Shown here: in pieces, positions 1 to 64,000 of the stretch | Layout: every line of letters starts with the position of its first letter | Position numbering within the stretch: the stretch's first letter is position 1 | Source of the DNA: a candidate division WWE3 bacterium RAAC2_WWE3_1 | Lineage (GTDB): Bacteria; Patescibacteriota; WWE3; UBA101185; UBA10185 | DNA: 64,000 nt | Direction of reading: 5' to 3' | NCBI GenBank assembly: GCA_000503835.1 | Contig: CP006914.1 | Location: 45,790 to 109,789 of the forward strand | Notes under the pieces: generated by a model | The model's database searches: none | Told to the model about the DNA's origin: nothing | Seen by the model: the letters and a program-made list of their open reading frames with translations, nothing else | Position numbers and translations under genes: made by a program

Positions 1-14
1 TTGGAGTACTCTCC

Positions 15-165
15 AAAATGCCTACTACTTTTTGAGGCTTTGTCCTCAAAATGCCTACTACTTTTTGAGGCTTTGTCCTCAAAATGCCTACTACTTTTTG
101 GGGTAACCCCCGAAATGCTTACTACTTTTTGAGGCTTTGTCCTCAAAATGCTTACTACTTCTTTG
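15..165. repeat. Tandem direct repeat, 33-bp unit 'aaaatgcctactactttttgaggctttgtcctc'. Copies at 15-47, 48-80, 81-112 (3' half diverged to ggggtaacccccg), 113-144, and a partial copy at 145-~165. Each unit carries an 8-bp hairpin, ttttgagg/cctcaaaa.
   Basis: Direct reading: two perfect 33-nt copies, then two 32-nt variants. The array begins at the rpsM stop codon and runs to the window edge. Confidence 0.9.
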
Positions 166-541
166 CTAATTTCTTTTTCTGTCCGCCCACGGTCTTTCGT
201 TTACCTTTTCTCGTGCGGGAATTAGTCCTTGTGCGCTGTCCCCTCACGGGAAGTCCTGCCAAATGTCTAAGTCCTCTGTAAGATTTTACTTCCTGCAGAC
301 GTCTGATGTTCTGGTTAACCAGTCTTTTCAATTCTCCCTCGACATGAAGTTCCATGGCAGCTATGGAAGCGTTTATCTTTGCAACATCTTCGTCGGTAAG
401 ATCTTTGGCCCTGGTGTCGGGGTTTATGCCCGATCTCTCAAGTACTTTCCTGGATATTGTCGGACCGATACCGTAGATGTATCTTAAAGATGCTTCTATT
501 CTTTTTTCTCCCGGTATGTCTACACCTTTTATCCTTGGCAT
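155..541 (-). CDS. rpsM: 30S ribosomal protein S13
   Basis: 128-aa [13 protein letters not shown]...[13 protein letters not shown]..., with the basic C-terminal tail typical of S13. ATG (cat at 539-541) and TAG stop verified. Confidence 0.93.
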
Positions 542-543
542 AA

Positions 544-660
544 TTAACCCTGTCTTTGCTTGTGTTTCGGGTTTCTTTTACAAATAACCCTAACCGTCCT
601 GTTCCTTATAATAATTTTGCAATCTTTACAGATTGGTTTTACAGATGATCTGACTTTCAT
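544..660 (-). CDS. rpmJ: 50S ribosomal protein L36, 38 aa. Missing from the ORF track (below its size cutoff). Minus-strand translation: [38 protein letters not shown].
   Basis: Translated by hand from the reverse complement of 544-660. It has the canonical L36 C-x2-C...C-x4-H zinc-ribbon pattern, an AGGAAG SD 8 nt upstream, and the expected position between infA and rpsM. Confidence 0.85.
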
Positions 661-684
661 ATTTCAAAAATTCTTCCTGCCGAG

Positions 685-903
685 TTACTTAAGCCTGTAA
701 ATGATCCTGCCTCTCGTCAGATCGTGGGGGGAAAACTCTATTCTAACCTTGTCCCCAGGTAAAACCCTAATATGGGCCTTCCTCATTTTTCCCGATATGA
801 CAGCCAAAGCGTTAGTCTCGTCTTCAAATTCTATCTTGAACATTCCTCCCATATGGGTCTCAGTTATTTTTCCGTCTTTTGTAATTACTTCTTTTGTGCT
901 CAT
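685..903 (-). CDS. infA: Translation initiation factor IF-1
   Basis: 72-aa S1-like fold: MSTKEV...GKMRKAHIRVLPGDKVRIEFSPHDLTRGRIIYRLK. Confidence 0.93.
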   Translation of the reverse strand: MSTKEVITKDGKITETHMGGMFKIEFEDETNALAVISGKMRKAHIRVLPGDKVRIEFSPHDLTRGRIIYRLK

Positions 904-932
904 TTAGCTTTCTGACTCAGCAAACGCGCTTG

Positions 933-961
933 ATTGTAACAGAACCGTTATCACAGGTCAA
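933..961 (-). promoter_or_regulatory. Sigma70-like promoter for infA–rpmJ–rpsM on the minus strand: -35 TTGACC (956-961), 17-nt spacer, -10 TACAAT (933-938).
   Basis: Near-consensus hexamers with a 17-nt spacer; the infA ATG lies ~30 nt downstream. Confidence 0.55.
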
Positions 962-1024
962 TAACCCTCTTTGGTATTGCTAAGAAGTGTTTTTAGCATC
1001 TCCCGGTTGTAAATTGAGGTTTTA

Positions 1025-1053
1025 TTGACTTTTCCAGCCGCGAAATTTATATT
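1025..1053 (+). promoter_or_regulatory. Sigma70-like promoter for serS: -35 TTGACT (1025-1030), 17-nt spacer, -10 TATATT (1048-1053).
   Basis: Consensus-like hexamers 42 nt upstream of the serS ATG; divergent from the infA promoter. Confidence 0.55.
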
Positions 1054-1094
1054 ACACATTGTATGTGTGAAAATCAACAAAAAAGGGATTTTTA

Positions 1095-2378
1095 ATGCTG
1101 GACATAAATTTTATCAAGAACAATTCGGAGCTGACCAAAAAAGCTGTCGAGAATAAACAACTCGGTAAGACCGTTTCTATAGACAAGTTAATAGAGACCC
1201 ACGATCGGTATCTGGACCTTTTGAAGAAAGTGGAAATCCACAGAGCGCTTAGAAACAAGCTTTCCGAGAGTATCTCAAAAGTGGCACCTCAGGATAGGTC
1301 TGATCTCATAAACGAAGCTACCGCCGTGAAAGGGGAGTTGGCAAAATACGAGCACGAGCTTGTTGAGACGAAGATCGTCTTTGACCGGTTAATGCTATGG
1401 GTACCAAGTGTTCCTGCCGAAGATGTTCCTGTAGGGATAGACGAGAGCGGCAATAAAGTGGTGCGGGAGGAAGGAAGTATTAACGGGCCTGCTTTTAAGC
1501 CTAAAGACCATGTTGATTTGGGCGTATCCCTCGATATCCTGGATCTGGAAAGAGGCGCAAAAATCGGGGGTTTCAGAGGGTATTTTTTAAAAAATGAGGG
1601 CGCCCAGCTTGAACAAGCCATTTTAAGGTATGCGTGTGACATGATGCTGGTCGAAGGTTACACCATGTTGAGTGTCCCATGGATAGTGAAACCCGAATTT
1701 TTTACCGGAACGGGGTATTTCCCGTGGGGAGAAGATGACCACTACAGGTTGGAAGATGATAAAGCGTTGATCGGGACGGCCGAAGTATCTCTCACCTCCT
1801 ATTATTCGGGCGAAATTCTGAATGAATCAGAACTTCCCATGAGGCTGTTTGGATTGAGTCCGTGCTTTAGAAAAGAAATTGGAGCATACGGCAAAGATAC
1901 CAAAGGTATTTTCAGACTGCATCAATTTAACAAAGTTGAGCAGGTAGTACTCACAACTGCTAACGAAGAGATAACCAGAGAATGGCATGAAAAAATGCTG
2001 AGTCACGCCGAAAACATACTAAAAGGCCTGAAACTTCCCTATAGGGTACTTTTAATGTGCACGGGGGACATGGGTGCGGGACAGGTTAAGAAGTATGACT
2101 TAGAGACGTGGTTCCCGTCGCAGGGAAACTACAGAGAGACCCACTCGGACTCATATTTCAGGGATTTTCAATCCAGAAGGCTGAACATCAGGTATAGAGA
2201 CTTCTCCGGGGAACTTAAATACGTTTATACTCTCAACAACACCGTAGCCGCCACCCCGAGGCTTTTAGCTGCAGTTCTGGAAAATTACCAGAATGTTGAC
2301 GGGAGTGTTACCGTTCCCGAAGTTTTAAAGAAGTACGTAAGCTTCGACAAAATTCTGCCCAAACAGAAAATTATTTGA
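1095..2378 (+). CDS. serS: Seryl-tRNA synthetase
   Basis: 427 aa with an N-terminal coiled-coil arm and a class II aaRS core. AAAGGGA SD upstream. Confidence 0.9.
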   Translation: MLDINFIKNNSELTKKAVENKQLGKTVSIDKLIETHDRYLDLLKKVEIHRALRNKLSESISKVAPQDRSDLINEATAVKGELAKYEHELVETKIVFDRLMLWVPSVPAEDVPVGIDESGNKVVREEGSINGPAFKPKDHVDLGVSLDILDLERGAKIGGFRGYFLKNEGAQLEQAILRYACDMMLVEGYTMLSVPWIVKPEFFTGTGYFPWGEDDHYRLEDDKALIGTAEVSLTSYYSGEILNESELPMRLFGLSPCFRKEIGAYGKDTKGIFRLHQFNKVEQVVLTTANEEITREWHEKMLSHAENILKGLKLPYRVLLMCTGDMGAGQVKKYDLETWFPSQGNYRETHSDSYFRDFQSRRLNIRYRDFSGELKYVYTLNNTVAATPRLLAAVLENYQNVDGSVTVPEVLKKYVSFDKILPKQKII

Positions 2379-2392
2379 TAGTATGGGTCAAT

Positions 2393-3082
2393 ATGAATAT
2401 TTTTGACGGTATTCAGTTGCCGAAGATTATTTACGAAACCGATTCAAAATATAACGGTAAAGTGCAAGTTTGGGAGGTCGGGAAAACCCGCAAGATTAAA
2501 GTCGATAAGATAGATCAGTCAATATCCCATAAATCTCCTTCAGCCAACCGTCTTGTTTGGGGGAAAGTTATAGAAGTCCTTGAAGAAAACGCCCCCGACC
2601 TTAAAAATATCCTAATCCTGGGGCTGGGCGGAGGTACCATGGCTCATTTGATTTCGGAAAAATTCAACGCTCCCAGGATTGTAAGCGTCGAGATAGATCC
2701 GGTAATGGTCGATATAGCAAAAAAATATTTCGACCTTGATTCGGTACCGAACCATAGGATAATCATCGACGATGCTTTGAGAGTTGTTGTTGAACCGGAA
2801 GAGTTCGATTTAAAACCCGAGTCTTTTAACGTGTGCATCGTCGATATATTCCAGGGAGAAAAATATCCGGATCTTGGAAAGTCCGGTAATTTCATTACCT
2901 CGGTAAAGAAAATGGTAAGGCCGGGCGGACTGTTAATTTTTAACAGAATCTATTTGGATTATCATCAGGACGACGTGAATATCTTCATCGAGTACCTCGG
3001 AGACTTTCTGCAGAACGTGACATGTTTGGTTGTTGCAGGTTACACGAATTCAGACAACGTATTAATCTACGGAAAAGTCTGA
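2393..3082 (+). CDS. Spermidine synthase-family (PABS-like) class I methyltransferase-fold protein
   Basis: ILILGLGGGTMAHL...IVSVEIDPVMVDIAKKYF...CIVDIF...MVRPGGLLIFN matches the spermidine/spermine synthase fold. The ORF track starts at TTG 2375; the first ATG is 2393. Confidence 0.6.
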   Translation: MNIFDGIQLPKIIYETDSKYNGKVQVWEVGKTRKIKVDKIDQSISHKSPSANRLVWGKVIEVLEENAPDLKNILILGLGGGTMAHLISEKFNAPRIVSVEIDPVMVDIAKKYFDLDSVPNHRIIIDDALRVVVEPEEFDLKPESFNVCIVDIFQGEKYPDLGKSGNFITSVKKMVRPGGLLIFNRIYLDYHQDDVNIFIEYLGDFLQNVTCLVVAGYTNSDNVLIYGKV

Positions 3083-3092
3083 CCCTTTATTA

Positions 3093-3917
3093 ATGACTCT
3101 TTTTCAATCTATTATCATGGGAATAGTTCAGGGTCTTACCGAGTTTATACCGGTTTCCTCTTCCGGGCATCTAATAATTTTTCCGGAACTGTTCGGCTGG
3201 GAACAGGGCGGTTTGGCTTTTGATACAACCCTGCATTTAGGTACGTTAGCCGCACTTCTTGTTTATTTTTATAAAGACCTCAGAAGAATGGTTCTTTCCC
3301 TAATAAGAGATGCAGGGAAATCGACATATCATTTCAGCCGGTATTCTCCGGAAAGTAAACTGGTTGTTTGGTTACTTATCGCTACGGTACCTGCCGGATT
3401 AGCCGCTTTTTTATTTGGAGACTATTTGGAAAGTACTTTCAGAAGCATGTTAAGCGTCTCAATATTTTTATTGCTGGGTTCAGTTCTGATGTTTTTTGCA
3501 GACAGGCTCGGGAAAAACGGGGATAAATCGCAGCCCGCACCCCCGATAAGTTATGGCAAAGTTATTGTCGCGGGTTTTTTTCAATGCCTGGCATTATTTC
3601 CCGGAGTTTCCAGATCGGGGTCAACTATTTCCGGCGGACTAATATCGGGACTGAACAGAACTCAGGCGGCAAGAATTTCATTCCTTCTCTCTATACCTAT
3701 AATAGCTGCAGCGGGTGCTTTTCAACTTCCCGATGCTTTGGCGGTGTATTCGGGCGCCGGTGCGGGTACTCTGATTTCAGGTTTTCTTACCAGTGCGCTG
3801 TCGGGATATCTGGCTGTGTCTTTTCTTATGAAGTATCTAAATTCTCACGGGTTAAGGTCATTTATTATTTACCGTGTGGTACTTTCAATTTTTCTCATTT
3901 TTTTGTACATCGCGTAA
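3093..3917 (+). CDS. uppP: Undecaprenyl-diphosphatase (UppP/BacA)
   Basis: 274-aa polytopic protein: MTLFQSIIMGIVQGLTEFIPVSSSGHLII...PGVSRSGSTISGGL. Confidence 0.88.
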   Translation: MTLFQSIIMGIVQGLTEFIPVSSSGHLIIFPELFGWEQGGLAFDTTLHLGTLAALLVYFYKDLRRMVLSLIRDAGKSTYHFSRYSPESKLVVWLLIATVPAGLAAFLFGDYLESTFRSMLSVSIFLLLGSVLMFFADRLGKNGDKSQPAPPISYGKVIVAGFFQCLALFPGVSRSGSTISGGLISGLNRTQAARISFLLSIPIIAAAGAFQLPDALAVYSGAGAGTLISGFLTSALSGYLAVSFLMKYLNSHGLRSFIIYRVVLSIFLIFLYIA

Positions 3918-3955
3918 CACCCGCCCGGTTAAGCGGTGATATAATCATTCTCGAT

Positions 3956-6505
3956 ATGTTTAAGTTATTTGTTGATTCAAACGAAAAACAGCTGAAGAAA
4001 ATAGAGCCTTTGGTAGCTGCAATAAACTCTCTGGAACCCGCTGTCAGTAAGATGACCCGGGTGGAGATGCTTTCCAAAGTGGAAGACTGGAAGAAGGAAT
4101 TGTCGGGATTGGACTACGACGCTCAAAAAAAAGTTATGGAAAAAATACTTCCCGAAGCTTTTGCATTTGTCCGCGAAGCCTCCGTTAGGACCTCGGGTAA
4201 GCGTCATTTCGACGTCCAGCTCATGGCCGGTGTGGTCTTGCACGAAGGTAAAATTTCCGAGCAAAAGACCGGGGAAGGAAAAACTCTTACGGCGACCCTT
4301 CCATTATTTTTAAATTCGCTGACGGGACGGGGGGCTCATTTGGTCACCCCCAACGATTACCTCTCCAGGCACGGCGCAGGTTGGATGGGTGATATATACA
4401 CTTACCTGGGAATAAGCGTAGGAGTAATAATGCAGGAAAGGGCTTTTGTTTACGACAGTACTCACGAAGGAACCGAATTCGACGATATCTACGCCGTACA
4501 TCTGAGAGAAGTTTCCCGGCAGGAAGCCTATAAATGTGGAATTGTGTATGGAACTAACCACGAGTTCGGTTTTGATTATCTTAGGGATAACATGGTGCGC
4601 TCGTTAGGCTCCATGGTTCAGACGAATCCGAACGGAGAGTTCGGCGTTCACAACTTTGCTATCGTCGATGAAGTCGATTCTATTTTGATTGATGTCGCAA
4701 GAACCCCGTTGATAATATCAGCCGCGGATGCCAAACCTTCCTCAAGATATTTTGACGCCGATCGGATAGTAAAAACTTTAGCCAAAAATTCCGATTACGA
4801 AGTAGAAGAAAAGTATAAAAACGTAACACTGACCGACCTCGGTATAAGGCGGGTAGAAAGACTGTTGGGTGTTAGCAATTTATATGAGCAGGATTTCGAG
4901 ATGGTTCATTTGATGGAAGAAGCTCTTACTGCCCACGCTTTATATGAGAAAGACCGTGATTATGTTGTTAAAGACGGAAAGGTTGTAATTGTTGATCAGT
5001 TCACCGGAAGATTACTCCCCAGCAACAGGTTTTCTCACGGGCTTCATCAGGCAATCGAGGCAAAAGAAGGAGTAGAGATTCAGCAGGAGTCAAAAACCCT
5101 GGCGGAAATTTCCTACCAAAATTATTTTAGAATGTACAAAAAGCTCGCCGGTATGACGGGAACTGCCGCGACCGAAGCCGAGGAATTTTACAAAATATAT
5201 AAGCTCGATGTTGTAGCCATTCCTACCAACAAACCCAATACCAGAAAAGATCAGAACGATGTTGTTTATAAAACGGAAAGCGCCAAATTTAAAGCCGTAG
5301 CAGATGACATTGTAAAAAGGCACTCTAAAGGTCAGCCGGTTCTGGTGGGAACTACTTCGGTTGAGAAAAGTGAACAGTTGCACGAACTTCTTTCGAGAAG
5401 AAAAGTTCCTCATGAAATATTAAATGCAAAAAATCACGAACGGGAAGCGTTAATAATCGCCCAGGCGGGAAGAAAAGGCGGGGTGACCATTTCGACTAAT
5501 ATGGCAGGTAGAGGTGTCGACATCGTTTTGGGCGGCGACCCTCCGGTTGAAAACGAACAAAAAGAGGTTATTGATGCGGGAGGGCTTTATGTTATTGGTA
5601 CAGAAAGACATGACTCGAGAAGAATTGATAATCAGTTAAGAGGGCGTTCAGGCAGGCAGGGAGATCCGGGCGAGACCAGGTTCTTCGTTTCACTTCAGGA
5701 CGACCTGATGAGGATTTTCGGCGGTGAGCAGGTAAGTAAAATGATGGACAGGTTCGGTATCGACGAAACAATTCCTTTGGAAGCGGGTTTAGTTACCAGG
5801 TCGATTGAAAACGCACAAAAAAGAGTAGAAGGGTTCAACTTCGATCGCAGAAAACAAGTTGTCGAAATGGACGATGTTATAAATGTTCACCGTGAAGTTA
5901 TCTATTCTCTCAGACGTAGAATACTCGAGCTTGAATCGGGTGTCACCGAACATAAAGACTGGCTGATGCAGAAACTCGCCTCCTCGTCCGTACTTAACGA
6001 AGAACTTTGGGCGGAAAAAGAAAAGGAATTTGGGGAGGACACATGGCTTGATATTGTTTCAGATTGGAGCCTTCCGGTTATTGATAATTTTTGGATGGAC
6101 CACCTTGTTGATATGGACCAGGTACGTGAGGGTATCGGGCTAAGAGGTTACGCACAAAGGGATCCGATGGTGGAGTATAAGAAAGAAGGCCACGAGAGAT
6201 TTGAAATATTACTCGGGCGCATCTATTCTTTTGTCGGGGAAAGATTAAGTAAGGCGAGCAGTGCTACGGTGGTAAAGACATCCGCGGCAGAAGACGCTCT
6301 CTTATCAAGATTGAACTATCAGCACGGTGAATTGGAAACAGGAGTTTCGGAAGAAGCGGCTGCCAACAAGACACCGAGAGTTGTGGACCAGATGGGTAGG
6401 GTTCTTAAGGTCGAGCAAATATTATCGGGAAAAGTTAAAGTCGGAAGAAACGATCCGTGCCCCTGCGGCAGCGGGAAGAAATACAAACACTGTCATGGAA
6501 AGTAA
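3956..6505 (+). CDS. secA: Preprotein translocase ATPase SecA
   Basis: MFKLFVDSNEKQLKK..., DEAD-like motor and C-terminal zinc-binding tail CPCGSGKKYKHCHGK. The track ORF 3584.. is an in-frame N-terminal over-extension into uppP. Confidence 0.92.
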   Translation: MFKLFVDSNEKQLKKIEPLVAAINSLEPAVSKMTRVEMLSKVEDWKKELSGLDYDAQKKVMEKILPEAFAFVREASVRTSGKRHFDVQLMAGVVLHEGKISEQKTGEGKTLTATLPLFLNSLTGRGAHLVTPNDYLSRHGAGWMGDIYTYLGISVGVIMQERAFVYDSTHEGTEFDDIYAVHLREVSRQEAYKCGIVYGTNHEFGFDYLRDNMVRSLGSMVQTNPNGEFGVHNFAIVDEVDSILIDVARTPLIISAADAKPSSRYFDADRIVKTLAKNSDYEVEEKYKNVTLTDLGIRRVERLLGVSNLYEQDFEMVHLMEEALTAHALYEKDRDYVVKDGKVVIVDQFTGRLLPSNRFSHGLHQAIEAKEGVEIQQESKTLAEISYQNYFRMYKKLAGMTGTAATEAEEFYKIYKLDVVAIPTNKPNTRKDQNDVVYKTESAKFKAVADDIVKRHSKGQPVLVGTTSVEKSEQLHELLSRRKVPHEILNAKNHEREALIIAQAGRKGGVTISTNMAGRGVDIVLGGDPPVENEQKEVIDAGGLYVIGTERHDSRRIDNQLRGRSGRQGDPGETRFFVSLQDDLMRIFGGEQVSKMMDRFGIDETIPLEAGLVTRSIENAQKRVEGFNFDRRKQVVEMDDVINVHREVIYSLRRRILELESGVTEHKDWLMQKLASSSVLNEELWAEKEKEFGEDTWLDIVSDWSLPVIDNFWMDHLVDMDQVREGIGLRGYAQRDPMVEYKKEGHERFEILLGRIYSFVGERLSKASSATVVKTSAAEDALLSRLNYQHGELETGVSEEAAANKTPRVVDQMGRVLKVEQILSGKVKVGRNDPCPCGSGKKYKHCHGK

Positions 6506-7466
6506 GCAGGTTAAACACGAATTGTTCGTGAGCAAGGTGAAAAATGTTTTCGGTTCCGGAGCAGAAAAAATTTTGGAGGGTATTTTACACCCCCGTTACG
6601 AAACCTTTAGGATAAATTTACGCAAGTCCGGTGTTGGCGAGGCGTTGGAAACGTTGCGGATGCTCGGGTTTGAAATTAAGGAAGGTCCGGTCCCCGGTTC
6701 CTTCATTAACTTGTCTTCCATTAATGATTTAAAAATTTCTCAAACCGACCTTTTTAAAAAAGGGATTTTATATGTTCAGGGATTGAGCAGCATGTTGGGT
6801 GTAGTTGTATTGGATCCAAAACCTGACGATAAGGTAATGGACCTTTGCGCAAGTCCAGGAAGTAAAACTTCTTTCATGGCCACACTGACGGGTGTGCCTA
6901 AAAATATTTATGCCGTAGAAAGTAATTCCGGACGTTTTTATTCGATGAAAAAGAATCTGGCGATGCAGGGCTATCCCGATGTTGTTACCGTTAAAGCGAA
7001 CGCGGCCGGATTGCTCAACAGATATCCCGTGTTCCGCGAAGCGTTTGACAGGGTATTAGTCGATGTGCCCTGCTCCAACGAGGGTAATGTGAGATTTTCA
7101 GCTCCCGATCCGCTTAAGTTCTGGAATCCAAAACTGCCGAAAAAAATATCAATGCTTCAAAAGAAGATCCTCGCCTCCGGATACGGCATGTTGAAGCCGG
7201 GCGGTTACATGGTCTATTCAACCTGCACATATTCATTTGAAGAGAACGAGTCCGTAATAAATTGGGCATTAAAAAAATTTCCGGACCTTGATGTGATGAA
7301 AATAAATAGCCGGGTCAAGAATCTGAAATATCTTAAAGGACTTACGGAATATAAAGGCGAAGAGACAGATCCGCGAATATCTAATACGATGAGAATTTTA
7401 CCCGATAATTATTTTGACGGCTTTTTTATTTCGCTTCTGCAGCGACGGCCTGCCGGAGCACGTTAA
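6495..7466 (+). CDS. RNA m5C methyltransferase of the NOL1/NOP2/Sun (RsmB/RsmF) family
   Basis: DLCASPGSKT (SAM-binding) and VDVPCSNEG (catalytic Cys). The ATG at 6495 overlaps the secA stop; the upstream extension from 6327 was rejected. Confidence 0.75.
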   Translation: MESKQVKHELFVSKVKNVFGSGAEKILEGILHPRYETFRINLRKSGVGEALETLRMLGFEIKEGPVPGSFINLSSINDLKISQTDLFKKGILYVQGLSSMLGVVVLDPKPDDKVMDLCASPGSKTSFMATLTGVPKNIYAVESNSGRFYSMKKNLAMQGYPDVVTVKANAAGLLNRYPVFREAFDRVLVDVPCSNEGNVRFSAPDPLKFWNPKLPKKISMLQKKILASGYGMLKPGGYMVYSTCTYSFEENESVINWALKKFPDLDVMKINSRVKNLKYLKGLTEYKGEETDPRISNTMRILPDNYFDGFFISLLQRRPAGAR

Positions 7467-9024
7467 GGGCATTAATAGCATTAGCGTCTCCCGGATTGAG
7501 CTCCAGTGTTTTTAACCAGTAGATCTTTGCAGTCTCGTAATCTTTCTTGTAGAACGCAATTACACCCATTTTGTACGTTGCCCCGTACAGTCTCGGATTC
7601 ATCTGGTACGATTGTTCCAGATATTTCCATGCGTTATCGTAATCTCCCATTTGCAGGTAAACATACCCCAGATTGTGAACTGCGTCAGCGTATGTCGGGT
7701 CGAGCTCGATGGATTTTTTGAAGTTGGCAACAGCCAGATCGTATTTTTGCTCCCTTGCGTATACATCTCCGAGGTTGTTGTAAACCCTAAAACTGTACGG
7801 GGACACTTTTTGGGTCGCATGCCAGAGATTGCTTGTGCTCAAGAGATCCTGCGTCCTGATTGCGGTCCTGATAGTATAGAAAGCTAACAAAAGGGCAACC
7901 GCGTAAATCGTAAATTTCCTGATGCCTGTGTATTTTTCCAGATAAGGAATGACGAATGCAAGTATTAGGCTGAAGGCCATCGTCGAAAGGTAAAGGTATC
8001 TTTCGGCAATAAACCATGCTATAGCCACCGGACTGAACGATGGCAGTGTAGAGATGAAAATAAGTAAGATGAGTCCGGCCACGTAGCTGGCTTTTTTGTA
8101 AAGTTTAAGGATAACGACTACCATGGCGAGCGTTACCGCAATCATTGCTGTGTAAGAAACCATGCTGATGTAAATTCCCTCGTGATAGACGGTCAGAGCC
8201 AGGGGAGAGATTAACAGTTTTATTACAGTAAACACTATATAAGGTGTCCGGTTCAGTAACGGCGTGGCGGTGTAGGGATTGTAATAATAGTCCTGTTTAA
8301 GATCAGTAACCCTGGCCGTAAAACCTCCGAACAGATTTATGTACGCATGAATGGCTGCGAAGATAAAATATGGAAGTATCCAAAGCATCGATTTGAAATT
8401 GAACTTCCTGTTCAGAATTAGCTGATCAAAGACCAGCAAAGAAAAAGGTAGTGTGAGTACCCAGGCGTTCCTTAATAATACCAGCGAGAGTATAAAAATG
8501 ACGATCTCTGCCACGTAATATCTTCTCTGCCCGGATTTCCGGAATAAGTAGTGGAATATCATGGTAATTAATGTGAAAAAAACAATGTGCAGATAATGCA
8601 TCGCCGATATCCATCCTACGGCCTCACTGGCAAGAGGGTGTACTGCAAAAAGAAGGCTCGCTATGAGGGCCTTTTGTTTGTCAAATACCGCGTACGCAAA
8701 GAGGAATAACAGTACGACGTTAACATAGTGGGAAAGCACCGAGAACACGTGGTAAGCTCCCGGTTCTAGCCCGAAAACGGAGTATATGAGAGCCAGTTCC
8801 ATGTTGTAGAGAAATCCTGTTTTGAACATTTTTCCCATATTTCCGATGTCGGGGTTATACAAAATACCTTTCTCATCATCCATGTTCAGGAACTCCCCTC
8901 TCGCAAGATTTCCGTAGGCTATCATCACTAAAAGGAACAGCAAAAGGAATGTGACACGGTTGTCTTTTATAATTTGAAAAAAATCCTTAATTGATGTAAT
9001 TTCTTTATGAGATTTATTGTCCAT
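7426..9024 (-). CDS. Polytopic membrane protein (~11 TM helices) with a C-terminal TPR-repeat domain; TMTC/PMT-like putative GT-C glycosyltransferase.
   Basis: Hydrophobic N-terminal 400 aa, then TPR-like repeats (NLGDVYAREQKYDLAVANFKKSIELDPTYADAVHNLGYVYLQMGDYDNAWKYLEQSYQMNP...). Its 3' end overlaps the RsmB-like gene by 41 nt, convergently. Confidence 0.65.
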   Translation of the reverse strand: MDNKSHKEITSIKDFFQIIKDNRVTFLLLFLLVMIAYGNLARGEFLNMDDEKGILYNPDIGNMGKMFKTGFLYNMELALIYSVFGLEPGAYHVFSVLSHYVNVVLLFLFAYAVFDKQKALIASLLFAVHPLASEAVGWISAMHYLHIVFFTLITMIFHYLFRKSGQRRYYVAEIVIFILSLVLLRNAWVLTLPFSLLVFDQLILNRKFNFKSMLWILPYFIFAAIHAYINLFGGFTARVTDLKQDYYYNPYTATPLLNRTPYIVFTVIKLLISPLALTVYHEGIYISMVSYTAMIAVTLAMVVVILKLYKKASYVAGLILLIFISTLPSFSPVAIAWFIAERYLYLSTMAFSLILAFVIPYLEKYTGIRKFTIYAVALLLAFYTIRTAIRTQDLLSTSNLWHATQKVSPYSFRVYNNLGDVYAREQKYDLAVANFKKSIELDPTYADAVHNLGYVYLQMGDYDNAWKYLEQSYQMNPRLYGATYKMGVIAFYKKDYETAKIYWLKTLELNPGDANAINALNVLRQAVAAEAK

Positions 9025-9057
9025 AGTTGGATATTATATAAATACCACAAAACCGAC

Positions 9058-9606
9058 ATGAATATAAAGAGACATTTTTACGAAATAGCAGAGTCCTTTT
9101 TAACTTCCCTCGTCGTTGTTCTTGTACTGTACATCACGATAGGATCGGTCGAGGTTGTCTGGGGAGCGAGCATGGAACCGAACTTCGAAACGGGTGAAAG
9201 GATACTTGTGGATAAAATAACCAGGAATTTCAGAGATTATGAAAGGGGCGAGGTAGTCGTGCTCGTGCCTCCTACCGAGGACTCAAAACACTTTATAAAA
9301 AGGGTCGTCGGACTCCCGGGTGACATAATTAAGGTATTTGAGTGTAAAATCTATATATACCGAGATGGCAGTCAATTTACCCTGGACGAGGAGTATCTGG
9401 GTTCCAATGGTTGTACTATTGGTGGAAACGAGTTTCTGCAGGAGGGCAGGTCGGTGGAAATAAAGGACGGTTACTATGTTGTGATGGGGGATAACAGGCG
9501 TAATTCCCTGGATTCCCGTGTTTTCGGCATGGTTAAGGCTTCGGATATCGTGGGAAGGGTGGTTTTTCGTTTTTGGCCGGTGGGAAAGGCTGGATTCGTA
9601 AATTAG
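9058..9606 (+). CDS. lepB: Signal peptidase I
   Basis: TM anchor then GASMEPNF (catalytic Ser), KRVVGLPGD and GDNRRNSLDSR boxes. The track start at 9007 overlaps the divergent gene, so ATG 9058 is preferred. Confidence 0.85.
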   Translation: MNIKRHFYEIAESFLTSLVVVLVLYITIGSVEVVWGASMEPNFETGERILVDKITRNFRDYERGEVVVLVPPTEDSKHFIKRVVGLPGDIIKVFECKIYIYRDGSQFTLDEEYLGSNGCTIGGNEFLQEGRSVEIKDGYYVVMGDNRRNSLDSRVFGMVKASDIVGRVVFRFWPVGKAGFVN

Positions 9607-9609
9607 ACA

Positions 9610-9750
9610 TTGACAACCTTTTCGGGATATGGTAGTTTTCGCACTGTTCTAAAGCATTTCCAATATTTTTATGAAAAAAGACCTTTGGGGTCGGTTTTCT
9701 GTTGGGAAAAGCTGCGTTTTCAGCGAAAATACAGCATTTTCGTTAAAAAA
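9610..9750 (+). promoter_or_regulatory. rpoB upstream region: candidate promoter (TTGACA 9610-9615, 17 nt, TAGTTT) plus two consecutive small hairpins of the form gaaaa-N5/6-ttttc at ~9700-9750, in a ~180-nt leader.
   Basis: Hexamers and inverted repeats read directly (gaaaagctgcgttttc; cgaaaatacagcattttcg). Confidence 0.3.
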
Positions 9751-9822
9751 CACGGAAAAATTTAATAAAACCGCTTTTTTGTAGTAAAATTTTTTTTACG
9801 GCCAAATTTAGGGGAAAACTTA

Positions 9823-12800
9823 ATGAGAGAAACTTTTTCTAAAAGAAAAATAGCTTTAAATCTTCCAAACTTAGCAGATATACAATTAAATTCGTACAAC
9901 TGGCTCATGAACGAGGGTCTTAAGGAGATCCTTGAAGAGCTGGGGACCGTCGAGGACAGTTCTGGCAGAGGCTGGGTTGTTACCCTCTCCGATCCTTCTA
10001 TAGAGAAGGAGAACATTTCCATACCCGAAGCTAAAAGGACGGGCAGAACCTACGACGCTCCCTGGTATGTCAAGGCGACAATAGAAGACCCTTTAACAAA
10101 AAAGAAGAAGGTATCCAATATATACATGGGCGATCTTCCTCTAATGACTCAAAGGGGAACCTTCGTGATCAGCGGTGTTGAGAGAACTATTGTTAATCAA
10201 TTAATCAGGGCAGAAGGAGTTCTCTTTACGGGAGAACTCTCTCCCGTTACGGGACAATTCCTGGCAGGTGCTAAGATATTGCCCAAGAGCGGTGTCTGGC
10301 TTGAGTTTGAAACCTCGAGGAACGGTGTCCTTAGCGTAAGGATTGATAGGAAAAGAAAACTAGCGGTTACCACACTCTTGAGAGTCTTCGGACTTGAGGA
10401 AGACGATGACATAAGAAAAGTATTCGAAAATGTCGAGTCAAATCCCGAAATAAATTACATAAATGAAACATTAGCAAAAGACCCGGCTTCCAGCTTTGAA
10501 GAATCCTGCATTGAGATCTATAGAAAAATGAGACCGGGAGAACCTTTGGTGCTGGAGAACGCCAAAGCTCTTGTAGCAGCCATGTTCTTCAACAAAAGAA
10601 GATTTAGCATGGGCCATGTCGGGAGATTTAAGTTGAACAAGTCACTCGGTCTGAACATACCCAACGATCCGGATCACAGACTCCTTACTTTAGAGGATCT
10701 GATAAAGATAGTTTCAAAAATAATCGAACTGAATAATGGTGTCGGTATGCCGGACGATGTGGACTTTCTGGGTAACAGGCGTGTTAAAAGTGTGGGAGAA
10801 CTTCTTCAGTGGCAGATGAGGATAGGCTTCTTAAGAATGGAAAAGAACATCAAGGAAAGAATGTCCTTATCCCCGCGCGAAACCCTTCCTGAACCGTCGG
10901 TATTGATATCACCCAGAGCCATAGCAGCGGCTGTTCACAGCTTTTTCGCTACAGGTCAGCTGTCTCAGCTTCACGATCAGCAAAATCCTTTAACCGCACT
11001 GGATCATTTGAGAAGACTTTCGGTTTTAGGACCGGGCGGTCTTACAAAGGAAAGGGCAAGTTTCTCGGTAAGAGACGTCCATTATTCTTCGTTCGGAAGA
11101 GTTTGTCCTGTCAGAACTCCGGAAGGCCCGAACATAGGTCTGATCAACTATCTGGCTTCTTACGCTAAAGTAAACGAATATGGTTTTTTGGAAACTCCTT
11201 ATATTAAACTTGAGAAAAAACCCTCGGGAGAGATTAGACTTACCGACGAGATAGTTTATCTGGCAGCCTACGACGAAGAGAACGCTCATATTACGGACCA
11301 ATCGGTTGCTGTGGACGCAAAAGGTTTCATCACGGACAAGCAGGTTCCTCTTCGAAAAGGAGGCAATTTCTTCCTGGGTGATGTCGCTTTAGCAGAATAT
11401 ATTGAGGTTGTTCCCCGACAGGTCGTCGGTGTGGCCGCAGGACTTATTCCTTTCTTACAAAATAACGATATCGCAAGAGCACTTATGGGAACCCAGCAAA
11501 TGTCTCAGGCGGTTCCTTTGGTTAAGCCGGAGACTCCTATTATCGGAACAGGTATCGAGGGTGAAATCGCCCGAAATACAAACGCACTTATTCTTGCAGA
11601 TGAAGACGGAGTTGTTGAGTACGCTGACGCCAGAAAAGTAATTGTTAAATACGGACGCGGCGGTAAAGGTTCCAAAGTAGAATACACAGCCGCTAAATTT
11701 GAACAAACCAACAGCGACACCTGCTTTAATCAATATGTCGTAGTCGAAACCGGCCAGAAAGTAAAAGAGGGTGACGTACTTGTCGAAGGCCCCGCTGTTA
11801 ACAATGGTGAGTTATCTATCGGAACAAATATGAAAGTTGCCTATATGATTTACGAAGGCTTGGAATTTGAAGACGGCATCGTAATTTCGGACAGATTGGT
11901 AAAAGAAGATGTATTAACCTCAATTCACGTTTCCGACTATCAGACTTCGGTACAGGAAACAAAGCTCGGGCCTGAGGAAATCACAAGAGACATACCTAAC
12001 GTTTCTGAGGAATCATTGAGAAATCTGGATGAAGACGGAATAGTAGCCGTCGGTTCCAAAGTAAAATCCAGCGATATTCTTGTAGGTAAGGTCGCTCCCA
12101 AAGGGGAAATGGATCTGACATCGGAGGAAAGACTTCTTAGAGCTATTTTCGGTGAAAAAGCTAAGGATGTCAGGGACACGTCTTTGTATATGCCCCACGG
12201 TGAGCACGGTGTCGTTATTGGCATAAAAAGGGTTACAAAAAAGGACAACGAGTCTTTACCCGCGGGAACAATCGAGAGAATTACCGTGTACGTTGCTCAG
12301 CAAAAGAAAATAGACATCGGGGATAAATTAGCGGGAAGACACGGTAACAAAGGTGTTATCTCCGCAATAGTTCCTGTTGTGGACATGCCCATGCTCCCTG
12401 ACGGTTCTACGGTCGACATAATATTCTCTTCAGAAGCGGTCCTGAAACGTATGAACGTGGGTCAGTTACTTGAAGCTGCCCTCGGAATGGCAGGAAAAGC
12501 GCTGGGAAAGACTTATGAAGTTCCTTCTTTGCAGGAAATTCCTGAAGAACTTATTGAAGCGGAATTGAAAAAAGCGGGTCTTCCCGTGTCGGGAAAAACA
12601 AAACTTATCGATGGAAGGAACGGAGAGTATTTCCAGAATGAGATTGTCGTGGGTGACACATATATTCTTAAACTCATTCACATGTCGGAAGAGAAAATGC
12701 ACGCCAGGTCGACGGGTCCTTACTCCTTAATAACACAGCAGCCTCTCGGAGGTAAAGCTCAGTTCGGCGGACAAAGGTTCGGAGAAATGGAAGTATGGGC

Positions 12801-13125
12801 TCTTGAGGCTTACGGTGCCGCAAACATACTTAAGGAAATATTGACCATTAAATCGGACGACATGCTGGGAAGGACTCAGGCTTATAGCGCAATGGTCCAG
12901 GGTAAAGAAATACCCGAATCATCGGTTCCGGAAACATTTAAGTTACTGGTCAGAAAACTTAACGGATTGGGTCTGGGTCTTGAAGCTTACTCTTCTGAGG
13001 AAGATTCGGGTCCGGTCGAGGAAGTTGAAGAAAGCGCACAGGAAGTTGTGGATGCTTCCATGAAAGCGGTCGTAGAGGCAGCAAGTGAAGAAATTTCCGA
13101 GCAGGAGGCGGAATCGGAAGAATAA
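9823..13125 (+). CDS. rpoB: DNA-directed RNA polymerase subunit beta (compact, 1100 aa)
   Basis: Conserved blocks, e.g. ...GRHGNKGVISAIVP..., ...RFGEMEVWALEAYGAA...; AGGGGAAAA SD. Confidence 0.95.
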   Translation: MRETFSKRKIALNLPNLADIQLNSYNWLMNEGLKEILEELGTVEDSSGRGWVVTLSDPSIEKENISIPEAKRTGRTYDAPWYVKATIEDPLTKKKKVSNIYMGDLPLMTQRGTFVISGVERTIVNQLIRAEGVLFTGELSPVTGQFLAGAKILPKSGVWLEFETSRNGVLSVRIDRKRKLAVTTLLRVFGLEEDDDIRKVFENVESNPEINYINETLAKDPASSFEESCIEIYRKMRPGEPLVLENAKALVAAMFFNKRRFSMGHVGRFKLNKSLGLNIPNDPDHRLLTLEDLIKIVSKIIELNNGVGMPDDVDFLGNRRVKSVGELLQWQMRIGFLRMEKNIKERMSLSPRETLPEPSVLISPRAIAAAVHSFFATGQLSQLHDQQNPLTALDHLRRLSVLGPGGLTKERASFSVRDVHYSSFGRVCPVRTPEGPNIGLINYLASYAKVNEYGFLETPYIKLEKKPSGEIRLTDEIVYLAAYDEENAHITDQSVAVDAKGFITDKQVPLRKGGNFFLGDVALAEYIEVVPRQVVGVAAGLIPFLQNNDIARALMGTQQMSQAVPLVKPETPIIGTGIEGEIARNTNALILADEDGVVEYADARKVIVKYGRGGKGSKVEYTAAKFEQTNSDTCFNQYVVVETGQKVKEGDVLVEGPAVNNGELSIGTNMKVAYMIYEGLEFEDGIVISDRLVKEDVLTSIHVSDYQTSVQETKLGPEEITRDIPNVSEESLRNLDEDGIVAVGSKVKSSDILVGKVAPKGEMDLTSEERLLRAIFGEKAKDVRDTSLYMPHGEHGVVIGIKRVTKKDNESLPAGTIERITVYVAQQKKIDIGDKLAGRHGNKGVISAIVPVVDMPMLPDGSTVDIIFSSEAVLKRMNVGQLLEAALGMAGKALGKTYEVPSLQEIPEELIEAELKKAGLPVSGKTKLIDGRNGEYFQNEIVVGDTYILKLIHMSEEKMHARSTGPYSLITQQPLGGKAQFGGQRFGEMEVWALEAYGAANILKEILTIKSDDMLGRTQAYSAMVQGKEIPESSVPETFKLLVRKLNGLGLGLEAYSSEEDSGPVEEVEESAQEVVDASMKAVVEAASEEISEQEAESEE

Positions 13126-13140
13126 TTTCCGCATATAAAT

Positions 13141-16100
13141 ATGAAAGACATTAGTCAATTAAAAGATTTTGACGCAATAAAAATATATCTGGCATCAAGT
13201 CAGGAATTATTGAGCTGGTCGTACGGAGAGGTTACAAAACCCGAGACCATAAACTACAGGACTTTCAAACCCGAAAGAGAAGGACTTTTCGATGAGCGCA
13301 TCTTCGGTCCTTCCAAAAATTACGAATGCTATTGCGGAAAGTACAAAGGAATAAGGTACAAAGGTGTTTTGTGTGATAAGTGCGGTGTCGAGGTAACACA
13401 TTCCAGAGTGAGAAGAGAAAGAATGGGACATATAAAACTTTCCTCTCCGGTAGCTCACGTTTGGTTCTTCAAAGGCATTCCGTCAAAGATGGCTCTATTG
13501 CTTGATCTCACACCGAGGAACGTGGAATCGGTGGTCTATTTCGCGTCATTCATAGTTACGGCCATGGACGGCAAGAAAAAGGCTGAAGCGATAGATATGG
13601 TCACAAAAGATTTCGAAAAAGTTAAAGCTCAGATAAATAAGGAGGCCGATGCAAAAGTGCAGGAGGTAGAAGTTGAGCTGAAGAATATTGCAAAAATTCC
13701 CGAAGAAATAAAACGCGCCGAAGAGGAAAGGAAGATTAGAGAAAAGACTCAGCAAATAAGGACACAGTACGAAAAAAAGATAGAGGAGCAGGAAAAACAT
13801 TTCAAGATAGTTCAAAAGAAAATTGAAAGTGTCGAACAGTACTCGGTCATATCCGAGAACGAATATATACAATTGGTAAATTATCTCGAAATATTCGCTC
13901 AGTTGGAAATCGGAGCAGAAGCTTTACAGAATATATTAAAAAGCATGAATCTTAACGATCTCTCGGAAAAACTCAGATTGGATCTGACTACTTCCAAGGG
14001 ACAGAAGGCTCAAAGAATAAACAAAAGACTTAAAGTTGTAGAACAGTTCAGGAAGGCGAACATCTCCCCCGATAGAATGATTATGGAAATAATTCCGGTG
14101 ATACCCCCGGATCTTAGACCTATGGTTCAGTTGGAGGGCGGACGATTTGCAAGTTCCGACTTGAATGATCTTTACAGACGATTGATTAATAGAAATAACC
14201 GTTTGGGCAGGCTGCTGGATTTGGGTGCCCCCGAAATCATTGTAAGGAACGAAAAAAGAATGCTGCAGGAATCAGTTGACGCACTTTTTGACGCTTCCAA
14301 ACAAAGACAAAAAACAAGAGTTACCAGAGGTAAAAAGGAATTGAGGTCCCTGGCCGATATGATAAAGGGTAAGCAGGGCATATTCCGTTTGAACCTGTTG
14401 GGAAAAAGGGTCGATTACTCAGGAAGAGGCGTTATCATAAACGGTCCCAATTTAAAATTGAACGAATGCGGACTTCCTAAAGACATGGCTCTTGAACTAT
14501 TCAAACCCATGGTTCTGAGGGAAATACTTGGGAGAGGGTATGCACCTAATGTAAAAAGTGCGAAATACTATCTTGAATCACGCGTGCCTGAGGTTTGGGA
14601 TATTCTTGAGGAAGTAGTCAAGGATCATCCGGTTCTTCTGAACCGTGCACCTACTCTCTGGAGGCTGGGTATTCAGGCATTCTATCCGAAGTTGGTAGAA
14701 GGTAACTCAATAAAACTTCATCTGTGTGTATGCTCAGGCTATAACGCTGACTTTGACGGAGACCAAATGGCAGTTCATGTTCCGTTGGGTGAAAAAGCTA
14801 TAGAAGAGGCCAAAACAGTGATGATATCCACCAACAATTTGCTGAATCCTTCGAACGGATCTCCAATTTCAATACCCACAAAAATAATGTTGTTTGGGGT
14901 TTACTACATCACATCCGTTGATGAGAAACTTCCGTTGTTCGAAAGAGTTTTCAGTGACGAATACGAACTTATGCATGCGGTCGATGCTACCGGAGAAGTA
15001 ACTTTACGACAAAAGATAAAAATAGGGATTAACGGCGAGATTGTAGAAACTACGTACGGTAGACTCATATTCAACAGGGTTGTTCCGGAAAGGTTTGGGT
15101 ATGTCAATCATACAATGGATAAGAAACAGATTAACTCAATCCTACAGAGAACTTTCGAAACGGAACCAAACGAGGTAGTTGTTAAATTCATTGATGACCT
15201 TAAGGATCTCGGGCTAAAGTACGGAACCATCAGCGGTCAGTCGGTTTCCCTGTCTGATATTCAGGTTCCTCAGGCAAGAGTTTCAATTATAACTAAAGGA
15301 AAAGAAACGGTAGCCGAAATCGAGTCTAACTACAAAAGGGGCTTGATTACAAGGGCTGAGGCTTCAAGACTTAAAGAAGATACATGGAATAAAGTGATTT
15401 CCGACCTTGACGCGGCAATTTGGGATGCGTTGGCCGACGATAACCCGGTTAAGGTTTTGGTCAAATCAGGTTCAACACGTGCTTCAAGGGATCAGGTTAA
15501 ACAAGTTGCGGGTATGAAAGGTTTGGTCGTTGATACATCTGGTAAGACGGTTGAAGTTCCTATTCTTGGCAACTATAAATACGGATTATCGGCTTTGGAG
15601 TACTTCATCGGAGCTAAAGGTGCGAGAAAAGGATTGGTGGACAAGGGTTTGAAGACAGCTGACGCCGGCTACTTGACCAGAAGACTTGTGGATGTTTCAC
15701 AGGATGTTATCGTTCGCGTCGAAGATTGTGGTACAGAGCACGGTAGGACAATGAAAGTAGGGGAAGGAACCTTACTTCAAACTTTTGCAGACAGAGTGAT
15801 AGGACGCTATCTTGCTTCGGACGTGAAAGTTAAAGGAAAGACCCTGGTAAAAAGAGGTACGTTGCTTTCGCGCGAAGACGTGGCAAAAATAGAGGCTGCA
15901 GGCATCGAAAACATTGTTATCAGGTCCCCCATGCACTGTGAAACCAGAAGAGGTATCTGCGGTAAGTGCTACGGAAAAGATCTGATGACGGGAAAACTTG
16001 TAAACATGGGGACTGCAGTAGGTGTCGCAGCGGCTCAATCCATCGGTGAGCCGGGCACTCAGCTCTCCATGAGAACCTTTCACACCGGAGGTATTGCAGG

Positions 16101-16809
16101 AAAAGATATTACCCAGGGTTTGCCCAGAGTTGAAGAACTGGTCGAGGCAAGAGCACCTAAATTCCTTTCTTTAATGTCGGATATTACAGGTGTTGTAAAC
16201 ATAGTCAAAAGCGGTGACGAAAGAAAGATCATTGTTATCCCCACGGACCGTGATGAGGACGCCGCCGAATATTTGGTGGATCCGGTCGAAGAAATAATAG
16301 TCAAGGAAGGTGAAATTGTCGCAAAAGGCGAAAAGTTAACTGCAGGCAACCTCGATCTTACTGACCTGTTCAGAACCGTAGGAGTTGATGAGACCAAGAG
16401 ATACATAATTGAGGAAATCCAGAAAGTTTATGCTTCCCAGGGTGTTGCCCTAAATGATAAGCACATCGAAATAATCGTTAAACAAATGTTCAATCACGTG
16501 AAAATCGATGAGGTCGGGGACACAGAGTTTATGGAAGGCGAACTTAGTACCAAAGCCAGATTCATGGAAGTAAACGAGGAAGTTATTGCCAGTGGCGGAA
16601 CCCCCGCGACAGGGAAACTTACCATGCTTGGAATTACCAGAGCTTCGTTAAACACGGACAGTTTCTTATCTGCAGCTTCATTTATTCAGACAAGTAATGT
16701 GTTGACCGACGCAGCAGCTTCTGGTAAGGTTGATTATCTTTTGGGATTGAAAGAAAATGTCATAATTGGTAGATTAATCCCGACAGGAGATCGTGCCAGA
16801 TTGGAGTAA
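13141..16809 (+). CDS. rpoC: DNA-directed RNA polymerase subunit beta'
   Basis: Zinc finger [23 protein letters not shown], catalytic [12 protein letters not shown] motif, 1222 aa. Confidence 0.95.
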
Positions 16810-16811
16810 TA

Positions 16812-17234
16812 ATGCCTACTATAAATCAGTTACTTAGAAAAAACAGAAAAACTAAAGCAAAAAAGTCCTCGACAAGAGCGCTGAAGGAGGCATTCAATTC
16901 TCTGAAAAGGCGTCCTATTAAAAGACAGGGTCCTTTCAAAAGGGGTGTTGTACTTTTAGTGAGGACACAAACTCCGAAGAAACCTAACTCGGCTCTCAGG
17001 AAGACCGCAAGGGTGAGATTATCGAATAAAAAAGAAGTGACTGTTTATATTCCGGGCGAAGGACACAACCTTCAGGAGCACTCTGTTGTTCTTGTGAAGG
17101 GCGGAAAAGTTCAGGATCTTCCCGGAGTCAAGTACACTATCGTCAGAGGTACCTTAGACTTGGCGGGAGTTCAATCACGAAAAACTTCACGTTCCATTTA
17201 CGGTACCAAGAAACCTAAGGAGGCCAAAAAATGA
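16812..17234 (+). CDS. rpsL: 30S ribosomal protein S12
   Basis: [10 protein letters not shown]...[10 protein letters not shown]... canonical S12. Confidence 0.95.
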
Positions 17235-17698
17235 GAGGCAAGCCCGCAAAGAAAAGACCAGTATTAGGTGACCCAGTCTTTAAATCAAAGATCGTTAACA
17301 GAATGATAAATATTGTAATGCTGAACGGAAAAAAATCTATTGCCGAGTCTGTTGTATACGGAGCCATAGATCACCTTAACGAAGATAGAAAAGAAGGATT
17401 AAGAATGCTTGAGCAGGCTGTTAAGAATGTGATGCCCCAACAGGAAGTCAGATCGAAAAGAGTCGGCGGAGCAACATATCAGGTTCCTATGCCTCTTAAA
17501 CACGAAAGGTCCGAAGCTCTCGCATTACGATGGTTGATAACAGCTGCGAGAAACAAAAAAGGCAAACCCATGGAAGAGAAACTTTACGAAGAACTTAACA
17601 ATGCCTATCAAAATATGGGTGACGCTATCAAGAAACGTGACGACACTCACAGGATGGCTGACGCCAACAGGGCATTTGCACATTTTGCCAGGAGATAA
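17231..17698 (+). CDS. rpsG: 30S ribosomal protein S7
   Basis: 155 aa, overlaps the rpsL stop by 4 nt. S7-like sequence, placed between rpsL and fusA. Confidence 0.92.
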
Positions 17699-17734
17699 TT
17701 ACCAATTTCTATATAAATAAGGTTTTATATAAAT

Positions 17735-19819
17735 ATGGCCGAAACAGCAAATAAACATTATCCTTTAGAGAGAATTCGCAACATAGGCATAATCGCCCAT
17801 ATTGACGCCGGTAAGACCACTACTTCCGAAAGGATACTTTATTACACAGGAAAATCTCACAAGATTGGCGAGGTTCATGAAGGTGCCGCACAGATGGACT
17901 GGATGGCTCAGGAACGTGAAAGAGGCATCACAATTACCTCAGCAGCAACTACATGTTTTTGGAACGATCACAGAATTAATATTATCGACACCCCCGGGCA
18001 TGTTGATTTTACGGCTGAGGTCGAAAGATCCCTAAGGGTTCTGGACGGCGGCGTAATTATACTGGATGGATCGCAGGGCGTTGAACCTCAATCCGAAACC
18101 GTTTTCAGACAGGCCCAAAAATATCATGTTCCGCTGTTATTTTTTGTAAACAAACTGGATAAAATCGGCGGAGATTTTTATATGTCGCTGAACTCCGTTC
18201 TTGAAAAGCTGGCTCCCGATGCCATAGCAGTACAACTTCCGATAGGTATTGAAAATGAATTTCACGCAGTCATAGATTTGATTGAGAGAAAAGCTTTTAA
18301 ATTCGAGGGAAATCTCGGTGAGAACATCGTCGAAATAGAAATTCCCGAAGACATGAAACAAAAGGTCGAAGATTTCAGACAAAAGCTGGTCGAAAAAGTT
18401 GCGGAGAGCGACGACGCCCTTATAGAAAAATATCTGAACGGTGAAGAATTAACAATCGAAGAAATCAAAAATGGCATTAGAAAATTAACTGTTCAGGCTA
18501 AACTTTATCCTGTATTTTGCGGAGCTTCTCTATCGAATGTCGGAATTCAAAAACTTCTGGACGGAGTTGTTGCCTATCTTCCATCTCCTATAGATACGCC
18601 GGACACGGAAGGTTACGATCAGGCGACAGGAGAGAAAATGAAGCTCGCTCACGATGAGAACGGCCCGTTTGTCGCCTTGGCATTTAAAGTTCAGACAGAC
18701 CCCTATGTCGGAAGACTCACTTATCTCCGTGTCTACTCCGGGAAAATAACTGCAGGCTCTTATATCTATAACTCGACTAAAGACAGAAAAGAAAGAGTCG
18801 GACGACTTCTTTTGATGCATGCTAATCACAGAGAAGAATTGCATGAAATAAAAGCAGGCGAGATCTGCGCCGCCGTGGGTTTGGATGCCGTGACCGGGGA
18901 TACTCTGTGCAGCGAAGCCTATCCGATAGTACTGGAATCTATAAGTTTTGCCGAACCGGTTATCGGTTTGGTATTGGAACCTAAATCAAAAGCGGATAGG
19001 GATAAGATGTCCGTTGCAATTAAAAAGTTTTTGGAAGAGGACCCCACTTTAAAAATTAAAACTAACGAGGAAACCGGACAGGGTGTTCTGTACGGAATGG
19101 GTGAACTTCATCTGGAAATTATCGTTGACCGTATGAAGAGAGAGTTCGGTGTCGAGGTGAACACCGGTAAACCCCAGGTTGCTTACAGAGAAACTATTAG
19201 AAAGACAGTTGATGTTGAAGGTAAATATATCCGTCAATCAGGCGGACGCGGCCAGTACGGACACGTCGTCATCAAAGTTGAACCTTTGGAAAGAGGAAAA
19301 GGCCTGGAATTTGTAGACAAACTTGTCGGAGGTTCAATTCCCAGGGAATACATTCCTGCGGTTGAAAAGGGTGTGAAGGAAGCTGTTGAAAGCGGAGTAT
19401 TGGCCGGCTACCCTCTTGTTGACCTCAGGGTTACCTTATATGACGGATCTTTCCATGAGGTCGATTCTTCGGAAATGGCTTTCAAGATGGCAGCTATCGA
19501 GGCCATGCGGGATGCCCAGCGAAGCGCGGACTCTTTCATAATAGAGCCGATAATGAAAATCGAGGTTGTAACACCGGACGATTTTATGGGAGATGTTATA
19601 GGCAACCTGTCTTCAAAAAGAGGCAAGATCGAAAGCACCGAACAACGCGGAAACGCTCGTGTTATAAGCTCCACGGTACCTTTGGCAGAAATGTTTGGGT
19701 ACGCAACCGAACTGAGAGGCATGACTCAAGGCAGAGCCTCGTTTGCCATGGAACCGAGCCATTACGAGGAAATTCCTGCCAGCGTTCTACCGGAAATAGT
19801 CAAGACCGGCAGAAGATAG
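17735..19819 (+). CDS. fusA: Elongation factor G
   Basis: [26 protein letters not shown], 694 aa. Confidence 0.95.
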
Positions 19820-19940
19820 GACTTTTGCCCGAAAATGCTTGATTTTTAGGTATTAATCTGGTTAACTAGCAGTTGTCGAATTAGTCTAAACAACTTAAAG
19901 TATTAATTTATATAAATTTTGAAAGGATGATTAATTTAAC

Positions 19941-21119
19941 ATGGCCGAATTTATAAGAAATAAAGAGCACGTAAACATAGGTACCATTGGTCACGTTGAC
20001 CATGGAAAAACCACATTAACTGCGGCTATTACAAAAGTGCTTTCAGGCAAGGGTCAGGCACAGTTTGTTAGCTACGAGAACATCGATAAGGCTCCGGAAG
20101 AAAGAGCCCGAGGTATCACAATCAACATCACACATGTTGAGTATGAGACCGACAAGAGGCACTACGCCCACATCGATGCTCCGGGACACGCAGACTACAT
20201 CAAGAACATGATTACCGGTGCCGCTCAAATGGACGGCGCAATACTTGTGGTTTCTGCTCCTGACGGACCGATGCCTCAAACAAGGGAGCATATTTTGTTG
20301 GCTAAGCAAGTTAACGTTCCTGCCATGGTCGTCTTCATGAATAAGACAGACATGGTTCAGGACAAAGAAATTCTCGATCTCGTTGAGTTAGAGGTAAGAG
20401 AGTTGTTAACCAAGTACGGATTTCCCGGAGATACCACACCGATAATTAAAGGATCCGCTATGAAAGCTTTGGAAGGCGATGCAGATGCAGTAAAGAGCAT
20501 AGAAGAGCTTATGGAGGCTGTCGATACCTTTATTCCTACTCCGGTAAGAGAACTTGATAAACCGTTCCTTATGCCGGTTGAAGACGTATTTACAATCTCA
20601 GGAAGAGGAACTGTCGTTACGGGAAGGATCGAAAGAGGCAAGGTAAAGATTAACGAAGAAATTGAGATCGTCGGAATCAAGGACACAAAGAAGTCGGTCG
20701 TTACAGGTGTAGAAATGTTTAAGAAGCAAATGCAGGAAGGTCTCGCAGGAGACAACGTCGGTATTCTTCTTAGAGGTATTGAGAGAACTGATGTGGAAAG
20801 AGGACAAGTGTTGGCCAAGCCCGGCAGCACCAAGCCCCACACAGATTTCGATGCTGAGGTTTATATATTATCCAAAGAAGAGGGGGGAAGGCAGAAACCT
20901 TTCTTCAGCGGATACAGACCTCAGTTCTATATCAGAACCACTGACGTTACGGGTGAAATAATTCTCCCCGAGGGCGTTGAGATGGTTATGCCCGGAGATA
21001 AAGTGAATATGAAAGTTAAACTCATTACACCGGTCGCACTAGAAGATGGTATGAGATTCGCTATAAGAGAAGGCGGACACACTGTCGGAGCAGGAGTTAT
21101 CTCTAAAGTTAACGCTTAA
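19941..21119 (+). CDS. tuf: Elongation factor Tu
   Basis: [26 protein letters not shown], 392 aa; AAAGGA SD. Confidence 0.95.
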
Positions 21120-21132
21120 GAAACAAGTTTTT

Positions 21133-21158
21133 AGAGTGCCCCCGAAAGGGGGCACTCT
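21133..21158 (+). promoter_or_regulatory. Very stable stem-loop: 11-bp stem (agagtgccccc/gggggcactct) closed by a GAAA tetraloop, between tuf and rpsJ; no downstream U-tract.
   Basis: Perfect inverted repeat read directly. The ORF track extended rpsJ through it; the real rpsJ ATG is at 21172. Confidence 0.6.
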
Positions 21159-21171
21159 ATCGTTGGGTAAA

Positions 21172-21492
21172 ATGGTAAAAGCTCAAAAAGAAACAAAAAT
21201 CAGAATAAAGCTCAATTCCTATGACAGCAGGATTATAGATCTTAGCTGCTCCAGGATAGTTGATACGGCAATAAGGACCGGAGCCAAAGTAGTAGGACCG
21301 GTGCCCCTTCCCACAAGAATTGAGAAGTTTACTGTTATCAGAGGACCGCATATCGATAAGAGGTCGAGAGAGCAATTTGAGCTCAGAACTCACAAAAGAG
21401 TGGTCGACGTTTTGAACCCGACAGCACAGACCGTAGAGAGCCTTTCAAAGCTCAGTTTGCCGGCCGGTGTTGGGATAACGATGAAGATGTAA
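21172..21492 (+). CDS. rpsJ: 30S ribosomal protein S10
   Basis: [48 protein letters not shown]... canonical S10; start moved to the internal ATG after the hairpin. Confidence 0.9.
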
Positions 21493-21625
21493 GTTGAGGA
21501 TTGATACGGCGAAAGTCTGGATTTTTGCCGTAAATTAAGGTAATATAAGTCGCTTAATGCTGGAAACGTCCAAAAATAGCCGGCTCGTCCGGAAAAAGTA
21601 GTTTATAACAAGGGTTAAATTAGTG

Positions 21626-21650
21626 GGCGCCCCTTGGGCGCTAATTTTTT
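21626..21650 (+). terminator. Intrinsic-terminator-like element: GC hairpin (gcgccc-ctt-gggcgc) then aa + T6, ending 4 nt before the rplC ATG. Candidate attenuator in the 161-nt rpsJ–rplC spacer.
   Basis: Stem (6 bp GC), loop and T-run read directly; rplC has no SD. Confidence 0.5.
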
Positions 21651-21653
21651 GCC

Positions 21654-22082
21654 ATGAGCGAAAAGATAAAAGGAATAAAACTTAACATGAGCCAGATATT
21701 TCTCGATACGGGAAAAGTGATTCCTGTAACGGTAATTGGCAAAATCGACGATGATATTACGGCGGAGATGGAAAATAAACCGGTTCAGATTGTGGGAATT
21801 TCCAAAGGAAAAGGTTTTGCGGGCGGAATGAAGAGATGGCATTTCTCAGGAGGTCCCGCTACGGGCGGACAAAGTACAAAACCCAGAGCACCCGGATCAA
21901 TTGGTAGTCAGACACCGGGAAGGGTCAGAAAAGGTAAGAAAATGGCCGGAAGACTGGGCGGCGACAGGGTTACGATTAAAGGTTTAAAAATTGTAAGAGT
22001 AATGCCCGATCAAAAACAGCTCATGGTCTCAGGTCCTGTACCGGGGGCAAGAAATTCTAAAATTACGATCGAGCTAAAGTAA
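21654..22082 (+). CDS. rplC: 50S ribosomal protein L3, short form (142 aa)
   Basis: MSEKIKGIKLNMSQIFLDTGKVIPVTVIG...SKGKGFAGGMKRWHFSGGPATGGQS...PGSIGSQTPGRVRKGKKMAGRLGGDRVTIKGLKIVRV. About 60-70 aa shorter than typical bacterial L3 between the PVTVI and GKGFAG blocks; in frame, no stops. Confidence 0.88.
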   Translation: MSEKIKGIKLNMSQIFLDTGKVIPVTVIGKIDDDITAEMENKPVQIVGISKGKGFAGGMKRWHFSGGPATGGQSTKPRAPGSIGSQTPGRVRKGKKMAGRLGGDRVTIKGLKIVRVMPDQKQLMVSGPVPGARNSKITIELK

Positions 22083-22083
22083 T

Positions 22084-22707
22084 ATGAAAAAAGTAGTATT
22101 GGATAACAAAGGAAAAAAGGTCGAAGAAATAACCCTCCGTGATGAGGTGTTTAAATCGGAGCCCAACGACAGTGTTTTGACCCAATACATAAGAGTTTAT
22201 ACAACCAACCAAAGAACGGGTACTTCCAAGACCCGATCGAAAGGTGAAGTGGCCGGCGGCGGAGCTAAGCCCTGGAGACAAAAAGGTACCGGCAGGGCAA
22301 GGGCAGGATCTTCCAGAAGTCCTTTGTGGGTTCATGGAGGAGTAACTCACGGTCCGCTTCCGAAGGATTGGACCCTAAAACTGCCGAAGAAAATGAAGAA
22401 ATTGGCTATGAGATCGGCACTTTCGTTGAAAGAGGCTGCAGACGCCCTTTTTGTGGTCAACGGACTGGGTATAGAAAAAATATCCACATCCGGAATGGCG
22501 TCTGTTGTGAAGACGCTCGGACTCAAAGGCAGAGTCCTTTACGTTTGGAATAAAAAAGATGACAAGGTAATGAAAAGCATCTCCAACCTGAACAATATAA
22601 GGGCAGCTTTTTCGGGTTCTCTGAACCCTTACGATCTTATATCCGCGAAGATGGTCCTATTTGAAAAAGACGCCGTGCTTGATATAAACGAGAGGTTTAA
22701 AAAATGA
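22084..22707 (+). CDS. rplD: 50S ribosomal protein L4
   Basis: 207 aa, L4/L1e-like sequence, placed between rplC and rplW. Confidence 0.9.
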   Translation: MKKVVLDNKGKKVEEITLRDEVFKSEPNDSVLTQYIRVYTTNQRTGTSKTRSKGEVAGGGAKPWRQKGTGRARAGSSRSPLWVHGGVTHGPLPKDWTLKLPKKMKKLAMRSALSLKEAADALFVVNGLGIEKISTSGMASVVKTLGLKGRVLYVWNKKDDKVMKSISNLNNIRAAFSGSLNPYDLISAKMVLFEKDAVLDINERFKK

Positions 22708-22994
22708 GATTAAATAACCTGATATACAAACCAATAGTTACTGAAAAAACGTACGCCCAGGCTACCGACGGCCAGTATTCTTTTAAGGTCGCCATGGATG
22801 CCTCCAAGGAAACTGTGGCAAAAGAGATAGAGAAGATATATGGGGTCAAGGTTACGGCGGTTAAGACCATTGTTGTACCCGGAAAACCCAGAAGGGTAAC
22901 GGGAACGAGGAGACACTCAGGGAGAGTTAAATGGAAAAAAGCCACAGTAAAGTTAAAGGAAGGCCAGACAATTGATATAATGCCGAAGGAATAA
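22704..22994 (+). CDS. rplW: 50S ribosomal protein L23
   Basis: 96 aa, MRLNNLIYKPIVTEKTY...; overlaps the rplD stop. Confidence 0.9.
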   Translation: MRLNNLIYKPIVTEKTYAQATDGQYSFKVAMDASKETVAKEIEKIYGVKVTAVKTIVVPGKPRRVTGTRRHSGRVKWKKATVKLKEGQTIDIMPKE

Positions 22995-22996
22995 AT

Positions 22997-23830
22997 ATGC
23001 TAAAAAGATATAAACCTACAAGTCAAGGACAGCGAACCAGAAAAACTCTCGTGAGAGAGGTGAGTAAGGAAAGACCTGTAAAATCCCTAACATCGGCATT
23101 GAAGGGTCCCGCAGGAAGAAATCGCGGCAGGATAGCCACCAGATACAGAGAAAGAGGCACAAAAAAGAGATACAGAGTCATAGATTTCAAAAGGAACAAA
23201 CTGTTCATACCGGCAAAGGTGGCCTCTATAGAGTACGACCCCAACAGAGGTTCGGACATTGCCTTGATTAACTTTATAGACGGTGAGAAGAGGTATATAC
23301 TTGCCCCCGAAGGTTTAGCCATAGGCATGGAGGTCGTTTCAGGTCCGGAGGCCGAGTTAAATCCGGGAAACGCGCTTCCCCTGGAAAACATTCCTTTGGG
23401 AACTTCCGTTCACAATATCGAGGTAAATATCGGAGGCGGGGGTGTGTTGGCGAGAGGCGCGGGGAATTCCGCTCAGGTTTTGGCTAAAGAAGGGGCATAC
23501 GTTAATCTGAGGCTTCCGAGTGGAGAAGTAAAGAAAATACTGGGAAAGTGCTATGCTTCAGTCGGCACGTTATCCAACCCCGACATCAGGAATGTGCGGT
23601 TAGGAAAGGCCGGAAGGAAAAGATACCTTGGCTTTAGACCTCACGTTCGTGGTGTGGCGATGGCAAATCCGAAGAAAGACCATCCGCACGCAGGTAAGTA
23701 CGGTACGACAGGTATCGGAAGACCGGCGCCTTTATCTCCCTGGGGATGGAAAACAAGGGGTGTTAAGAGCAGAAAACGTGTTCACACTGACTACACCATA
23801 GTTAAAAAGAGGGAGAAAAAGAAAAGGTAG
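22997..23830 (+). CDS. rplB: 50S ribosomal protein L2
   Basis: 277 aa, ...[21 protein letters not shown]...[34 protein letters not shown]-like. Confidence 0.94.
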   Translation: [277 protein letters not shown]

Positions 23831-23859
23831 GTTAACCTAATTATCTTAAGGATCCAACT

Positions 23860-24129
23860 ATGTCAAGATCGCTAAAAAAAGGAATATATACGGACGAAAA
23901 ATTAATGAAAAAGGTAAAGACAGCCCTTTCTTCAGGAGTCAGAACTCCCATAAAGACGTGGGCAAGAAGATCTACGGTTGTTCCGGAGATGGTAGGTTTG
24001 ACGTTCGACGTGCACAACGGGAAAAAACACATTCCCGTTTTTGTAACTGAATCCATGGTCGGTCACAAATTGGGAGAGTTTGCACCCACAAGGACGTTCA
24101 GGGCGCACTCCTCTAAGAAAGTGGCATAA
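23860..24129 (+). CDS. rpsS: 30S ribosomal protein S19
   Basis: [15 protein letters not shown]...[30 protein letters not shown]. Confidence 0.94.
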
Positions 24130-24134
24130 AAAAT

Positions 24135-24488
24135 ATGAACAAGTCTGAGGTATACGCAAAACACATGAAAGCAAGAATATCGCCTAAGAAGGTAGCTCCG
24201 GTAATGGACCTAGTCAGAGGAAAATCCGTTCAGGAAGCAAAGTTGATATTGTCTTTCGACAGAACAAAAGCTGCTGCTTTGGTTCTGAAAGTGTTAAGAT
24301 CGGCCGAGGCCAACGCTGTAAATAACAACAAGTTTGACAAAAAGAGTCTGGTACTTTCCGAACTTTGGGTCAGCGGCGGGCCTGTTTCTAAAAGCGGTCA
24401 GTTTGTTGCAAAAGGAAGGTTCAGCCCTATTTTAAAAAGAACGAGTCATATTTATGTTGGTTTAAGTCAGGCAGGAAAAAAGGTTTAA
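24135..24488 (+). CDS. rplV: 50S ribosomal protein L22
   Basis: 117 aa, an ...ARISPKKVAPVMDLVRGKSVQEA... L22 fold, in position. Confidence 0.9.
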   Translation: MNKSEVYAKHMKARISPKKVAPVMDLVRGKSVQEAKLILSFDRTKAAALVLKVLRSAEANAVNNNKFDKKSLVLSELWVSGGPVSKSGQFVAKGRFSPILKRTSHIYVGLSQAGKKV

Positions 24489-24491
24489 AAC

Positions 24492-25124
24492 ATGGGACAA
24501 AAAATAAACCCGGTAGGGTATAGATTAGGAATATCCAGAGACTGGCAGTCAAGATGGTACGCTCCGGCATCGTCTTATGCAGATGTTGCTCACGAGGATA
24601 TAAGGATAAGAAAGTACCTTAAGAAGAAACTCGATATGGCCGGTTTGAAGGAGATAGATATTGAAAGGACCGAGAACGATATCAGCATTACCGTGAGAGT
24701 GTCCAAACCCGGAGTAGTCATCGGAAGAGGTGGTACAGGCGTCGAAGAAATAGAAAAAGATATCAAGAAGCTTACGAAGGCCAAAGTCAAGATTACGGCA
24801 GAGGAGGTAAAATCCCCGGAGATCGAAGCACAACTTGTAGGGGACTATATAGCCAGACAGATAAAAAGAAGGATGCCTTACAGGAGAGTTGTTAAGTTTG
24901 CTTTAAGCGGGGCGATGGATAAAGGAGCAAAAGGTATAAAAATAAGATTGTCGGGAGTTTTGAGCGGAAGTAACACAATAGCTAGGTCCGAGCAGTACAC
25001 ATTAGGTTCCATTCCTCTGCAAACGTTAAGAGCAGACATCGATTATGCTCAAATTGACTGTCACTTACTTTACGGGACTATTGGCATCAAAGTATGGATT
25101 TATAAAGGTGAGAAGACAATTTAA
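24492..25124 (+). CDS. rpsC: 30S ribosomal protein S3
   Basis: MGQKINPVGYRLGISRDWQSRWYA... KH domain, 210 aa. Confidence 0.94.
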   Translation: MGQKINPVGYRLGISRDWQSRWYAPASSYADVAHEDIRIRKYLKKKLDMAGLKEIDIERTENDISITVRVSKPGVVIGRGGTGVEEIEKDIKKLTKAKVKITAEEVKSPEIEAQLVGDYIARQIKRRMPYRRVVKFALSGAMDKGAKGIKIRLSGVLSGSNTIARSEQYTLGSIPLQTLRADIDYAQIDCHLLYGTIGIKVWIYKGEKTI

Positions 25125-25126
25125 CT

Positions 25127-25534
25127 ATGTTGATGCCGAAGAAAGTAAAATTTAGGAAACAGCAAAGAGGTAATAACAAAGGTATTGCCGTGAGAGGTTC
25201 GAAGATTGTTTACGGCGATTATGCAATAAAAGCGGCAGACAGGGGACTTTTGACCTCAAGACAAATAGAGGCCGCCAGAAAGGCTGTCATGCACGAAACA
25301 AAAAGAGGCGGCAAGCTGTGGATCAGAGTTTTTCCCGACAAACCTGTTGTTGCAAAGCCTGCAGAAACAAGGATGGGTAGTGGAAAAGCCAACACCGATC
25401 ATTATTCGGCAGTCATTAAGCCGGGAAAAGTAGTGTTTGAAATCGGCGGTGTGACCAGGGAACTTGCTAAGCATGCTTTTAAAAAAGCCGCGGCCAAACT
25501 TCCTATTAAAATGAGGTTCGTGTCTAAGGAATAA
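25127..25534 (+). CDS. rplP: 50S ribosomal protein L16
   Basis: MLMPKKVKFRKQQRGNNKGIAVRG... Confidence 0.94.
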   Translation: MLMPKKVKFRKQQRGNNKGIAVRGSKIVYGDYAIKAADRGLLTSRQIEAARKAVMHETKRGGKLWIRVFPDKPVVAKPAETRMGSGKANTDHYSAVIKPGKVVFEIGGVTRELAKHAFKKAAAKLPIKMRFVSKE

Positions 25535-25538
25535 ATAT

Positions 25539-25751
25539 ATGAACGCCAAAGAACTAAGACAAAAAAATGATCAGGAACTTTTGGATTCAAAGAAGAATCT
25601 GGAAAAAGAAATAAGGGAAGTATCGCTTAACACTTTACAGGGTAAGGAGAAAAATGTTAAAAAGGCAGGGTTGCTCAGAAGAGACTTGTCCAGAATCCTT
25701 ACTGTTATAAACGAGAAGAAAATTTTGAGCTCCGAAAAGGTCGGAGATTAA
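25539..25751 (+). CDS. rpmC: 50S ribosomal protein L29
   Basis: 70 aa, MNAKELRQKNDQELLD...; in position. Confidence 0.85.
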   Translation: MNAKELRQKNDQELLDSKKNLEKEIREVSLNTLQGKEKNVKKAGLLRRDLSRILTVINEKKILSSEKVGD

Positions 25752-25752
25752 C

Positions 25753-26016
25753 ATGACAGAAAAAATAACAAGCGCAAGAAGAATAAAAGGAAAAGTCGTT
25801 TCTACTAAGATGCAGAAAACTGTGGTGGTAAAAATAGATATTTCCACGAGACACCCTTTGTACAGCAAACCTGTGAAGACAAATAAGAGATTAAAAGCCA
25901 GAGATGAAATAGGAGTGCCCGTAGGTGCGGAAGTAATAGTTGAGGAATGCGCACCGTTCAGTAAAGAGGTCACCTGGAGAGTTGTGGAAGTAGTAAAAGG
26001 ATCGGAGGGAAAATAG
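25753..26016 (+). CDS. rpsQ: 30S ribosomal protein S17
   Basis: 87 aa, ...KGKVVSTKMQKTVVVKID...; in position. Confidence 0.9.
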   Translation: MTEKITSARRIKGKVVSTKMQKTVVVKIDISTRHPLYSKPVKTNKRLKARDEIGVPVGAEVIVEECAPFSKEVTWRVVEVVKGSEGK

Positions 26017-26017
26017 A

Positions 26018-26383
26018 ATGCTTCAGATCGGTACCACAGTTAATTTGGCGGATAATTCGGGAGCCAGGAGATTAAAAATAATCGGCATTCCGGGTTCCAG
26101 GAAAACCGTTGCAAAAATAGGCGACCTGGTCACCGCAGTGGTAAAAGGTGCCGATTCCGCAGGTACGGTTAAAGATCACACAGTTGTTAAAGCCATAGTT
26201 GTGAGAACCAAAAAAGAGGTAAGAAGAAAAGACGGTAGCTATATACGATTTGATGACAACGCGGCCGTCGTCGTTGATAAAGACAGAAATTTGATAGGCA
26301 CCCGCATCTTCGGTCCTATCGCCAGGGAGATCAGAGATAGGGGACTTTTGAAGATAGTATCTTTGGCAAAAGAGGTTTGGTAA
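26018..26383 (+). CDS. rplN: 50S ribosomal protein L14
   Basis: MLQIGTTVNLADNSGARRLKIIGIPGS... Confidence 0.94.
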   Translation: MLQIGTTVNLADNSGARRLKIIGIPGSRKTVAKIGDLVTAVVKGADSAGTVKDHTVVKAIVVRTKKEVRRKDGSYIRFDDNAAVVVDKDRNLIGTRIFGPIAREIRDRGLLKIVSLAKEVW

Positions 26384-26387
26384 AAAT

Positions 26388-26705
26388 ATGAAAGTTAAAA
26401 AAGACGACAAAGTAAAAATAATAGCAGGAAAAGATAAAGGCAAAACCGGCAAAGTGCTGAAGGTGTTTCCTGCAAAAGGAAAAGTTATTGTTGAAGGCGT
26501 GAACATTATAAAGAAACACGTAAAGCCCGGTAAGGTCTCAAAAGAGGGCGGAATAATAAGTATGGAGAAACCGGTCAATATCTCGAACGTAATGTTGGTC
26601 GACCAAAAGTCGGGAAATCCGATAAGGATCGGATACAAGATCATAGATGGGAAGAAGTACAGAATAAATAAAAAGTCAGGCGAGGTTATTGAACTTAAGA
26701 AATAA
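26388..26705 (+). CDS. rplX: 50S ribosomal protein L24
   Basis: MKVKKDDKVKIIAGKDKGKTGKVLKV... KOW motif. Confidence 0.92.
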   Translation: MKVKKDDKVKIIAGKDKGKTGKVLKVFPAKGKVIVEGVNIIKKHVKPGKVSKEGGIISMEKPVNISNVMLVDQKSGNPIRIGYKIIDGKKYRINKKSGEVIELKK

Positions 26706-26707
26706 AT

Positions 26708-27253
26708 ATGAACAGACTTAGAGAAAAATATATTAAAGAAATAGCACCAAAAATGATGAAGGAACTAAAACTTTCTAACGTCATGGCTTTGCCCAGGATA
26801 TTAAAAGTTTCTATAAATTCCGGCGTCGGTCCTTTCAGAGAGAACAGAGAGGCTTTGGATTCTTTTGTCGAGGAACTCTCTTCGCTCGCAGGTCAGAAGG
26901 TTTACCCCAGAAAGGCACGTCAGTCCGTAGCCGGGTTTAAAATAAGAAAAGGTGATATAGTGGGTTACTCGGTAACTTTGAGGGGTGAAAGGATGTGGGC
27001 GTTCCTGGACAAATTGATAAACATCGCGATTCCCAGGGTCAGAGACTTCAGGGGTTTAGATGACATGTCCTTCGACGGCAATGGAAATTATTCCCTTGGC
27101 ATCAGAGAACACGTTATTTTCCCGGAGGTAAACCCGAACACGACCAAAGGCCTAAGAAGTATGCAGATAACGGTGGTTTTCAGCACTCCCGAAGTCGAAC
27201 ATAGCAAATATTTACTTGCAGAATTGGGAATGCCGTTCAGGAAGGACGATTGA
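26708..27253 (+). CDS. rplE: 50S ribosomal protein L5
   Basis: 181 aa, ...[18 protein letters not shown]... Confidence 0.93.
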
Positions 27254-27254
27254 T

Positions 27255-27440
27255 ATGGCAAAAAAGTCATTAATAGCAAAACAAAAAAGAGAAGCAAAGT
27301 TCAGCTCAAGGGCATATCACAGGTGTCCGCTTTGCGGAAATCCGAGAGGATACTACAGAAGGTTTAAGATGTGCAGGAAGTGTTTTAGGGAGCTTGCTCA
27401 CAAAGGCGAGTTGCCCGGAATAAGAAAGTCGAGCTGGTAA
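27255..27440 (+). CDS. rpsZ: 30S ribosomal protein S14, zinc-binding type Z (61 aa)
   Basis: [48 protein letters not shown]: C4 zinc ribbon. The track ORF from 27216 overlaps rplE; ATG 27255 was chosen. Confidence 0.9.
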
Positions 27441-27442
27441 AT

Positions 27443-27841
27443 ATGAGCATGGATAGGTTATCGAACATGTTAAGCGCACTAAAGAACGCCTCAATGGCCG
27501 GTAAGCCGGTTGTAGAGATAATGTATTCCAAAGAATGTGAGGAAGTGGCCAAGGTCTTAAGAGAAAAGGGTTTCTTGGAGAGCGTGAAAGTATTCAAGCC
27601 GGAAAAAACATCGGTAAAGAGAATACATATAGAGTTGGCAAAAGCCGATGGTATTTTTACTCTTACCGAGACGAGAAGGGTATCAAAACCCGGAAGAAGA
27701 ATATACAGAGGAGCCGATGAGATCGGTACCTTCAAAAGAGGCTTCGGTGTTATGGTTGTTTCAACTTCGAAAGGTATCATGAGCTCCGGTGAGGCCAGAA
27801 AGAAGAAAATCGGCGGAGAAATCCTCTGCGAGGTTTATTAA
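27443..27841 (+). CDS. rpsH: 30S ribosomal protein S8
   Basis: 132 aa, MSMDRLSNMLSALKNA... Confidence 0.93.
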   Translation: MSMDRLSNMLSALKNASMAGKPVVEIMYSKECEEVAKVLREKGFLESVKVFKPEKTSVKRIHIELAKADGIFTLTETRRVSKPGRRIYRGADEIGTFKRGFGVMVVSTSKGIMSSGEARKKKIGGEILCEVY

Positions 27842-27843
27842 AT

Positions 27844-28392
27844 ATGAGTAGATTAGGCAAGTTGCCGATAAAAATACCCGCGGGGGTCACATTTGAGATT
27901 AAGGATTCTTCGATTACCGTAAAGGGACCGAAAGGGGAGCTCAAACTTAATGTCAGGCCTGAGGTGGCTGTACAGGTTGAGGGTGACGAGGCAAAGGTCT
28001 CGGTAGCCATCGACACCAAGCAGTCAGGTGCTTTTTGGGGTATGACCAGATCTTTGGTTGCCAATATGGTAGAGGGAGTGACCGATGGGTTTAACAAGAA
28101 TCTTGAGCTTATCGGAGTAGGCTACAGGGTTAAGCAGGAAGCTCCCGATACAATTTCGCTGACCTTGGGTTTTTCACACCCGGTTCGTATAAAAGCTCCG
28201 GAAGGTGTTAAATTTGAGGTCGGGGAAAATCAGACACTGACAGTTAAAGGTATAGATAAAGATCTGGTGGGTCTCACAGCCGCGAAGATAAGAAAGCTCA
28301 GGAAACCCGAACCCTACAAAGGTAAAGGAATAAGATACGCGGGCGAAAAAGTTAGAAGAAAGGCCGGAAAAGCAGCGAAATCGGCTAAGTAG
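27844..28392 (+). CDS. rplF: 50S ribosomal protein L6
   Basis: [33 protein letters not shown]... Confidence 0.93.
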
Positions 28393-28414
28393 TAAGTATT
28401 TATTAAAATATGAT

Positions 28415-28774
28415 ATGTATAAAGTAAATTTAAGAAAAACAAATATTGAAAGACGAAAACTGAGAGTGAGAAAAAAAATCTCGGGAACCGGCACGACGCC
28501 CAGGATCTCTGTTTTTAGAACTAACAAGCACATTTACGCTCAGCTTATAGATGATGTTAAAGGGCATACCATTGCCTCGGTGTCCGTAGAAATAGAAAAG
28601 ACCGTAAAAGGAAAGACTAAGACCGAAATAGCATTTGAGGCGGGAAAAGCATTAGCCGAAAAAGCCAAAGAGAAAAAGATAAAAGAAGCAGTATTCGACA
28701 GGAACGGTTTCCGATTTCACGGAAGAGTAAAAGCTTTAGCTGAAGGAGCCAGAGAAGGGGGCTTAAAATTATGA
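28415..28774 (+). CDS. rplR: 50S ribosomal protein L18
   Basis: 119 aa, ...[18 protein letters not shown]... Confidence 0.9.
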
Positions 28775-29229
28775 TAACTGCAGATGTGAACACGGCGAAA
28801 TTTGACGAGATTGAAGAAAAGGTTTTGGAAATAAAAAGAGTTTCCAAGAAGACCAAGGGAGGCAATACAATTGCCTTTGCAGTACTTGTCGTTGTGGGAA
28901 ACAATAACGGCAGGGTCGGCGTAGGTTACGGTAAAGCGCCCGACGTGGCAACCTCTATAAACAAAGCTGTGGGTAAAGCAAAAAGATCGATGGTCGAAAT
29001 TAAATTAAACGGTCCGACCATATCCCACGAAGTCATCGCAAAATATGAATCAGCCAAGGTTTTCTTAAAACCCGCACCAAAAGGTACAGGGGTTATAGCG
29101 GGAGGCGCCGTACGCCCGGTCTTAGAGCTGGCAGGAATAAGAGATATTTCAGCAAAAATGATCGGCGCCAATAATAAGATAAGCAACGTGAGATGTACTT
29201 TAAAGGCTTTAAAGAAGCTTAAAGGATAA
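28771..29229 (+). CDS. rpsE: 30S ribosomal protein S5
   Basis: ...[35 protein letters not shown]... Confidence 0.93.
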
Positions 29230-29233
29230 ATAT

Positions 29234-29671
29234 ATGGATCTATCTAATTTACAAAGTATAAAAGAACACAGGAAATCAAAAAGATTAGGACGTGGGTACG
29301 GCTCAGGCAAGGGGGGACACACCGTCGGCAGGGGTATGAAAGGCCAGAAATCCAGAAAAGGGCATAAAATAGCCGTAGGGTTTGAAGGAGGTCAGGTGCC
29401 CCTTTATAAAAGACTCCCCCAGCTTGGCGGATTTAAGGCCTTAAAAAAACCCGTAGCAATAAGGCTGTCCGAACTGAATAAGTTCGACGAAGGTACGGAA
29501 GTAAGTCCGGAAATTCTCCTGAAGAAAAGAATTATTAGAAGTATCCCGCGCCTTGGTGTTAAAATCATTGGTGGAGGAAGCCTTAAAAAGAAACTGATCC
29601 TTAAAGGATTCTCTTATTCTAAAGGAGTTTTTGAGGAAGCAAAGAAATCGGGCTCTACCCTAAATGATTAA
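29234..29671 (+). CDS. rplO: 50S ribosomal protein L15 (follows S5 directly; no L30 gene)
   Basis: MDLSNLQS...RLGRGYGSGKGGHTVGRG..., 4 nt after the rpsE stop. Confidence 0.92.
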   Translation: MDLSNLQSIKEHRKSKRLGRGYGSGKGGHTVGRGMKGQKSRKGHKIAVGFEGGQVPLYKRLPQLGGFKALKKPVAIRLSELNKFDEGTEVSPEILLKKRIIRSIPRLGVKIIGGGSLKKKLILKGFSYSKGVFEEAKKSGSTLND

Positions 29672-30920
29672 ACTATTCAGATATCCTGAAGTAAGACAAA
29701 AAATTATTTTCACTTTATCAATAATCGTTATTTTTAGGCTCCTGGCTCATGTGCCGGTTCCGGGCGTTGATATTGCTACCGTCAGAGCATTTTTGTCCGG
29801 CAATGCATTATTCGGGATGTTCGACCTTTTCAGCGGGGGCGGGTTTCAGAACTTTTCAATCGTGACTCTCGGTTTAGGGCCCTACATAAACGCGTCCATT
29901 ATTATGCAGCTTCTGACGGTTATGGTCCCCTCACTTGAAGAAATGGCTAAAGAGGGCGAGTACGGAAGAGAGAGAATAAATCTTTACACAAAATATTTGA
30001 GTGTCCCTATGACGATAATTCAGGCTTACGGAATATACTTTTTACTGAACAAACAGGGAGCTCTTCCTCCGCTTAACCCCGTAGATCTTTTGGTTTTAAT
30101 GGTGACGATGTCGGCGGGTGCAATGTTTTTGGTATGGCTGGGAGACCTGGTTACCGAACGCGGTGTGGGCAATGGAGTGTCACTATTGATTTTCGTAGGA
30201 ATAATAAGCAGGTTTCCTCAGCAGATATATACCTATATAGCAACCCTTACGCCGGACACGGTATTTAACGCCCTCCTGTTCGGCGTCCTGGCTGTTATGA
30301 TTGTCGCAAGTGTAGTCCTGGTTAATGAGGGAACAAGGAATCTCGTTATAGAATACGGAAGAACAGGCACCAGAAGCCAGAAAGTTACCAATTACCTTCC
30401 GCTTAAAATCAATCAGGCGGGTGTCATACCCATAATTTTTGCCGTTTCAGTCGTTTTAGTGCCTTCTCTCTTAGCGGGTCCGATGACGGCTTCAGGCAAT
30501 AGCGCGTTGCAGGAAATAGGCAGATTTTTGGCGAACAATTTCGGACAGAACGATGCTGCTTACAACATTTTATATTTTCTGTTGGTTGTAGCGTTCACAT
30601 TTTTTTATACGGGAATCCAATTCAGCCCTCAAAAGATTGCCGACGATGTCAAAAAACGCGGAGGTTTTATTCCCGGAATAAGACCCGGTATGGGTACTGC
30701 GCGCTACCTCAAAAGTGTCGTGAATAGAATAACTTTGTTCGGTGCGGTTTTCCTGGGTTTGATAGCGATACTTCCTTTCTTTTTTCAGCAATCCGGCAGT
30801 GTAACGGCAATGACTGTCGGAGGCACAAGCCTTTTGATTGTGGTCTCCGTTGTACTTGAGACGATAAGACAGACCGAGTCGCTAATGGTAACAAGAAGTT
30901 ATGATAAGTTTTTGTTCTAA
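29664..30920 (+). CDS. secY: Preprotein translocase subunit SecY
   Basis: 418 aa, 10 TM helices, conserved SecY blocks. Confidence 0.93.
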   Translation: MIKLFRYPEVRQKIIFTLSIIVIFRLLAHVPVPGVDIATVRAFLSGNALFGMFDLFSGGGFQNFSIVTLGLGPYINASIIMQLLTVMVPSLEEMAKEGEYGRERINLYTKYLSVPMTIIQAYGIYFLLNKQGALPPLNPVDLLVLMVTMSAGAMFLVWLGDLVTERGVGNGVSLLIFVGIISRFPQQIYTYIATLTPDTVFNALLFGVLAVMIVASVVLVNEGTRNLVIEYGRTGTRSQKVTNYLPLKINQAGVIPIIFAVSVVLVPSLLAGPMTASGNSALQEIGRFLANNFGQNDAAYNILYFLLVVAFTFFYTGIQFSPQKIADDVKKRGGFIPGIRPGMGTARYLKSVVNRITLFGAVFLGLIAILPFFFQQSGSVTAMTVGGTSLLIVVSVVLETIRQTESLMVTRSYDKFLF

Positions 30921-30931
30921 GGAGGCTCAAT

Positions 30932-31198
30932 ATGTTTGATAAATTAAAGGATATAAATAAGTTAAGAAAAGCCCAATCAGGTATTAAAAAACAATTGGAA
31001 AATATTTTTGTAACTTCGGAAAAAGGAAAGTTAAGAATAGTTATCAGGGGCGACAAAAGGATTGAAAAACTTGAGATAGATGGTGAGGACGACAAAATTT
31101 TGAGGGAGTTATTAAACGACGCTTTTAAGGATGTTGACAAAAAGGTTGAGAAACAAATGAGGGGGCAGTTGCAGGATCTGGGACTTCCCGGTCTTTAA
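30932..31198 (+). CDS. ybaB: YbaB/EbfC-family nucleoid-associated protein
   Basis: 88 aa; IVIRGDKRIEKLEIDGE...LLNDAFKDVDKKVEKQMRGQLQDLGLPGL resembles the YbaB C-terminal ...GMQLPPGF. GGAGG SD. Confidence 0.6.
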   Translation: MFDKLKDINKLRKAQSGIKKQLENIFVTSEKGKLRIVIRGDKRIEKLEIDGEDDKILRELLNDAFKDVDKKVEKQMRGQLQDLGLPGL

Positions 31199-31206
31199 AG
31201 CGCTAT

Positions 31207-31821
31207 ATGAAGATTCTATTAATGGGACCCGCCGGCTCAGGAAAAGGCACACAGGGGGAAATGCTTCACAAGCGTCTCGGTTTGCCTTTGATATCGGTGG
31301 GACAGACTTTGCGGGATCTTTCACCCGGGCACCCGTGGTATAACGAAATTAATGAGACCATATCGAACGGCAACCTCGCACCCCACGACAAAGTCGCTGA
31401 AATCTTAAAAGAAAAAACTACGGCTCCGGGTTTTGAAAAAGGTTATATTATGGACGGCTGGGGAAGAACTACTGTAGATCTGGAATATTTTGACCCCGGC
31501 TACGATAAGGTCTTTTTTATAAACATACCCCGTGAGATTTCTTTAATAAGGCTTTCCACCAGAAGAACATGTGAAACGTGCGGTGCCGTTTATAACGTGG
31601 TGTCTAATCCTTCGAAAGTAGAAGGCGTTTGCGATAAGTGCGGGGGCGCGCTCAGGCAAAGAGACGATGACAAAGAAGAAGCGATTTTAAAAAGACTCGA
31701 AATATTTACCAACGAAACAAGCGAGCAGATACAGAAATTCCGTTCCGAAGGAGTTCTGGTTGAAATTGACGGTTCGGGGACTCCCGAAGAAGTCTTTGAG
31801 GAAGTAAAAAAGCACTTATAG
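31207..31821 (+). CDS. adk: Adenylate kinase (zinc-lid type)
   Basis: MKILLMGPAGSGKGTQGEML; C-x2-C...C-x2-C lid. Confidence 0.93.
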   Translation: MKILLMGPAGSGKGTQGEMLHKRLGLPLISVGQTLRDLSPGHPWYNEINETISNGNLAPHDKVAEILKEKTTAPGFEKGYIMDGWGRTTVDLEYFDPGYDKVFFINIPREISLIRLSTRRTCETCGAVYNVVSNPSKVEGVCDKCGGALRQRDDDKEEAILKRLEIFTNETSEQIQKFRSEGVLVEIDGSGTPEEVFEEVKKHL

Positions 31822-31885
31822 GGTGTTCATCGTGTCAGATTCCCTTTTCTAGTCCTTTCCCTGTCTTTGAGATATAATTTCTTTG

Positions 31886-32878
31886 ATGTCCGTACTTACA
31901 GGCAGAAAGAAATCGAATATTGTAAAAGATTGGCGTCAGCGACCTAAATCTATCGAAAAGTTCCAGTTCGTGCACCACTTTTTACCCCATCCCGAGGATA
32001 AGAAGCGCGCAACTTTGCTTTCCAACAAGGCCATAATTGTATATTGTGCCGCGATGTTGCTCATAGCCGGCATATTCAGATTCTTGCCCAAAGTAGTGCC
32101 GGGAGTTCTCGGGTATGCTTCGGATATTTCGGTAAAAGATCTTCTGACCTACACAAATATGAAAAGAAAAGAAGCGGGGTTTTCCGAACTGCGTCTAAAC
32201 TCCTCGCTTACCTCTGCCGCGTATCAAAAAGCTGAGGACATGTTCAAAGATCAATATTGGGCACACATCTCTCCCGCCGGTACCGAACCCTGGGATTTTA
32301 TTTTGGGACAGAACTACGATTACATCTACGCCGGAGAGAATCTTGCCAAAAATTTTAAAAATTCAAAAGATGTGGTAGAAGCTTGGATGAAGTCCTCTTC
32401 TCACAGAGAGAACCTTTTGAGCCCGAACTATGATGAAATAGGCTTTGCCGTCGTCAACGGTGTCATGGAAGGATATGAAACGACTTTGGTCGTGCAATTC
32501 TTCGGCAGACCAAGGAACGCCGCCCAGGTGGCCTCCGTTTATGAAGAACAGACAGTCCTGGAAAAAGAATCTGCAAGAACTGCGGCAGTATCCGAGAGGG
32601 AGGGGGAACCCGCGACCGAAGGCACCTCGGAGTCTGTACAAAAATCGGTATACACGCAGGCACCTTCTGAGGAACCCGTCATTGACCTGACTACCGCGAC
32701 CAAGACGGTCAGTGCAGTTTTCGGCGGATTTGTCGGTACACTTTTGGCATTAGATGTTTGGTACTCAAGACGAAAGGGATTGCATAAATTTACGGGTCAC
32801 ACTGTTGCCCATCTGGGTATTCTCATTCTCGTGGTCGCCAGTATATGGTTCGTTTTAACACCGGGAATTGTTCTATGA
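31886..32878 (+). CDS. CAP/SCP/PR1-like domain protein with N- and C-terminal TM segments
   Basis: ...AAYQKAEDMFKDQYWAHISP...GENLAKNF...AWMKSSSHRENLLSPNYDEIGFAVV matches the CAP-domain signature. The track start is TTG 31883; ATG is 31886. TATAAT at 31873-31878 may indicate a leaderless transcript. Confidence 0.65.
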   Translation: MSVLTGRKKSNIVKDWRQRPKSIEKFQFVHHFLPHPEDKKRATLLSNKAIIVYCAAMLLIAGIFRFLPKVVPGVLGYASDISVKDLLTYTNMKRKEAGFSELRLNSSLTSAAYQKAEDMFKDQYWAHISPAGTEPWDFILGQNYDYIYAGENLAKNFKNSKDVVEAWMKSSSHRENLLSPNYDEIGFAVVNGVMEGYETTLVVQFFGRPRNAAQVASVYEEQTVLEKESARTAAVSEREGEPATEGTSESVQKSVYTQAPSEEPVIDLTTATKTVSAVFGGFVGTLLALDVWYSRRKGLHKFTGHTVAHLGILILVVASIWFVLTPGIVL

Positions 32879-33135
32879 AAGAAAAAAGCGGTACACACGT
32901 TGTTGAATATTCCGTTCTGCTGATCCTCACATTCATAATAGGTTTGTTGTTCTATTATTTCAGATACAATCACGGAGTTCTGATATTTTTGTCTGGGGTC
33001 TTATCTTTCGCATACATCCTTTGGGGTTTGGTACACCATTATTTTGAAGGCAGGTTGACAAGATTTATTGCCGCCGAGTACATTGTGTTCGGCGTACTCA
33101 TTTTTCTCCTGCTGTATACTGTCCTGAATTTCTAA
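32875..33135 (+). CDS. Small hydrophobic protein (2-3 TM), hypothetical
   Basis: ATGA overlap with the upstream stop; hydrophobic composition. Confidence 0.4.
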   Translation: MKEKSGTHVVEYSVLLILTFIIGLLFYYFRYNHGVLIFLSGVLSFAYILWGLVHHYFEGRLTRFIAAEYIVFGVLIFLLLYTVLNF

Positions 33136-33137
33136 AT

Positions 33138-34259
33138 ATGAAAATAGTTATCGTAATACCTACTTATAACGAAGCAGACAATATCGGAAGGCTTGTTGAT
33201 ATTCTTCAGCAGGAGTTTCTTAAAAGGCCCGGGCATGATTTTCACACTCTCGTCGTCGAGGGAAATTCTCCCGACGGTACGGCAAATGTAGTGCGTGATA
33301 AAATGAAGACCCATGAAAACGTCCACTTGTTAATGGAGAAAGAAAAAGCAGGTTTGGGAGCCGCCTACGTTTACGGATTCAAGGAAGCGATGTATGAGAT
33401 GAAAGCTGATGTGATTGTCGAAATGGACGCTGATTTTCAGCACGATCCCAAAGACGTCGTCAGACTCGTAGACGAAATAGATAAAGGTTACGACTACGTT
33501 ATAGGTTCAAGGTTTGCAAAAGGCGGGAGTATCCCTGAAGAGTGGGCGTTCAAGCGTAAATTTTTTAGTGTGGGCGGCAACATTTTCTCAAAGATCGTTC
33601 TGGGCATTTTTAACGTAAATGATTTCACGTCAGGTTTTAAAGCATCCAGGGTCAAAGGATTTGTAGACCGTTTGCCGTTGGACACAATTCTGTCCCGGGG
33701 ATTTGCATATAAGATTGACCTTTTATTTAAGATGCACAGACTTGGGGCGAAAATAAAAGAGGTTCCCATAAAGTTCGGTCTGCGTGACCGCGGCAATTCC
33801 AAAATGGAGAATAACAATATGACAGACTCTCTGAGAGTTGTTGTGACCCTTAGATATAACGAAAATAAAAATTTCGTAAAATTTCTTGCGGTGGGAGGAA
33901 TAGGGTTTATAGTTGACGCCGGTCTTTTCAATATATTAAGGATTGGTACCCTGAGTTCCCGTAACTCCGCGCTGGCCTCCGGCTTTACTGCCATGATGGT
34001 GACATTTATTTTAAATAACTACTGGTCGTTCGGAGAAAGGAAGATTGACGGAACGAAAAAGAAAGTGGTGGGATTTATCGTTTATATTATTTTTTCCTCT
34101 ATACCCATAGCAGTACGTTCAAGACTTGTAGGATTTTCCGTTAGTATGTTCGGGGATACAGCTCTTGTTTCAAATACAGCTTTCCTAATTGGTATAATAC
34201 TTGGGTTGATATGGAATTTTACAGTTTATAGTAAAATAATTTGGAAGGGCAAAAAATGA
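33138..34259 (+). CDS. GT2 polyprenol-phosphate glycosyltransferase (DPM1/GtrB-like) fused to a C-terminal GtrA-like membrane domain
   Basis: IVIPTYNEADNI...VEGNSPDGT...MDADFQHDP (GT2 DxD), and the C-terminal FVKFLAVGGIGFIVDAGLFNIL (GtrA). Confidence 0.8.
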   Translation: MKIVIVIPTYNEADNIGRLVDILQQEFLKRPGHDFHTLVVEGNSPDGTANVVRDKMKTHENVHLLMEKEKAGLGAAYVYGFKEAMYEMKADVIVEMDADFQHDPKDVVRLVDEIDKGYDYVIGSRFAKGGSIPEEWAFKRKFFSVGGNIFSKIVLGIFNVNDFTSGFKASRVKGFVDRLPLDTILSRGFAYKIDLLFKMHRLGAKIKEVPIKFGLRDRGNSKMENNNMTDSLRVVVTLRYNENKNFVKFLAVGGIGFIVDAGLFNILRIGTLSSRNSALASGFTAMMVTFILNNYWSFGERKIDGTKKKVVGFIVYIIFSSIPIAVRSRLVGFSVSMFGDTALVSNTAFLIGIILGLIWNFTVYSKIIWKGKK

Positions 34260-35014
34260 ATTACTCAATAGTTATACCCGCATATAACGAGGCGGACAAA
34301 ATATCTTCCTCATTAACACAAGCTGTGAATTTTATGAAAATTTTTACGGACACTTTTGAAATTATTGTGGTCGATGATGGAAGCAAGGATGCCACGGCGG
34401 CTATAGTGGAGGAATACTCGGTAGAAAATCCTGAGGTTAGGGTGATAAGAAATTCCCATAAAGGAAAAGGTTTCGCAGTGTTGACCGGAATGAACGCCGC
34501 AGTAGGAGATCTTATATATATGGCAGACGCCGATCTTTCAGCTCCCATGTCAGAATTAAAAAAACTTGCAATTTGGGTTATCGATCAGAACTTTGACATT
34601 GCTATCGCTTCAAGGGAAGGGATAGGCGCCGAGAGAGTCGGCGAACCTTTTTATAGACACATGATGGGAAGAGTATTTAATCTCATGATACAAATTATTG
34701 CACTGCCCGGAATACGGGATAGCCAATGCGGATTCAAACTTTTCAGGGGTTCGGTTGCGAAAGATATTTTCAAAAGAATGAGGATTTACGGCAAAAACAT
34801 GAAAGAGTTGGACAAACCGTATACAGGGGCTTGGGATGTTGAGGTTTTGTACTTAGCCAAGAAGTTAGGGTATAATGTCAAACAGGTTCCGATCGTATGG
34901 ACGCACGTTAAAACCACACGGGTTAGCGCGGTGCGCGATTCCGTTAAAATGGCGTTCGACGTTCTGAAGATAAGGCTGAACGATCTTATGGGCCTTTACA
35001 ATACTGCCAAGTAA
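34256..35014 (+). CDS. GT2 glycosyltransferase (dolichyl/polyprenyl-phosphate beta-glucosyltransferase-like)
   Basis: MNYSIVIPAYNEADKI...VVDDGSKDAT...MADADLSAP; ATGA overlap with the upstream gene. Confidence 0.78.
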   Translation: MNYSIVIPAYNEADKISSSLTQAVNFMKIFTDTFEIIVVDDGSKDATAAIVEEYSVENPEVRVIRNSHKGKGFAVLTGMNAAVGDLIYMADADLSAPMSELKKLAIWVIDQNFDIAIASREGIGAERVGEPFYRHMMGRVFNLMIQIIALPGIRDSQCGFKLFRGSVAKDIFKRMRIYGKNMKELDKPYTGAWDVEVLYLAKKLGYNVKQVPIVWTHVKTTRVSAVRDSVKMAFDVLKIRLNDLMGLYNTAK

Positions 35015-35068
35015 GCACCTCATAAAAGTCATTAAGTATATATTTCGGGGTGTAAATTTTATAAAACT

Positions 35069-36454
35069 ATGAAACTATGCGTAATAGGGACAGGTTATGT
35101 AGGTTTGGTAGGTGCCGCTATTTTTTCCGACTGGGGTAACGATGTGGTCGGTGTCGACATAGATACCGAAAAGATAGAAAGAATAAAAAAAGGCGAAATG
35201 CCTATTTATGAACCCGGGCTTTCGGAAATTGTTTTAAGAAATATTTCACAGAACAGACTCACGTTCACAACCTCGATTGCCGACGGAATAAAGGACGCCG
35301 AAGTTGTTTTTATATGCGTGGGAACCCCTCAAAGCGACACAGGAGCCGCAGATTTATCGGCGGTGTGGGAAGTCGCCAAAGATATCGGAAGGAACATGAA
35401 CGGCTACAAAGTTATCGTTACAAAAAGTACGGTACCGGTGGGAACTAACGAAAAAATAAAAATGATCATCAGAGAAAATCTTCCCGGTCCGCAGATCGAG
35501 TTTGATGTGGCGTCAAATCCCGAGTTTTTGAGAGAAGGTTCATCGGTTGAAGATATGGCCGCTCCGGACAGAACTGTTGTGGGCGCCGAATCCGAAAAAG
35601 CGCACTCGGTAATGAGAAGACTTTATGAGCACCTGAACACCCCTATCGTAGAATGCGATCTTAGATCGGCTGAGATGATTAAATATGCCTCGAACGGATT
35701 TTTGGCTGCTAAAATCTCATTCATAAATGAGATAGCCCAGATCTGCGAAAGAGCGGGAGCTGACGTTACCGTTGTAGCAAGAGGCATGGGTCTGGATAAA
35801 AGAGTCGGTGCAGCTTTTTTGAACGCAGGTATCGGCTATGGAGGAAGCTGTTTTCCTAAGGATGTTGCGGCTTTGTACAAAACTTCGACCGATCAGGACT
35901 ACGACTTCAAGCTTTTGAGAAGTGTTATGGAAGTCAACATAGCCCAAAGAGAGAACTTCATGAACAAGGTCCTCAGACATTTCGGTAAGAATCTTTCGGG
36001 AAGAACCTTCGCCATACTCGGTTTGGCTTTTAAGGGAAACACTGACGATATAAGAGACTCAGTTTCAATCGAGCTGTGCAAAAAATTAAGAGGACTGGGT
36101 GCCAAACTTAGAGTTTACGATCCCGAAGCAATGTACAACGCCAAGCAGGCGTTGGGTGCCGTAAATGTAGACTACTGTCTGGATAAATACGAGACCGTGC
36201 AGGGTGCTGACGCTTTATTCGTGCTCACCGAGTGGAAAGAATTTGCTACAATCGAGCTCGATAAGGTTAAAACCTTGTTAAAATCACCTGTAATATTTGA
36301 CGGAAGAAATCTATTGGATCGTGCAAAGGTTGAGGGAATGGGCTTCACCTATTTTGCCGTTGGTAAAAGAACTAACGGTATGGTTAAAATAGATACAAGG
36401 AATCTGTACCAGACAGTATTACTTAACACCAATGGTTCAACCGGGCAGCACTAA
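35069..36454 (+). CDS. ugd: UDP-glucose 6-dehydrogenase family (nucleotide-sugar dehydrogenase)
   Basis: MKLCVIGTGYVGLVGA (Rossmann), ...GGSCFPKD (catalytic Cys), 461 aa. Confidence 0.85.
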   Translation: MKLCVIGTGYVGLVGAAIFSDWGNDVVGVDIDTEKIERIKKGEMPIYEPGLSEIVLRNISQNRLTFTTSIADGIKDAEVVFICVGTPQSDTGAADLSAVWEVAKDIGRNMNGYKVIVTKSTVPVGTNEKIKMIIRENLPGPQIEFDVASNPEFLREGSSVEDMAAPDRTVVGAESEKAHSVMRRLYEHLNTPIVECDLRSAEMIKYASNGFLAAKISFINEIAQICERAGADVTVVARGMGLDKRVGAAFLNAGIGYGGSCFPKDVAALYKTSTDQDYDFKLLRSVMEVNIAQRENFMNKVLRHFGKNLSGRTFAILGLAFKGNTDDIRDSVSIELCKKLRGLGAKLRVYDPEAMYNAKQALGAVNVDYCLDKYETVQGADALFVLTEWKEFATIELDKVKTLLKSPVIFDGRNLLDRAKVEGMGFTYFAVGKRTNGMVKIDTRNLYQTVLLNTNGSTGQH

Positions 36455-37649
36455 AAAGAAAGTCGTAATCTTCGTACCGGAATTTCCGGTGCTGACGGAG
36501 ACTTTCATTGAACGTGAGCTCGCTAAAATAGCCGAAAGAGGAAATCTGGATGTTTCCATCTTATCTCTACGAAAAGGTTCCGGTGAAGTAAGCCCGGTGT
36601 TAGAGCCCCTCATAAGATATAAAAGACTTTCTGTTCCGAACGCCATTCTGTCCTTTAGATTTTTTTTCATAGCAGGTAAAAATATTTCCCGGGCTTTGGG
36701 TATTTTGAGTTCGTGCGGTATGCCCGCGGTTCATCGTTATTACACTTTGTTAAAAGGCATGGGTTACGCTCAGATTTTTTCTTCCTCCAAACCCGATCTT
36801 ATACTTGCTCACTTTATGTCGGAGTCCAGCACTATTGCAATGGTGGCGGCGGTAGTGCTCGGCGTCCCTTACGCGGTGTCTGCTCATGCAAAGGATGTGA
36901 CTGTCAGGCCTCATTGTATGAAAGCAAAGATTGAAAATGCGGCTTTTGTTTTGATATGCAATAAACACGCTTACGAAAGTTGTGTTAGGTCAACTGACCG
37001 GGATCACGCCCTCAAAATTTTATTAAGATATCATGGCCTTGATATTTCCGGGTTTCCGAGAGCAGGAAGTAAAAGCGGTGTTCCGGTAATACTAAATATC
37101 GGACGTCTCGAAGAGAAAAAAGGGCAAAAGTACCTATTGGAAGCGGCAAAAATCCTCCGTGACGAGGGTATAAAGTTTAAATTGATCATCGTCGGTCCCG
37201 GAAGTTTGTACGGGAAACTTAACGAACTGACCGGAGCTTTAGGACTCTCGGATGAGGTTGAGATCTTAGGAGGAGGCACGGGTCTGCCCTTTTCGGAAAC
37301 ACAAAAATATTATTCCCGCAGTGACGTTTTTGTATTTCCGGGTATTAACACGGATGAAGGAGACGCCGACGGTATTGCGAATGTTTTGCTCGAAGCTGCC
37401 GCTTCGCACTTACCTATTGTGGCTACAGACTCGGGAAGCACAAAAGAGTTTCTGGAAAATGATGTCAGCGGGGTCATTGTTCCGCAAAAAAACCCGGCGG
37501 CTTTAGCTGACGGCCTGAAACGTATTTTAAACGACAAAGAACTAGCAGACAGACTTGCGGAGGAAGCATATCGAAAAGTATCTTCGGAATTTGATATCGA
37601 AAACAATGCCGCAGAATTGGAAAATCTTATCATAAAGGAGTCTCTCTAA
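36432..37649 (+). CDS. GT4-family glycosyltransferase
   Basis: C-terminal GT-B block: EAAASHLPIVATDSGSTKEFLENDVSGVIV. Confidence 0.75.
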   Translation: MVQPGSTKKKVVIFVPEFPVLTETFIERELAKIAERGNLDVSILSLRKGSGEVSPVLEPLIRYKRLSVPNAILSFRFFFIAGKNISRALGILSSCGMPAVHRYYTLLKGMGYAQIFSSSKPDLILAHFMSESSTIAMVAAVVLGVPYAVSAHAKDVTVRPHCMKAKIENAAFVLICNKHAYESCVRSTDRDHALKILLRYHGLDISGFPRAGSKSGVPVILNIGRLEEKKGQKYLLEAAKILRDEGIKFKLIIVGPGSLYGKLNELTGALGLSDEVEILGGGTGLPFSETQKYYSRSDVFVFPGINTDEGDADGIANVLLEAAASHLPIVATDSGSTKEFLENDVSGVIVPQKNPAALADGLKRILNDKELADRLAEEAYRKVSSEFDIENNAAELENLIIKESL

Positions 37650-38840
37650 ATGAACATTGCCGTATTTATAAAATCCACAACCTTTAGCGGTTCTTATGGA
37701 GGATTGGAAACTCAGAACAAACTTTTATGCGAAGGACTGGTTTCACGCGGCCACAAACTTACTATATTTACTCCCCGGTTTGCACGAGAAAAAGAACAGG
37801 CAATTGAGAACGGAGTTAAGTATATTTTTGTCGAATGCAAGACTGCTCAGTACAGCTCGCTGACTGTCTCAAAAAAGGACAGTTGGGCGGAAAAGTCATG
37901 TGAAGTATTCCGCATGACACACAGCGGGGAAAAATTCGAATTAATAATCGGACAGAGTTCCGGCGCGGCGGGTGTAATTAAAAATAAGGAAGAGTTCGGT
38001 TTACCCATAGTTTCCATTTCTCACGGAACTAAGATGGGAGAATTTCAGACAAAGATTAAAAGTGATTCGTCGGTCAGGGGTTTGATGAAATCTTTTCTTG
38101 ATCTGCCTCACGTTTTGAAGAATTTCTTCACGGTACAAAGAGAATTCGTGCACGGTTCCAACATTGTGGTAGCCGTGTCAAACTCAGTAAAAAAAGCTTT
38201 GGTAGACGAAACTTTTGTTGAAGAAACTAAAGTTAGAGTAATTAACAACGGCATCAAGCCCCTAAATGTGGAGACGGTTGATGGTGGCAGAAACATAGGT
38301 AAATTCCGTTTGCTCTACGTCGGTCAGTTGATCCGCTCAAAAGGCATCGGAAAATTGGCAAAGTTGTTGCTGGCTGACAATATGAAGGATTTTACTTTGG
38401 ATATTGTCGGTTCCGGAGAATTGCAGGAAGAACTGGGGGAAATATCCGGAAAAAGCGAAGGAAGGATTAATTTGAGGGGAAAGCTTGATTATGCCGAAGT
38501 CCTGCGTATGTATAATCCGGCAAGGTTTGACGCTTTTGTCTTTCCTACGTCAAGAATAGAGGGTTTTCCCATGGTTCTGGTCGAGGCCATGTTCGGCCGG
38601 CTTCCTGTGGTGGCCTTCAACCTGGGCGGAGTTTCGGATGCGGTTACCGACGGGGAAACCGGGTACCTTGTAGATCCGGGTAAATTCGACGTTTTTAAGA
38701 ATAAGCTTGTAGAACTGAAGAACGATCCGGAGTCAGCACGAAAGATGGGTGTTAATGCTTTAAATAAGGCAACGGAGAGATTTACGCTTGATAAAATGTT
38801 AGACTCTTATGAGGAAATATTTAAGGAACTAAAAGCATGA
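37650..38840 (+). CDS. GT4-family glycosyltransferase
   Basis: EGFPMVLVEAMFGRLPVVAFNLGGVSDAVTDGETGYLV. Confidence 0.78.
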   Translation: MNIAVFIKSTTFSGSYGGLETQNKLLCEGLVSRGHKLTIFTPRFAREKEQAIENGVKYIFVECKTAQYSSLTVSKKDSWAEKSCEVFRMTHSGEKFELIIGQSSGAAGVIKNKEEFGLPIVSISHGTKMGEFQTKIKSDSSVRGLMKSFLDLPHVLKNFFTVQREFVHGSNIVVAVSNSVKKALVDETFVEETKVRVINNGIKPLNVETVDGGRNIGKFRLLYVGQLIRSKGIGKLAKLLLADNMKDFTLDIVGSGELQEELGEISGKSEGRINLRGKLDYAEVLRMYNPARFDAFVFPTSRIEGFPMVLVEAMFGRLPVVAFNLGGVSDAVTDGETGYLVDPGKFDVFKNKLVELKNDPESARKMGVNALNKATERFTLDKMLDSYEEIFKELKA

Positions 38841-40030
38841 ACATTTTAAGAATAGTTTATGACTGGCCAAATCCTTGGCAAGGGCTGGCTCCCCATCCTT
38901 ACGAAATTACGGCGGCACAGTTGAAACAGGGGCATAAAGTTACTTTGTTCTGCGGGCAGTGGCCAAATTCGGGCGGCCCTGTTAAGATCGACGGGCTTGA
39001 GATTAATGCGATAGACCGTGAGCCTTATCCCGACACAATTTTTTTTACCAGCAGTGTAGTTCTATTTTTTCGTTATTTAAAATACAGAAAAAAGAACAAA
39101 CCTGATGTAATCCACTGTCACGGGCATTTTGCGGTATGGATTTACGCTTACAGGACGTTTTTGAAAGAACATTTTCCCTGGGCTAAAGAACTTAAGATAC
39201 CTTTGGTTGTTCACTTTCACAATACCGCAAAAGGCAGATGGGTTACTTTTGAAAAAGAAGGAAAGTCTATAAAACCCATGTCGAAAATGTTGGGTTGGCC
39301 GATGGCCGTGTTTTCGGATAGGATGGCAGTGAAAGCCGCCTCCGCGTGTGTTTTTGTGAGCGAAGATAATAAAAAGGAAGCTCAGGAATATTACGGAGCG
39401 AACCCGAACAAATGTTTTTTGATCGAAACCGGTGTGAACACCGAGTTGTTCGTGCCTGTCGGTGACGAGGAAAAAGGAAAATCCCGCAGGGAGATAGGTT
39501 TAGACAGGTTCGACAAAGTTATTCTCAACCACGGTGTGCTGAACGAGAGAAAAAATATTCACCTATTGATCGACGCCCTGGCGTTACTCCCCGATGATTA
39601 CAAACTTATGCTTTCAGGTTCAGGCGATCCGGCTTACGTAGAAAAGCTCAATGAGCAGATGAAACTTAAAAAAGTTGAACACAGGGTGATAAGAACGGGC
39701 TATACTCCTTATCCCCATGTTCCGATAGCCTATCAGGTGTCAGATATATTTGTGCTGCCCTCTTCGTGGGAAGGACTGCCAAAGGCAGTTATGCAGGGGT
39801 TGTCCTGCGGGATTCCCTGTCTGGTCTCCGGTTTTAAAATAAATGAAGATATCAGGGGAGTTTTTTATCTTGAAAATATGGAACCTCAGACCATAGCCGA
39901 CAGAATTGTGGAAATAACAAGTGTGCCGAAAGATGTTGATGTTCAGCTTATAAGATCGAAATATTCATGGAATAAGAAAATTGAGGCTATAGATGAAATA
40001 TATGACTTTGCAACCAAAAATTATATTTAA
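38837..40030 (+). CDS. GT4-family glycosyltransferase
   Basis: ...VLPSSWEGLPKAVMQGLSCGIPCLVS... Confidence 0.72.
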   Translation: MNILRIVYDWPNPWQGLAPHPYEITAAQLKQGHKVTLFCGQWPNSGGPVKIDGLEINAIDREPYPDTIFFTSSVVLFFRYLKYRKKNKPDVIHCHGHFAVWIYAYRTFLKEHFPWAKELKIPLVVHFHNTAKGRWVTFEKEGKSIKPMSKMLGWPMAVFSDRMAVKAASACVFVSEDNKKEAQEYYGANPNKCFLIETGVNTELFVPVGDEEKGKSRREIGLDRFDKVILNHGVLNERKNIHLLIDALALLPDDYKLMLSGSGDPAYVEKLNEQMKLKKVEHRVIRTGYTPYPHVPIAYQVSDIFVLPSSWEGLPKAVMQGLSCGIPCLVSGFKINEDIRGVFYLENMEPQTIADRIVEITSVPKDVDVQLIRSKYSWNKKIEAIDEIYDFATKNYI

Positions 40031-41522
40031 GTATCTACCCTACGTTCTGTTCATTCTCGTGCATTTTTTTCTTTTAAATGTGAACACGGCGGAGTGGGGA
40101 GACTCATATAGAATACTCAGAGCTTCGGAATTTATAAGGGACGGGAGTTACCCTGAGGACGAAAAAAGACCACCTTTGTATTCTCTTGTGTTAGCCGCGA
40201 GACCCGCGGCAGCAGACCCCGTACTTTGGGCCAGGGGATTTATGTTACTGGCAGGTTTGGCCGGAATGTTTTTATTCGGGAAGTTTTTAAAGCAATACAT
40301 CAGGAACGAACGCTTCGTTTTTATCGGCATGTTATTTTTGTTGCTCAATCCTGATTTCTTATACTGGTCGATCCGGGTTATGGCGGATGTTCCGTTCGCA
40401 CTTTTAGCCCTTCTTGGAATTTACTTGTATAGAAAATGGAAGGATAATTGGACTTTTAAACGTTATTTCTTACTCGGTATTGTGGCCGGGCTTTCTATTT
40501 TAACCAGATTCGAAGGTTACATACTCGCGGCATCACTGTTCCTGTCTTTATTTATAGAACATAGGAAAAAGATCAAATATTATGTTTATTACGGGTTAGG
40601 TATTTTGCTTGTTGTTTTACCTTGGTTTTTGTACAGAAGTCCGTTTGCGTCTGAATACCTGGAAGAACCGGCAGGCCGCACTTATGACTGGACGATGATC
40701 TGGATTTACTTTGCCAGCCTATTAGCACTGTACGGGTTTGTTCCGGCATTTGCCCTACTCTCTGACCGCAAAAAGGATATATTCAGACTCTTTAAAAAGG
40801 AGCCTCACATTTCATTTTTCTTATTTTTCGAGCTCTTGTTAATACTTTTGTGGCCGGCGGCTATTCCGAGACTTTTTGTTGCGGTCGTGCCTATTTTAAT
40901 TCTTGTACTTACCCTGGTTTTGGAGAAATGGTGGGAGGACGGGAGGGAAAGCAAGAGTGTTTACGTAACGGCGGTGTCCTTACTATTATTTTATGTAGGT
41001 TCTCAGTTTTTTCTTAAATTGCAGTTTTTAATTTTAAATAAGGTACTTTTCACGACTCTGTTGATACTGCAGGTCGCTGCACTTTTATTTATCGTGAAAA
41101 AGAAATTCCGGCCGGCCGCAGTTTTGCTGGTTCTCACAATGTTATTTTGGTCGGTGTTTGTTATAAGACTGCACAAAGATATTTTTATTTCCGTAAAGAA
41201 CGCCGCCGAATACACCGTACGTAATCTTGAAGGCAAGGTTGCCTATAACGATGTCAGCAGTGTGTCCGACTTTTATCTGAATGTTTTGGATACTCCTAAG
41301 ATTTCCGGTTTTTATTACAACACGGAAAGTAAAAAGAATTTAACCTACGAGGCTTTACATCAGACGGGCGCCGATTATTTTTTAATTACAAACGAGCACA
41401 ACACTACCATGGAGCTGGATCTTGACTCCAGACCGTACTTAACTCCCGTGAAAGATTTTAGTTATAATGTAAACGGAGCCGAATTTTTTGCTAAAATTGT
41501 AAAGTTTGAGCGGAAGGACTAA
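39993..41522 (+). CDS. GT-C membrane glycosyltransferase, ArnT/PMT (GT39/GT83)-like
   Basis: 509-aa polytopic protein; the N-terminal loop EDEKRPPLYSLV resembles the ArnT/PMT catalytic loop. Confidence 0.6.
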   Translation: MKYMTLQPKIIFKYLPYVLFILVHFFLLNVNTAEWGDSYRILRASEFIRDGSYPEDEKRPPLYSLVLAARPAAADPVLWARGFMLLAGLAGMFLFGKFLKQYIRNERFVFIGMLFLLLNPDFLYWSIRVMADVPFALLALLGIYLYRKWKDNWTFKRYFLLGIVAGLSILTRFEGYILAASLFLSLFIEHRKKIKYYVYYGLGILLVVLPWFLYRSPFASEYLEEPAGRTYDWTMIWIYFASLLALYGFVPAFALLSDRKKDIFRLFKKEPHISFFLFFELLLILLWPAAIPRLFVAVVPILILVLTLVLEKWWEDGRESKSVYVTAVSLLLFYVGSQFFLKLQFLILNKVLFTTLLILQVAALLFIVKKKFRPAAVLLVLTMLFWSVFVIRLHKDIFISVKNAAEYTVRNLEGKVAYNDVSSVSDFYLNVLDTPKISGFYYNTESKKNLTYEALHQTGADYFLITNEHNTTMELDLDSRPYLTPVKDFSYNVNGAEFFAKIVKFERKD

Positions 41523-41524
41523 AT

Positions 41525-42211
41525 ATGAAGTTATCTATTGTTGTTCCCGTGTACAACGAAAAAAACACGATAGAGAAAATTTTAGGGGAGATAAAGGCCG
41601 TCGAAGGTCTGGATAGAGAAATAATAGTGGTGGACGACGCCTCAACGGACGGTACCACTGATATCTTAAAAAGGCTTGAAAAAGAACATCCCGATGTCCG
41701 TTTCTTTTACAAAGAGAAAAACAGAGGCAAGGGGCACACACTGAAGGTGGGGTTTGAACACACCACGGGCGATTACGTTATTGTTCAGGACGCCGATCTC
41801 GAGTACGATCCCAATGACTACCACAAGCTCATCCGCGCTTTAGACGAGCACCATGCCCAGGTTATATATGGAAGTAGATTTTCTGGAAGCTACGAGGATA
41901 TGTCCACGCTACATTACATTGGTAATAAAGTGCTCACCATAATCACGAACCTTTTTTTCGGAGTAATGCTGACCGACATGGAAACCTGTTACAAATTAAT
42001 GCCGGGAGAATTTGTAAGAAAAGTGAACATCAAATCAGATAGGTTCGATTTCGAACCGGAGATAACTGCCAAGATTCTAAAGTCAGGTTTGAAGATAAGA
42101 GAGGTTCCTATTTCTTACAGAGGCCGCACTCACAGCGAAGGTAAAAAAATAACGTGGCGCGACGGCATTCACGCCCTACTCACCCTGATAAAATACAGGT
42201 TTTTAGACTAA
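41525..42211 (+). CDS. GT2 polyprenol-phosphate mannosyl/glucosyl-transferase (DPM1-like)
   Basis: MKLSIVVPVYNE...VVDDASTDGT...VQDADLEYDP. Confidence 0.8.
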   Translation: MKLSIVVPVYNEKNTIEKILGEIKAVEGLDREIIVVDDASTDGTTDILKRLEKEHPDVRFFYKEKNRGKGHTLKVGFEHTTGDYVIVQDADLEYDPNDYHKLIRALDEHHAQVIYGSRFSGSYEDMSTLHYIGNKVLTIITNLFFGVMLTDMETCYKLMPGEFVRKVNIKSDRFDFEPEITAKILKSGLKIREVPISYRGRTHSEGKKITWRDGIHALLTLIKYRFLD

Positions 42212-42213
42212 TT

Positions 42214-44322
42214 ATGAAAATTACAAAGTTTATTAAGGAAAATTTTTTCATACTGTTGCTAACCGCATTTGTCATTATAAATATAGCGGTGAATTTCCGT
42301 ATAAACGTTTTCCGTTATAACAATTTTGATTTTGGGAAATTCGATCTCGGCAACATGTCTCAGATGCTTTGGAACACAATGCATGGAAGGTTCATGTATC
42401 TGACCGACTACTTTGGGACGAATCTTCCCAGATGGGCAATGAGCCACGTCGATCCAATCCTTTTACTTTTCCTTCCTCTGTTTGCGGCGTATCAGCACCC
42501 ACTAACGCTGGTGGTTTCGCAGTTCGTATTGGTCATCCTGTCTGCATTTTTGGTTTATAAGATAGCTTATTTGCGACTGGGATCAAAGGCGGCTTCGGCA
42601 ATGATCGGTGTCTCATACCTTTTATATCCGGCTCTCGGGTATCTGAACGCGTGGACCGGATTTCACGGTGTTACGGTTGCCATCCCGTTCTTTTTCGGGG
42701 CATTTTACGTTTTCGAAAAAATGTACAAGGATAAAAACTTCAGCAAAAAGAACTTAATTATATTTTGGATTCTTCTTGTCATTACGATGTCCGGGAAAGA
42801 ACAACTTCCTTTATATGTCGTTATGTATTCGCTGTTCATACTTCTGTTTAGACCGCTAAAGGAAGAGGGGAAAAAATTCTATCAAACGATTACCGGAAAG
42901 CTCGGTCTGTCGATGATGGTTGTTTCCACACTCTGGTTTATAACGGTCTTTATTATAATAATCCCGGCTTTTTCGCGTTACAGGGTCGAGGGATACAACA
43001 AATTCGCGCGTGAGATAGGCATAGCGGGGGACACTACACGCGACGTGTCAAAACCCAATTATTTCTTGAGCAGGTATGAAGCATTCGGTGAATCTTACAC
43101 CGATGTTCTTGTAGGAATGATTTTTGACCATCAAAAGGCAATAAGGATATTTTTCGGAGGCGATCGCATTGATAATCTGAGAAAAACCTTTGACCCTGTT
43201 CTATTCTTGCCGTTAGCTTATCCCCAGGTGTTGTTTATCGCAGTTCCCGACTTTATGATAAATTACCTGACTTCGGCCGACGGTGTCGGTACGGCTGAAA
43301 TAACAAACCATAGAATATCCATGATTATTCCCATACTTTTTATATCATCCATTTACGCCATAGGAATGCTGGCCGATACTTTGGGCAACATTAAAAAAAG
43401 ACGCCCTCGTGTCACGAAGGCCGTCCAGCTATTTTTTTCTCTGCTCCTTGTTATTTCAGGAATTAAAACATCGTACGCTTTTAATAACCCGGTTTACCTG
43501 TGGATAGACCAGGCCATCAGAAAAAGAGTTTTGGCAGAATCGGATCCCGGAGCTGTGTGGAAAAGCAAATTGAAGGTGGGGGAGGTGGTAAAACTACCTG
43601 ATTTGGATAACAAAGATGTTGAGTGCGCCGAGAAGATTGTTAATCTCATACCTGACGATGCTTCAGTTACCGGCCCCGACTATTTAGGCGCTCATCTCTC
43701 TTTAAGAGAGACTTACGCGATATTTCCCGGTTTGTACACCAGTGCGGATTACGTGATTGTTGATGTTTTTTCCCGCAAGATTCTGACCATTTTAGATGTT
43801 GAAACAAGTCTGGTGCGTGACGTTACCGCCGACATCATTAAAAGCAAGGATTACGATCTTTTGACCGGGTGCGGCAATCTGTTTGTTTTCAAAAAAGTAG
43901 GGTTCCATGAAAAGACTGACCTTCTTCCCATGCAGGAGAAATTTAGCTATCCGGCAAAATATAAGTACGATATTTTGTTCGGGACCGAAATTGCGGATTA
44001 CGACTACCCCAAACAGGCAACAAGAGGAGTTGCCGAAAACTTCAGACTCGTTTTTTATAAAAGAGAGAGTGACTCTTTGAACGGTTTTGTGATGTACATG
44101 ACTTTTATGAACGACAGGACGGGGGAATTGTATGAAATCGCCAACCTTCCGTCATTTTCACTTATACAGCCGGCCGACTGGGATTCGGGTCGTTACTATG
44201 TTGAGGATCTGAACGTAAACTTTCCGTCTTTTCTGGATGCCGGGGATTACAGAGTTTTCGTCGGAATGTCGAACAAAGTGAAAACCCGCAATTTATACAT
44301 AGGGAATATACTTATAAAATAG
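42214..44322 (+). CDS. Large polytopic membrane protein (DUF2079-like / putative GT-C) with a ~300-aa extracytoplasmic C-terminal domain
   Basis: ATG 42214, 3 nt after the upstream stop. ~12 TM helices followed by a soluble tail. The family name is from memory and not verified. Confidence 0.5.
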   Translation: MKITKFIKENFFILLLTAFVIINIAVNFRINVFRYNNFDFGKFDLGNMSQMLWNTMHGRFMYLTDYFGTNLPRWAMSHVDPILLLFLPLFAAYQHPLTLVVSQFVLVILSAFLVYKIAYLRLGSKAASAMIGVSYLLYPALGYLNAWTGFHGVTVAIPFFFGAFYVFEKMYKDKNFSKKNLIIFWILLVITMSGKEQLPLYVVMYSLFILLFRPLKEEGKKFYQTITGKLGLSMMVVSTLWFITVFIIIIPAFSRYRVEGYNKFAREIGIAGDTTRDVSKPNYFLSRYEAFGESYTDVLVGMIFDHQKAIRIFFGGDRIDNLRKTFDPVLFLPLAYPQVLFIAVPDFMINYLTSADGVGTAEITNHRISMIIPILFISSIYAIGMLADTLGNIKKRRPRVTKAVQLFFSLLLVISGIKTSYAFNNPVYLWIDQAIRKRVLAESDPGAVWKSKLKVGEVVKLPDLDNKDVECAEKIVNLIPDDASVTGPDYLGAHLSLRETYAIFPGLYTSADYVIVDVFSRKILTILDVETSLVRDVTADIIKSKDYDLLTGCGNLFVFKKVGFHEKTDLLPMQEKFSYPAKYKYDILFGTEIADYDYPKQATRGVAENFRLVFYKRESDSLNGFVMYMTFMNDRTGELYEIANLPSFSLIQPADWDSGRYYVEDLNVNFPSFLDAGDYRVFVGMSNKVKTRNLYIGNILIK

Positions 44323-44326
44323 GAAT

Positions 44327-45796
44327 ATGAAAGAACTGGGAAAATGGCAGATTATAAGTTTTGTATCCAGGTCCCTGGCCATGCTTTTGGGGCTGGTGCA
44401 GACGTTTGTAATAATCCGTGTTTTAAGCGTAGGTGAGTGGGGAATCGTTCAACTGGCGATATCTATAGGCGGCGCTTTGGGGATATATCAGCACCTCGGA
44501 CTTGCTTCGGCCAGTACCCGTGAAATTTCCTCGGCCGATGACGACAAAGAAGTTTTCAAGATATTTGTTACATCAGCTTTTATAAGGTACGCTATCACAC
44601 TTCCTATCGCAGTCGGTCTCTTTTTTGCGGCGAATTATGTAGCCGTCGGTATCTATAAGAACGCAGCTCTCGTCCTTCCCATTAAAATCTATGCCCTGAC
44701 TTTAATTTTTCAGGGGGTTCAAAGCATACTGAATTCGGTCATCTCGGGAACAAAAAGGTTCAAACAACTTTTCCTGTACCAGGTGGCAATCGCTGCCGTG
44801 AGTGTAGTTATTTTTATTCCCCTGGTTTTAGCGTACAGAGTTAACGGATATTTTTACGCGTTTTTTCTGTTCAACGCCCTCAGTTCTATCGTTCTAAGTT
44901 ACATGGCATTTAAACCTCTAAGAGGCAGTATGCAGTTTCCGAGCCGCTCGGATTTTAAACGTCTCTTTAAAGAAATATTTTCTATTTCGATGGCGATATA
45001 TCTTGTGAAAATTATCTACACAAACTGGGAGAAGTTCGGTAGTAATGTTCTGGGTTTATTTAACTCTCCCGAGATTGTGGCCATTTTTGCATTCGCTCTT
45101 TTGTATGCAAAAAAATTAATGAGCATTTCTGACGCCGTTACGGATGTGAACCTTCCGGTCCTTTCCGAAAAATATGTTAAGAACGTCGACGATTTTAAAA
45201 GACTTTTTACGAGGAATTTTGACAAGATATTTATCAGTGTTATAGCTGTGGCGGCTTTCGCGTCGTATTGGGCGCCTGAAATCGTGAGTTTGGTTGTAGG
45301 AGGGGACAAATATGCGGATTCTTACACCCTTATATCACCGGTAATTTTCGCTTTTATCCTTTATTCTTTTATTAATATCGTGAAATCCAGCGTTCTCATT
45401 CCGGCAAAAATGGTGAAACACATGATTATAGGATTTGTTCTGTTGCTGGTGTCCTCAGCGGTGTTCTTTTTCGGCACCTATCACGGCATCGGAGCGCTTC
45501 CGGGAATGGCGTGGGGGATGGCATTCGGAGCGACGGTGTCCTTTATATATATAAATATTGCCATAAGTAAAAAATTAAAATTCAGCTATTTCAACATAGA
45601 CCACCTTGCTATTCTGATTCAGGCGTTTTCGATTTCAATGGTCGCAATGCTTCCGCCCAATATAAAAATACCGTTCTTTTTTGTTTTGTTCGGTATGTTA
45701 ATTTGGGCATTCTTTATCCCGGGGTACCTGACCAAAAGTGAAATAAGAAACGGATTTGATTACGCGAAGAAATTTGTTAAAGCATTGAAGAGGTAG
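44327..45796 (+). CDS. Wzx-type oligosaccharide flippase (MOP/polysaccharide biosynthesis protein family)
   Basis: 489 aa, ~12 TM helices, N-terminal ...RSLAMLLGLVQTFVIIRVLSVGEWGIVQLAISIGG. Confidence 0.7.
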   Translation: MKELGKWQIISFVSRSLAMLLGLVQTFVIIRVLSVGEWGIVQLAISIGGALGIYQHLGLASASTREISSADDDKEVFKIFVTSAFIRYAITLPIAVGLFFAANYVAVGIYKNAALVLPIKIYALTLIFQGVQSILNSVISGTKRFKQLFLYQVAIAAVSVVIFIPLVLAYRVNGYFYAFFLFNALSSIVLSYMAFKPLRGSMQFPSRSDFKRLFKEIFSISMAIYLVKIIYTNWEKFGSNVLGLFNSPEIVAIFAFALLYAKKLMSISDAVTDVNLPVLSEKYVKNVDDFKRLFTRNFDKIFISVIAVAAFASYWAPEIVSLVVGGDKYADSYTLISPVIFAFILYSFINIVKSSVLIPAKMVKHMIIGFVLLLVSSAVFFFGTYHGIGALPGMAWGMAFGATVSFIYINIAISKKLKFSYFNIDHLAILIQAFSISMVAMLPPNIKIPFFFVLFGMLIWAFFIPGYLTKSEIRNGFDYAKKFVKALKR

Positions 45797-45797
45797 T

Positions 45798-47372
45798 ATG
45801 AAATTATGGAGCAGATCGCCGGATCTTATTAAAAACAAGTATATTGCTATCATTTTCTTCATTGTAGTTTTTTCCTTAACACGTTTTCTTTTTCTCGGAT
45901 CCGATGAGATAAATCCTGACGGAGTTAACTGGCATTATAGGTCGCAGCAATTTATTGTCGGTTTAAAATCGGGAGATTTTGAGCGAACTTACCAGCATTA
46001 CCACCCGGGCGTTACCTTAATGTGGATTACCGGAGTGCCGATTGAGCTCTACAAACAAATCACCGGCATCACCGCGTACGATCAGTTTAATTTTTCGGCA
46101 TTTAACACGGTTGCCAAAGTTTCTGTGGTCCTGGTCCAGCTAATTCTGACTTTTATCCTTTTATATCATCTTTCTAAGATTGTGGGGTTCAAAACCGCTT
46201 ATTTTTCGGTATTTCTATTCTCATTAGAACCTTTTTTTATGGGCAATTCCCGTTTGTACCACATGGACGTACTGCTGACCCTTTTTGTGTTTGTTGCCCT
46301 GCTTATAAGCTGGGTGAATTTGAAGGATTTTAGCTATAAAAAATCATTTCTGGCGGGCATATTTCTTTCGCTTTCGTTCCTGACCAAGAGTATCGGAATA
46401 GGTGCCTTATTCTTTGTTTTGCTCTTTTCCACCGCCTATTTCGCGAATAAAAAGGACATGAAAGGGCTGTTGAAGTATTTTTCCACAATTCTCGGGGCTT
46501 TTGTCTTAACAACTTTTATCCTCTTTCCGGCATTATGGGTGAGACCGGCATTTTATTTATCCGAAATATTTGCCGAGTCAGAAAGGGTCGGAATTAGAAA
46601 AGGACACGAGCAAATAATATTAGGAGAGACAACTCAGGACGCAGGAATTTTATTTTATCCGCTGGTAGTATTTATGAAAACAACACCTTTTTTATTGATA
46701 GGATTAGTTCTGTGTTTTGTTAAATGTTTCAGGTCCTATACAGCGCCCGCAAAAAACATCAGCTCGAAATATTCCAACCCTTATCTTTATCTCGGGTTGT
46801 TTTATCTCGGATATTTTTTCGTAATGATCTACCCGTCGAAGAAACTGGACAGGTATATGCTCCCTCTTTACCCTTTCTTAGCGTTAGCGGCTTCGTACGG
46901 AATTATAAGATCCTATTCCTTAATAAAAACGGCAAAGATGAAAAAGATATTTATGAGCGGGGTGGTATTTTTGTTCACGCTTTTTTATATTGTTCCGGCA
47001 ATCTCTTATTTTCCTTATTATTTCACGTATACAAGCCCTTTGTTCGGTTCACCCGTTTCGGCCAACAGAGTAATCGCTCAAAAACCTTTCGGTATAGCAG
47101 TTCCTGCTCTCAGGGATTACATAATCGACAGGTACGGCGGCGAGCCGGAGCTTGGTTTTATCGATACAAAACCCATGAAATCCATTTATTCAAATTCAAA
47201 AGTTGCGGATATCAGGGTAAACGGAACAAGTGATTATGAACTGTTAATTTTAGGAATAAACGAGGAAATGCCTGAAAAGGTTTTAAAGAGCGGCACAAGA
47301 TTCAGAAAAGATTCTTCGCTGTACGTTAACGGTCTGGAGTACTGGAGAATATATGTCAAAGAAGACAAGTAG
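45798..47372 (+). CDS. GT-C membrane glycosyltransferase, ArnT/PMT-like (paralog A)
   Basis: Polytopic; YHPGVTLMWI, LEPFFMGNSRLYHMD, KKLDRYMLPLYPF motifs are shared with the 48864 gene. Confidence 0.65.
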   Translation: MKLWSRSPDLIKNKYIAIIFFIVVFSLTRFLFLGSDEINPDGVNWHYRSQQFIVGLKSGDFERTYQHYHPGVTLMWITGVPIELYKQITGITAYDQFNFSAFNTVAKVSVVLVQLILTFILLYHLSKIVGFKTAYFSVFLFSLEPFFMGNSRLYHMDVLLTLFVFVALLISWVNLKDFSYKKSFLAGIFLSLSFLTKSIGIGALFFVLLFSTAYFANKKDMKGLLKYFSTILGAFVLTTFILFPALWVRPAFYLSEIFAESERVGIRKGHEQIILGETTQDAGILFYPLVVFMKTTPFLLIGLVLCFVKCFRSYTAPAKNISSKYSNPYLYLGLFYLGYFFVMIYPSKKLDRYMLPLYPFLALAASYGIIRSYSLIKTAKMKKIFMSGVVFLFTLFYIVPAISYFPYYFTYTSPLFGSPVSANRVIAQKPFGIAVPALRDYIIDRYGGEPELGFIDTKPMKSIYSNSKVADIRVNGTSDYELLILGINEEMPEKVLKSGTRFRKDSSLYVNGLEYWRIYVKEDK

Positions 47373-48867
47373 TCTTTTATACTTGATAATATTTCTTGCC
47401 CTGGTTTTGAGACTGGCAGGAATAAGTCACGGGTTCCCGTTTATTTTTCATCCCGACGAACCGACCATAGTTCAATCGGCTCTCGGAGTGAGGTTCGATC
47501 CGAATCCTGGTCATTTCGACTGGCCCCATTTTTTTATATACGCTAATTATTTTGTTTTTAACATCTTTGCCAAAATCCGTGACCTCGCTGTAGATTACAA
47601 CATTCAGAACTTCATGATAAAAATATTTCCATTAATGTGGGACGACACCGTCGTATTTTATTTTATTACGCGCGTTTTTGTGGCAGTGCTCGGGGGGCTC
47701 ACTGTTATTCCCGTATATAAAACAGGAAAAGTTCTTTTCGGCGAGAAAGTGGGTTTACTGTCGGCTCTGGCTTTTGCCGTGATACCTTTTCATGTCCGGC
47801 ACTCTCATTACTCCCTGCCGGATACGCCCATGTTGTTCTTCTTATCCTGGGGGATTTACTTTGCAGCCCGAATTCTATCTCAGGGATACCCTATAGACTA
47901 CGTCTTTTCGGGTTTGTTTATAGGAATAGCCGCCTCAACCAAGTATAACGGGGGTCTGGGAGCCCTTACGGTGCCTTTGGCGGCGTTTTTACGCCGGGTG
48001 CTGGTGAAAATGCGTCTCTCGGAAAATTTATCAGAAACAAGGGGGGATTTTCCCTATTTTAAGACCGTTCTGAACCTTATTTTGTCCGGAATTTTTGCTT
48101 TTTTGGGGTTTGTCCTAGGAACTCCTTACTCGGTACTGGATTACAAGACTTTTAGCAGGACAGACTCGCCGCTGGGGGCCTTTTGGCAGTTCACAAATGT
48201 CGGTTCCGTGGATTTTGCGGAGCACGTTAGTAAATTTTTCACTGATATTAGTTTTAAGATCTCAGATGATATGGGGTACACAATTTTGGTCTCTCTCTTT
48301 TTAACTTTAGGTGTAGTGTTAATAAGATTTTTGAAAGGTACGTTTTCAAGATTCGATGTATCGTTAATGTTTTTAATTGTTTCGGCGTTAGTTTTCATTT
48401 ACTACATCTCAGGTTTTGAAAAAAGCCGTTCGCAATATTATTTCATTATTTATCCTTTTGTATCCGTAGTTTTCGGTTATTTTTGTGTGTGGGTAGTGAA
48501 TAAGATAAGTTTGGGAATGAAGCCTCTTTATTTTCCAGTCATACTCCTGCTATTTTTAGCGCCTTTTTACCTTTCGGTTGATACCGCTGTGAGATTTTTG
48601 AGAAATGACACCCGTCTTGACCTGAAAAAATTCTTAGAGACGGAAGTACCGTTTGGCACGAGGGTAGTTTACGGAAGTTCGGACGCCGCGGCGGTATCGA
48701 AATACGTTTTTAACAACGCAGTAAAAGATCCCGGTAAGTTACCTAAAGGAACGCGGTATTATTACATAGAATTAAACAAGGGCGTCTCTTCAGGCCGTGC
48801 TATTTTCGAGGTGTCCAATAAGGGCAGAATAGGGCCGTATATCACTGTCGAGGAGATGATTAGATGA
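47353..48867 (+). CDS. GT-C membrane glycosyltransferase, ArnT/PMT-like
   Basis: MSKKTSSLLYLIIFLALVLRLAGISHGFPFIFHPDEP: ArnT-type N-terminus with a DE-containing first loop. Confidence 0.65.
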   Translation: MSKKTSSLLYLIIFLALVLRLAGISHGFPFIFHPDEPTIVQSALGVRFDPNPGHFDWPHFFIYANYFVFNIFAKIRDLAVDYNIQNFMIKIFPLMWDDTVVFYFITRVFVAVLGGLTVIPVYKTGKVLFGEKVGLLSALAFAVIPFHVRHSHYSLPDTPMLFFLSWGIYFAARILSQGYPIDYVFSGLFIGIAASTKYNGGLGALTVPLAAFLRRVLVKMRLSENLSETRGDFPYFKTVLNLILSGIFAFLGFVLGTPYSVLDYKTFSRTDSPLGAFWQFTNVGSVDFAEHVSKFFTDISFKISDDMGYTILVSLFLTLGVVLIRFLKGTFSRFDVSLMFLIVSALVFIYYISGFEKSRSQYYFIIYPFVSVVFGYFCVWVVNKISLGMKPLYFPVILLLFLAPFYLSVDTAVRFLRNDTRLDLKKFLETEVPFGTRVVYGSSDAAAVSKYVFNNAVKDPGKLPKGTRYYYIELNKGVSSGRAIFEVSNKGRIGPYITVEEMIR

Positions 48868-50480
48868 TGCTTAAATTGCTCAAAAATTACAAAATAGAAA
48901 TAATTTTCGTCTTACTTTTTATATTGTCCAGGTTTCCTGACCTTGGGTACGACGTCTTCAATACCGACGTGTGGAAATGGAAAGCCAGGAGCTACGATTT
49001 CGGAACCGGTGTTTTTACATGGGATTTGGAAAAGACAATTCAGAAATATCACCCGGGTGTCACTTTGATGTGGCTCGGAACCGCGGCAATCAAGGTTTAC
49101 AATTTTTATTCCGGATACTATCCGGTGGAAAATAATACCCAAATGATCTTTCAACTGCACTTTGTACAGAAACTTTTTGTTACGACGGCAGTAGCTGTAA
49201 CTTTGGCGTTCGGTCTTTTTGTATTAAAAAAGTTATTCGGGGCAAGAAAAGCCTTGCTCGTTGTTGCATTACTTAGTTTAGAACCTTTTTACATTGCACT
49301 GACACGCGTTTTTCATTTGGAGGGATTAATGTCGACTTTCATGTTTGCATCGTTTCTCTGGCTTTATTATTACACCCTCGATGTAACCAAGAAAAAAAGG
49401 TTATTACTTTCGGCGGTATTTGCCGGTTTGGCGTTCTTGACCAAGACATCGGCGTTATTTATGTTCCCTTATGCGGGGTTAATTCTGTTGCTGGAGGGTT
49501 GGAAGAGATCAAAGAATTTTGCGGGGGCCGTACGCGATGCTCTGCCGAAGATAGGGCAGTGGATTTTGGTATTCGCGGTCGTATTTGTGGCAGTTTGGCC
49601 AGCTATGTGGGCTTTTCCGAGCCAGGCTCTAAGTGCATTGTATAGAGGGGTTTCGGAGATAGGGATTGAGAGGGAGCACGTGCAATTCTATTTCGGCAGT
49701 CTCGTCGAAGATCCCGGCTTTTTTTACTATTTTGTAGTTTTGGGGCTAAGGTCCTCGTACCTGTTAATTTTAGGTTTAGCCGGTGTCGCGGTCTTTTGGA
49801 AAAAAATATTCAATGAAGGACAACGAAAGTTTTTGTTCTACATTTTGTTATTTGTAGGATTTTACTTTGCACAGTTGATTATCCCTACGAAAAAGCTGGA
49901 CCGCTACATTCTGCCGAATATTATGATGCTCTCTCTTGTCACTTCTTTGTTCTGGATTTGGGTTCTGGAAAAGATAAAAGGCAGAAGCTTTCTCAAATTC
50001 ATCCCGTTGGTAGCAGTGGCAATAATTCCGATGTTATATCTTCATCCTGATTATTTGTCGTATTACAACCCGATCTTCGGCGGCCTTAAAAAAGGAATAA
50101 ACGTTTTGGAACCTAAATGGATGATCGGGGGCAAAGAAATAATAGCTTTCTTTGAACAAAAAATGATCGAAGATGGGACACAGCCGGTATACAGCGATAC
50201 TTCGCCGGAGAGAATAATGAACGGTACGGGCACGCCAAATATACTAACCGTAGCTTTCCAGGAAAAATATTATACTCAGATACATCCTTTTTTCCGTAGA
50301 ATAGGGGGATTTGCGGTCATCGAGGATCTTACGCCTTTTGCGGTCAAGACAAAATATTTTGTCTACCCGGTCTGGAACGACGTTTCTGCGGAAGAAAAAA
50401 GATTCGGGCTCAGGTACATCGATAGTATTTATCTCCGGGGCGTGGAGGTGTACAGGGTCTACGAAAGAACTCCATTATGA
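48864..50480 (+). CDS. GT-C membrane glycosyltransferase, ArnT/PMT-like (paralog B of 45798)
   Basis: YHPGVTLMWLG, LEPFYIALTRVFHLEG, KKLDRYILPNIMM. Confidence 0.65.
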   Translation: MMLKLLKNYKIEIIFVLLFILSRFPDLGYDVFNTDVWKWKARSYDFGTGVFTWDLEKTIQKYHPGVTLMWLGTAAIKVYNFYSGYYPVENNTQMIFQLHFVQKLFVTTAVAVTLAFGLFVLKKLFGARKALLVVALLSLEPFYIALTRVFHLEGLMSTFMFASFLWLYYYTLDVTKKKRLLLSAVFAGLAFLTKTSALFMFPYAGLILLLEGWKRSKNFAGAVRDALPKIGQWILVFAVVFVAVWPAMWAFPSQALSALYRGVSEIGIEREHVQFYFGSLVEDPGFFYYFVVLGLRSSYLLILGLAGVAVFWKKIFNEGQRKFLFYILLFVGFYFAQLIIPTKKLDRYILPNIMMLSLVTSLFWIWVLEKIKGRSFLKFIPLVAVAIIPMLYLHPDYLSYYNPIFGGLKKGINVLEPKWMIGGKEIIAFFEQKMIEDGTQPVYSDTSPERIMNGTGTPNILTVAFQEKYYTQIHPFFRRIGGFAVIEDLTPFAVKTKYFVYPVWNDVSAEEKRFGLRYIDSIYLRGVEVYRVYERTPL

Positions 50481-51754
50481 TCGGAGCGCTAATACAAAAG
50501 GTAAAAAGCAATCAATATTTGATTGGGACGGTTTATATAGGTGCGGGCAGTATTTTCGCGGCAATTTTTTCTTACCTTCTCCAGTTCGTTTTCGGAAGAA
50601 TTCTTTCGGTCGCAGATTTCGGGTCATTTAACGCTTTAATCTCATTAACATATTTAGTCGGAGTTCCCGCGGGGGTGTTCGGTGTTTCACTCGTAAAATA
50701 TGTTTCGGAACTTTCATCAAAACAGGACACAAAAAAACTTACCGCTTTGTACTGGAAACTGCTAGTGCTGTCTCTGTTGCTCGGAGTGGGAATTTCACTA
50801 ATTATATTTTTGTTAAGATCCGGTATTTCGGAGCAGTTAAAGATCTACGATAACAATGCTATTACCGCTTACGCCATACTGATGGGATTATCGTTTGTGG
50901 GGGCCATACCATCTTCGTATCTACAAGGTCTTCTGAGGTATCGTGCCTTCGCATTTTTTAACGTTACCTCCAGCTTTTATCGTTTTGCCTTGTCGGCTTT
51001 AGCTGTTCTACTCGGATTTGAACTGACCGGAGCCTTCGGAGGAATGTTTGTAGCAGGTCTGTTGGCAATAATTACCGCATTTTTTATTTTGCGAAAAAAT
51101 CTCACCGTATTTGAAAACATAAGTTTAGTCGATGACTACAAAAAATTGGTCGCATTCAGTCTGCCGGTAATATTTGTTAATTTCGGACTAATGCTTTTAA
51201 ACAATATCGATCTCATCCTCGTCAAGAAATATTTTGAACCTGAGACAGCCGGTTATTACGCGGGCACCGTAACTTTGGGTAAAATTTTTCTGTTCGGGGC
51301 CGGTGCCGTATCGACAGTAATGTTCCCGACCATTTCCTCTTTGGCAGCCCGTGGGTTAAATTACAGCCGGGCGTTCTTTAAATTTTTATCACTGCAGTTG
51401 GTGTTGGTAGCGGGGGGATTAGTTATCTTCTTCGTTTTTCCCTCGTTCCTTACAAGACTGTTCTTCGGAGAAAGATTTATGAACTCGGTGGAATATCTGC
51501 CGATGTTCTCGCTTTTCATCGGTCTTTATATAGTTATAAATTTTCTCATTCTTTTCTTTTTGGCCGTCAGTAGAACATCGGTGTTCCTTCTTTTGCTACC
51601 CGGGCTTATAGTGCAGTACCTGCTCATAAATTCAAACCACATGACTTTGTACGATATAATCACCGCGGACATATATGCTGGTATAATCAGCCTAGTACTT
51701 CTTACCGCGTTCTTCGTTATAGGAAGCAATGGAAAAAGAACAAAAGAAATCTGA
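50477..51754 (+). CDS. Wzx-like polysaccharide/oligosaccharide flippase (MOP superfamily)
   Basis: 425 aa, 12-14 TM helices. Confidence 0.6.
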   Translation: MIGALIQKVKSNQYLIGTVYIGAGSIFAAIFSYLLQFVFGRILSVADFGSFNALISLTYLVGVPAGVFGVSLVKYVSELSSKQDTKKLTALYWKLLVLSLLLGVGISLIIFLLRSGISEQLKIYDNNAITAYAILMGLSFVGAIPSSYLQGLLRYRAFAFFNVTSSFYRFALSALAVLLGFELTGAFGGMFVAGLLAIITAFFILRKNLTVFENISLVDDYKKLVAFSLPVIFVNFGLMLLNNIDLILVKKYFEPETAGYYAGTVTLGKIFLFGAGAVSTVMFPTISSLAARGLNYSRAFFKFLSLQLVLVAGGLVIFFVFPSFLTRLFFGERFMNSVEYLPMFSLFIGLYIVINFLILFFLAVSRTSVFLLLLPGLIVQYLLINSNHMTLYDIITADIYAGIISLVLLTAFFVIGSNGKRTKEI

Positions 51755-52562
51755 AAAACTAGTTTCGATAATTGTTCCTGCGTACAAACAAGAAAAAACC
51801 ATTAAACAGGATCTTGAAAGTATTCTGAACACTCTGCTTCAGACCAGATGGGAGTTTGAGATTATAGTTGTTGTCGACGGATTTTTAGACAAAACATACG
51901 ATATTGCCAGGTCCTTAGAAAATAAAAAACTAAAGGTTTACGGTTATGAAACAAATAAAGGTAAAGGTTACGCGATAAGATACGGAATGGCACGGGCATC
52001 GGGTGATTACATTTCGTTCATCGACGCGGGAATGGACATAAATCCTAACGGAATATCAATGCTCCTGGAACACATGGAATGGTACGGAGCGGATATTATT
52101 GTCGGGAGTAAGAAACACCCTGTTTCGAAAGTTGATTATCCTCTTGTGAGAAAAATCTATAGCTGGGGTTATCACACTTTGGTGGGGTTGCTTTTCGGGC
52201 TTAAAGTAAAGGATACGCAGACGGGGTTGAAAGTATTTAAAAGAGAAGTGCTTATAAAAGTCCTCCCCCGTTTACTGATAAAAGAGTTTGCTTTTGATAT
52301 CGAGTTATTGTCGGTAGCAAGCCATCTGGGGTTTGTTAATATTTACGAAGCTCCGGTGCACCTCACTATGGATTTCTCCCGGTCTACCTTCTCCCCATTT
52401 TTTCTTCTGGATAAAAACATCAGGAATATGCTTGTGGATACTGCAGCAGTTTTTTACAGGCTTAAAATATTAAAATACTACGACGATTCCAGTAACAGAA
52501 AATGGGTGTATGACAAAGAACTTGACATGAGAATTAACACTGGAGAGTTGAGAAATGAATAG
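51729..52562 (+). CDS. GT2-family glycosyltransferase
   Basis: LVSIIVPAYKQEKTI...VVDGFLD...FIDAGMD. Confidence 0.72.
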   Translation: MEKEQKKSEKLVSIIVPAYKQEKTIKQDLESILNTLLQTRWEFEIIVVVDGFLDKTYDIARSLENKKLKVYGYETNKGKGYAIRYGMARASGDYISFIDAGMDINPNGISMLLEHMEWYGADIIVGSKKHPVSKVDYPLVRKIYSWGYHTLVGLLFGLKVKDTQTGLKVFKREVLIKVLPRLLIKEFAFDIELLSVASHLGFVNIYEAPVHLTMDFSRSTFSPFFLLDKNIRNMLVDTAAVFYRLKILKYYDDSSNRKWVYDKELDMRINTGELRNE

Positions 52563-53568
52563 GTTTAGCATAATTATTCCCGTAAGAAAGTTCAACGAGT
52601 TTTTGAAAGAGAACATTTCACACTTAAAGGAACTGACCTACAGGAATTTTGAGGTAATAATTGTTACCGATGAAAAAGAGAACTACGACTTTCAGGATTC
52701 GAGATTTATTTTAACTAACTCAGGTCCGATTGGTCCGGGTGAAAAAAGGAACCTGGGAGCGGCAAGAGCTACGGGGGACGTTTTGTCTTTTTTGGACGAC
52801 GATGCTTATCCGGAAAAAGACTGGTTGGATAGGGCGGCGGAAATCTTTGAAAATGAGGATGTTTTTGCACTGGGGGGCCCGGCCATAACTCCCAAAGATG
52901 CCAGGTTTTTGGAGAGAATGTCCGGAAGAGTGCTGGAATCGTGGATGGCCAGCGCGGGGACGGTTTATAGGCACAAACCGGGAAAAAATATGGAAATTGC
53001 TGACTACCCCACGGTAAATCTGTTCGTAAGAAAGGACTCTTTTGATAGGGCAGGGGGCTTCCCTGTGGAATTTTGGCCGGGTGAGGACACCAAACTTTGC
53101 CTCGAGCTTGTAAAATCGTACGGGAGAAAATTCGTCTACGATCCAAGACCCGTCGTTTACCACCACAGAAGAAACCTTTTCATTCCGCATCTAAAGCAAA
53201 TATCCAGGTACGGACGCCACAGGGGGCAGTTTGCGAGGATTTTTCCTGAAACCTCCAGGCTTCCTTCATATTTCGCTCCCTCAATGTTCGTGGCAGGATT
53301 GGTGTTAGGCCCGTTTATATCATTATTTATTCCACAATTACTTAAGTTTTATATTTTCGTTGTAGGCGTATATCTTATAATGCTGGTTTTAGAGAGCGTA
53401 AGAGTTTTTCTTAAAGACAAAGATCCGCGCAGTGTCTTTTATGTCGGTGCGGGAATATTTTTAACACACGTTGTATACGGAGTAAATTTCATAATTGGTA
53501 TTATGAAGAAACCTGAGTTAAAATTGAGGAGCGTCGATAAATCATCCGGAAATTATTTAGGAGGATAA
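52555..53568 (+). CDS. GT2-family glycosyltransferase with a C-terminal TM region
   Basis: FSIIIPVRKFNEF...FLDDDAYPE...; hydrophobic C-terminus. Confidence 0.72.
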   Translation: MNRFSIIIPVRKFNEFLKENISHLKELTYRNFEVIIVTDEKENYDFQDSRFILTNSGPIGPGEKRNLGAARATGDVLSFLDDDAYPEKDWLDRAAEIFENEDVFALGGPAITPKDARFLERMSGRVLESWMASAGTVYRHKPGKNMEIADYPTVNLFVRKDSFDRAGGFPVEFWPGEDTKLCLELVKSYGRKFVYDPRPVVYHHRRNLFIPHLKQISRYGRHRGQFARIFPETSRLPSYFAPSMFVAGLVLGPFISLFIPQLLKFYIFVVGVYLIMLVLESVRVFLKDKDPRSVFYVGAGIFLTHVVYGVNFIIGIMKKPELKLRSVDKSSGNYLGG

Positions 53569-53826
53569 ATGGAAGAAGTAACTACATATAAAAATCCAAA
53601 CTCGAAAGTGATAATAAAAGTCATAAATGATAAATGTATAAGTGCGGCGACCTGTATAATTCACGCGCCCGAAACTTTTGATCTCAACCCCGATGGTATT
53701 GTGTACGCGAAAGAAGGAACGTGGGATGAGGCCGAGAAAATTATCAAAGGGGCAAAATCCTGTCCGACAACTGCGATAATTGTCGAAGACCTTGAAGGCA
53801 ACGTGTTGTATCCTGAGAACAAATAG
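53569..53826 (+). CDS. Single-cluster [3Fe-4S]/[4Fe-4S] ferredoxin (Fer4_13/15, P450-partner type)
   Basis: DKCISAATCIIHAPETFDLNPDGIVYAKEG...SCPTTAIIV: a C-x5-C ... CP pattern like actinobacterial Fdx. Confidence 0.7.
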   Translation: MEEVTTYKNPNSKVIIKVINDKCISAATCIIHAPETFDLNPDGIVYAKEGTWDEAEKIIKGAKSCPTTAIIVEDLEGNVLYPENK

Positions 53827-53844
53827 ACAGGTGTCTATATCTTA

Positions 53845-53873
53845 TTGAACTTTCCCGGGGCATTGTATATACT
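53845..53873 (+). promoter_or_regulatory. Sigma70-like promoter: -35 TTGAAC (53845-53850), 17-nt spacer, -10 TATACT (53868-53873), ahead of the radical SAM gene.
   Basis: Hexamers read directly; AAGGA SD 8 nt before ATG 53900. Confidence 0.5.
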
Positions 53874-53899
53874 AAACAGATGAAAAAAGGATTTTTCCG

Positions 53900-55513
53900 A
53901 TGAAAATTGCGATAGGCTACCCTCCAATAGATCAGCTTAAAGGAGTTCCTTTATTATCTCAGAATAGGCAGTTCCAGTATTTCAACGCCCCCACATATAT
54001 TTACCCCATGGTTCCGGCTTATGCGGCTTCTTTGGCCAAAGAACGGGGATACAATGTGGTTTGGATGGACGGAATCTCCGAGAAGAAAACGTACGCAGAA
54101 TGGCTCACCGAGCTTGAAAATGAAAAGCCCGATTATCTTATGATGGAGACCAAAGCTCCGGTTCTAAAGTTCCATTGGAAAATAATAGATGAAATTAAAG
54201 TGAAATTTCCTAACATGAAGGTGGTTTTGGTAGGAGATCATGTTACCTGGAATCCTGTTGAAACGCTGGATGCCTGCAAAGTAGATTACATCATAACGGG
54301 GGGCGATTACGACTTTTTGCTTAGTGATATGGTCGATGCCATTAAAAATAATGCCTTTTTACCGGGTGGAATTTACGGAAGAAAAGAAGACACCGGCGTA
54401 TCGATTGATCCCAAGTGGCTGAAGATGCACAAGTCCGAAATATCCGGAGAAGAAGCATACTTTCAGAGTGGTCCTTTAGAGCTTCAACATAATCTTGATG
54501 ATCTTCCTTTTGTTGACCGTGACCTTACCAAGTGGAAACTTTACGCGTATGCGAACGGAAATTATAAATACACACCGGCGACCTACATGTATTCAGGAAG
54601 GGATTGCTGGTGGAACAGGTGTACCTTTTGTGTTTGGGACCATACACTAAATCCCAAAGGATTTTACAGAAGGTTTTCTCCCGAAAGGCTTTTCGCGGAA
54701 GTTAAACATGTTGTCGATAACTACGGGGTCAAAGAAATTTTTGACGACGCCGGAACCCTGTTTGTAGGACCTCCCCTGAAAAAGTTTTGTGAGCTGTTAA
54801 TAGACTCGGGGTATAACAAGAAAGTTGTTTTCGGGTGCAATATGCGTTTGAATGCTTTAACCTCCGAATATTACCGGTTAATGGGCAAGGCTAATTTTAG
54901 GTTTATTTTATACGGAATGGAGTCTGCGAACCAATTTACTTTAGATAAGCTGGACAAAGGTCTTCAGGTTGAAGAGATTGCGGAAGGTGCCAAAATGGCC
55001 AAAAAGGCAGGTTTGGAGCCCCATATTACAGTAATGCTCGGGTATCCTTGGGAGACTGAGGAAATGGCTCAAAAAACAATAGATTTAGCCAAGGATTTGT
55101 TTAAAAGAGGCTATGTTGACACAATGCAGGCTACAATCGTCATTCCCTATCCCGGAACTCCTTTGTATAAAGAGTGTGTTGAAAAGGATTGGCTGCAGGT
55201 CGGGGCGAAAGATTATGAAAAGTTTGATATGAGGGCGCCGGTCATGAAGATACCTTTTTCGAATGAACATCTGTACGAGCTGACCCAATCACTGTATTCC
55301 TCATTCTTTACCCCTCAGTATATTTTCAGAAAAGTTGTGTCTGTTAGAAATTGGAACGATGTAAGATTTCTCTGGTATTCGGCCTGGAAATTGATAGGCC
55401 ACCTTTTGGATTTTGATAAGGAACAGACTCGGGTAAATTGGTTATCGCCAAAGTTCTGGGGAAATGCGTTAAAAAGTATGTTCGGAACTGCCGCCGTGGC
55501 CAAGAAAGAATGA
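53900..55513 (+). CDS. B12-binding-domain radical SAM enzyme (class B-like) with a non-canonical Cx4Cx2C cluster motif
   Basis: N-terminal B12-binding-like region (DYLMMETKAPVLKFHWKIIDEIKVKFPNMKVVLVGDHVT); SGRDCWWNRCTFCVWDH; downstream radical SAM TIM-barrel blocks. Confidence 0.7.
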   Translation: MKIAIGYPPIDQLKGVPLLSQNRQFQYFNAPTYIYPMVPAYAASLAKERGYNVVWMDGISEKKTYAEWLTELENEKPDYLMMETKAPVLKFHWKIIDEIKVKFPNMKVVLVGDHVTWNPVETLDACKVDYIITGGDYDFLLSDMVDAIKNNAFLPGGIYGRKEDTGVSIDPKWLKMHKSEISGEEAYFQSGPLELQHNLDDLPFVDRDLTKWKLYAYANGNYKYTPATYMYSGRDCWWNRCTFCVWDHTLNPKGFYRRFSPERLFAEVKHVVDNYGVKEIFDDAGTLFVGPPLKKFCELLIDSGYNKKVVFGCNMRLNALTSEYYRLMGKANFRFILYGMESANQFTLDKLDKGLQVEEIAEGAKMAKKAGLEPHITVMLGYPWETEEMAQKTIDLAKDLFKRGYVDTMQATIVIPYPGTPLYKECVEKDWLQVGAKDYEKFDMRAPVMKIPFSNEHLYELTQSLYSSFFTPQYIFRKVVSVRNWNDVRFLWYSAWKLIGHLLDFDKEQTRVNWLSPKFWGNALKSMFGTAAVAKKE

Positions 55514-55544
55514 GTACGCGTTTGAGTACAAAAGTAATCTTCAA

Positions 55545-55590
55545 CTTAAAAAAGAAAAGCCGCGAATTGTTTTTTTAAACATCGCGGCTT
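55545..55590 (-). terminator. Intrinsic terminator for the minus-strand small-ORF operon: 9-bp stem (aagccgcga/tcgcggctt); on the minus strand it is followed by UUCUUUUUUAAG.
   Basis: Inverted repeat and the T-run orientation read directly; no T-run on the plus strand. Confidence 0.55.
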
Positions 55591-55598
55591 TGTAAATC

Positions 55599-55907
55599 TT
55601 AGTTAGCATCGGCGAGCTCAAGTTCGTCGTTAATAACGGGGTCCAGGTGAGCGTCGACAAGTGTCTTATTGTTAATTGACACGGCACTGAAGTCTTTCGG
55701 TAGAGTGCTCACATTCACCAAAACTCCTCGTTTCATCCTGGTCACCTGAACCGTAAAATACCTTTCCTGATCGCGTTCAGGGTTTACATACGAGTTTAGG
55801 TTTATGTACAACCTGCCCCCGCTTTTAATAAAGGCGCCCGGTGAAACGAATACCGTCGTGTTCACGGGTTTGGTACGAAGAGTAACCATCGGATCCGAAA
55901 TATGCAT
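55599..55907 (-). CDS. Hypothetical protein F (102 aa); paralog of protein E
   Basis: AAAGGAGAAAA SD immediately upstream. Shares TV.-VS..F...GG.LYIN and TLP...PV..ELE blocks with E. Confidence 0.6.
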   Translation of the reverse strand: MHISDPMVTLRTKPVNTTVFVSPGAFIKSGGRLYINLNSYVNPERDQERYFTVQVTRMKRGVLVNVSTLPKDFSAVSINNKTLVDAHLDPVINDELELADAN

Positions 55908-55922
55908 TTTTTCTCCTTTCTC

Positions 55923-56216
55923 TTAGTTTGAATAGCCGATGAAGCTTTCTTCCAGCTCAACCGGTCTGAAGTTAAACTGTCTTATCACCCAATTGTCCAA
56001 AACCGGTACTTCAAGAAAGGCAGGTAAGGTACATATAGCTACTGTTACGCTGGCAACGAGCGTGATAATGCGTATCGTTTGTTTGGTCGCCAGATTGCAG
56101 GTCAGGCTCACAATCTCCTCGGAGTTTATGTATAGATCTCCTTCGTAGAATGCAAAGACGTCCTGCGAAACATAAGCTACTGTGTACTTTGGCAGATCGG
56201 CAAGTCTGTACAACAT
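55923..56216 (-). CDS. Hypothetical protein E (97 aa) with one predicted TM helix
   Basis: GAGGAG SD 8 nt upstream; 10-nt gap from gene D; hydrophobic IRIITLVASVTVAICTLPAFL. Confidence 0.55.
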   Translation of the reverse strand: MLYRLADLPKYTVAYVSQDVFAFYEGDLYINSEEIVSLTCNLATKQTIRIITLVASVTVAICTLPAFLEVPVLDNWVIRQFNFRPVELEESFIGYSN

Positions 56217-56226
56217 TCTCGGCTCC

Positions 56227-56454
56227 TCAGACTGATATGTATTTCCTCATTGTTCTGACGTATTCCCGTAACAGGTGTCTGAATCTGACTGTAATCTGCG
56301 GGTCCGTTTCGCAAGAGACGTCGATAAAGAATCCCTTTCTGCTCTTTAATACTTCGACGTTGAGATAGTCCGTTCTGTATTTCTCAGCCGCTAGCAATTT
56401 GATTACGTGATCCACCGCATCCTTCGCGTTCCGGTACGACAAAAAGTACGGCAT
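56227..56454 (-). CDS. Hypothetical protein D (75 aa)
   Basis: AAAGGGGA SD before the internal ATG 56454; the longer form (to 56487) would overlap gene C. Confidence 0.5.
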   Translation of the reverse strand: MPYFLSYRNAKDAVDHVIKLLAAEKYRTDYLNVEVLKSRKGFFIDVSCETDPQITVRFRHLLREYVRTMRKYISV

Positions 56455-56473
56455 CTCGGTCCCCTTTCGGTTA

Positions 56474-56770
56474 TCAGTATGGCTCAAACAACTTCGACAT
56501 GAGCTGTTTGAGAGCTATTACCGGGATGTATTCGCCGGTTGCCAGTTTTTCCCTGCTTATGACGTTATTTTTTGCTTTACTGGTGTCGATGTCCATTGTA
56601 TGAAGAATGGAATGCACCCGCCTGACCAGAATGTCGGACTTACTGTTTCCGGACGGATAGCACATGGTGTTTTGGTTGACGAAGCAAATGCCTCCGTCAT
56701 TCGAGTAAAGATCCTCTTCCCTGATGTACGCAGCCTCCCAATTTCTCAGTTCTCTTACGGCTTTCACCAT
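56474..56770 (-). CDS. Hypothetical protein C (98 aa)
   Basis: AAAGAGAGGAGAG SD 6 nt upstream of ATG 56770; the track's longer 56857 start lacks an SD. Confidence 0.5.
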   Translation of the reverse strand: MVKAVRELRNWEAAYIREEDLYSNDGGICFVNQNTMCYPSGNSKSDILVRRVHSILHTMDIDTSKAKNNVISREKLATGEYIPVIALKQLMSKLFEPY

Positions 56771-57007
56771 ATCGCTCTCCTCTCTTTGGATTATTGTTAT
56801 TGATGGGATTCTATCAGCACAACGGGGTGTTTTCAAATCAGTCGGGGCAATATGCATTTTACGTTATGCACAGTCCTTATTTTTCATAAAATTTGCATTA
56901 AAAAATGGTTGGGTATAGTGAGTGCTATCTCCCGCGAAAAGTAATAATTCTTCCCAATTAATAGGATATACTACTCATCGAAAATCATGTCCAGTTTAGA
57001 TTTCCAT

Positions 57008-57047
57008 TTAAAAAAGAGGCCCGTTGTGTTTTGTTGGAACAACGGGC
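57008..57047 (-). terminator. Intrinsic terminator after hypothetical gene B: stem gcccgttg/caacgggc, then CUCUUUUUUAAA on the minus strand.
   Basis: Read directly; the U-tract is only on the minus strand. Confidence 0.55.
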
Positions 57048-57073
57048 TTTAGGCTCTAATAATAAACCTGGTT

Positions 57074-57304
57074 TTACTTGGCCGGGGTAAAGCAAATTGT
57101 TTTCCGGTTGGTCTTTTCACAACAGGCATTGTGGTGTTTCAAAGCAGTTACGAAGTTTTTTGCCTGTTCCGGTGATTCGGAGTAAAAAGTGATACGACTG
57201 CGCTCAGCATCTACGTCATAGTGCTGGTTTTCAAACACATGCACTTTCACTCCGACCTCCATTGCCCGTCCTAAATCATCAGGTCCACTGAAATTAATTC
57301 TCAT
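57074..57304 (-). CDS. Hypothetical protein B (76 aa)
   Basis: AAGGGAGG SD upstream; the terminator follows. Confidence 0.5.
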   Translation of the reverse strand: MRINFSGPDDLGRAMEVGVKVHVFENQHYDVDAERSRITFYSESPEQAKNFVTALKHHNACCEKTNRKTICFTPAK

Positions 57305-57381
57305 TGCCTCCCTTACCTTTCTGTGCCGGTTTACTTTCTGAAATAGGTTCCAACTCTTAGTTTTTGGGTTATTCTTCTACT

Positions 57382-57600
57382 TCAAGAAATCTCCTTTCTC
57401 GCCTCCCGGACAAGCTTGTACGATGCTCCTGAAATGCCCGACATAACCAGCTCCCTTATCAGGAAATCGGCTTCATGTCCTTCGCATAAACTTATCAGGA
57501 GTTTGGGGGAGTCGTAGAGCCAGGGAAAATCGCTTTTACGAAGTAATTCCAGACCCGCAGAAAACGCTTCCTCCGTTAAGAAGTAAAAGTCGTACGTCAT
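57382..57600 (-). CDS. Hypothetical protein A (72 aa)
   Basis: AAAGGGAGG SD 5 nt upstream of the ATG; weak similarity to proteins D and C (SCE...R.LxRE). Confidence 0.5.
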   Translation of the reverse strand: MTYDFYFLTEEAFSAGLELLRKSDFPWLYDSPKLLISLCEGHEADFLIRELVMSGISGASYKLVREARKEIS

Positions 57601-57670
57601 GTAGCCTCCCTTTCGTGTCGATTTATTGACAACAGTCTATCAAATCTTGGTGTTATAGTAAAATTAGTAA

Positions 57671-58102
57671 ATGTACATAATACTCACGGAAATGGGACAC
57701 CTGAGCCTTTCTTTATTGATAGGATACGCGTGTTTTAAGATTTTTAGACGCATTTCCGGCTTCGTACCGGCTTTATTATCGGGATTTTTTGTGGATTTTG
57801 ACCACCTGATCGATTATTTTATTCACAAAGGGTTGAGCTTTGATGTAAGCAACTTCATTTCCGGGCGGCATTACCATGAAACCAATACTTCTTATATATT
57901 TTTTCATAGCTGGGAACTTGTTTTGTTCCTGGGTGTCCTTACTTACTATTCGAAGAAAAAATATATTTGGTGCCCTTTAGTTCTCGGACTGACGTTTCAT
58001 TTATTGTGGGATTACTTAACGAATCCGGTTCACTGGTATACGTACTTTTTTACCGCGAGATATTTACTGGGCTTCGCGCTGGATAAACTTTTCGTTTTCT
58101 AG
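57671..58102 (+). CDS. Membrane-bound metal-dependent hydrolase, YdjM/DUF457 family
   Basis: GHLSLSLL..., DFDHLIDY, HSWE..., HLLWDYLTNP: His/Asp motif pattern in a 4-TM protein. Possible extended -10 TGTTATAGT at 57651-57659. Confidence 0.5.
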   Translation: MYIILTEMGHLSLSLLIGYACFKIFRRISGFVPALLSGFFVDFDHLIDYFIHKGLSFDVSNFISGRHYHETNTSYIFFHSWELVLFLGVLTYYSKKKYIWCPLVLGLTFHLLWDYLTNPVHWYTYFFTARYLLGFALDKLFVF

Positions 58103-58121
58103 GTTGTAGTACAATATACAA

Positions 58122-59159
58122 ATGGAAAAACCCACAGTGTCGATTTTAATACCGACATTAAACGCAAGTTCGGTGTTGGGGAATTGCTTGGAATCCATAA
58201 AAAAACAAAATTACCCGGCTGAAAAAATCGAAATTATTGTAGCTGACGGCGGTTCTTCTGATGGAACAGTTGAGATAGCCAAAAAGTATGGGGCGGTTGT
58301 TGTTGAGAACAAATTAAAAACAGGAGAAGCGGGAAAGGCAGCGGCGCTAAGGGCTGCAGGCGGAGAGTTTGCGGCGCTTATTGATTCGGATAACATTTTA
58401 CCCGACGGGAGTTGGCTAGAGCAGATGATTGAGCCTTTGCTGGAGCATGAGGAGGCAGTGGGAAGCGAACCGTGGCAGTACGTGTGGCGAAAAGAAGATG
58501 GGTTTATTGACAGGTATTGTTCTTTAATTGGGATGAATGATCCTTTCGTGATGTTTTTGGGAAATTATGATCGGGTGAACATACTGACAGGAAAGTGGAC
58601 GGAGGTTAAGCATGACGAAAAAGATTTCGGAGATTATTTATTGGTGGGTTTGGATAAAAGAGGAGTTCCGACAATCGGTGCTAACGGAACTGTGTTCAGA
58701 AGCGGGTTCTTGAAGAATAGGGTGAGAGGGGACTACCTATTCGACATTGATATTCTGGCGAAGGAGATAAAGGAAAAAGGGTTTGTGAAATTTATTAAAG
58801 TTAAGAATGGGATTATTCATAATTTTTGCGGAAGAGACGCTGGGAAGTTTGCGAGAAAACAAAGGAGGCGCGTGAAAGATTACCTTTTTCATTTGAATAA
58901 AAAGGGTGGCAGGGAGTTCGGATGGGGCGAGATGGACTTGGGAGGGCAGAGACCGTGGGGTATGATGAAGTTTGTGCTTTATACTTTGTTGGTGGTGCCG
59001 GTGGTGGGGCAGGCTATTTTAGGATTTTTAAAAAAGGCAGATTTCGCGTGGTTTTTTCATCCGGTTGCGTGCTGGATTACTTTGTGGGAGTACGGGTGGG
59101 GTCGAGTTGGCGGTTATTTTAAGACAGCGGAGTTGAGTAGGGAGGGGTGGGGGCAGTGA
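58122..59159 (+). CDS. GT2-family glycosyltransferase
   Basis: VSILIPTLNASSVLGNCLESIKKQNYP...IIVADGGSSDGT...LIDSDN. Confidence 0.75.
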   Translation: MEKPTVSILIPTLNASSVLGNCLESIKKQNYPAEKIEIIVADGGSSDGTVEIAKKYGAVVVENKLKTGEAGKAAALRAAGGEFAALIDSDNILPDGSWLEQMIEPLLEHEEAVGSEPWQYVWRKEDGFIDRYCSLIGMNDPFVMFLGNYDRVNILTGKWTEVKHDEKDFGDYLLVGLDKRGVPTIGANGTVFRSGFLKNRVRGDYLFDIDILAKEIKEKGFVKFIKVKNGIIHNFCGRDAGKFARKQRRRVKDYLFHLNKKGGREFGWGEMDLGGQRPWGMMKFVLYTLLVVPVVGQAILGFLKKADFAWFFHPVACWITLWEYGWGRVGGYFKTAELSREGWGQ

Positions 59160-59165
59160 ACTACT

Positions 59166-59846
59166 ATGGGTGATATTAAGATTAATGAAAAAAACAGTTT
59201 GACGTTAGTAAAGGTCAACTTAGGGTGCGGACCTAGCGGTATTGACGGTTGGATAAATTATGATTGGGGAATTCTTCCACTAATATCAAAAATTCCGTTT
59301 TTGCAAAGAATTATATTTTCTTTTAGGTTACTTCCTTCTTTTTACTCTGCAAAATGGCCGAAGCTTGAGCTTGTAAATATACAAAAAAAATTACCATTGA
59401 AGGACGAATCCGTTAATTACATTTATTGTTCTCATGTGCTGGAACATTTCGAACCGTGGGAAGCCTTAGGTGTGTTAAAGGAATGTAAGCGCATCATGAA
59501 AACTGGCGGTGTTTTAAGAATTGTAACGCCCGATATTCGCAAATTGATTGATATTTACCTTAATTCTGGTAACAATGCTCGCGCTGCGAGACTTCTGTGT
59601 AACATGTGGTGGGGATTTGATAAAGATAGGCAGCCTACAAGTTTTTTGGAAAAGCTTTCGAGAAGATTTACCAGAGAGCATCTTTGGAACTATGATGAAG
59701 AGGAAATGACTGCTCTTATCAAGTCCGCAGGTTTTAATCACGTATCCTTGGTTTCCGTAGGAAAAGGCGAAGTGCCGGATATAGACAGGCTAGATTCCCC
59801 AAAAATGGCAAATACTAGTTTATATGTGGAGGTTAAAAAAATATGA
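59166..59846 (+). CDS. Class I SAM-dependent methyltransferase
   Basis: VNLGCGPSGIDGWINYD..., VLEHFEPWEALGVLKECKRIMKTGGVLRIVTPD. Confidence 0.7.
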   Translation: MGDIKINEKNSLTLVKVNLGCGPSGIDGWINYDWGILPLISKIPFLQRIIFSFRLLPSFYSAKWPKLELVNIQKKLPLKDESVNYIYCSHVLEHFEPWEALGVLKECKRIMKTGGVLRIVTPDIRKLIDIYLNSGNNARAARLLCNMWWGFDKDRQPTSFLEKLSRRFTREHLWNYDEEEMTALIKSAGFNHVSLVSVGKGEVPDIDRLDSPKMANTSLYVEVKKI

Positions 59847-61006
59847 CAAGTGTTTTGCTGATAACACCGTTTTTTCTTCCGAACATAGGCGGTGCTGAAA
59901 CATATGCCTTTGAGCTTGTTGAATATTTAAGATCGCACGACTGTTTAGTGAATGTGCTTACTTATCAACCTATAACAACACCCAACGTTAGGGGCGAGAG
60001 GATGGAGAAAAGAAACAATTTAGTTATAAATCGTTTCCAGTGGATAGGATTCAATTTGTTTGGAAAATTGGAGAAATATCCCCTTATTAATTTTCTTTAT
60101 TTGACTCCGTACCTTCTGCTTAGAAGTTTTGTATGGATGCTATTTAACTCAGGAAAGGTTGATGTCATAGATGCTCAAGGTTTCAACAGCGCTTGTATTG
60201 CAGCAGTTTTGAAAAGAATTTTCAAGAAAAAGGCGGTAATAAGCGTAATGAGTTTGTATGATTTCAAGCCGGGGAACATTTTATCAACGCTAGTTGGGGC
60301 GGTAATCTCGAAAATGGATCACGTTATAGTAGAGAGTAATCGGAGTAAAGAAGAACTTATTTCAATCGGAATAGCTTCTGAGAAGATTACGCCGTACATT
60401 GAGTGGCTAAATCTAGATGTGTTTAAGCCTTACAATAAAATTGAAATGAAGGAAAAGCTGGGGTTGCCGGCACAATTTACTGTTTTGTTTGTAGGGAGAG
60501 CCATAGAGATAAAGGGAATAGATCTTATACTTGAATCAGCCAAAAAACTGCGTAATGAGAAAATAAGCTTTGTGTTTATATCGAATGCGGGGCCTATGAT
60601 GGGCGAGTTGGCGGAGGCAGCATCTAAGGCATTGAATATAGTATTTATACCGGGAGTACCGTACAATAAATTACCCGAGTATGAATCTGCAGCAGATGTT
60701 GCGGTTATACCCTCCAAGTATTCCGAGAATTCTGCAATAACGGTTTTGACTGCTATAAGTTGCGGTACCCCGGTGATTGCATCCAGAGTAGGAGCGATAC
60801 CGAGTTTACTAACCGACGAAGTTGGTGTATTGGTAGAGCCTACTGCCGAGAGCTTCTCTTCTGCGATTTTGGGTTTGTTTAAGGATGGAGTGAGGTATAA
60901 CCAAATGCAGAATAATTGTGAAAGCTATGCAAAGAAACACTTTAGCATCGACAATGCATCTACTATTTATAAAGTTTATTTAAAGGTGCTTGATAGGAGC
61001 TTTTAA
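59843..61006 (+). CDS. GT4-family glycosyltransferase
   Basis: ...IPSKYSENSAITVLTAISCGTPVIASRVGAIPSLL... Confidence 0.72.
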   Translation: MTSVLLITPFFLPNIGGAETYAFELVEYLRSHDCLVNVLTYQPITTPNVRGERMEKRNNLVINRFQWIGFNLFGKLEKYPLINFLYLTPYLLLRSFVWMLFNSGKVDVIDAQGFNSACIAAVLKRIFKKKAVISVMSLYDFKPGNILSTLVGAVISKMDHVIVESNRSKEELISIGIASEKITPYIEWLNLDVFKPYNKIEMKEKLGLPAQFTVLFVGRAIEIKGIDLILESAKKLRNEKISFVFISNAGPMMGELAEAASKALNIVFIPGVPYNKLPEYESAADVAVIPSKYSENSAITVLTAISCGTPVIASRVGAIPSLLTDEVGVLVEPTAESFSSAILGLFKDGVRYNQMQNNCESYAKKHFSIDNASTIYKVYLKVLDRSF

Positions 61007-61007
61007 T

Positions 61008-62102
61008 ATGATATATGTAACAAAGCCGACATTACCGGATATTCAAGATTACACAAATTTAATGAAAGGAATTTGGGAGCGCGGGTGGTTGACCAACAAC
61101 GGTGTGCTCGTTCAGCAGCTTGAAAACCAGTTAAAACAATATCTGGAAGTTGGGAACCTTTCTTTAGTCACTAACGCTACGATGGGTTTGTTACTGGCGC
61201 TGTATGCCTTAGATTTAGAAGGCGAAGTTATAACTACTCCCTTTACATTTGCAGCTACGACCAACGTTTTATTTATGAAGGGACTTACGCCGGTGTTTGC
61301 TGATATCGACCCGGAAACCTTTAATATTGATCCCGCCGATGTAGAAAGAAAGATTACAAAGAAAACCTCGGCGATTCTTGCTGTCCATGTTTTTGGAAAT
61401 CCCTGCGATATAACCGGGCTAGAAAAAATTGCCAAGAAACATAAATTGAAACTAATATTTGATGCAGCGCACGCCTTCGGAGTACAGTACAAAGGTAAAT
61501 CAGTCTGTGAATATGGGGATGTGTCTGTACTAAGTTTTCATGCAGTGAAGCTGTTCAATACAGTGGAAGGCGGGGCAATCGTTGCAAAAACTGAACAAAT
61601 CTCCCATAAATGTAAGTTATTTAGGAATTTCGGATTCGAGTCCGAGGAAGAAATTGTATTACCGGGGGTTAACGCAAAAATGAGCGAATTCCACGCAGCA
61701 ATGGGATTATGCAACCTCAAATCTATCAAGCGGGTTATAGATAAAAATAGGAAATATTTTGATCTTTACGTAAGATTAATGGACGGGGCTAATGTAAGAT
61801 TTCAGAAACCCGAAATATCGCGGGTGGTTCATACTTATATGCCGGTATGCTTCGACTCAAAGATTACAAGAGATAAAGTATATGACCACTTGGTGAAAAA
61901 CGGTTACTCGTCAAGAAAATATTTTTATCCTTTGACATCGGATTTTGACTATTTGCATACGAAAAATAAGAAGAAAAAAGTGAGTAATAATCTAATTAAC
62001 GCAAGGAAAGTAGCCGACACAATACTATGTTTACCACTTTATCCGAGTATGGAGAAGCGTGACATAGAAAAAATTTGTAAGCTGGTAAAAGAGATATGCT
62101 AG
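61008..62102 (+). CDS. DegT/DnrJ/EryC1/StrS-family PLP-dependent nucleotide-sugar aminotransferase
   Basis: LVTNATMGLLLALYAL...DAAHAFG...SVLSFHAVKLFNT (PLP Lys). ATG 61008 (the track start 60990 is in the overlap). Confidence 0.82.
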   Translation: MIYVTKPTLPDIQDYTNLMKGIWERGWLTNNGVLVQQLENQLKQYLEVGNLSLVTNATMGLLLALYALDLEGEVITTPFTFAATTNVLFMKGLTPVFADIDPETFNIDPADVERKITKKTSAILAVHVFGNPCDITGLEKIAKKHKLKLIFDAAHAFGVQYKGKSVCEYGDVSVLSFHAVKLFNTVEGGAIVAKTEQISHKCKLFRNFGFESEEEIVLPGVNAKMSEFHAAMGLCNLKSIKRVIDKNRKYFDLYVRLMDGANVRFQKPEISRVVHTYMPVCFDSKITRDKVYDHLVKNGYSSRKYFYPLTSDFDYLHTKNKKKKVSNNLINARKVADTILCLPLYPSMEKRDIEKICKLVKEIC

Positions 62103-63850
62103 AGATTAGACCTCTCAAGTTAACTGATTTTTATCGTCTGCATTCTTCTTATGATGATTTAGGTTCTGGGAAGCATTTTATTGATCTATACTGGCTTGGT
62201 TTAAGACACATGTCGCTGAAATGGCTGTTGGCGCAAGGTGGTCTGTTCGGCTCTACAACTCCTCTAATAAGAGGTATTCTCAGGAGAATTTATTACAGAT
62301 CCGTATCTTTCTCTGTTGTAGCTGTCGACGAGGGTAAGATATTGGGGCACTGTTTCGCAATTTTAAGAGATAGGAAGCAAGATGGTTCTTTTATTGTTGA
62401 ATACGGTATATGGGTTTCAGAGAAAAGTAGGGGGTTGGGAATAGGGCTAAAACTTACGAAAAAGATAATAGAAGTCGTTACTTCTTATGGAGCGATCTCC
62501 GGGATAAGATTATATGTTTGGGAAAATAACGTCGGAGCGATTGATTTATATAGGAAAATAGGATTTACGCAGAGCAAGGTGATAAAACAAGATAAATCCA
62601 TCGGTGATGAAAAGTTTGATACCGTTGAGATGTACTTGCCTATAATTTTCGAATCGGATAGAAGAAAGTCAGCGCTGTTCATTGCAAATGGTATAGATGA
62701 GGTTAGTCCCGGTGTTGCAGGTGGAGAGACGCGTTTTATAGAGATTGCCAAAGGCTGGTTTTCCAGGGGGCTGACTATGCACCTGTTGAGTAGCAAGGGC
62801 GGGTATAAGCTTTGTTCTGATTTTGGCCTTAGTGTAGTGCCACATTACATAAAGTCAATAACTAGGTCTGGAAGATTCAGTTTTCTATCCAAATCTTTTT
62901 ATAGTATGTTTTTACCAAAAAGCTTGACGGGTAGCAGAATTGACATAGTTTATAGTACTAACGAGCAGTTGTACGACGTACTTCCTGGGTTATTACTAAA
63001 AATAAAAAAAGGGAATTCTTTGAAATGGGCAGTTGTTGTTCATTGGCTGCCGCCATATAAGTGGTGGGGGAGAAAGCAGTCTACGTTTACCAACTCCTTT
63101 TTGTTTTTAGTGAGCGAAAGGATAAGTTTGTATATAGCTTGTTTGTTCGCGGATCGGATATTGGCAGTTTCAGAGTCTACAAAGAATCAGATAGAGAATG
63201 ATTTTTTCGCTAAATTTTTTGTCAAAAAAGTAGGTGCTGTGAAGTGCGGTGTTAATTTTTCCGACATGAAAAAAGTATCCGATCGCGTCGAGAAAAAAAT
63301 ATACGATGCAGTTTTTTTAAAAAGACTTCAGGCAGTAAAAGGTATATTTGATCTAATAGATATTTGGGAAATGGTTGTTAAAGAATTACCTGGCGCAAAA
63401 CTTGTGGTTATTGGTGCAGGAATAGACGGAGAAGAGGCTAAGAGGAGGGTGTTAGAGAGAGGGCTAGATAAAAACGTCATATTTAAGGGGGCCATATACG
63501 ATTTTGATACAAAAGTTAAGGAGTTGGCAAGCGCTAAAATATTTATGTTGCCGACATATGAGGAGAACTGGGCCATAGCGATAGGAGAGGCAATGGCAGC
63601 TGGCGTGCCTGTCTTTGCCTACGCCCTTCCTGAATTAGATGCCGTGTGGGGAAGCAACTACTGCGGTATACAACTTGGAGACAAGGTTAATTTTGCTAAT
63701 AAAGTAATATCAGCTCTCAAAGATCAACAACTTTTGGATAGTATGAAATTGAAAGCCTTGAATTTTGTGGAGGGTTACGACTGGGATTTAATATCTGCTG
63801 AAGAATTAGAGCTGGTTAAAAGGGACGTCGATGAAAAACCACGCCGTTAG
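62096..63850 (+). CDS. Bifunctional fusion: N-terminal GNAT N-acetyltransferase domain plus C-terminal GT4 glycosyltransferase domain
   Basis: GNAT motif VVAVDEGKILGHCFAIL...RGLGIGLKLTKKIIE...YVWENNVGAIDLYRKIGF; C-terminal GT-B block YEENWAIAIGEAMAAGVPVFAYALPELD. Confidence 0.7.
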   Translation: MLEIRPLKLTDFYRLHSSYDDLGSGKHFIDLYWLGLRHMSLKWLLAQGGLFGSTTPLIRGILRRIYYRSVSFSVVAVDEGKILGHCFAILRDRKQDGSFIVEYGIWVSEKSRGLGIGLKLTKKIIEVVTSYGAISGIRLYVWENNVGAIDLYRKIGFTQSKVIKQDKSIGDEKFDTVEMYLPIIFESDRRKSALFIANGIDEVSPGVAGGETRFIEIAKGWFSRGLTMHLLSSKGGYKLCSDFGLSVVPHYIKSITRSGRFSFLSKSFYSMFLPKSLTGSRIDIVYSTNEQLYDVLPGLLLKIKKGNSLKWAVVVHWLPPYKWWGRKQSTFTNSFLFLVSERISLYIACLFADRILAVSESTKNQIENDFFAKFFVKKVGAVKCGVNFSDMKKVSDRVEKKIYDAVFLKRLQAVKGIFDLIDIWEMVVKELPGAKLVVIGAGIDGEEAKRRVLERGLDKNVIFKGAIYDFDTKVKELASAKIFMLPTYEENWAIAIGEAMAAGVPVFAYALPELDAVWGSNYCGIQLGDKVNFANKVISALKDQQLLDSMKLKALNFVEGYDWDLISAEELELVKRDVDEKPRR

Positions 63851-64000
63851 TAAGTTTTACACGGCAGCATCTAGAGTTAAAAAGCTTCTGTCTTCGGCAC
63901 TAAAGATTCGTATCCGTTTATTAAACTCAGCCTTCTTTATGGGAATGGCGAACTCGTTATACAAGCTTGAGAAACTTCCAATCTTTTATCCCGTAGCGTT

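Follow-up and report, generated by a model that had tools for sequence, protein, structure and literature searches.

The spacer between rpsJ and rplC in the analysed DNA (the window hereafter, meaning the whole stretch of 64,000 nucleotides) is best explained as a conserved transcription attenuator of the rplC-rplD-rplW-rplB... operon, switched by translation of a short open reading frame upstream of the terminator (mini-uORF), a reading to which we assign a probability of about one half. Its two parts differ in strength: a terminator/antiterminator structure of the attenuator type directly upstream of rplC is well supported by comparison of related sequences, and we infer that this structure is set by mini-uORF translation. 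An earlier note on this DNA had drawn attention to a 161-nt spacer (21493-21653) with a GC hairpin, a U6 tract and an rplC start without a Shine-Dalgarno sequence, all of which was confirmed from the letters. The note placed the U-run four nucleotides before the start codon; the distance is 3 nt, the U6 tract ending at 21650 and the ATG beginning at 21654.

The source lineage is candidate division WWE3 (Katanobacteria, Patescibacteria), and the L3 protein encoded in the window shares 98% identity with its counterpart in WWE3 RIFOXYC2_FULL_42_13. On the plus strand the gene cluster runs rpoB, rpoC, rpsL, rpsG, fusA, tuf, rpsJ, rplC, rplD, rplW, rplB and onward to secY, with the spacer beginning directly after the TAA stop codon of rpsJ (21490-21492; Table 1). 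No Shine-Dalgarno sequence of the GGAG/GAGG/AGGA type was found upstream of the rplC ATG, and even a loose Shine-Dalgarno-like motif was confined to about half of the window's genes. Hairpin H1, at the start of the spacer, was restricted to the window's own clade, where substitutions in two related loci (L001 and L082; L numbers denote loci throughout) retain pairing (C-G to U.G, G.U to A-U). Another GC hairpin occupies the tuf-rpsJ gap at 21133-21158 (11 bp, AGAGUGCCCCC-GAAA-GGGGGCACUCU), 13 nt upstream of the rpsJ ATG, which also lacks a Shine-Dalgarno sequence; it has no clear U-run. Most related loci carried a hairpin at this site, with differing stem sequences and a tail that was often UUUCUUAU. 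Together with the hairpin at 21626-21642 it brackets rpsJ on both sides.

Table 1. Features of the rpsJ-rplC region, in window coordinates.
Feature	Position	Strand	Basis and remarks
rpsJ (S10)	21172-21492	+	ORF; Pfam Ribosomal_S10, E = 1.5e-33; upstream neighbour of the element
Hairpin H1 (12 bp, loop CUGG)	21505-21532	+	Fold prediction; directly 3' of the rpsJ stop
Candidate -10, TAATAT	21541-21546	+	10 nt upstream of the uORF ATG; putative promoter, no good -35
Mini-uORF, ATG...TAG, 14 codons (MLETSKNSRLVRKK, then stop)	21557-21601	+	ATG uORF at the equivalent place in 46/46 aligned relatives
Clade-specific helix P0	21599-21622 (21599-21605 with 21616-21622)	+	Predicted in MFE folds
Covariance-model match (segment A through U-run)	21606-21651	+	Model R1, 45.6 bits, E = 6e-11
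Segment A (CAAGGG), 5' strand of the antiterminator helix	21609-21614	+	Pairs with 21631-21636; covariation
Terminator hairpin, GGCGCCC-CUU-GGGCGCU	21626-21642	+	Fold, -13.1 kcal/mol; stem paired in 41/41 distinct relatives
U6 tract of the terminator	21645-21650	+	T-run columns at least 90% conserved
rplC (short L3, 142 aa)	21654-22082	+	Pfam Ribosomal_L3; first gene 3' of the element

Bacterial L3 is typically ~210 aa long. In the window, the Pfam Ribosomal_L3 alignment was restricted to profile positions 214-290 of 369, and the missing stretch presumably lies past the N-terminal strand and ahead of the KGKGF motif, as judged by eye against E. coli L3. The best 120 L3 homologues listed were 125-176 aa in length, mostly 130-160 aa; since all of them are short, the short L3 was taken as a trait of the clade.

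The terminator stem consists of seven pairs (G21626-C21632 with G21636-U21642), six of them G-C and the outermost G.U, around the loop C21633-U21635. It is followed in order by AA, the U6 tract, GCC and the rplC ATG, and has the form of an intrinsic terminator, namely a GC-rich stem-loop with a U6 tract beginning 2 nt past the stem. Terminator-like patterns near the element occurred at chance frequency (15 observed versus 11.9 expected). Terminator-like sites were scanned in three regions making up window positions 1-30000 and 48000-64000, and among the sites listed there the rplC hairpin had the highest count of G-C pairs. The pattern GGCGCC-N3-8-GGCGC occurs once in the 64-kb window against 0.04 occurrences expected; the rplC hairpin is more than a chance structure. 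Folding, which the earlier note had suggested as a check, returned the 7-bp hairpin at -13.1 kcal/mol, and gave the spacer as a whole an energy only marginally better than that of shuffled sequences (z = -1.5). With z no further from zero than this, the signal lies in conservation and covariation rather than in folding energy.

Related loci were gathered via the clade-specific N-terminus of the short L3; a scan of contigs with a full-length L3 alignment was swamped by other phyla and contributed L001-L004 and L006 as useful loci. More than 50 related loci, with an L3 50-100% identical to that of the window, carry the same element in the same position, and the conservation that the earlier note had thought worth looking for is therefore present. 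The rpsJ-rplC spacer measures 74-280 nt in nearly all of these loci. Approximately 50 distinct spacers share a stem of the form GCGC(C)-loop-(G)GCGC followed by (A/G)A-U6-8, situated 11-20 nt from the rplC ATG in most relatives and 60-140 nt from it in L108, L110, L111 and L143. At no other site within the related loci did the GGCGCC-type pattern occur, and a REP-like or generic repeat was rejected on account of the single copy per window and per locus. Model R1 gave one match per related locus, its runner-up in the window scoring 12.8 bits, and nothing significant when applied to 75 rpsJ-rplC loci of other phyla. Across 41 distinct sequences, the stem cells were 100% paired and four of six pairs were invariant; the outermost pair alternates between G.U, A-U and G-C and is never broken, and the GCGC/GCGC core is without variation amid a varying loop and flanks. 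A different stem, GCCCUC/GAGGGU, was found in L003.

In Blackburnbacteria (L021), GGCGCC-AGGA-GGCGCC followed by U5 was observed at 2119-2141, upstream of an rplC to which rpsJ is not adjacent. Loci from other Patescibacteria classes with full-length L3 (L020, L027, L030, L033, L050 and L009) have a GC hairpin and U-run with unrelated stems, 17-60 nt upstream of rplC, so that a terminator preceding rplC may be general in the radiation. A search of the whole window against Rfam 15 at gathering thresholds returned no match, and at E values up to 10 the region 21050-21750 produced chance-level matches only (e.g. tracrRNA, CRISPR-DR); no ribosomal-protein leader motif, for which the earlier note had proposed such a scan, was among the families matched. 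No description of the motif was found in full-text literature searches, and the RNA element is apparently undescribed.

The terminator has a competitor. Segment A is purine-rich and lies ~12 nt upstream of the stem in most sequences, and its complement is made up of the two or three C's with which the 5' arm ends and of the first loop nucleotides. In the window, the helix pairs C21609-G21614 with C21631-G21636 at -7.3 kcal/mol. Among relatives, changes in the loop are matched by changes in segment A, as seen in the complementary classes AAGGG/CCCUU (window), UCUGGG/CCCAGA, UCAGGG/CCCUGA, UUUGGG/CCCAAA, CAAAGG/CCUUUG, ACAAGG/CCUUGU, GAAGCG/CGCUUC and AGUGG/CCACU; even the different stem of L003 has its match, a segment A of AAAGAGG that pairs with CCUCUUU. 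The covariation across related genomes that the earlier note had proposed to look for was found in this competing helix: in an alignment-free permutation test of own versus swapped targets, 0 of 5000 permutations reached the observed mean (7.04 versus 5.47 +/- 0.20). Pair counts were also compared with shuffles, on a covariance-model-based alignment that is itself imperfect; 0 of 500 shuffles equalled the data on four of five measures and 12 of 500 on the fifth (change on both sides of a pair), and the unslid register (slide 0) was best. Because linker and C-run lengths vary, both the MAFFT (A3-A5) and the covariance-model (A7) alignments put segment A out of register, and the pair counts therefore understate the covariation; the alignment-free permutation test is preferred for this reason. 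The presence of G.U pairs in the A helix makes it specific to plus-strand RNA.

The A helix and the terminator share C21631, C21632 and G21636 in the window and are therefore mutually exclusive. When the RNA was made to end before the 3' arm, the A helix was part of the predicted MFE fold in most of 18 lineages tested (in the window, for nascent RNA ending at 21636-21638), and in the folds the terminator replaced it once the 3' arm was complete. These models show an A helix that would be available ahead of transcription of the 3' arm; at -7.3 versus -13.1 kcal/mol for the terminator, it could be effective only kinetically. The clade-specific helix P0 includes the uORF stop codon and is predicted to hold segment A in its loop. 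Two other roles for segment A were considered and rejected: a pseudoknot of the A helix with the full terminator, which would leave 1-2 nt to span a 6-bp helix, and a distant Shine-Dalgarno sequence brought near by the hairpin, from which 25 nt would still remain to the start codon. The earlier note had offered regulated read-through or attenuation and, as another possibility, a structured translational operator. The former gains from the hairpin and U-run conserved in a deep clade and from the covariation-supported competing helix; the latter does not explain the antiterminator covariation and may be a secondary role. For the note's more specific suggestion, that L4 autoregulation had moved to this site, the analysis brought out no direct support.

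A conserved mini-uORF, which was not part of the earlier note, precedes segment A. In all 46 aligned spacers an ATG lies 48-70 nt upstream of the terminator stem and opens a frame of 6-14 codons, and this frame is always closed upstream of segment A, with a gap of 6-19 nt (8 nt to AAGGG in the window; 13-19 nt in about half of the lineages). AT-rich sequence closes frames easily, the chance for a single sequence being 0.35-0.79; the joint chance is ~1e-5, a value that takes 26 representatives as independent and so overstates their independence. The conserved box UUAAUGAUAAA...ACAUAA of alignment A3 can be read as a tiny ORF, and its AC(A/U)UAA end keeps the reading frame of the uORF ATG in length variants of 18, 21 and 24 nt. 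Examples of the encoded peptides are MINKRT, MIKIRT, MMIKRT, MIKNKNT, MFDRKT, MLNKNAGT, MIIKAQLIK, MLTGSS and, in the window, MLETSKNSRLVRKK. Since the middle codons vary freely, it is length and position that are conserved and not the peptide; clustered sensor codons were looked for in the uORF peptides and no repeated codon class was found. In L143, the uORF contains a GCGCCC strand complementary to GGGCGC of the terminator 5' arm, and the full-length MFE folds of L143 and L148 have a long-range structure between uORF and 5' arm instead of the terminator. In the window, where the uORF holds small hairpins at 21561-21572 and 21580-21592, some nascent folds pair ACGUCC (21566-21571), which lies within the uORF, with GGGCG (21625-21629). 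The uORFs of the main group, which are AU-rich, lack a strand of this kind. Judged from sequence, the conserved mini-uORF points to ribosome-mediated rather than protein-mediated control.

Promoter-like elements suggest that in several lineages the uORF would lie at, or within a few nt of, the start of a transcript initiated in the spacer, and would be leaderless or nearly so. A near-consensus extended -10 element (TGnTAYAAT) was found 5-8 nt before the uORF ATG in the deep lineages L143, L148, L141, L097 and L093, and L004 has the arrangement TTGCAT-17-TATAAT-8-ATG. A lineage without the terminator (L094, L095 and L099) has TTGAAA-16-TAAAAT-8-ATG, its ATG opening a 3-4-codon ORF within an AAUGC...GCAUU hairpin. 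The -35 is poor in the clade to which the window belongs. For the main group, the strongest -10 candidate sits only 2 nt from the uORF ATG, so that transcription would begin within the uORF itself, and a weaker one, TAGTTT, is 7 nt away; the start site is therefore ambiguous in that group. A promoter overlapping the U-run and giving a leaderless rplC was rejected on two grounds, namely that the distance from TAATTT to the ATG varies (6 to ~12 nt) and that many members have UGAUUU in place of TAATTT.

In the mechanism we propose, an A helix holding while RNA polymerase crosses the U-run would give read-through, and termination would result when segment A is unavailable. The trigger would be translation of the uORF, whose stop lies just upstream of segment A: a ribosome at that stop would cover ~10 nt beyond it and unwind local structure, removing segment A and allowing the terminator to form. 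In some lineages the ribosome would cover the uORF strand complementary to the terminator 5' arm, again letting the terminator form. On a uORF without a ribosome, segment A would pair first, the hairpin would be delayed across the U-run and the operon would be transcribed. Plentiful initiating ribosomes would then mean less transcription of the operon and scarce ones more, a form of negative feedback in which translational capacity is the input. Once the polymerase has read through, the U-rich tract and the stable hairpin may also serve the rplC start, which has no Shine-Dalgarno sequence of its own. A more specific and more tentative form of this proposal, which we regard as somewhat less likely than not, is that a mini-uORF that is leaderless, or nearly so, gauges how far initiating ribosomes are available and thereby sets transcription from L3 through at least secY by a kinetic choice between antiterminator and terminator, WWE3-wide; such a ribosome-sensing attenuator would replace or supplement the protein-specific autoregulation of the E. 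coli type.

Several observations sit poorly with control by ribosomes. A stop-to-A gap of 13-19 nt exceeds the direct reach of a terminating ribosome, the middle of the uORF peptide is poorly conserved, and the start sites are ambiguous, given the short -10 spacing in the main group and the poor -35 in the window's clade. The A helix is much weaker than the terminator and could act only by kinetics. Furthermore, ribosome-mediated control does not require an invariant GCGC/GCGC core, and such a core suggests sequence-specific recognition by a protein. Protein-mediated attenuation, the chief alternative, would have L4 (by analogy with E. coli), L3, L23 or L2 bind the GCGCC/GGCGC hairpin or the A helix, the uORF being incidental or secondary. 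A stem core that stays fixed while loop and flanks vary is typical of a sequence-specific protein site, the element is directly upstream of rplC-rplD, and the E. coli S10 leader with L4 provides a precedent for an attenuator under the control of a ribosomal protein. A further precedent is the B. subtilis rplJL leader (PMC4538822). We nevertheless consider protein-mediated attenuation unlikely, as it leaves unexplained the positionally conserved ATG, the frame that is always closed before segment A and the anti-terminator strand embedded in the uORFs of L143 and L148; moreover, no Rfam ribosomal-leader family was matched even at E values up to 10.

An unregulated partial terminator, or operon boundary, was also considered. 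It would end the tuf-rpsJ transcript with a fixed leak, so that S10 (which is also NusE) is made in excess of the proteins encoded downstream, and the A helix would do no more than tune the leak. The position of rpsJ between two hairpins (21133-21158 and 21626-21642), with the post-tuf hairpin widespread too, is consistent with a boundary, as are the unrelated hairpins with U-runs that other Patescibacteria classes have 17-60 nt upstream of rplC. However, a boundary would work without an invariant stem sequence and without a conserved uORF accompanied by promoter-like elements, and it leaves the covarying competitor helix unexplained. In addition, a hairpin 11-20 nt from rplC is too close for a separate promoter downstream of it, so that all rplC transcription has to cross the hairpin, which favours control over a fixed leak; we find the boundary improbable. 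Still less credible to us is an mRNA 5' stabiliser and translation enhancer acting without termination, in which the hairpin would protect a processed rplC 5' end and the U-rich tract would recruit the ribosome (through protein S1) to a start lacking a Shine-Dalgarno sequence. It would account for the fact that rplC and rpsJ, both without such a sequence, begin 11-14 nt after a GC hairpin whose tail is rich in U or in pyrimidines, but not for the covarying competitor helix or the uORF, and in the four loci with the hairpin 60-140 nt from rplC it is too far away for a role in initiation. Lastly, a small-molecule riboswitch with the A helix and the 12-nt linker as its aptamer is scarcely plausible: it would fit the terminator/antiterminator expression platform and the conserved length of the linker, but the sequence of the linker between segment A and the stem is poorly conserved, a conserved internal loop or junction is absent and we know of no ribosomal-protein operon that is a riboswitch target.

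The attenuator read as set by uORF translation resembles leader-peptide attenuators of the trp/his/pheA type and pyrBI in that a short uORF is followed by antiterminator and terminator helices that exclude one another and by a U-run. Unlike them, it encodes no conserved peptide and lacks a run of sensor codons; a 1:2 anti-antiterminator is missing in most lineages, and the genes that follow encode ribosomal proteins, so that the signal would be translational capacity and not an amino acid. Leaderless polycysteine uORF attenuators are described for mycobacteria (bioRxiv 10.1101/834739), and the uORF described here would likewise be at the transcript 5' end in some lineages. Like the E. coli S10 leader, where attenuation depends on L4 and NusA, the element places a terminator hairpin and U-run shortly before the first regulated gene of an L3-L4-L23-L2... 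cluster and would control transcription of the same gene set; unlike it, the WWE3 element lies between rpsJ and rplC rather than upstream of rpsJ, and no similarity of sequence or structure was detected between the two; the E. coli leader has no uORF. The E. coli S10 leader element is restricted to Gammaproteobacteria (PMC3616713). The Archaeoglobi have an L4 leader candidate upstream of rplC (PMC7247131), which is likewise a cis-element preceding rplC-rplD, in another lineage and with another architecture.

The B. subtilis rplJL leader reportedly forms competing antiterminator and terminator structures and is said to have an anti-antiterminator as well. It mediates L10(L12)4-controlled transcription attenuation of a ribosomal-protein operon (PMC4538822). 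The WWE3 element would share with it the attenuation of a ribosomal-protein operon; the rplJL leader belongs to another operon, is triggered by protein and has no homology to the WWE3 element. With the Archaeoglobi L4 candidate, as with the B. subtilis rplJL attenuator, the likeness is one of function alone.

To our knowledge, little has been described of how uncultivated, genome-reduced bacteria of the candidate phyla control ribosome synthesis, and the autoregulatory leaders of E. coli are confined to narrow lineages. The element is an alignable, covariation-supported RNA that precedes some 25 ribosomal and translation genes. If the proposed mechanism is correct, translational capacity would feed back directly on ribosome synthesis in these bacteria of minimal genome; should the uORF prove to be the trigger, we know of no earlier case in which leader-peptide attenuation governs a ribosomal-protein operon and responds to ribosome availability. 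For annotation, the series of segment A, GCGCC hairpin and U-run can serve as a marker, and the rpsJ-rplC gap in these genomes should not be regarded as empty.

Two further observations were made elsewhere in the window. The tuf start is overlapped out of frame by AUGAUUAAUUUAACAUGG (19928-19945), which resembles the MINL.. mini-uORFs in the rplC leaders of other lineages; this likeness may well be a coincidence. At 58096-58124, TGTAGTACAAT is an element of the extended -10 type 6 nt upstream of an ATG (345-aa ORF at 58122), which suggests that leaderless mRNAs occur in the source genome.

Follow-up and report, generated by a model that had tools for sequence, protein, structure and literature searches.

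What does a bacterium with a reduced genome build with a long, unbroken series of glycan genes, and on which side of its membrane? We addressed this question in a 64,000-nucleotide stretch of a genome from candidate division WWE3 (contig CP006914.1, positions 45,790 to 109,789), hereafter called the window. An earlier note, made from the letters of the DNA, had described a dense lipid-linked glycosylation system at 33138-53568 in a reduced-genome organism. Both parts of this description were confirmed: the ORFs lie where it placed them, their Pfam classes exceed the gathering thresholds, and the WWE3 contigs and genomes measure 0.86-0.93 Mb.

A tightly packed glycan locus

All 16 genes of the block were assigned to glycan synthesis, and all lie on the + strand, overlapping or almost touching:

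33138-34259, +, archaeal-type polyprenol-phosphate sugar synthase (Pfam GT2 and GtrA_DPMS_TM; four C-terminal membrane helices)
34256-35014 (ORF also 34241), +, soluble DPM1/ArnC-like GT2 (Pfam GT2)
35069-36454, +, UDP-glucose 6-dehydrogenase, Ugd/TuaD-like (all three UDPG_MGDP_dh Pfam domains)
36432-37649, +, GT4 (Pfam Glycos_transf_1 and Glyco_transf_4, as in the next two)
37650-38840, +, GT4
38837-40030, +, GT4
39993-41522, +, GT-C, PMT_2 type (1.6e-7, 32.2 bits)
41525-42211, +, soluble DPM1/AglJ-like GT2 (Pfam GT2)
42214-44322 (ORF also 42154), +, DUF2079 protein with a GT-C-fold membrane domain and extracytoplasmic beta-sandwich domains (Pfam DUF2079, 123.6 bits)
44327-45796, +, MOP/Wzx-type flippase 1 (Pfam Polysacc_synt_3 and Polysacc_synt, ~1e-17, above cut-offs)
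45798-47372, +, GT-C, PMT_2 type (27.5 bits)
47353-48867, +, GT-C, PMT_2 type (5.8e-14, 53.0 bits)
48864-50480, +, GT-C, PMT_2 type (2.3e-8, 34.9 bits; PMT 2.6e-6)
50477-51754, +, MOP/Wzx-type flippase 2 (Pfam Polysacc_synt, 2.7e-20)
51729-52562, +, DPM1-like GT2 with a variant DAG motif (Pfam GT2)
52555-53568, +, GT2 with three C-terminal membrane helices (Pfam GT2 and Glyco_trans_2_3)

Intergenic gaps range from -38 to +73 nt over 33138-55513, and scans for promoters and terminators gave signals at chance level only. The locus runs beyond 53568 to the end of the window and at least 10 kb further. The roughly ten consecutive GT2 and GT4 genes of the earlier note came to eight within 33138-53568, with three more at 58122-63850. 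The following genes lie downstream:

53569-53826, +, ferredoxin, 85 aa (Fer4_13 on the called gene)
53900-55513, +, B12-binding radical SAM enzyme (Pfam Radical_SAM and B12-binding)
58122-59159, +, GT2 (Pfam)
59166-59846, +, methyltransferase (Pfam)
59843-61006, +, GT4 (Pfam)
61008-62102, +, DegT aminotransferase (Pfam)
62096-63850, +, GNAT-GT4 fusion (Pfam)
63831 onward, +, 1244-aa membrane protein, only its start in the window (called gene)

This second part, 58122-64000, continues past the window according to the called genes (locus L084).

We recovered 80 related WWE3 genomes and scored gene order on the 47 loci with full flanks. The block was colinear in 45 of them, with median protein identities of 41-69% per gene, led by Ugd (69%) and the GT2 at 41525 (67%). 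Since one-to-one gene content and order are kept across representatives of WWE3 species whose proteins are 40-70% identical, the locus belongs to the core of the lineage and is not a variable antigen island. Comparison of these sequences makes a core, vertically inherited WWE3 locus with operon-like packing the best reading. The ferredoxin and radical SAM genes (53569-55513) close the conserved block at its 3' end. The radical SAM enzyme, HpnJ-like at 1e-44 (under cut-off), occupies the same position in the loci of distant relatives (L085 and L086).

Polyprenol-phosphate sugar synthases and cytoplasmic enzymes

Pyrococcus DPMS (5mlz) is the closest solved relative of four GT2 enzymes. The three DPM1-like enzymes counted previously (33138, 34256 and 41525) stand, but 51729 (2.9e-13) makes a fourth. 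The protein at 33138 aligns with 5mlz over its full length (residues 1-369 against 23-372, E = 6e-36), and its best NCBIfam match is AglJ, far under the equivalog cut-off. Its supposed fusion to a GtrA flippase was rejected, as the full-length alignment identifies this domain as the built-in four-helix membrane part of an archaeal-type DPMS. The top NCBIfam matches of 34256 and 41525 were ArnC (1.1e-20) and AglJ (1.8e-33), respectively, both under cut-off. In the PDB, 5mlz came first for each (3.8e-19 and 8e-18), with ArnC next (~1e-15 for 34256).

Residue invariance was scored in 46-68 orthologs below 85% identity (38 for 51729). The synthase signature on which the earlier reading leaned is present: D97, D99, Q101 and H102 of the 33138 motif EMDADFQHDP are invariant (46 orthologs), as are the DAD motif of 34256 (D96, D98) and QDADLEYDP of 41525, and 51729 carries DAG instead of DAD (FIDAGMDINP; G101 invariant in 38 orthologs). 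With DPMS, ArnC and GtrB as the top solved relatives of the set, these data support polyprenol-phosphate sugar synthases as the best-fitting assignment.

The ugd gene of the earlier note was borne out at 35069 (NCBIfam NDP-sugar dehydrogenase at 470 bits, cut-off 189.8; TuaD, 2e-168). The three GT4 enzymes, only distantly similar to one another, are presumed to be cytoplasmic and to use nucleotide sugars. The GT2 at 52555 carries a DDD motif and matched MftF-like (2e-25) and AglG-like (6e-17) NCBIfam models, both under cut-offs. As no enzyme of the locus passed a curated NCBIfam equivalog cut-off, the donor sugars and acceptors considered here are guesses.

GT-C enzymes and flippases

The four ArnT/PMT-like GT-C enzymes previously proposed (39993, 45798, 47353 and 48864) all exceed the PMT_2 gathering cut-off of 26.1 bits. 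Predicted structures covered two of the six GT-C proteins considered. The AlphaFold model of 47353 had a pLDDT of 89.4 and a pTM of 0.91, and all of its best 48 Foldseek hits in the PDB were GT-C-fold proteins. The other three matched the 47353 family in hhalign with probabilities of 96.3% (39993, 445 columns), 94.7% (45798) and 94.0% (48864). These proteins are not transporters, the possibility that would have undone the earlier assignment. The GT-C class of the supposed paralogs also held, but not a recent paralogy: BLAST similarity joins only 45798 and 48864 (29% identity), which by their sequences are old paralogs, and the rest are related only at profile level. Structural matches of the GT-C proteins included ALG12, ALG9, ALG3, PimE, AftA/B/D and Emb, with ArnT among those of 47353 and the DUF2079 protein. 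In every GT-C protein, the loop that follows membrane helix 1 holds an Asp that is invariant in 56-68 orthologs. The invariant residues are E34, W35, G36, D37 and E57-K58-R59 in 39993 (64 orthologs), D36 and N39-P40-D41 in 45798, D35-E36 in 47353, and N33-T34-D35 in 48864.

The DUF2079 candidate at 42214 likewise proved sound. Its beta-sandwich resembles the glycan-binding domain of Wzt in structural matches and therefore suggests a polysaccharide acceptor. Separated by gaps of 2 and 4 nt, 41525 (GT2), 42214 (GT-C) and 44327 (Wzx) read as one canonical three-component module. Both Wzx flippases of the earlier note were recovered, with at least 10 (44327) and 12 (50477) hydrophobic segments. 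In most relatives, a flippase-like protein of MprF type is encoded as well.

A further candidate, already singled out as a TPR-tailed multi-TM protein, lies elsewhere in the window:

7426-9024, -, candidate GT-C of TMTC-like type (about 10 membrane helices, then TPR repeats at the C-terminus)

Its TPR Pfam hits span residues 386-523, and its N-terminal part matches PMT_2 weakly (E = 0.0048). Its profile aligned with that of 47353 (89.7% probability, E = 1.8e-6, 358 columns), placing the invariant D49-D50 onto D35-E36. It is probably a sixth, TMTC-like GT-C.

A two-stage model and its alternatives

We consider it likely that the block makes a glycoconjugate of the cell envelope, with a first stage of assembly inside the membrane barrier and a second outside it. 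Nucleotide sugars would come from Ugd and the downstream aminotransferase, GNAT, methyltransferases and B12 radical SAM enzyme. The three GT4 enzymes, together with the GT2 at 52555 that is anchored in the membrane, would assemble a lipid-linked glycan at the cytoplasmic face, and three or four DPMS/ArnC-like GT2 enzymes would charge polyprenol phosphate with single sugars. The two MOP/Wzx transporters, and in most relatives perhaps the MprF-type protein, would move the lipid-linked species outward. Outside, five GT-C enzymes would transfer sugars from polyprenol-phosphate donors to the growing glycan or to surface proteins, and 7426 may act likewise. The classical cargo of MOP/Wzx transporters is a diphosphate-linked oligosaccharide, which depends on a priming enzyme; no such enzyme was seen in the window and 10 kb downstream, but it may lie elsewhere in the genome. 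Soluble GT-A synthases and Wzx-type flippases have precedents in systems of this kind, GacI/J/K/L among them, and so do PMT_2-type GT-C enzymes (PMC8035078).

Protein O-glycosylation of the Ppm1/Pmt or TMTC kind is a possible but doubtful main role. Here the GT-C enzymes would act directly on Ser/Thr as proteins exit the Sec channel; the targets would be proteins that are secreted or lie at the surface, for instance pilins, sortase substrates or an S-layer protein. The profile of the 47353 family finds yeast Pmt1 (6p25) with E = 1e-12, and homologs of 47353 carry the source names GT39 or ArnT family; 7426 bears TPR repeats as TMTC proteins do, and some of its homologs have PF13231 and are named protein O-mannosyl-transferase by JGI. 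A membrane protein with a CAP domain, conserved upstream, contains a linker rich in Ser/Thr/Glu/Pro, and sortases and a possibly glycosylated S-layer have been reported for WWE3 (PMC3812714). SecY, SecA and signal peptidase are encoded in the window, but the nearness of SecY reflects the usual ribosomal protein operon layout. Moreover, the three GT4 enzymes, the further non-DPMS GT2 enzymes and the pair of MOP flippases suggest a lipid-borne oligosaccharide or polymer and are needless for single-sugar transfer to protein. A series of five GT-C enzymes is reminiscent of stepwise glycan extension in the lipomannan and ALG pathways, the DUF2079 protein has its glycan-binding-like domain, and Pfam found no MIR or PMT_4TMC domain.

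The two flippases amid many GT2/GT4 genes would also fit a classical Wzx/Wzy capsule, exopolysaccharide or O-antigen-like locus making a variable surface antigen, with PMT_2 proteins as polymerases or ligases. This is very unlikely: the window and 10 kb downstream yielded no phosphoglycosyl transferase, Wzy/O-antigen-ligase family member, chain-length regulator or export protein, antigen loci typically show a high turnover that the conserved gene order lacks, and the PMT_2 proteins show the fold of GT-C enzymes with its acidic motif in loop 1. Equally improbable is an Arn-like route from Ugd through the aminotransferase (61008-62102) to an ArnC-like GT2 (34256) and an ArnT-like GT-C (ArnT being among the structural matches of 47353 and DUF2079), adding an amino sugar to a membrane lipid or teichoic-acid-like polymer to alter surface charge; Pfam found no ArnA-type decarboxylase/formyltransferase or ArnD deformylase in the window, lipid A synthesis is missing from the CPR genomes that Kantor et al. 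analysed (PMC3812714), and the route covers at most one of five or six GT-C enzymes.

Comparison with known systems

The two-stage mechanism is of a known kind; its multiplicity, its deep conservation and the DUF2079 assignment appear undescribed. Like CsbB/GtcA/YfhO, GtrA/B/V, GacI/J/K/L and ArnC/ArnT, the block combines a GT-A/GT2 synthase of polyprenol-phosphate sugars with a flippase (GtrA-type or, as here, Wzx-type) and a polytopic GT-C whose external loop bears an acidic motif. Unlike these systems, which attach single sugars as side chains and are mostly accessory, it is conserved across the recovered WWE3 genomes and merges several modules (three to four synthases, two MOP flippases, five GT-C), interleaved with cytoplasmic GT4/GT2 enzymes. 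In the actinobacterial PIM/lipomannan/lipoarabinomannan and eukaryotic ALG dolichol pathways, cytoplasmic GT4 enzymes use nucleotide sugars before flipping, and serial GT-C enzymes are then fed by DPM1/Ppm1-like GT2. The block shares this inside-out logic, and GT-C enzymes of those pathways are among its structural matches, but sequence-level orthology is absent, neither a phosphatidylinositol nor a GlcNAc-1-P priming enzyme was seen, no STT3-type transferase turned up, and the block belongs to a CPR bacterium with ~0.9 Mb.

The Haloferax Agl cluster for S-layer N-glycosylation comprises AglJ, AglG, AglM, AglP, AglR, AglS and AglB. Matches to AglJ (41525, 33138), AglM (Ugd) and AglG (52555) recall this cluster, as do Wzx-like transporters, methyltransferases and GT-C enzymes, but these matches fall far under equivalog cut-offs, and no GT-C protein of the locus has Pfam STT3 above threshold. 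Unusual richness in glycosyltransferases was already published for WWE3 in 2013 (PMC3812714). Unlike Pmt (GT39) and TMTC enzymes, the WWE3 proteins sit in a context rich in oligosaccharide-building enzymes; they share with them PMT_2/PMT hits and a DE or DD motif that follows membrane helix 1. The PMT_2-like-plus-TPR architecture of 7426 resembles that of the eukaryotic TMTC protein O-mannosyltransferases.

Results

A compact glycan-synthesis block on one strand

We called 16 ORFs in 33138-53568, + strand throughout, and every one was assigned by Pfam to glycan synthesis with a score over the gathering threshold. The ORF calls and Pfam thus agreed with the coordinates and gene classes that the earlier note had read for this block. 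Genes are named below by their start coordinate in the window.

Genes of the block (start coordinate, strand, Pfam assignment)
33138, 34241/34256 (one gene, two starts), 41525, 51729, 52555; + strand; GT2, with a GtrA_DPMS_TM domain in 33138
35069; + strand; UDP-glucose dehydrogenase (Ugd)
36432, 37650, 38837; + strand; three GT4
39993, 45798, 47353, 48864; + strand; four PMT_2
42154/42214 (one gene); + strand; DUF2079
44327, 50477; + strand; two Polysacc_synt (MOP/Wzx)

Intergenic gaps ranged from -38 to +73 nt from 33138 through the radical SAM gene ending at 55513. This stretch measures 22.4 kb, or about 2.5% of a 0.88-Mb genome; with the glycan genes that continue downstream, the total reaches at least 40 kb (about 4.6%). 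The note's guess of a reduced genome proved correct, with related WWE3 contigs at 0.86-0.93 Mb, one of them titled 'complete_curated'. Such an outlay in a tiny genome suggests that the product is important for the cell. Promoter and terminator scans gave chance-level results. Elsewhere, the window encodes SecY, Adk, SecA, signal peptidase I and UppP, and judging from ORF sizes and positions it probably also holds rpoB, rpoC and the ribosomal protein operon. The UppP/BacA undecaprenyl-diphosphate phosphatase lies at 3093-3917 (E 7e-78), so that recycling or synthesis of a polyprenol carrier is encoded by the genome.

The block is conserved across WWE3

A DUF2079 profile scan of species-representative genomes gave 80 loci, almost all of which carried a WWE3 or Patescibacteria label, and we compared them with the window proteins by tblastn. 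Most loci long enough to contain it shared one order on a single strand: CAP-domain protein, DPMS, GT2, Ugd, three GT4, GT-C, GT2, DUF2079, Wzx, three GT-C, Wzx, GT2 and GT2. Full 10-kb flanks were available for 47 loci; 45 of these were colinear, and in 31 the first 13 genes were complete. Across these 47, the median identity of the proteins ranged from 41% (39993 and the first GT4) to 69% (Ugd), with 41525 (67%) and 51729 (65%) next highest. This colinear order indicates a vertically inherited core locus; a variable surface-antigen island would be expected to look different.

In two loci, orthologs of the GT-C genes 39993 and 45798 contain in-frame stop codons (L059:7735-9285 and L069:14826-16385), which could reflect gene decay or assembly error. 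The second locus also lacks a 47353 ortholog.

GT2 enzymes related to polyprenol-phosphate sugar synthases

PF00535, the GT-A fold GT2 domain, matched 33138, 34241, 41525 and 51729 at 89-125 bits (cut-off 23.3). The closest PDB entry for 33138, 34256, 41525 and 51729 was 5mlz, the Pyrococcus furiosus DPMS structure (E 6e-36, 3.8e-19, 8e-18 and 2.9e-13, respectively). ArnC ranked next for the first three, with GtrB also present; for 51729, GtrB and ArnC came after chondroitin synthase and further GT2 enzymes. The 6e-36 alignment of 33138 joined its residues 1-369 to 23-372 of 5mlz, over the full length and with the four membrane helices included. What had been described as a GtrA fusion is therefore the native archaeal-type DPMS architecture, with no fused flippase.

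DAD(L/F)Q-type motifs were found in 33138 (EMDADFQHDP), 34256 (ADADLSAP) and 41525 (QDADLEYDP), with the Asp invariant in 46-65 orthologs. The corresponding motif of 51729 departs from this pattern: it reads DAG, the Gly is invariant, and the activity of this enzyme may therefore be another. Apart from this deviation, the polyprenol-phosphate synthase signature proposed for these enzymes was present in the GT2 Pfam domain, the DAD motifs and the DPMS/ArnC/GtrB relatives. The four-helix DPMS domain provides the membrane segments of 33138; 34256, 41525 and 51729 have no hydrophobic segment and, by analogy with GacI/GacJ (PMC8035078), would need a partner at the membrane. The best NCBIfam matches (AglJ, ArnC, PgfS and PpgS) all fell far under the curated equivalog cut-offs, the top score being 116 bits against the 325 set for AglJ and the others lower. 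These enzymes are thus relatives of polyprenol-phosphate sugar synthases rather than assignable orthologs, and their sugars cannot be named.

Multiple GT-C enzymes with invariant loop-1 acidic residues

Against a gathering score of 26.1 bits, PMT_2 scored 32.2 in 39993, 27.5 in 45798, 53.0 in 47353 and 34.9 in 48864; the score of 7426, outside the block, was weak (17.5). A single-sequence search of the PDB with 47353 gave no match at E up to 1, and its profile built from 35 homologs (A1) matched yeast Pmt1 among PDB sequences at 1e-12. In the same alignment, D35-E36 was invariant directly after the first membrane helix. We then predicted the 47353 structure with AlphaFold (pLDDT 89.4, pTM 0.91) and searched the PDB with Foldseek. 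All 48 best matches were GT-C-fold proteins, among them AglB, STT3, ALG12, ArnT, Pmt4, PglB, DPY19, Aft, Emb and the GT-C-like subunit of GPI transamidase. Ortholog alignments of the other three PMT_2 proteins matched A1 by hhalign with probabilities of 96.3% (39993), 94.7% (45798) and 94.0% (48864). The modelled structure of 47353 and these profile links place the PMT_2 group in the GT-C three-dimensional fold, and its members are GT-C enzymes, as first supposed, rather than unrelated transporters.

An invariant Asp followed the first membrane helix in every GT-C (56-68 orthologs). The invariant loop-1 acidic residues were D37 in 39993, D41 in 45798, D35-E36 in 47353, D35 in 48864, D44 (from the ATG start) in DUF2079 and D49-D50 in 7426. 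By the positive-inside rule, these residues would lie on the outer side. The fold and the adjoining synthase genes suggest that the donor would be a lipid-phosphate-linked sugar.

A profile of 7426 homologs matched A1 at 89.7% probability (hhalign), placing the invariant D49-D50 on D35-E36; the match was positive only with the homolog alignment, 7426 as a single sequence reaching 0.9%. The TPR protein (7426-9024) is thus probably a GT-C as well, the sixth; its combination of PMT_2 and TPR resembles that of TMTC.

BLAST similarity within the GT-C set was limited to 45798 and 48864 (29% identity). We rejected recent duplication of these genes, since each has its own orthologs throughout WWE3; to judge from these sequence comparisons, they are old, separate families rather than recent copies. 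The MIR domain and the PMT_4TMC module, marks of GT39 protein O-mannosyltransferases, gave no Pfam match at E up to 0.01. No window protein exceeded the Pfam STT3 threshold, and the NCBIfam archaeal STT3 model matched 47353 only at residues 100-152 (33 bits vs 450). A WWED in 39993 was considered as a counterpart of WWDYG and discarded, as the region has no conserved columns in the ortholog alignment.

The DUF2079 profile returned only noise against PDB sequences and 6% probability against the 47353 profile (hhalign). As sequence profiles were negative, the GT-C assignment of DUF2079 rests on its fold and on its place in the GT-C clan of Pfam, where we take it to be classified. On the modelled fold, we assign this uncharacterised family to GT-C as a putative member. 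It may also carry a glycan-binding (Wzt-like) module.

Flippases and an MprF-type gene

The two genes described as Wzx flippases, 44327 and 50477, proved to be members of the MOP/Wzx (PST) family, with Polysacc_synt scores of 63-73 bits (cut-offs 23-28) and 10 and 12 hydrophobic segments, where some 12-14 membrane helices are typical. In 55 of 66 WWE3 loci, about 0.9-1 kb separates the first Wzx from the next GT-C. Each of the ten gaps scanned contained an MprF-type LPG_synthase_TM (flippase-like) gene (for example, L009:13585-14469); for the eight gaps scanned directly, E ranged from 1e-35 to 1e-46. Neither the window (45796/45798) nor the next 10 kb downstream has this gene, and seven loci of the closest relatives lack it too.

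Flanking genes and the downstream extension

Directly upstream of the block, here and in most WWE3 loci, lies a CAP/SCP-domain membrane protein (31883-32878) with a Ser/Thr/Glu/Pro-rich linker (residues ~200-290) and a membrane anchor at its C terminus. This protein may serve the system as acceptor or partner.

At the 3' end, 53569-55513 encodes a ferredoxin of 85 aa and a radical SAM enzyme with a B12-binding domain (HpnJ-like, 1e-44), a cobalamin-dependent enzyme notable for so small a genome. The substrate of this enzyme may be a sugar, which it would methylate or rearrange. Among the called genes of two remote loci (L085 and L086), a B12 radical SAM gene follows the last GT2 in both, with the ferredoxin in one.

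The glycan locus is then divided, 3' of the radical SAM gene, by a group of small ORFs at 55599-58102, four or five of them on the minus strand (72-127 aa) and a single one on the + strand (143 aa). These had no Pfam, PHROGs or PADLOC match, and two of them are weakly alike. In the same two remote loci, GT2/GT4 genes come directly after the radical SAM gene, so the small ORFs look like a clade-specific insertion.

Beyond this stretch of about 2 kb, Pfam identified further glycan genes: GT2, methyltransferase, GT4, DegT aminotransferase (whose called start differs from the TTG start) and a GNAT-GT4 fusion. Past the window end follow polytopic proteins of 1244 and 525 aa, a methyltransferase, a further PMT_2 protein (457 aa, L084:18454-19827) and more GT4 genes. 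The 1244-aa protein (63831-64000, continuing at L084:11736-17390) has about ten N-terminal helices, an external domain of about 750 aa and a C-terminal anchor, and the 525-aa protein adjoins it. Neither had a Pfam match, and hhalign was negative for both; in architecture they may be akin to AftD, YfhO and other GT-C enzymes of large size.

Discussion

Our analysis establishes the enzyme classes, the compact arrangement, the invariant motifs and the deep synteny of the block. We propose that its products would act as an inside-out assembly line. Cytoplasmic GT4 and GT2 enzymes, supplied by Ugd and sugar-modifying enzymes, would make a lipid-linked glycan, and the DPMS/ArnC-like GT2 enzymes would provide polyprenol-phosphate monosaccharides. 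MOP/Wzx transporters would then carry the lipid-linked species outward, and GT-C enzymes would transfer the sugars at the outer face. Comparable inside-out schemes are the lipomannan pathway of mycobacteria, the ALG pathway of eukaryotes and the Agl cluster of haloarchaea. Within the block, 41525 (GT2), 42214 (GT-C) and 44327 (Wzx), with spacings of 2 and 4 nt, can be read as one canonical module of three components. The overall logic is that of the 'multi-component transmembrane glycosylation systems' of Gram-positive bacteria, where there are precedents for synthases that are soluble and have membrane partners, for flippases of Wzx type (GacK) and for GT-C enzymes of PMT_2 type (GacL) (PMC8035078).

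Two kinds of acceptor may apply side by side. The number of successive GT-C enzymes, the accompanying GT4 and GT2 enzymes and a Wzt-like domain in DUF2079 favor a glycan or lipoglycan acceptor. Protein acceptors are suggested by the resemblance to Pmt1, by the GT-C that bears TPR repeats and by the CAP-domain protein conserved upstream, whose linker is rich in Ser and Thr. Pfam argues against a classical Wzx/Wzy polysaccharide locus: in the window ORFs at 29.6-63.9 kb, the flanking genes at 0.1-9.6 kb and the genes called in the 10 kb downstream, it found neither an initiating phosphoglycosyl transferase nor Wzy nor a chain-length regulator, although other parts of the genome could encode them.

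Most CPR/Patescibacteria have yet to be cultured, and what is known of their envelopes comes chiefly from images. Kantor et al. (2013) reported abundant glycosyltransferases, 'particularly' in their WWE3 genome, reported that this genome lacked a complete identifiable peptidoglycan pathway, and proposed polysaccharides, glycoproteins or a glycosylated S-layer (PMC3812714). Our literature searches returned no description of the conserved block, the GT-C multiplicity or the DUF2079 fold, and nothing relevant on DUF2079 (PF09852) or on Patescibacteria with GT-C or mannosyltransferase. The roughly 19 genes conserved across the recovered WWE3 genomes form a concrete gene set for envelope study. They offer candidate markers and targets for studying surface building and host attachment, and co-evolving synthase, flippase and GT-C partners for expression and in vitro testing.

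On a bolder reading, which we consider improbable, the block and its extension would make the chief polymer of the WWE3 wall or envelope, and the pathway would be essential, a bacterial equivalent of inside-out synthesis of the ALG or lipomannan type. DUF2079 would then represent a GT-C family with a new function: its Wzt-like domain would recognise the end of the glycan, and the transferase would extend or terminate the chain. The locus would gain in interest should its product indeed be the chief wall polymer of a lineage in which peptidoglycan synthesis is reduced.

DUF2079 also occurs at 28-33% identity in remoter genomes (L077, L081 and L082, the last on the 945-kb chromosome OZ246395.1). 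These loci carry the same gene types, partly rearranged and with GT-C genes on both strands, so the component set reaches beyond the core WWE3 group.

Follow-up and report, generated by a model that had tools for sequence, protein, structure and literature searches.

What reaction would place a radical SAM enzyme, together with a ferredoxin, in the middle of a bacterial glycan locus? The question is raised by a 64,000-nucleotide stretch of DNA (the window) from the candidate division WWE3 bacterium RAAC2_WWE3_1, in which an ORF for an 85-aa ferredoxin (Fdx; 53569-53826, plus strand) is followed, after a gap of 73 nt, by an ORF for a 537-aa radical SAM protein (rSAM; 53900-55513, plus strand), both as described in the first-pass annotation. 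The glycan-locus setting proposed there was confirmed by a Pfam scan, in which the pair was found to be surrounded by genes for GT2, GT-C (PMT_2), Wzx, GT4, UDP-glucose dehydrogenase and DegT proteins. To our knowledge, almost nothing is known of the biochemistry of the envelopes of Patescibacteria (CPR), most lineages of which are uncultured.

Organization and conservation of the cassette

The first gene of the cassette encodes a Wzx-type flippase (Polysacc_synt, Pfam PF01943, 73 bits; 50477..51754, plus strand), and its end overlaps the start of the second gene by 26 nt. The latter encodes GT2a (51729..52562, plus strand; 277 aa; Pfam Glycos_transf_2, 89.6 bits), a soluble GT2 for which TM helix prediction gave no segments. 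GT2a resembles the polyprenyl-phosphate sugar synthase-like proteins Dpm1, GtrB and ArnC; its top match among PDB sequences was the dolichol-P-mannose synthase 5MLZ (2.9e-13), and the GtrB-like sll0501 was among the next. The overlapping third gene encodes GT2b (52555..53568, plus strand; 337 aa; Pfam GT2 families), a membrane-anchored enzyme with three predicted C-terminal TM segments (245-263, 267-285 and 299-317) and the motifs DDD, GED and QxxRY. The AlphaFold2 model of GT2b (pLDDT 90.1) was matched best by Foldseek to hyaluronan synthase, TarP, PcManGT and BcsA, all generic membrane GT2 synthases, which supports a membrane acceptor, though not any particular one. The stop codon of GT2b abuts the ATG of the ferredoxin.

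The cassette is widespread: searches at E<=1e-5 gave 6641 homologs, and the GTDB species-representative genomes scanned contained 154 related stretches. Synteny was analyzed in the 67 related loci for which 3.5 kb or more of upstream sequence was available, in which the order Wzx-GT2a-GT2b-Fdx-rSAM, all on the same strand, was recurrent. GT2b was present in 66 of these loci, GT2a in 59 (46-92% identity), the ferredoxin in 57 and a same-strand upstream Wzx homolog in 53, while GT2a, GT2b and the ferredoxin occurred together in 50. The most conserved member is the rSAM protein itself (62-92% identity): among the 34 most divergent loci, identity had a median of 64% for rSAM, 50% for both the ferredoxin and GT2a, 36% for GT2b and 25% for Wzx. 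The flanking genes vary, yet the order GT2a-GT2b-Fdx-rSAM is kept all the way from WWE3 to Roizmanbacteria. A cassette of four to five genes is thus conserved across WWE3 (Patescibacteria) and Microgenomates; it was not described in the literature found on radical SAM, B12-binding, ferredoxin and glycosyltransferase proteins of Patescibacteria/CPR.

The spacer between the ferredoxin and rSAM genes contains the promoter-like sequence TTGAAC-17-TATACT (53845..53873, plus strand), which had been called a good promoter. The sequence is present, yet it is weak (9 of 12 consensus positions), and such sites are no commoner in the region than expected by chance (6 observed versus 5.5 +/- 1.7 in shuffled sequences); the promoter was therefore dropped as evidence. 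Downstream, between the rSAM stop codon and a convergent minus-strand ORF, lies a GC-rich hairpin (55556..55591) with an RNA folding energy of -25.6 kcal/mol (z -3.8; none of 200 shuffles equally stable). It was not called by a simple terminator scan, owing to its loop length and the lack of a T-tract, but it probably marks the end of the operon. The small minus-strand ORFs that follow (55599-57600) had no Pfam or PHROG matches. Beyond them, a YdjM-like small membrane protein is encoded (57671..58102, plus strand), a homolog of which is located 0-140 nt downstream of rSAM in 16 loci (e.g., L008, L015, L040, L041, L054, L061, L066, L071 and L076). The homolog in L002 showed a weak match to PF04307. 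The YdjM-like protein is thus a possible accessory member of the cassette.

The radical SAM protein and its cluster motif

The rSAM protein is a two-domain enzyme, in which the Radical_SAM domain (PF04055) was detected at 61.4 bits (cutoff 29.5) over residues 234-397. Its layout comprises an N-terminal Rossmann (B12-binding-like) domain (residues ~1-150), a beta-hairpin insert (~158-189), the radical SAM barrel (~230-430) and a helical C-terminal tail. An amphipathic, membrane-binding role for this tail was considered and abandoned, as its hydrophobic moments were not above those of the internal helices.

The best matches to the AlphaFold2 model were the two-domain enzymes AprD4 (top), TsrM, MgmA, CysS and OxsB, and TokK was also matched, which supports a class B two-domain architecture; MiaB and RimO were among the structural neighbours. 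The N-terminal domain had been described as cobalamin-binding-like. The description is supported by the fold, but the B12-binding model (PF02310) scored only 24.8 bits, against a Pfam cutoff of 32.1. AprD4 does not bind cobalamin, so that the fold can lack B12 (PMC12931638), and with this enzyme as the top structural match, the use of B12 by the rSAM protein is not proven by its fold; nor is there a signature in the sequence that separates cobalamin-binding from cobalamin-free enzymes of this layout.

The cluster motif reads CWWNRCTFC (54605..54631, plus strand), in which C236, C241 and C244 form a Cx4Cx2C pattern. This spacing was found in all 120 of the closest database homologs, and in 109 of them the string is identical; the motif is therefore real, and a sequencing error is excluded. 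The spacing is atypical but has precedent, since OxsB binds its [4Fe-4S] cluster through CX4CX2C (PMC9204698) and the sugar C-methylase GenD1 likewise carries Cx4Cx2C (PMC4340712). CX4CX2C is also the pattern given for Megacluster-4-11 at RadicalSAM.org. Within the lineage of the rSAM protein the spacing of the Cys loop varies (x3, x4, x7, x9 and longer), and inteins are inserted at the cluster cysteines in members of the family. In the AlphaFold2 model the loop (residues 218-255) is of low confidence.

Relationship to characterized radical SAM families

The best curated family was HpnJ (NCBIfam TIGR03471; 153.2 bits, full-length match over residues 33-481), followed by BchE (TIGR02026; 90.8 bits, residues 40-476), while the AprD4 family diol-dehydratase model (NF033070) scored 42 bits. 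The respective cutoffs of 577.6, 481 and 500 bits were missed about four-fold or more, such that identity with any of the three was rejected; likewise, none of 10 representative relatives of rSAM reached the HpnJ cutoff. The rSAM protein represents an uncharacterised subfamily within a known type of enzyme, claimed by no curated family, and the chemistry of HpnJ, BchE and AprD4 is not transferable to it at such scores. These three are nevertheless its nearest characterised relatives. None of them is a methylase, and the reactions of two are rearrangements or deoxygenations of sugars.

HpnJ is a hopanoid-associated radical SAM protein with a B12 domain, for which contraction of the glucosamine ring has been proposed (BHT-glucosamine to the cyclitol ether). 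A PGAP-annotated HpnJ from Paraburkholderia graminis is 29% identical to rSAM over 412 aa (E 1e-36), and both proteins combine an N-terminal Rossmann domain with a radical SAM barrel. In contrast to rSAM, this HpnJ has the canonical CRSKCTFC (Cx3), to which rSAM aligns with a one-residue insertion; inheritance of Cx4 from HpnJ was thus rejected. The rSAM protein also differs in an extra insert of ~35 aa (roughly residues 160-197) and in its longer C-terminal tail. In the locus of this HpnJ (L082), hpnJ is directly upstream of the GT2 gene hpnI and there is no dedicated ferredoxin, whereas in the window the GT2 genes precede rSAM and a ferredoxin is present. GT2a and GT2b showed no significant BLASTP similarity to HpnI, and were thus rejected as HpnI-like; no HpnK-equivalent deacetylase was found in the cassette, and no hopanoid genes were among the annotated (Pfam-scanned) neighbours in the window locus.

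AprD4 (PDB 6FD2) is a radical SAM 1,2-diol dehydratase that acts on the aminoglycoside paromamine. It was the best PDB match to rSAM in phmmer (3.8e-9) and second to MgmA in a family-profile search; with both searches only the radical SAM cores of AprD4 and MgmA matched, and no close solved structure was detected. AprD4 has the same two-domain layout and a sugar substrate, but its identity to rSAM is only ~15%, and it belongs to a soluble antibiotic pathway rather than an envelope-glycan operon. BchE, the cobalamin-dependent anaerobic (oxidative) Mg-protoporphyrin IX monomethylester cyclase, is a non-methylase of class B with a tetrapyrrole substrate; no chlorophyll-pathway genes occur in the scanned glycan locus (35-64 kb). 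OxsB (PDB 5UL2-5UL4), a cobalamin-dependent ring-contraction enzyme of oxetanocin biosynthesis, is likewise a non-methylase, but it has extra domains (about 730 aa in all) and a nucleotide substrate, and showed no sequence similarity to rSAM in the phmmer or profile PDB searches.

More distant relatives of rSAM (P0135, P0131 and P0128; 39-43% identity) likewise have glycan-related neighbours, which are GT-C/YfhO proteins, small GT2s and enzymes of nucleotide-sugar metabolism, together with additional B12-rSAM paralogs.

The ferredoxin

The ferredoxin (Fer4_13, PF13370, 39.9 bits; cutoff 24.5) is a mono-cluster protein that also exceeded the Pfam cutoffs of the single-cluster families Fer4_19 and Fer4_15. 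It aligns along its whole fold with P. furiosus Fd, R. palustris 4ID8 and D. gigas FdII, with which it shares the pattern CxxXxxC...CP, and differs from such single-cluster [3Fe-4S]/[4Fe-4S] ferredoxins in an N-terminal extension of ~15 aa and in its putative partner, which is a radical SAM enzyme rather than a P450. The earlier designation as a P450-partner-type ferredoxin holds with respect to the fold family, but no P450 domain was detected in the Pfam-scanned ORFs of 35-64 kb. Its ligand set, C23-x2-A-x2-C29...C65-P, contains three cysteines; the pattern CxxAxxC...CP was found in all 63 homologs, and the invariant central alanine (Ala26, at the position of D14 in P. furiosus Fd) leaves only three Cys ligands. 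On this basis the ferredoxin is predicted to be of the [3Fe-4S] type. Such ferredoxins are often too oxidising for the reduction of radical SAM clusters.

That the ferredoxin is dedicated to the enzyme, as had been suggested, is supported by its position upstream of rSAM on the same strand in 57 of the 67 loci, always abutting GT2b. About 10 loci have no ferredoxin, and in some others several kb separate it from the rSAM gene while it remains joined to GT2b. No ferredoxin was found in the loci of distant relatives (L083-L085); its association with rSAM is particular to the WWE3 and Microgenomates Cx4 clade.

Proposed function and alternative readings

The ferredoxin and rSAM are best viewed as the redox components of a conserved cassette for envelope glycans, and the reading that we favour, with moderate confidence, is a ferredoxin-driven radical modification of a membrane-linked sugar, with rearrangement or deoxygenation preferred to methyl transfer. 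In this scheme, the soluble, Dpm1/ArnC-like GT2a and the membrane-embedded GT2b would assemble a sugar at the cytoplasmic face on a lipid carrier, which is probably polyprenyl phosphate. One electron from the ferredoxin would reduce the [4Fe-4S] cluster bound by C236, C241 and C244, and cleavage of SAM would yield a 5'-deoxyadenosyl radical that takes a hydrogen from the lipid-linked sugar. Rearrangement or deoxygenation of this sugar would follow, by an HpnJ-like ring contraction or an AprD4-like 1,2-diol dehydration, after which the product would be flipped by Wzx and handed to an extracytoplasmic acceptor by the GT-C (PMT_2) enzymes encoded nearby. The logic of such a pathway would parallel those of HpnI/HpnK/HpnJ and ArnC/ArnD/ArnT. 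Precedents are the CX4CX2C-bound cluster of OxsB (PMC9204698) and the turnover of BchE, which ferredoxins sustain with no over-reduction of its cobalamin (PMC13598231).

The first-pass annotation had instead suggested methylation of an sp3 carbon. A methylcobalamin-dependent class B methyltransferase could C-methylate an unactivated carbon of a polyprenyl-linked glycan or of a sugar, in which case the ferredoxin would serve as reductant for cluster and cobalamin alike, and the two-domain architecture of rSAM is that of class B, in which most characterised enzymes are methylases (PMC9204698). The methylases TsrM, MgmA, CysS and TokK were among the structural matches, weak NCBIfam matches (40-56 bits) included PhpK, MgmA (MJ_0865), HpnR and RiPP C-methylases, and Cx4Cx2C is shared with the sugar C-methylase GenD1 (PMC4340712). 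However, the top two sequence families (HpnJ and BchE) and the top structure (AprD4) are all non-methylases, the match to the B12-binding model is sub-threshold and the AprD4 fold can be cobalamin-free (PMC12931638). Moreover, methylcobalamin was not generated in BchE by ferredoxin reductants (PMC13598231). C-methylation is therefore not favoured: we regard it as unlikely, though deserving of attention, and rearrangement or deoxygenation as somewhat more likely.

It is quite improbable that rSAM acts on the lipid part instead, i.e., by cyclisation, cross-linking or methylation of a polyprenyl or acyl chain, as in GrsA, the ladderane enzyme and HpnP/HpnR. Several enzymes that modify lipid tails are of class B (PMC13459092), and TIGR04072, a B12/rSAM model for lipid biosynthesis, was weakly matched (49.9 bits), as was HpnR (40.4 bits), but the cassette is conserved without lipid-synthesis genes, its conserved neighbours are all glycosyltransferases and a flippase, and the relationships to HpnJ and AprD4 suggest sugar substrates. 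Very slight weight is given to an incidental linkage, in which the substrate of rSAM would be a peptide, a cofactor or a protein (as in RiPP-type or tRNA/protein modification), and the ferredoxin would serve general housekeeping electron transfer. In keeping with this idea, ApyD (62 bits) and rSAM_ocin_1 (45 bits), both RiPP enzymes, were weakly matched, MiaB and RimO were present in the structural neighbourhood and the ferredoxin is tied more closely to GT2b than to rSAM. Nonetheless, the GT2a-GT2b-Fdx-rSAM order persists from WWE3 to Roizmanbacteria amid changing flanks, no conserved small ORF resembling a precursor peptide lies beside rSAM, and the distant relatives are likewise embedded in glycan loci.

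Several observations also count against the favoured radical modification of a lipid-linked sugar. GT2a and GT2b lack specific similarity to HpnI, the cassette has no equivalent of HpnK, and the scores of rSAM against HpnJ, BchE and AprD4 lie well under the curated cutoffs. The three-Cys ferredoxin, if of the [3Fe-4S] type, may be too oxidising, and it is missing from, or distant from rSAM in, the loci mentioned above. Finally, the Cys loop is poorly modelled.

Implications

A more far-reaching version of the favoured reading, which we consider rather doubtful, is that the cassette makes a sugar new to bacterial envelopes, e.g., one that is carbocyclic (cyclitol-like) or radical-deoxygenated and is built on a lipid carrier. 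The rSAM, HpnJ/AprD4-like and possibly independent of cobalamin, would work with a [3Fe-4S] ferredoxin of its own, and the sugar would be a near-universal, strongly constrained component of the envelopes of WWE3 and Microgenomates. Such a sugar would explain why conservation is so much higher in rSAM than in the partner glycosyltransferases, as well as the inteins on its cluster cysteines. If the reaction proves to be an ordinary sugar C-methylation, rSAM would constitute a routine new subfamily.

The rSAM protein would bear on the role of the Rossmann domain in non-methylating class-B-like radical SAM enzymes (HpnJ, BchE and AprD4), and on the manner in which the length of the Cys loop alters the geometry of cluster, SAM and cobalamin. 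For the organisms themselves, a widespread cassette with a strongly constrained radical SAM enzyme offers a tractable entry to the envelope chemistry of the CPR, as it comprises four small expressible genes, the product of which would be readable by mass spectrometry of lipid-linked sugars.

Organization and conservation of the gene cassette

The genes upstream of the 537-aa radical SAM protein (rSAM; 53900-55513, + strand) are tightly packed. The Wzx flippase gene (50477-51754, +) overlaps that of a soluble glycosyltransferase, GT2a (51729-52562, +), which in turn overlaps the gene of the membrane-anchored GT2b (52555-53568, +). GT2b is followed without a gap by the gene of the 85-aa ferredoxin (Fdx; 53569-53826, +), its stop codon lying directly against the Fdx ATG; the Fdx ribosome-binding site, GGAGGA, is located inside the 3' end of GT2b. 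The Fdx and rSAM reading frames, 73 nt apart, are exactly those of the first-pass annotation. The "good promoter" placed between them there (TTGAAC-17-TATACT, 53845-53873) was given no weight, being a 9/12 match of a kind that occurs 6 times in the region versus 5.5 expected from shuffles. The rSAM stop codon is followed by a stable hairpin (55556-55591; -25.6 kcal/mol, z -3.8) and then by convergent minus-strand ORFs, such that rSAM is the last gene of the plus-strand unit.

The source genome belongs to the WWE3 (Katanobacteria, Patescibacteria/CPR), and the closest loci are from WWE3 MAGs, with ∼92% identity in rSAM; the family reaches Roizmanbacteria and other Microgenomates at 62-65% identity. 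The proteins of the window were compared with ORFs from six-frame translations of 81 related loci. In the 67 that extend 3.5 kb or more upstream of rSAM, and with strand and gene order as in the window, GT2b was found in 66, GT2a in 59, Fdx in 57 and Wzx in 53; GT2a, GT2b and Fdx occurred together in 50. Where present, Fdx always abuts GT2b; the gap between Fdx and rSAM is usually below 100 nt, but some genomes (L001, L013, L016, L022) have 1-6.5 kb there. Fdx is absent from about nine loci, in which rSAM is abutted directly by GT2b. Median identities over the 34 most distant loci were 64% for rSAM, 50% for both Fdx and GT2a, 36% for GT2b and 25% for Wzx; judged by sequence, rSAM is the most constrained member of the cassette.

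In several loci (L001, 1-1218; L014, L022, L029, L032, L034) GT2a and GT2b form one polypeptide of ∼630 aa, still directly 5' of Fdx where the latter is present; their fusion in some genomes supports the idea that the two work as a pair. Beyond the hairpin lie six small minus-strand ORFs (55599-57600; 102, 97, 86, 127, 76 and 72 aa) that matched nothing in Pfam or PHROG; for the three compared across related loci (102, 97 and 127 aa), homologs were confined to the 3-5 nearest relatives within WWE3. Since rSAM is directly followed in many genomes by a YdjM-like membrane protein or the next GT2, this stretch looks like a lineage-specific insertion that splits the glycan locus.

Domain architecture of the radical SAM protein

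The radical SAM assignment was confirmed by Pfam (Radical_SAM, 61.4 bits; cutoff 29.5). Full-length NCBIfam matches to HpnJ (153 bits; cutoff 577.6) and BchE (91 bits; cutoff 481) were far below cutoff, weaker ones included ApyD, PhpK, MgmA, AprD4, HpnR and others, and no curated NCBIfam family claimed the protein. The family is large, with 6641 homologs at E<=1e-5; databases name it "radical SAM protein", "YgiQ" or "BchE".

For the N-terminal B12-binding-like domain proposed in the first-pass annotation, the Pfam B12-binding score (24.8 bits, E 2e-5) was below the cutoff of 32.1. AlphaFold2 modelling with 32 family members (pLDDT 80.5, pTM 0.80) gave a confident N-terminal flavodoxin/Rossmann domain and barrel, and a Cys loop (residues 218-255) of low confidence. 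The best Foldseek matches were AprD4, MgmA, TsrM, OxsB, CysS and TokK, with MiaB interleaved. On the strength of these modelled domains and matches, the predicted class-B-like two-domain architecture is regarded as real. Taken alone, the N-terminal domain showed no closer structural resemblance to B12 domains than to CheY receivers. AprD4, the top structural neighbour, has a Rossmann-related domain but is explicitly reported not to bind cobalamin (PMC12931638).

The cluster motif and its variable loop

The atypical cluster motif, CWWNRCTFC (nt 54605-54631; C236, C241 and C244), is genuine: Cx4Cx2C was present in 120 of the 120 closest database homologs, and the identical string in 109. When representatives of clusters at 50% identity were compared, those closer to the query whose motif region is intact had, for the most part, CW[WYH]G[KR]C[TS]FC, while most relatives at ∼30% identity displayed the canonical CP[YF]xCx[FY]C. 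Across the lineage alignment the Cys1-Cys2 loop is a hot-spot of length variation, with three residues in a PGAP-annotated HpnJ and in representatives P0128 and P0136, four in the query clade and scattered distant members (e.g., CPYGKCTYC), seven in P0131-P0133 and P0143, and nine to 19 in P0135, P0149 and P0154. Relative to CRSKCTFC of this HpnJ, from a Paraburkholderia graminis plasmid, the query motif has a one-residue insertion. The motif is thus clade-defining, yet has precedent, since Cx4Cx2C binds the cluster in OxsB crystal structures (PMC9204698), occurs in GenD1 (PMC4340712) and is given for a megacluster on the RadicalSAM.org list (PMC9477430). Residues of the Cys loop make contact with SAM and cobalamin in class B enzymes (PMC9204698).

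A few lineage members have lost the cysteines altogether. All three are absent at the aligned position in the full-length P0141, P0145, P0148, P0150 and P0153 (32-38% identity), which may be catalytically dead paralogs. Several homologs outside the window (P0122-P0126, P0146, P0256) contain Hint/LAGLIDADG inteins. The insertion site immediately precedes the first cluster cysteine in P0123 (equivalent to C236) and the third in P0122 and P0124-P0126 (C244), and the cluster cysteine is therefore the +1 extein nucleophile. Two independent intein insertion sites are found in one 9-residue motif.

The ferredoxin

Fdx scored above Pfam cutoffs for single-cluster ferredoxin families (Fer4_13, 39.9 bits) and could be aligned along its length to P. 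furiosus ferredoxin, R. palustris 4ID8 and D. gigas ferredoxin II. The ligands follow the motif C23-x2-A-x2-C29...C65-P, and the central position is Ala in all 63 homologs recovered from related genomes. Fdx therefore has three Cys ligands, as do mono-cluster ferredoxins of the [3Fe-4S] type, from which we infer its cluster type. Radical SAM enzymes require a one-electron donor and rSAM is the sole redox enzyme of the conserved cassette, so Fdx is best read as its dedicated reductant. Turnover of BchE is driven by ferredoxins (PMC13598231). As caveats, the potential of a three-Cys ferredoxin may be too high for reduction of the rSAM cluster, and Fdx is dispensable in some genomes.

Glycosyltransferase partners and the wider locus

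GT2a, with no predicted TM helix, is nearest by sequence to dolichol-phosphate mannose synthase 5MLZ and GtrB-like sll0501, with weak NCBIfam matches to PpgS, ArnC, AglJ and dolichyl-phosphate hexose transferase. GT2b has three predicted C-terminal TM helices and a D,D,D...QxxR[W/Y]-type signature, comprising DDD (D81-D83), GED (G176-E177-D178) and QxxRY (Q215xxR218Y219). The folds nearest to its confident model (pLDDT 90.1) are the membrane-embedded GT2 synthases hyaluronan synthase, PcManGT and BcsA, plus TarP; such a hyaluronan/cellulose synthase- and PcManGT-like fold is unusual for a 337-aa protein.

The GT2, GT-C/PMT_2, GT4 and Wzx genes around the Fdx-rSAM pair bear out its glycan context. 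The wider locus encodes a UDP-glucose dehydrogenase, three GT4s, four GT-C/PMT_2 proteins, a DUF2079 protein, a second Wzx, a small Dpm1-like GT2, a methyltransferase, a DegT aminotransferase and a GNAT-GT4 fusion. Relatives of rSAM at 39-43% identity likewise lie in glycan loci (L083, 6514-14123; L084, 2216-10217; L085, 2252-12556), where genes for three or four B12-rSAM paralogs alternate with those for small GT2s, PMT/YfhO GT-C proteins, nucleotide-sugar enzymes and methyltransferases. L083 also encodes a SPASM radical SAM protein, and L084 a CDP-alcohol phosphatidyltransferase and a PEP mutase. All three are glycan or phosphonate loci with multiple rSAM genes, and a ferredoxin was not found in them. 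In Paraburkholderia, an LPG_synthase_TM (PF03706) membrane protein (L082, 8554-9606) adjoins hpnJ-hpnI. A gene cluster occurs ∼8 kb upstream of rSAM in 14 CPR loci, and its tested member (L008, 1352-2227) matches PF03706; the proximity of this family to both hpnJ and rSAM may reflect coincidence or a shared flippase-like accessory.

Proposed pathway and affiliation

In the proposed pathway, GT2a and GT2b would attach a sugar to a lipid carrier in the membrane, and rSAM, reduced by Fdx, would generate a 5'-dAdo radical and abstract hydrogen from the lipid-carried sugar. Wzx would then flip the modified intermediate, and GT-C enzymes would transfer it outside the membrane. This parallels the logic of ArnC/ArnD/ArnT, in which a sugar is modified on a lipid carrier and then flipped, and that of HpnI/HpnK/HpnJ, with a GT2 that attaches GlcNAc to a membrane lipid and a radical SAM enzyme that contracts the ring (PMC9204698, PMC13459092). 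The first-pass annotation suggested C-methylation. The nearest characterised enzymes, HpnJ, BchE (the second-closest) and AprD4, are all non-methylases and two act on sugars; by analogy, rearrangement or deoxygenation is rated somewhat above C-methylation. The earlier observation is partly confirmed: its reading frames, motif and glycan context stand, whereas the B12 match is sub-threshold by HMM and the promoter no better than chance. The earlier interpretation is partly supported, with cobalamin use and methylation as candidate features of the enzyme.

By every membership criterion tested, rSAM is not HpnJ, BchE, AprD4 or OxsB. It constitutes an uncharacterised subfamily of the B12-domain radical SAM group, marked by a Trp- and Arg/Lys-rich Cx4Cx2C loop, an insert of ∼35 aa, a helical C-terminal tail, a dedicated three-Cys ferredoxin and fixed synteny with two GT2s; no description of it was found in the literature searched. 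The strongest of the new findings are that the cassette is conserved, that rSAM is under unusual constraint, that the Cys loop varies within the lineage and that inteins sit on the cluster cysteines of some family members.

Follow-up and report, generated by a model that had tools for sequence, protein, structure and literature searches.

The 64,000-nucleotide stretch of DNA analysed here (the window) derives from the 878-kb genome of the candidate division WWE3 bacterium RAAC2_WWE3_1 and contains six small genes, A to F, which lie head-to-tail on the minus strand and encode proteins of 72-102 aa (Table 1). This arrangement, proposed in an initial annotation, is borne out by the ORF calls in the window, and in GenBank all six genes (P147_WWE3C00001G0101-0106) are annotated as hypothetical. 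The gaps between the genes measure 9-77 bp in the window and there are no overlaps. The island is set in a conserved envelope-glycosylation cluster with an HpnJ-like B12-radical-SAM (rSAM) gene on one side and a gene encoding a 143-aa membrane protein on the other, and the C-F unit runs convergent with the end of the rSAM gene. The annotated start of gene C is located upstream of a conserved promoter, and the shorter form of the protein is therefore taken as correct. Rfam and tRNA scans across the window gave no matches. The genome was described by Kantor et al. (2013; PMC3812714) in a paper that does not cover these six genes and reports no proteomics in its text, and a literature search for the WWE3 island found no paper.

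Table 1. Genes and putative expression signals of the six-gene island (positions in the window)
Feature	Position	Strand	Description
Putative A-B promoter	57634..57662	-	TTTACT, 17 nt, (TGa)TAGACT, extended -10
Gene A	57382..57600	-	72 aa, acidic pI 4.8, P147_WWE3C00001G0106
Gene B	57074..57304	-	76 aa, P147_WWE3C00001G0105
A-B intrinsic terminator	57007..57047	-	stem GCCCGUUGU / ACAACGGGC, then CUCUUUUUU
C-D-E-F promoter	56808..56836	-	TTGAAA, 17 nt, (TGa)TAGAAT
Gene C	56474..56770	-	98 aa, P147_WWE3C00001G0104 (annotation: 127 aa)
Gene D	56227..56454	-	75 aa, basic pI 9.6, P147_WWE3C00001G0103
Gene E	55923..56216	-	97 aa, acidic pI 4.4, P147_WWE3C00001G0102
Gene F	55599..55907	-	102 aa, mostly-beta, P147_WWE3C00001G0101
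C-F intrinsic terminator	55545..55591	-	stem AAAGCCGCG... / ...CGCGGCUUU, then UCUUUUUU

All six ATGs are preceded at 5-9 nt by a Shine-Dalgarno sequence (GGGAGG for A and B, GAGAGGAGAG for C, AAGGGGA for D, GAGGAG for E and AAGGAG for F), of which that of D is the weakest. The sequence signals fit two sigma-70-type units, A-B and C-D-E-F, each with its own promoter and terminator as had been suggested initially, and these signals are kept across species. The C-D-E-F promoter is the top match of a simple scanner (10/12 with TG) and is conserved in 5 species. Motif and spacing of the A-B promoter are conserved in 5 species as well, but since the scanner made no call there this promoter is considered putative; it is located in a 70-bp divergent region common to the gene of the 143-aa membrane protein. 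The hairpin 3' of B consists of a 9-bp GC stem followed by CUCUUUUUU, and both hairpin and T-tract are kept in 5 species. The hairpin 3' of F (dG -21.6, z -4.9 on folding) is followed by UUUUCUUUUUU; this terminator is kept in 7 species and carries a compensatory GCCACG/CGTGGC change in one of the related loci (L011). Each hairpin is joined to a U-tract in the minus orientation only, as folding finds no U-tract in the plus orientation. The spacer that separates the B terminator from the C promoter includes about 150 extra bp, for which a repeat or MITE origin was considered and rejected, as no second copy exists in the window.

The island genes evolve considerably faster than their surroundings. 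Identity to the sister species is 34-55% for the island proteins versus 73-92% for the flanks, A being at 55% (pN 0.27, pS 0.68) and C, the fastest-evolving of the six, at 34%. Likewise, pN in the island (0.23-0.36) is 2.5-5.6 times that of the flanks (0.06-0.09). For all six orthologues in the sister species pN (0.27-0.44) nevertheless stays below pS (0.68-0.86), and the average omega of about 0.12-0.16, where computable, indicates purifying and not diversifying selection. The ORFs are short, gene callers differ over D and over where C begins, and a deletion allele of E exists, all of which might be expected of spurious ORFs or decaying pseudogenes. The probability of this explanation is nevertheless negligible, given that the frames are preserved, and pN is far below pS, even between lineages in which synonymous sites have become saturated, that Shine-Dalgarno sequences, promoters and terminators are conserved, and that AF2 gives high-confidence models for B and F despite shallow alignments. 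The genes are real, and are fast-evolving yet under purifying selection.

None of the six proteins has a match at cut-off level in Pfam-A, NCBIfam, PHROGs or PADLOC, in line with the initial failure to name a family for any of them; the alignments of A, B, D and E/F were scanned member by member and C as the window protein alone. Within the A, B, D and E/F alignments no two members match a common family, and the profile searches assign no ORF to a well-known housekeeping family. Profile hmmsearch against the PDB (threshold E < 1e-3) reached best E-values of 0.04-0.6 for B, C, D and E/F, and the profile of gene A returned zero matches. The suggestion that the locus holds something undescribed is therefore upheld at the level of novel families of real genes but does not extend to a new kind of system, as nothing shows one. 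The locus amounts to a well-documented cluster of orphan genes rather than a new system. In CPR bacteria, orphan gene clusters are common in the genomes.

Orthologues of the six genes are confined to a narrow WWE3 subclade of at least 8 lineages, and the 11 distinct sequences of family A come from this subclade without exception. Island families are present at 6/6 genome loci where the rSAM protein is at least 81% identical and at 0/74 where it is at most 79% identical. Among this more distant set, at least 14 island-free loci from WWE3, Roizmanbacteria and Microgenomates have the 143-aa membrane-protein gene and/or a GT2 gene about 10-220 bp after the rSAM gene on the same strand. Since the rSAM and membrane-protein genes are adjacent in distant WWE3 and Microgenomates, the island represents a single ancestral insertion, and the comparison of synteny confirms its suggested status as an indel among related genomes. 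The insertion took place once, in the ancestor of the subclade, and has been inherited vertically thereafter. The proposed accessory status applies insofar as most WWE3 lack the island and it is far from universally conserved, but within the subclade it is found in every examined genome at the same locus and passes vertically. The same synteny is seen at all of the 30-plus loci obtained from genomes, metagenomes and exact-match look-ups, and the island proteins form 8-10 clusters among 5.8 billion proteins and 6 among 1.84 billion representatives. Mobility of the island was considered from a comparison of two loci (L090 and L105) with an island pS of 0.009 and a flank pS of 0.22, but was rejected since the break is away from the island borders, in the 5'-terminal part of the rSAM/ferredoxin region close to a contig end.

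E and F are clearly paralogous (hhalign 99.2%, E 1.4e-19), as had been noticed at the outset, and C is probably a third member of this family (C-F 72.5%, E 3.3e-5 over 83 columns; C-EF 75.9%, E 2.3e-5). The earlier notion of an amplified small-protein family is thus sound as to the amplification, but not as to its membership, which had been extended to A and D through a pattern shared with C. A-D and A-C comparisons give E-values of only 0.27-0.29, and the A/C/D motif is unsupported by BLASTP and hhalign even with 9-14 sequences per family. A transmembrane helix had also been assigned to one of the proteins (E, residues 50-68). This assignment does not hold, as the orthologues are not hydrophobic there and the stretch aligns to a beta hairpin of the F model; none of the six is a membrane protein. 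The AF2 model of F is confident although it comes from a shallow alignment, and C, E and F are predicted to adopt a common beta-rich fold without a solved analogue, a structure search of the PDB having found none for the F model. In BFVD the model matches uncharacterised actinophage proteins only (E 2.7e-5 to 5e-3, TM 0.63-0.67), among which Foldseek identified the predicted structures of proteins from Rhodococcus phage Weasels2 and from Clavibacter phage CN1A; overall the phage likeness has TM scores of 0.53-0.67 between what are in all cases predicted models. No relatedness at the sequence level accompanies this likeness in the records searched: the E/F HMM found nothing in 100 kb of the Weasels2 genome (KX774321; best E 0.16), and tblastn of F against 50,697 phage records in INPHARED gave a best E of about 1.

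The structural likeness raises the question of whether the island descends from a phage or other mobile element and has been domesticated, akin to the moron or early-gene cassettes of phages and possibly serving in superinfection exclusion or anti-defence. Like such cassettes it comprises small ORFs with strong Shine-Dalgarno sequences that are tightly packed on the strand opposite to local transcription under their own promoters and terminators. In addition, GC3 is elevated (0.55 versus 0.45 +/- 0.035 for the remaining genes of the window), and the junction into which the island is inserted hosts other orphan insertions elsewhere in WWE3. Unlike phage cassettes, however, the island has no phage genes nearby, has been passed on vertically in at least 8 lineages and keeps to a single chromosomal locus throughout. 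It consists of six small ORFs with no integrase, structural or replication genes, no direct repeats longer than 13 nt or att-like repeats flank it, and its overall codon usage is ordinary. None of the families has a PHROG match, searches of IMG/VR viral contigs gave no relatives, for D among others, and no copy was found in a mobile or viral context. This origin is therefore thought unlikely. The more specific version, according to which C, E and F share a novel beta-rich fold with the actinobacteriophage proteins and the island is a domesticated phage cassette whose products would be protein inhibitors deployed in conflict with phages or the host cell, is more doubtful still. If true, it would represent a phage-derived, CPR-specific conflict module without described counterpart, and a true link between F and the phage proteins would by itself mean that phage-derived genes have become fixed in a CPR chromosome.

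B is the sole family found in all island variants. Its AF2 model is confident, again from a shallow alignment, and is predicted to have a ferredoxin-like beta-alpha-beta-beta-alpha-beta fold, a pattern which also appears to apply to A and D when their secondary structure is read by eye. The predicted fold of B is like those of ACT, MzrA and HMA-type stand-alone domains, although at 5-17% identity and without a Pfam match. Compared with ACT proteins, B shows the expected order of secondary structure in its model, but is a stand-alone gene with no match in the Pfam ACT clan and 5-17% identity to ACT structures, and unlike HMA domains it lacks CxxC and has no ligand- or metal-binding motif. As ferredoxin-like is among the commonest of small folds, it tells little about function, and the invariant residues of B, as those of E/F, are largely hydrophobic or structural and give no enzyme signature. 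Several other relationships of B were considered and discarded. A match to DUF4031 (E 0.006) is attributed to chance as it occurs in just 1/8 family members, the long repeat proteins matched by the B profile (P0044, P0046-51) align in several short stretches within repeats and represent noise, and a B-like tblastn match at window positions 3578-3739 (E 0.007) is treated as spurious because hhalign covers only 18 columns with a probability of 6% and the match overlaps the bacA/secA genes. The hhalign comparison of A with B, at E 0.0066 over 38 columns, is too marginal for a relationship to be claimed. Constraint is strongest in family D, which has 22 columns that are invariant in 5 species and an invariant ETDP...RFxHL motif, and the number of polar residues that never vary in it (E, D, R, H) suggests that it could be catalytic or nucleic-acid-binding.

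B carries C-terminal cysteines and the adjoining B12-binding rSAM gene is weakly similar to rSAM families of RiPP maturation, a combination that could point to RiPP precursor peptides awaiting modification by the neighbouring enzyme. This is exceedingly improbable, since the rSAM-ferredoxin pair is conserved far past the range of the island, with the 74 loci above being devoid of island genes, and since the best match of the rSAM protein is HpnJ-like. Moreover, the genes are convergent with the enzyme and separately transcribed according to their signals, orthologues of B do not retain its cysteines, and B and F are modelled as confidently folded domains rather than leader-core peptides.

The content of the island varies among close relatives. 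A is missing from L013, where B is retained; L038 and L106-109 have F but lack E (which is gone from the L038/L108 lineage), and C is lost from the L011/L112 lineage. The smallest island consists of A and B (L014), whereas the island of one species (L010) has a duplicated A2-s2-B2 segment that provides extra A-like and B-like copies. E furthermore shows a segregating 171-bp in-frame deletion (56013-56183) in three samples and may by itself be on its way out in some strains. This variation bears on the possibility that A-B, C-D and/or E-F form type II toxin-antitoxin pairs, which the island resembles in its adjacent small genes, its two-gene-like units, its acidic and basic partners (A, D and E) and its lineage-specific, accessory setting. 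Toxin-antitoxin pairs are nonetheless very unlikely here: no toxin or antitoxin domain is found in any of the six proteins in Pfam, NCBIfam or PADLOC, the genes do not overlap, they are lost independently of one another so that pairing is not obligate, E and F are paralogous to each other unlike a toxin and its antidote, and the predicted fold of B is generic.

Alternatively, the proteins might be regulators or accessory subunits of the glycosylation and radical-SAM machinery, with B for instance acting as an ACT-like ligand sensor on the flanking enzymes or on the divergently transcribed membrane protein. The island has a fixed place in the glycosylation cluster in every genome that bears it, and the promoter regions of A and of the membrane-protein gene overlap. 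On the other hand, the block of rSAM, ferredoxin, membrane-protein and GT2 genes is island-free in most WWE3, Roizmanbacteria and Microgenomates, the island proteins outpace the enzymes they would serve in divergence by a factor of 2.5-5.6, and single genes are freely lost. A regulatory role of this kind is considered quite improbable.

The explanation that is favoured, with somewhat better than even confidence, is a vertically inherited orphan-gene island of small, independent, non-enzymatic binding proteins. A taxonomically restricted cluster entered between the rSAM and 143-aa membrane-protein genes and was later reshaped by tandem duplication (C/E/F, and the A-like and B-like copies), gene loss and rapid divergence under purifying selection. 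Its products would be small, soluble, cytoplasmic domains without enzymatic activity that may act as independent binders or modulators rather than jointly as parts of a machine or a pathway, as single genes are lost without their neighbours. Modular and individually dispensable small binding proteins are the most likely description. The retention and duplication of six fast-evolving genes in an 878-kb genome imply that they bring a real selective benefit. CPR genomes are tiny and about 40-50% of their proteins lack a known family (PMC3812714). The datable insertion, the fixed neighbours and the natural loss, duplication and deletion variants make this island a tractable case, and the locus suits the study of the roles that small lineage-specific proteins play in episymbiotic bacteria. 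The WWE3 lineage, as other CPR bacteria, is probably episymbiotic.

A role in conflict or interaction, in which the products would bind foreign proteins of phage, host or competitor in the manner of inhibitors or immunity proteins, is possible but not probable. Such a role would explain why the genes evolve fast and change in copy number and why the predicted fold of F is phage-like; the average omega is however purifying and the phage link of F is structural only. The orphan immunity-gene arrays of polymorphic-toxin systems and acquired interbacterial defence islands consist of tandem genes for small (70-150 aa), soluble and fast-evolving proteins. Like these arrays, the island has head-to-tail paralogues, a content that varies among close relatives, individually dispensable genes and no adjacent toxin, its neighbours being glycosylation genes. 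Unlike them, it has no match to Imm, SUKH or similar immunity families in Pfam, no recombinase or mobility, a fixed chromosomal locus and purifying selection on average. The stable, subclade-wide synteny with the glycosylation genes would fit a role tied to that cluster as well.

In RAAC2_WWE3_1 the island of six small genes (A to F) is an orphan gene cluster specific to its lineage; CPR genomes often carry clusters of this sort. The families it comprises were previously undescribed, and nothing found here indicates a new type of system. It is well supported that these orphan genes were inserted once, in an ancestor, and became fixed in one WWE3 subclade, and that the island evolves through duplication, loss and rapid divergence. 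The ORF coordinates agree with the initial annotation in placing the six genes head to tail on the minus strand. Exact protein look-ups find all six products encoded in the complete 878,109-bp RAAC2_WWE3_1 genome and in further records (ACD_25C00260G0003-8, GCA_003516475.1 and >120 sample blocks), in every one of which they are annotated as 'hypothetical protein'. The genome paper reports many glycosyltransferases and a big fraction of proteins without a family, and does not discuss the island genes (PMC3812714). GenBank entries AHB40051 and EKD94691 give C as a 127-aa protein starting at 56857, a start which lacks a Shine-Dalgarno (SD) sequence and precedes the conserved promoter. Because this promoter falls within the 127-aa model, the 98-aa form starting at 56770, which is backed by other annotations and by orthologues, is the correct one.

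Coordinates of the island, its surroundings and related loci (window positions unless a locus is named)
Feature	Position	Strand	Size	Remarks
Gene A	57600-57382	minus	72 aa	P147_WWE3C00001G0106
Gene B	57304-57074	minus	76 aa	within P147_WWE3C00001G0101-0106
Gene C	56770-56474	minus	98 aa	within P147_WWE3C00001G0101-0106
Gene D	56454-56227	minus	75 aa	within P147_WWE3C00001G0101-0106
Gene E	56216-55923	minus	97 aa	within P147_WWE3C00001G0101-0106
Gene F	55907-55599	minus	102 aa	P147_WWE3C00001G0101
A promoter	57662-57634	minus		TTTACT, 17 nt, TGaTAGACT; extended -10; conserved upstream of A
C-F promoter	56836-56808	minus		TTGAAA, 17 nt, TGaTAGAAT; top scanner match; conserved
AT-rich stretch	56860-57005		~150 bp	between B terminator and C promoter
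Deletion in E	56013-56183		171 bp	in-frame
Ferredoxin and rSAM genes	53569-55513	plus	rSAM 537 aa	B12-binding radical SAM (rSAM) protein
mem143	57671-58102	plus	143 aa	multi-pass membrane protein
rSAM, mem143, GT2 junction	55514-58121			
Presumed rpoB and rpoC	9823-16809	plus	1100 and 1222 aa	
L014 insertion	11684-11908		74 aa	one ORF
L015 insertion	11670-14570	minus	168-212 aa	three ORFs
L020 insertion	11769-14786	plus	129-169 aa	some genes paralogous
L021 insertion	11787-13308	minus	243 and 258 aa	two paralogues
L090 region	3600-4433			compared with L105

A to F are real genes. All six have orthologues in the sister species RIFOXYB1_FULL_43_24, with amino-acid identities of 34-55% (flanking genes 73-92%), pN of 0.27-0.44 and pS of 0.68-0.86. 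Across many species pairs pN is 0.23-0.36 for the island versus 0.06-0.09 for the flanks (ratio 2.5-5.6), and where dS is unsaturated omega is ~0.12-0.16 versus ~0.05. The island values therefore imply purifying selection, yet fast evolution, and a reading of the genes as pseudogenes is disfavoured. AF2 produced confident models from shallow alignments (pLDDT 91.3 for B and 81.5 for F). GC3 of the island is 0.55 versus 0.45 +/- 0.035 for the window's other genes, and its codon usage as a whole does not stand out.

Conserved signals for two transcription units on the island are well supported at the sequence level. Each gene has, as had been described, an SD; these are purine-rich, lie 5-9 nt upstream of the ATG and are weakest at D (AAGGGGA). 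Folding likewise bears out terminators that work in the minus orientation only: the minus-strand RNA 3' of F forms a hairpin with a dG of -21.6 kcal/mol and a z of -4.9 ahead of UUUUCUUUUUU, that 3' of B a 9-bp GC-rich stem ahead of CUCUUUUUU, and at both a U-tract is absent in the plus orientation. A simple terminator scanner missed both hairpins because their loops exceed its limit. Both terminators are kept in 5-7 species, and the F hairpin is maintained in L011 by the compensatory pair GCCACG/CGTGGC. The AT-rich stretch between the two units is present in the window species and missing from four sister species; it occurs nowhere else in the window, contains no conserved ORF and matches nothing in Rfam.

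The initial annotation described a real finding and was mostly correct, the exceptions being a proposed grouping of A, C and D and a transmembrane helix in E. The paralogy of E and F stands (blastp 25% identity over 89 aa; hhalign 99.2%, E 1.4e-19), and C is probably a third paralogue: it aligns end to end with F (hhalign 72.5%, E 3.3e-5, 83 columns) and reaches 75.9% against E and F together, in comparisons of family alignments of 10-19 sequences each, and a single ORF in locus L013 matches both the C and the E/F profiles. The A/C/D pattern did not survive family comparison, in which A and D give no signal and A and B a marginal one (E 0.0066). It probably arose because A, B and D share, as read by eye, a beta-alpha-beta-beta-alpha-beta layout starting 'M.y.F', which modelling confirmed for B only. 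The supposed helix, residues 50-68 of E, is hydrophobic there (KD 2.3), whereas in the orthologues, where K, G, D and R occur, KD is 1.0-1.2; on the F model the stretch falls at the beta hairpin of residues 53-64. Judged by hydropathy alone, none of the six has an N-terminal hydrophobic stretch fit for a signal peptide.

That none of the six belongs to a nameable family is upheld by searches of Pfam, NCBIfam, PHROGs and PADLOC, which gave no reproducible match for any member of the island families, and of PDB sequences, which no island profile matches. Going by the models, the fold of one family may be new. In B and in E/F, most of the invariant residues are structural; D is basic, carries the invariant motif ETDP...RFxHL and is the likeliest of the six to hold a specific active or binding site. 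The products would be small soluble domains, probably non-enzymatic, and RiPP precursors are disfavoured. Foldseek comparison of the F model with BFVD returned four uncharacterised phage proteins with TM-scores of 0.53-0.67: A0A6G5YFK0 (E 2.7e-5), A0A1I9SAK7 of Rhodococcus phage Weasels2 (E 3e-4), U5PXJ5 of Clavibacter phage CN1A (E 5e-3) and A0A6M3T8Q9. This likeness, of one predicted model to another, is a lead only, and no sequence-level trace of it was found. Relatives of A, B, D and F are absent from IMG/VR, and the island shows no integrase, flanking repeats or tRNA. That it is purely a phage remnant, a reading which overlaps with the favoured origin, is considered unlikely.

The insertion itself is read from synteny. 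Scanning 185,579 species genomes with the rSAM protein as query gave 80 loci, with island families in all six whose rSAM is >=81% identical (L010-L014, L038) and in none of the 74 at <=79%, which confirms the island as an indel relative to related genomes. In at least 14 of these 74, from other WWE3, Roizmanbacteria and Microgenomates, mem143 and/or GT2 follows rSAM on the same strand after ~10-220 bp; the ancestral order was therefore rSAM-mem143-GT2, into which the island was inserted. Metagenomes scanned with the D profile yielded 12 loci; in these, as in several look-ups of exact proteins, the island occupies this slot and no other. A search of 5.8 billion proteins gave eight clusters for E/F and ten for B, and exhaustively searching 1.84 billion representatives with HMMER gave six true B members. 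Long repeat proteins matching the B profile in several stretches (P0044, P0046-P0051; E 4e-9 to 3e-4) were treated as repeat-driven noise; the repeat unit, which in the 461-aa P0050 ('...LEAAGAFASNIGLVENVDYTVNNETQTITLT...') looks like the first half of B, may still be distantly related.

Within the clade the gene order is constant and the content variable. L010 has extra A-like and B-like copies and a novel 74-aa gene; L011 and L112 lack C; L038 and L106-109 lack E; L013 has only one E/F-like gene with C and B; and L014 and L091 combine A and B with a 74-aa orphan unrelated to the rest. B is the sole family found in every variant. An identical deletion, removing 57 of the 97 E codons with a junction implying ~7 bp of microhomology, occurs in the three independent samples SRR22387766, SRR22387748 and SRR22388068, and E is intact in two other samples of the window species from the same study series. 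Since partners are lost one at a time, the six do not form an obligate complex or pathway; toxin-antitoxin pairs are disfavoured, and the products may work independently as binders or modulators. A role in conflict or interaction is tentatively favoured, as it fits the fast evolution, copy-number change, single-gene dispensability and phage-like fold. A function linked with the surrounding glycosylation cluster seems improbable.

Nearly all genes of the 64-kb window are on the plus strand, including secA (Pfam-confirmed), ~25 kb of glycosylation genes in which the ferredoxin and rSAM pair is embedded, the presumed rpoB and rpoC, and ORFs which we assign to a ribosomal-protein cluster; coding stretches on the minus strand number only about three, the island among them. 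The top NCBIfam match of rSAM, a protein found here in organisms that lack hopanoids, is HpnJ (1e-44, far under the cut-off), and over all 80 loci its identity is 62-92%, with an adjoining ferredoxin in most. The gene mem143 follows rSAM in WWE3, Roizmanbacteria and Microgenomates, is named 'metal-dependent hydrolase' in UniRef and has no Pfam, NCBIfam or PADLOC match; as its start lies ~14 nt downstream of a conserved extended -10 (TGtTATAGT), its leader may be very short or absent. At the same junction other WWE3 genomes hold different, unrelated orphan insertions (see table), and a Pfam scan of nine of their ORFs and mem143 gave no match; this site appears to be a hot spot of lineage-specific genes. 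Over the island and the greater part of the rSAM gene, loci L090 and L105 are 99-100% identical; identity falls to 66-92% over the rSAM 5' end, the ferredoxin gene and GT2. The drop marks a recombination breakpoint or else a contig with a chimeric end, and lies away from the island borders.
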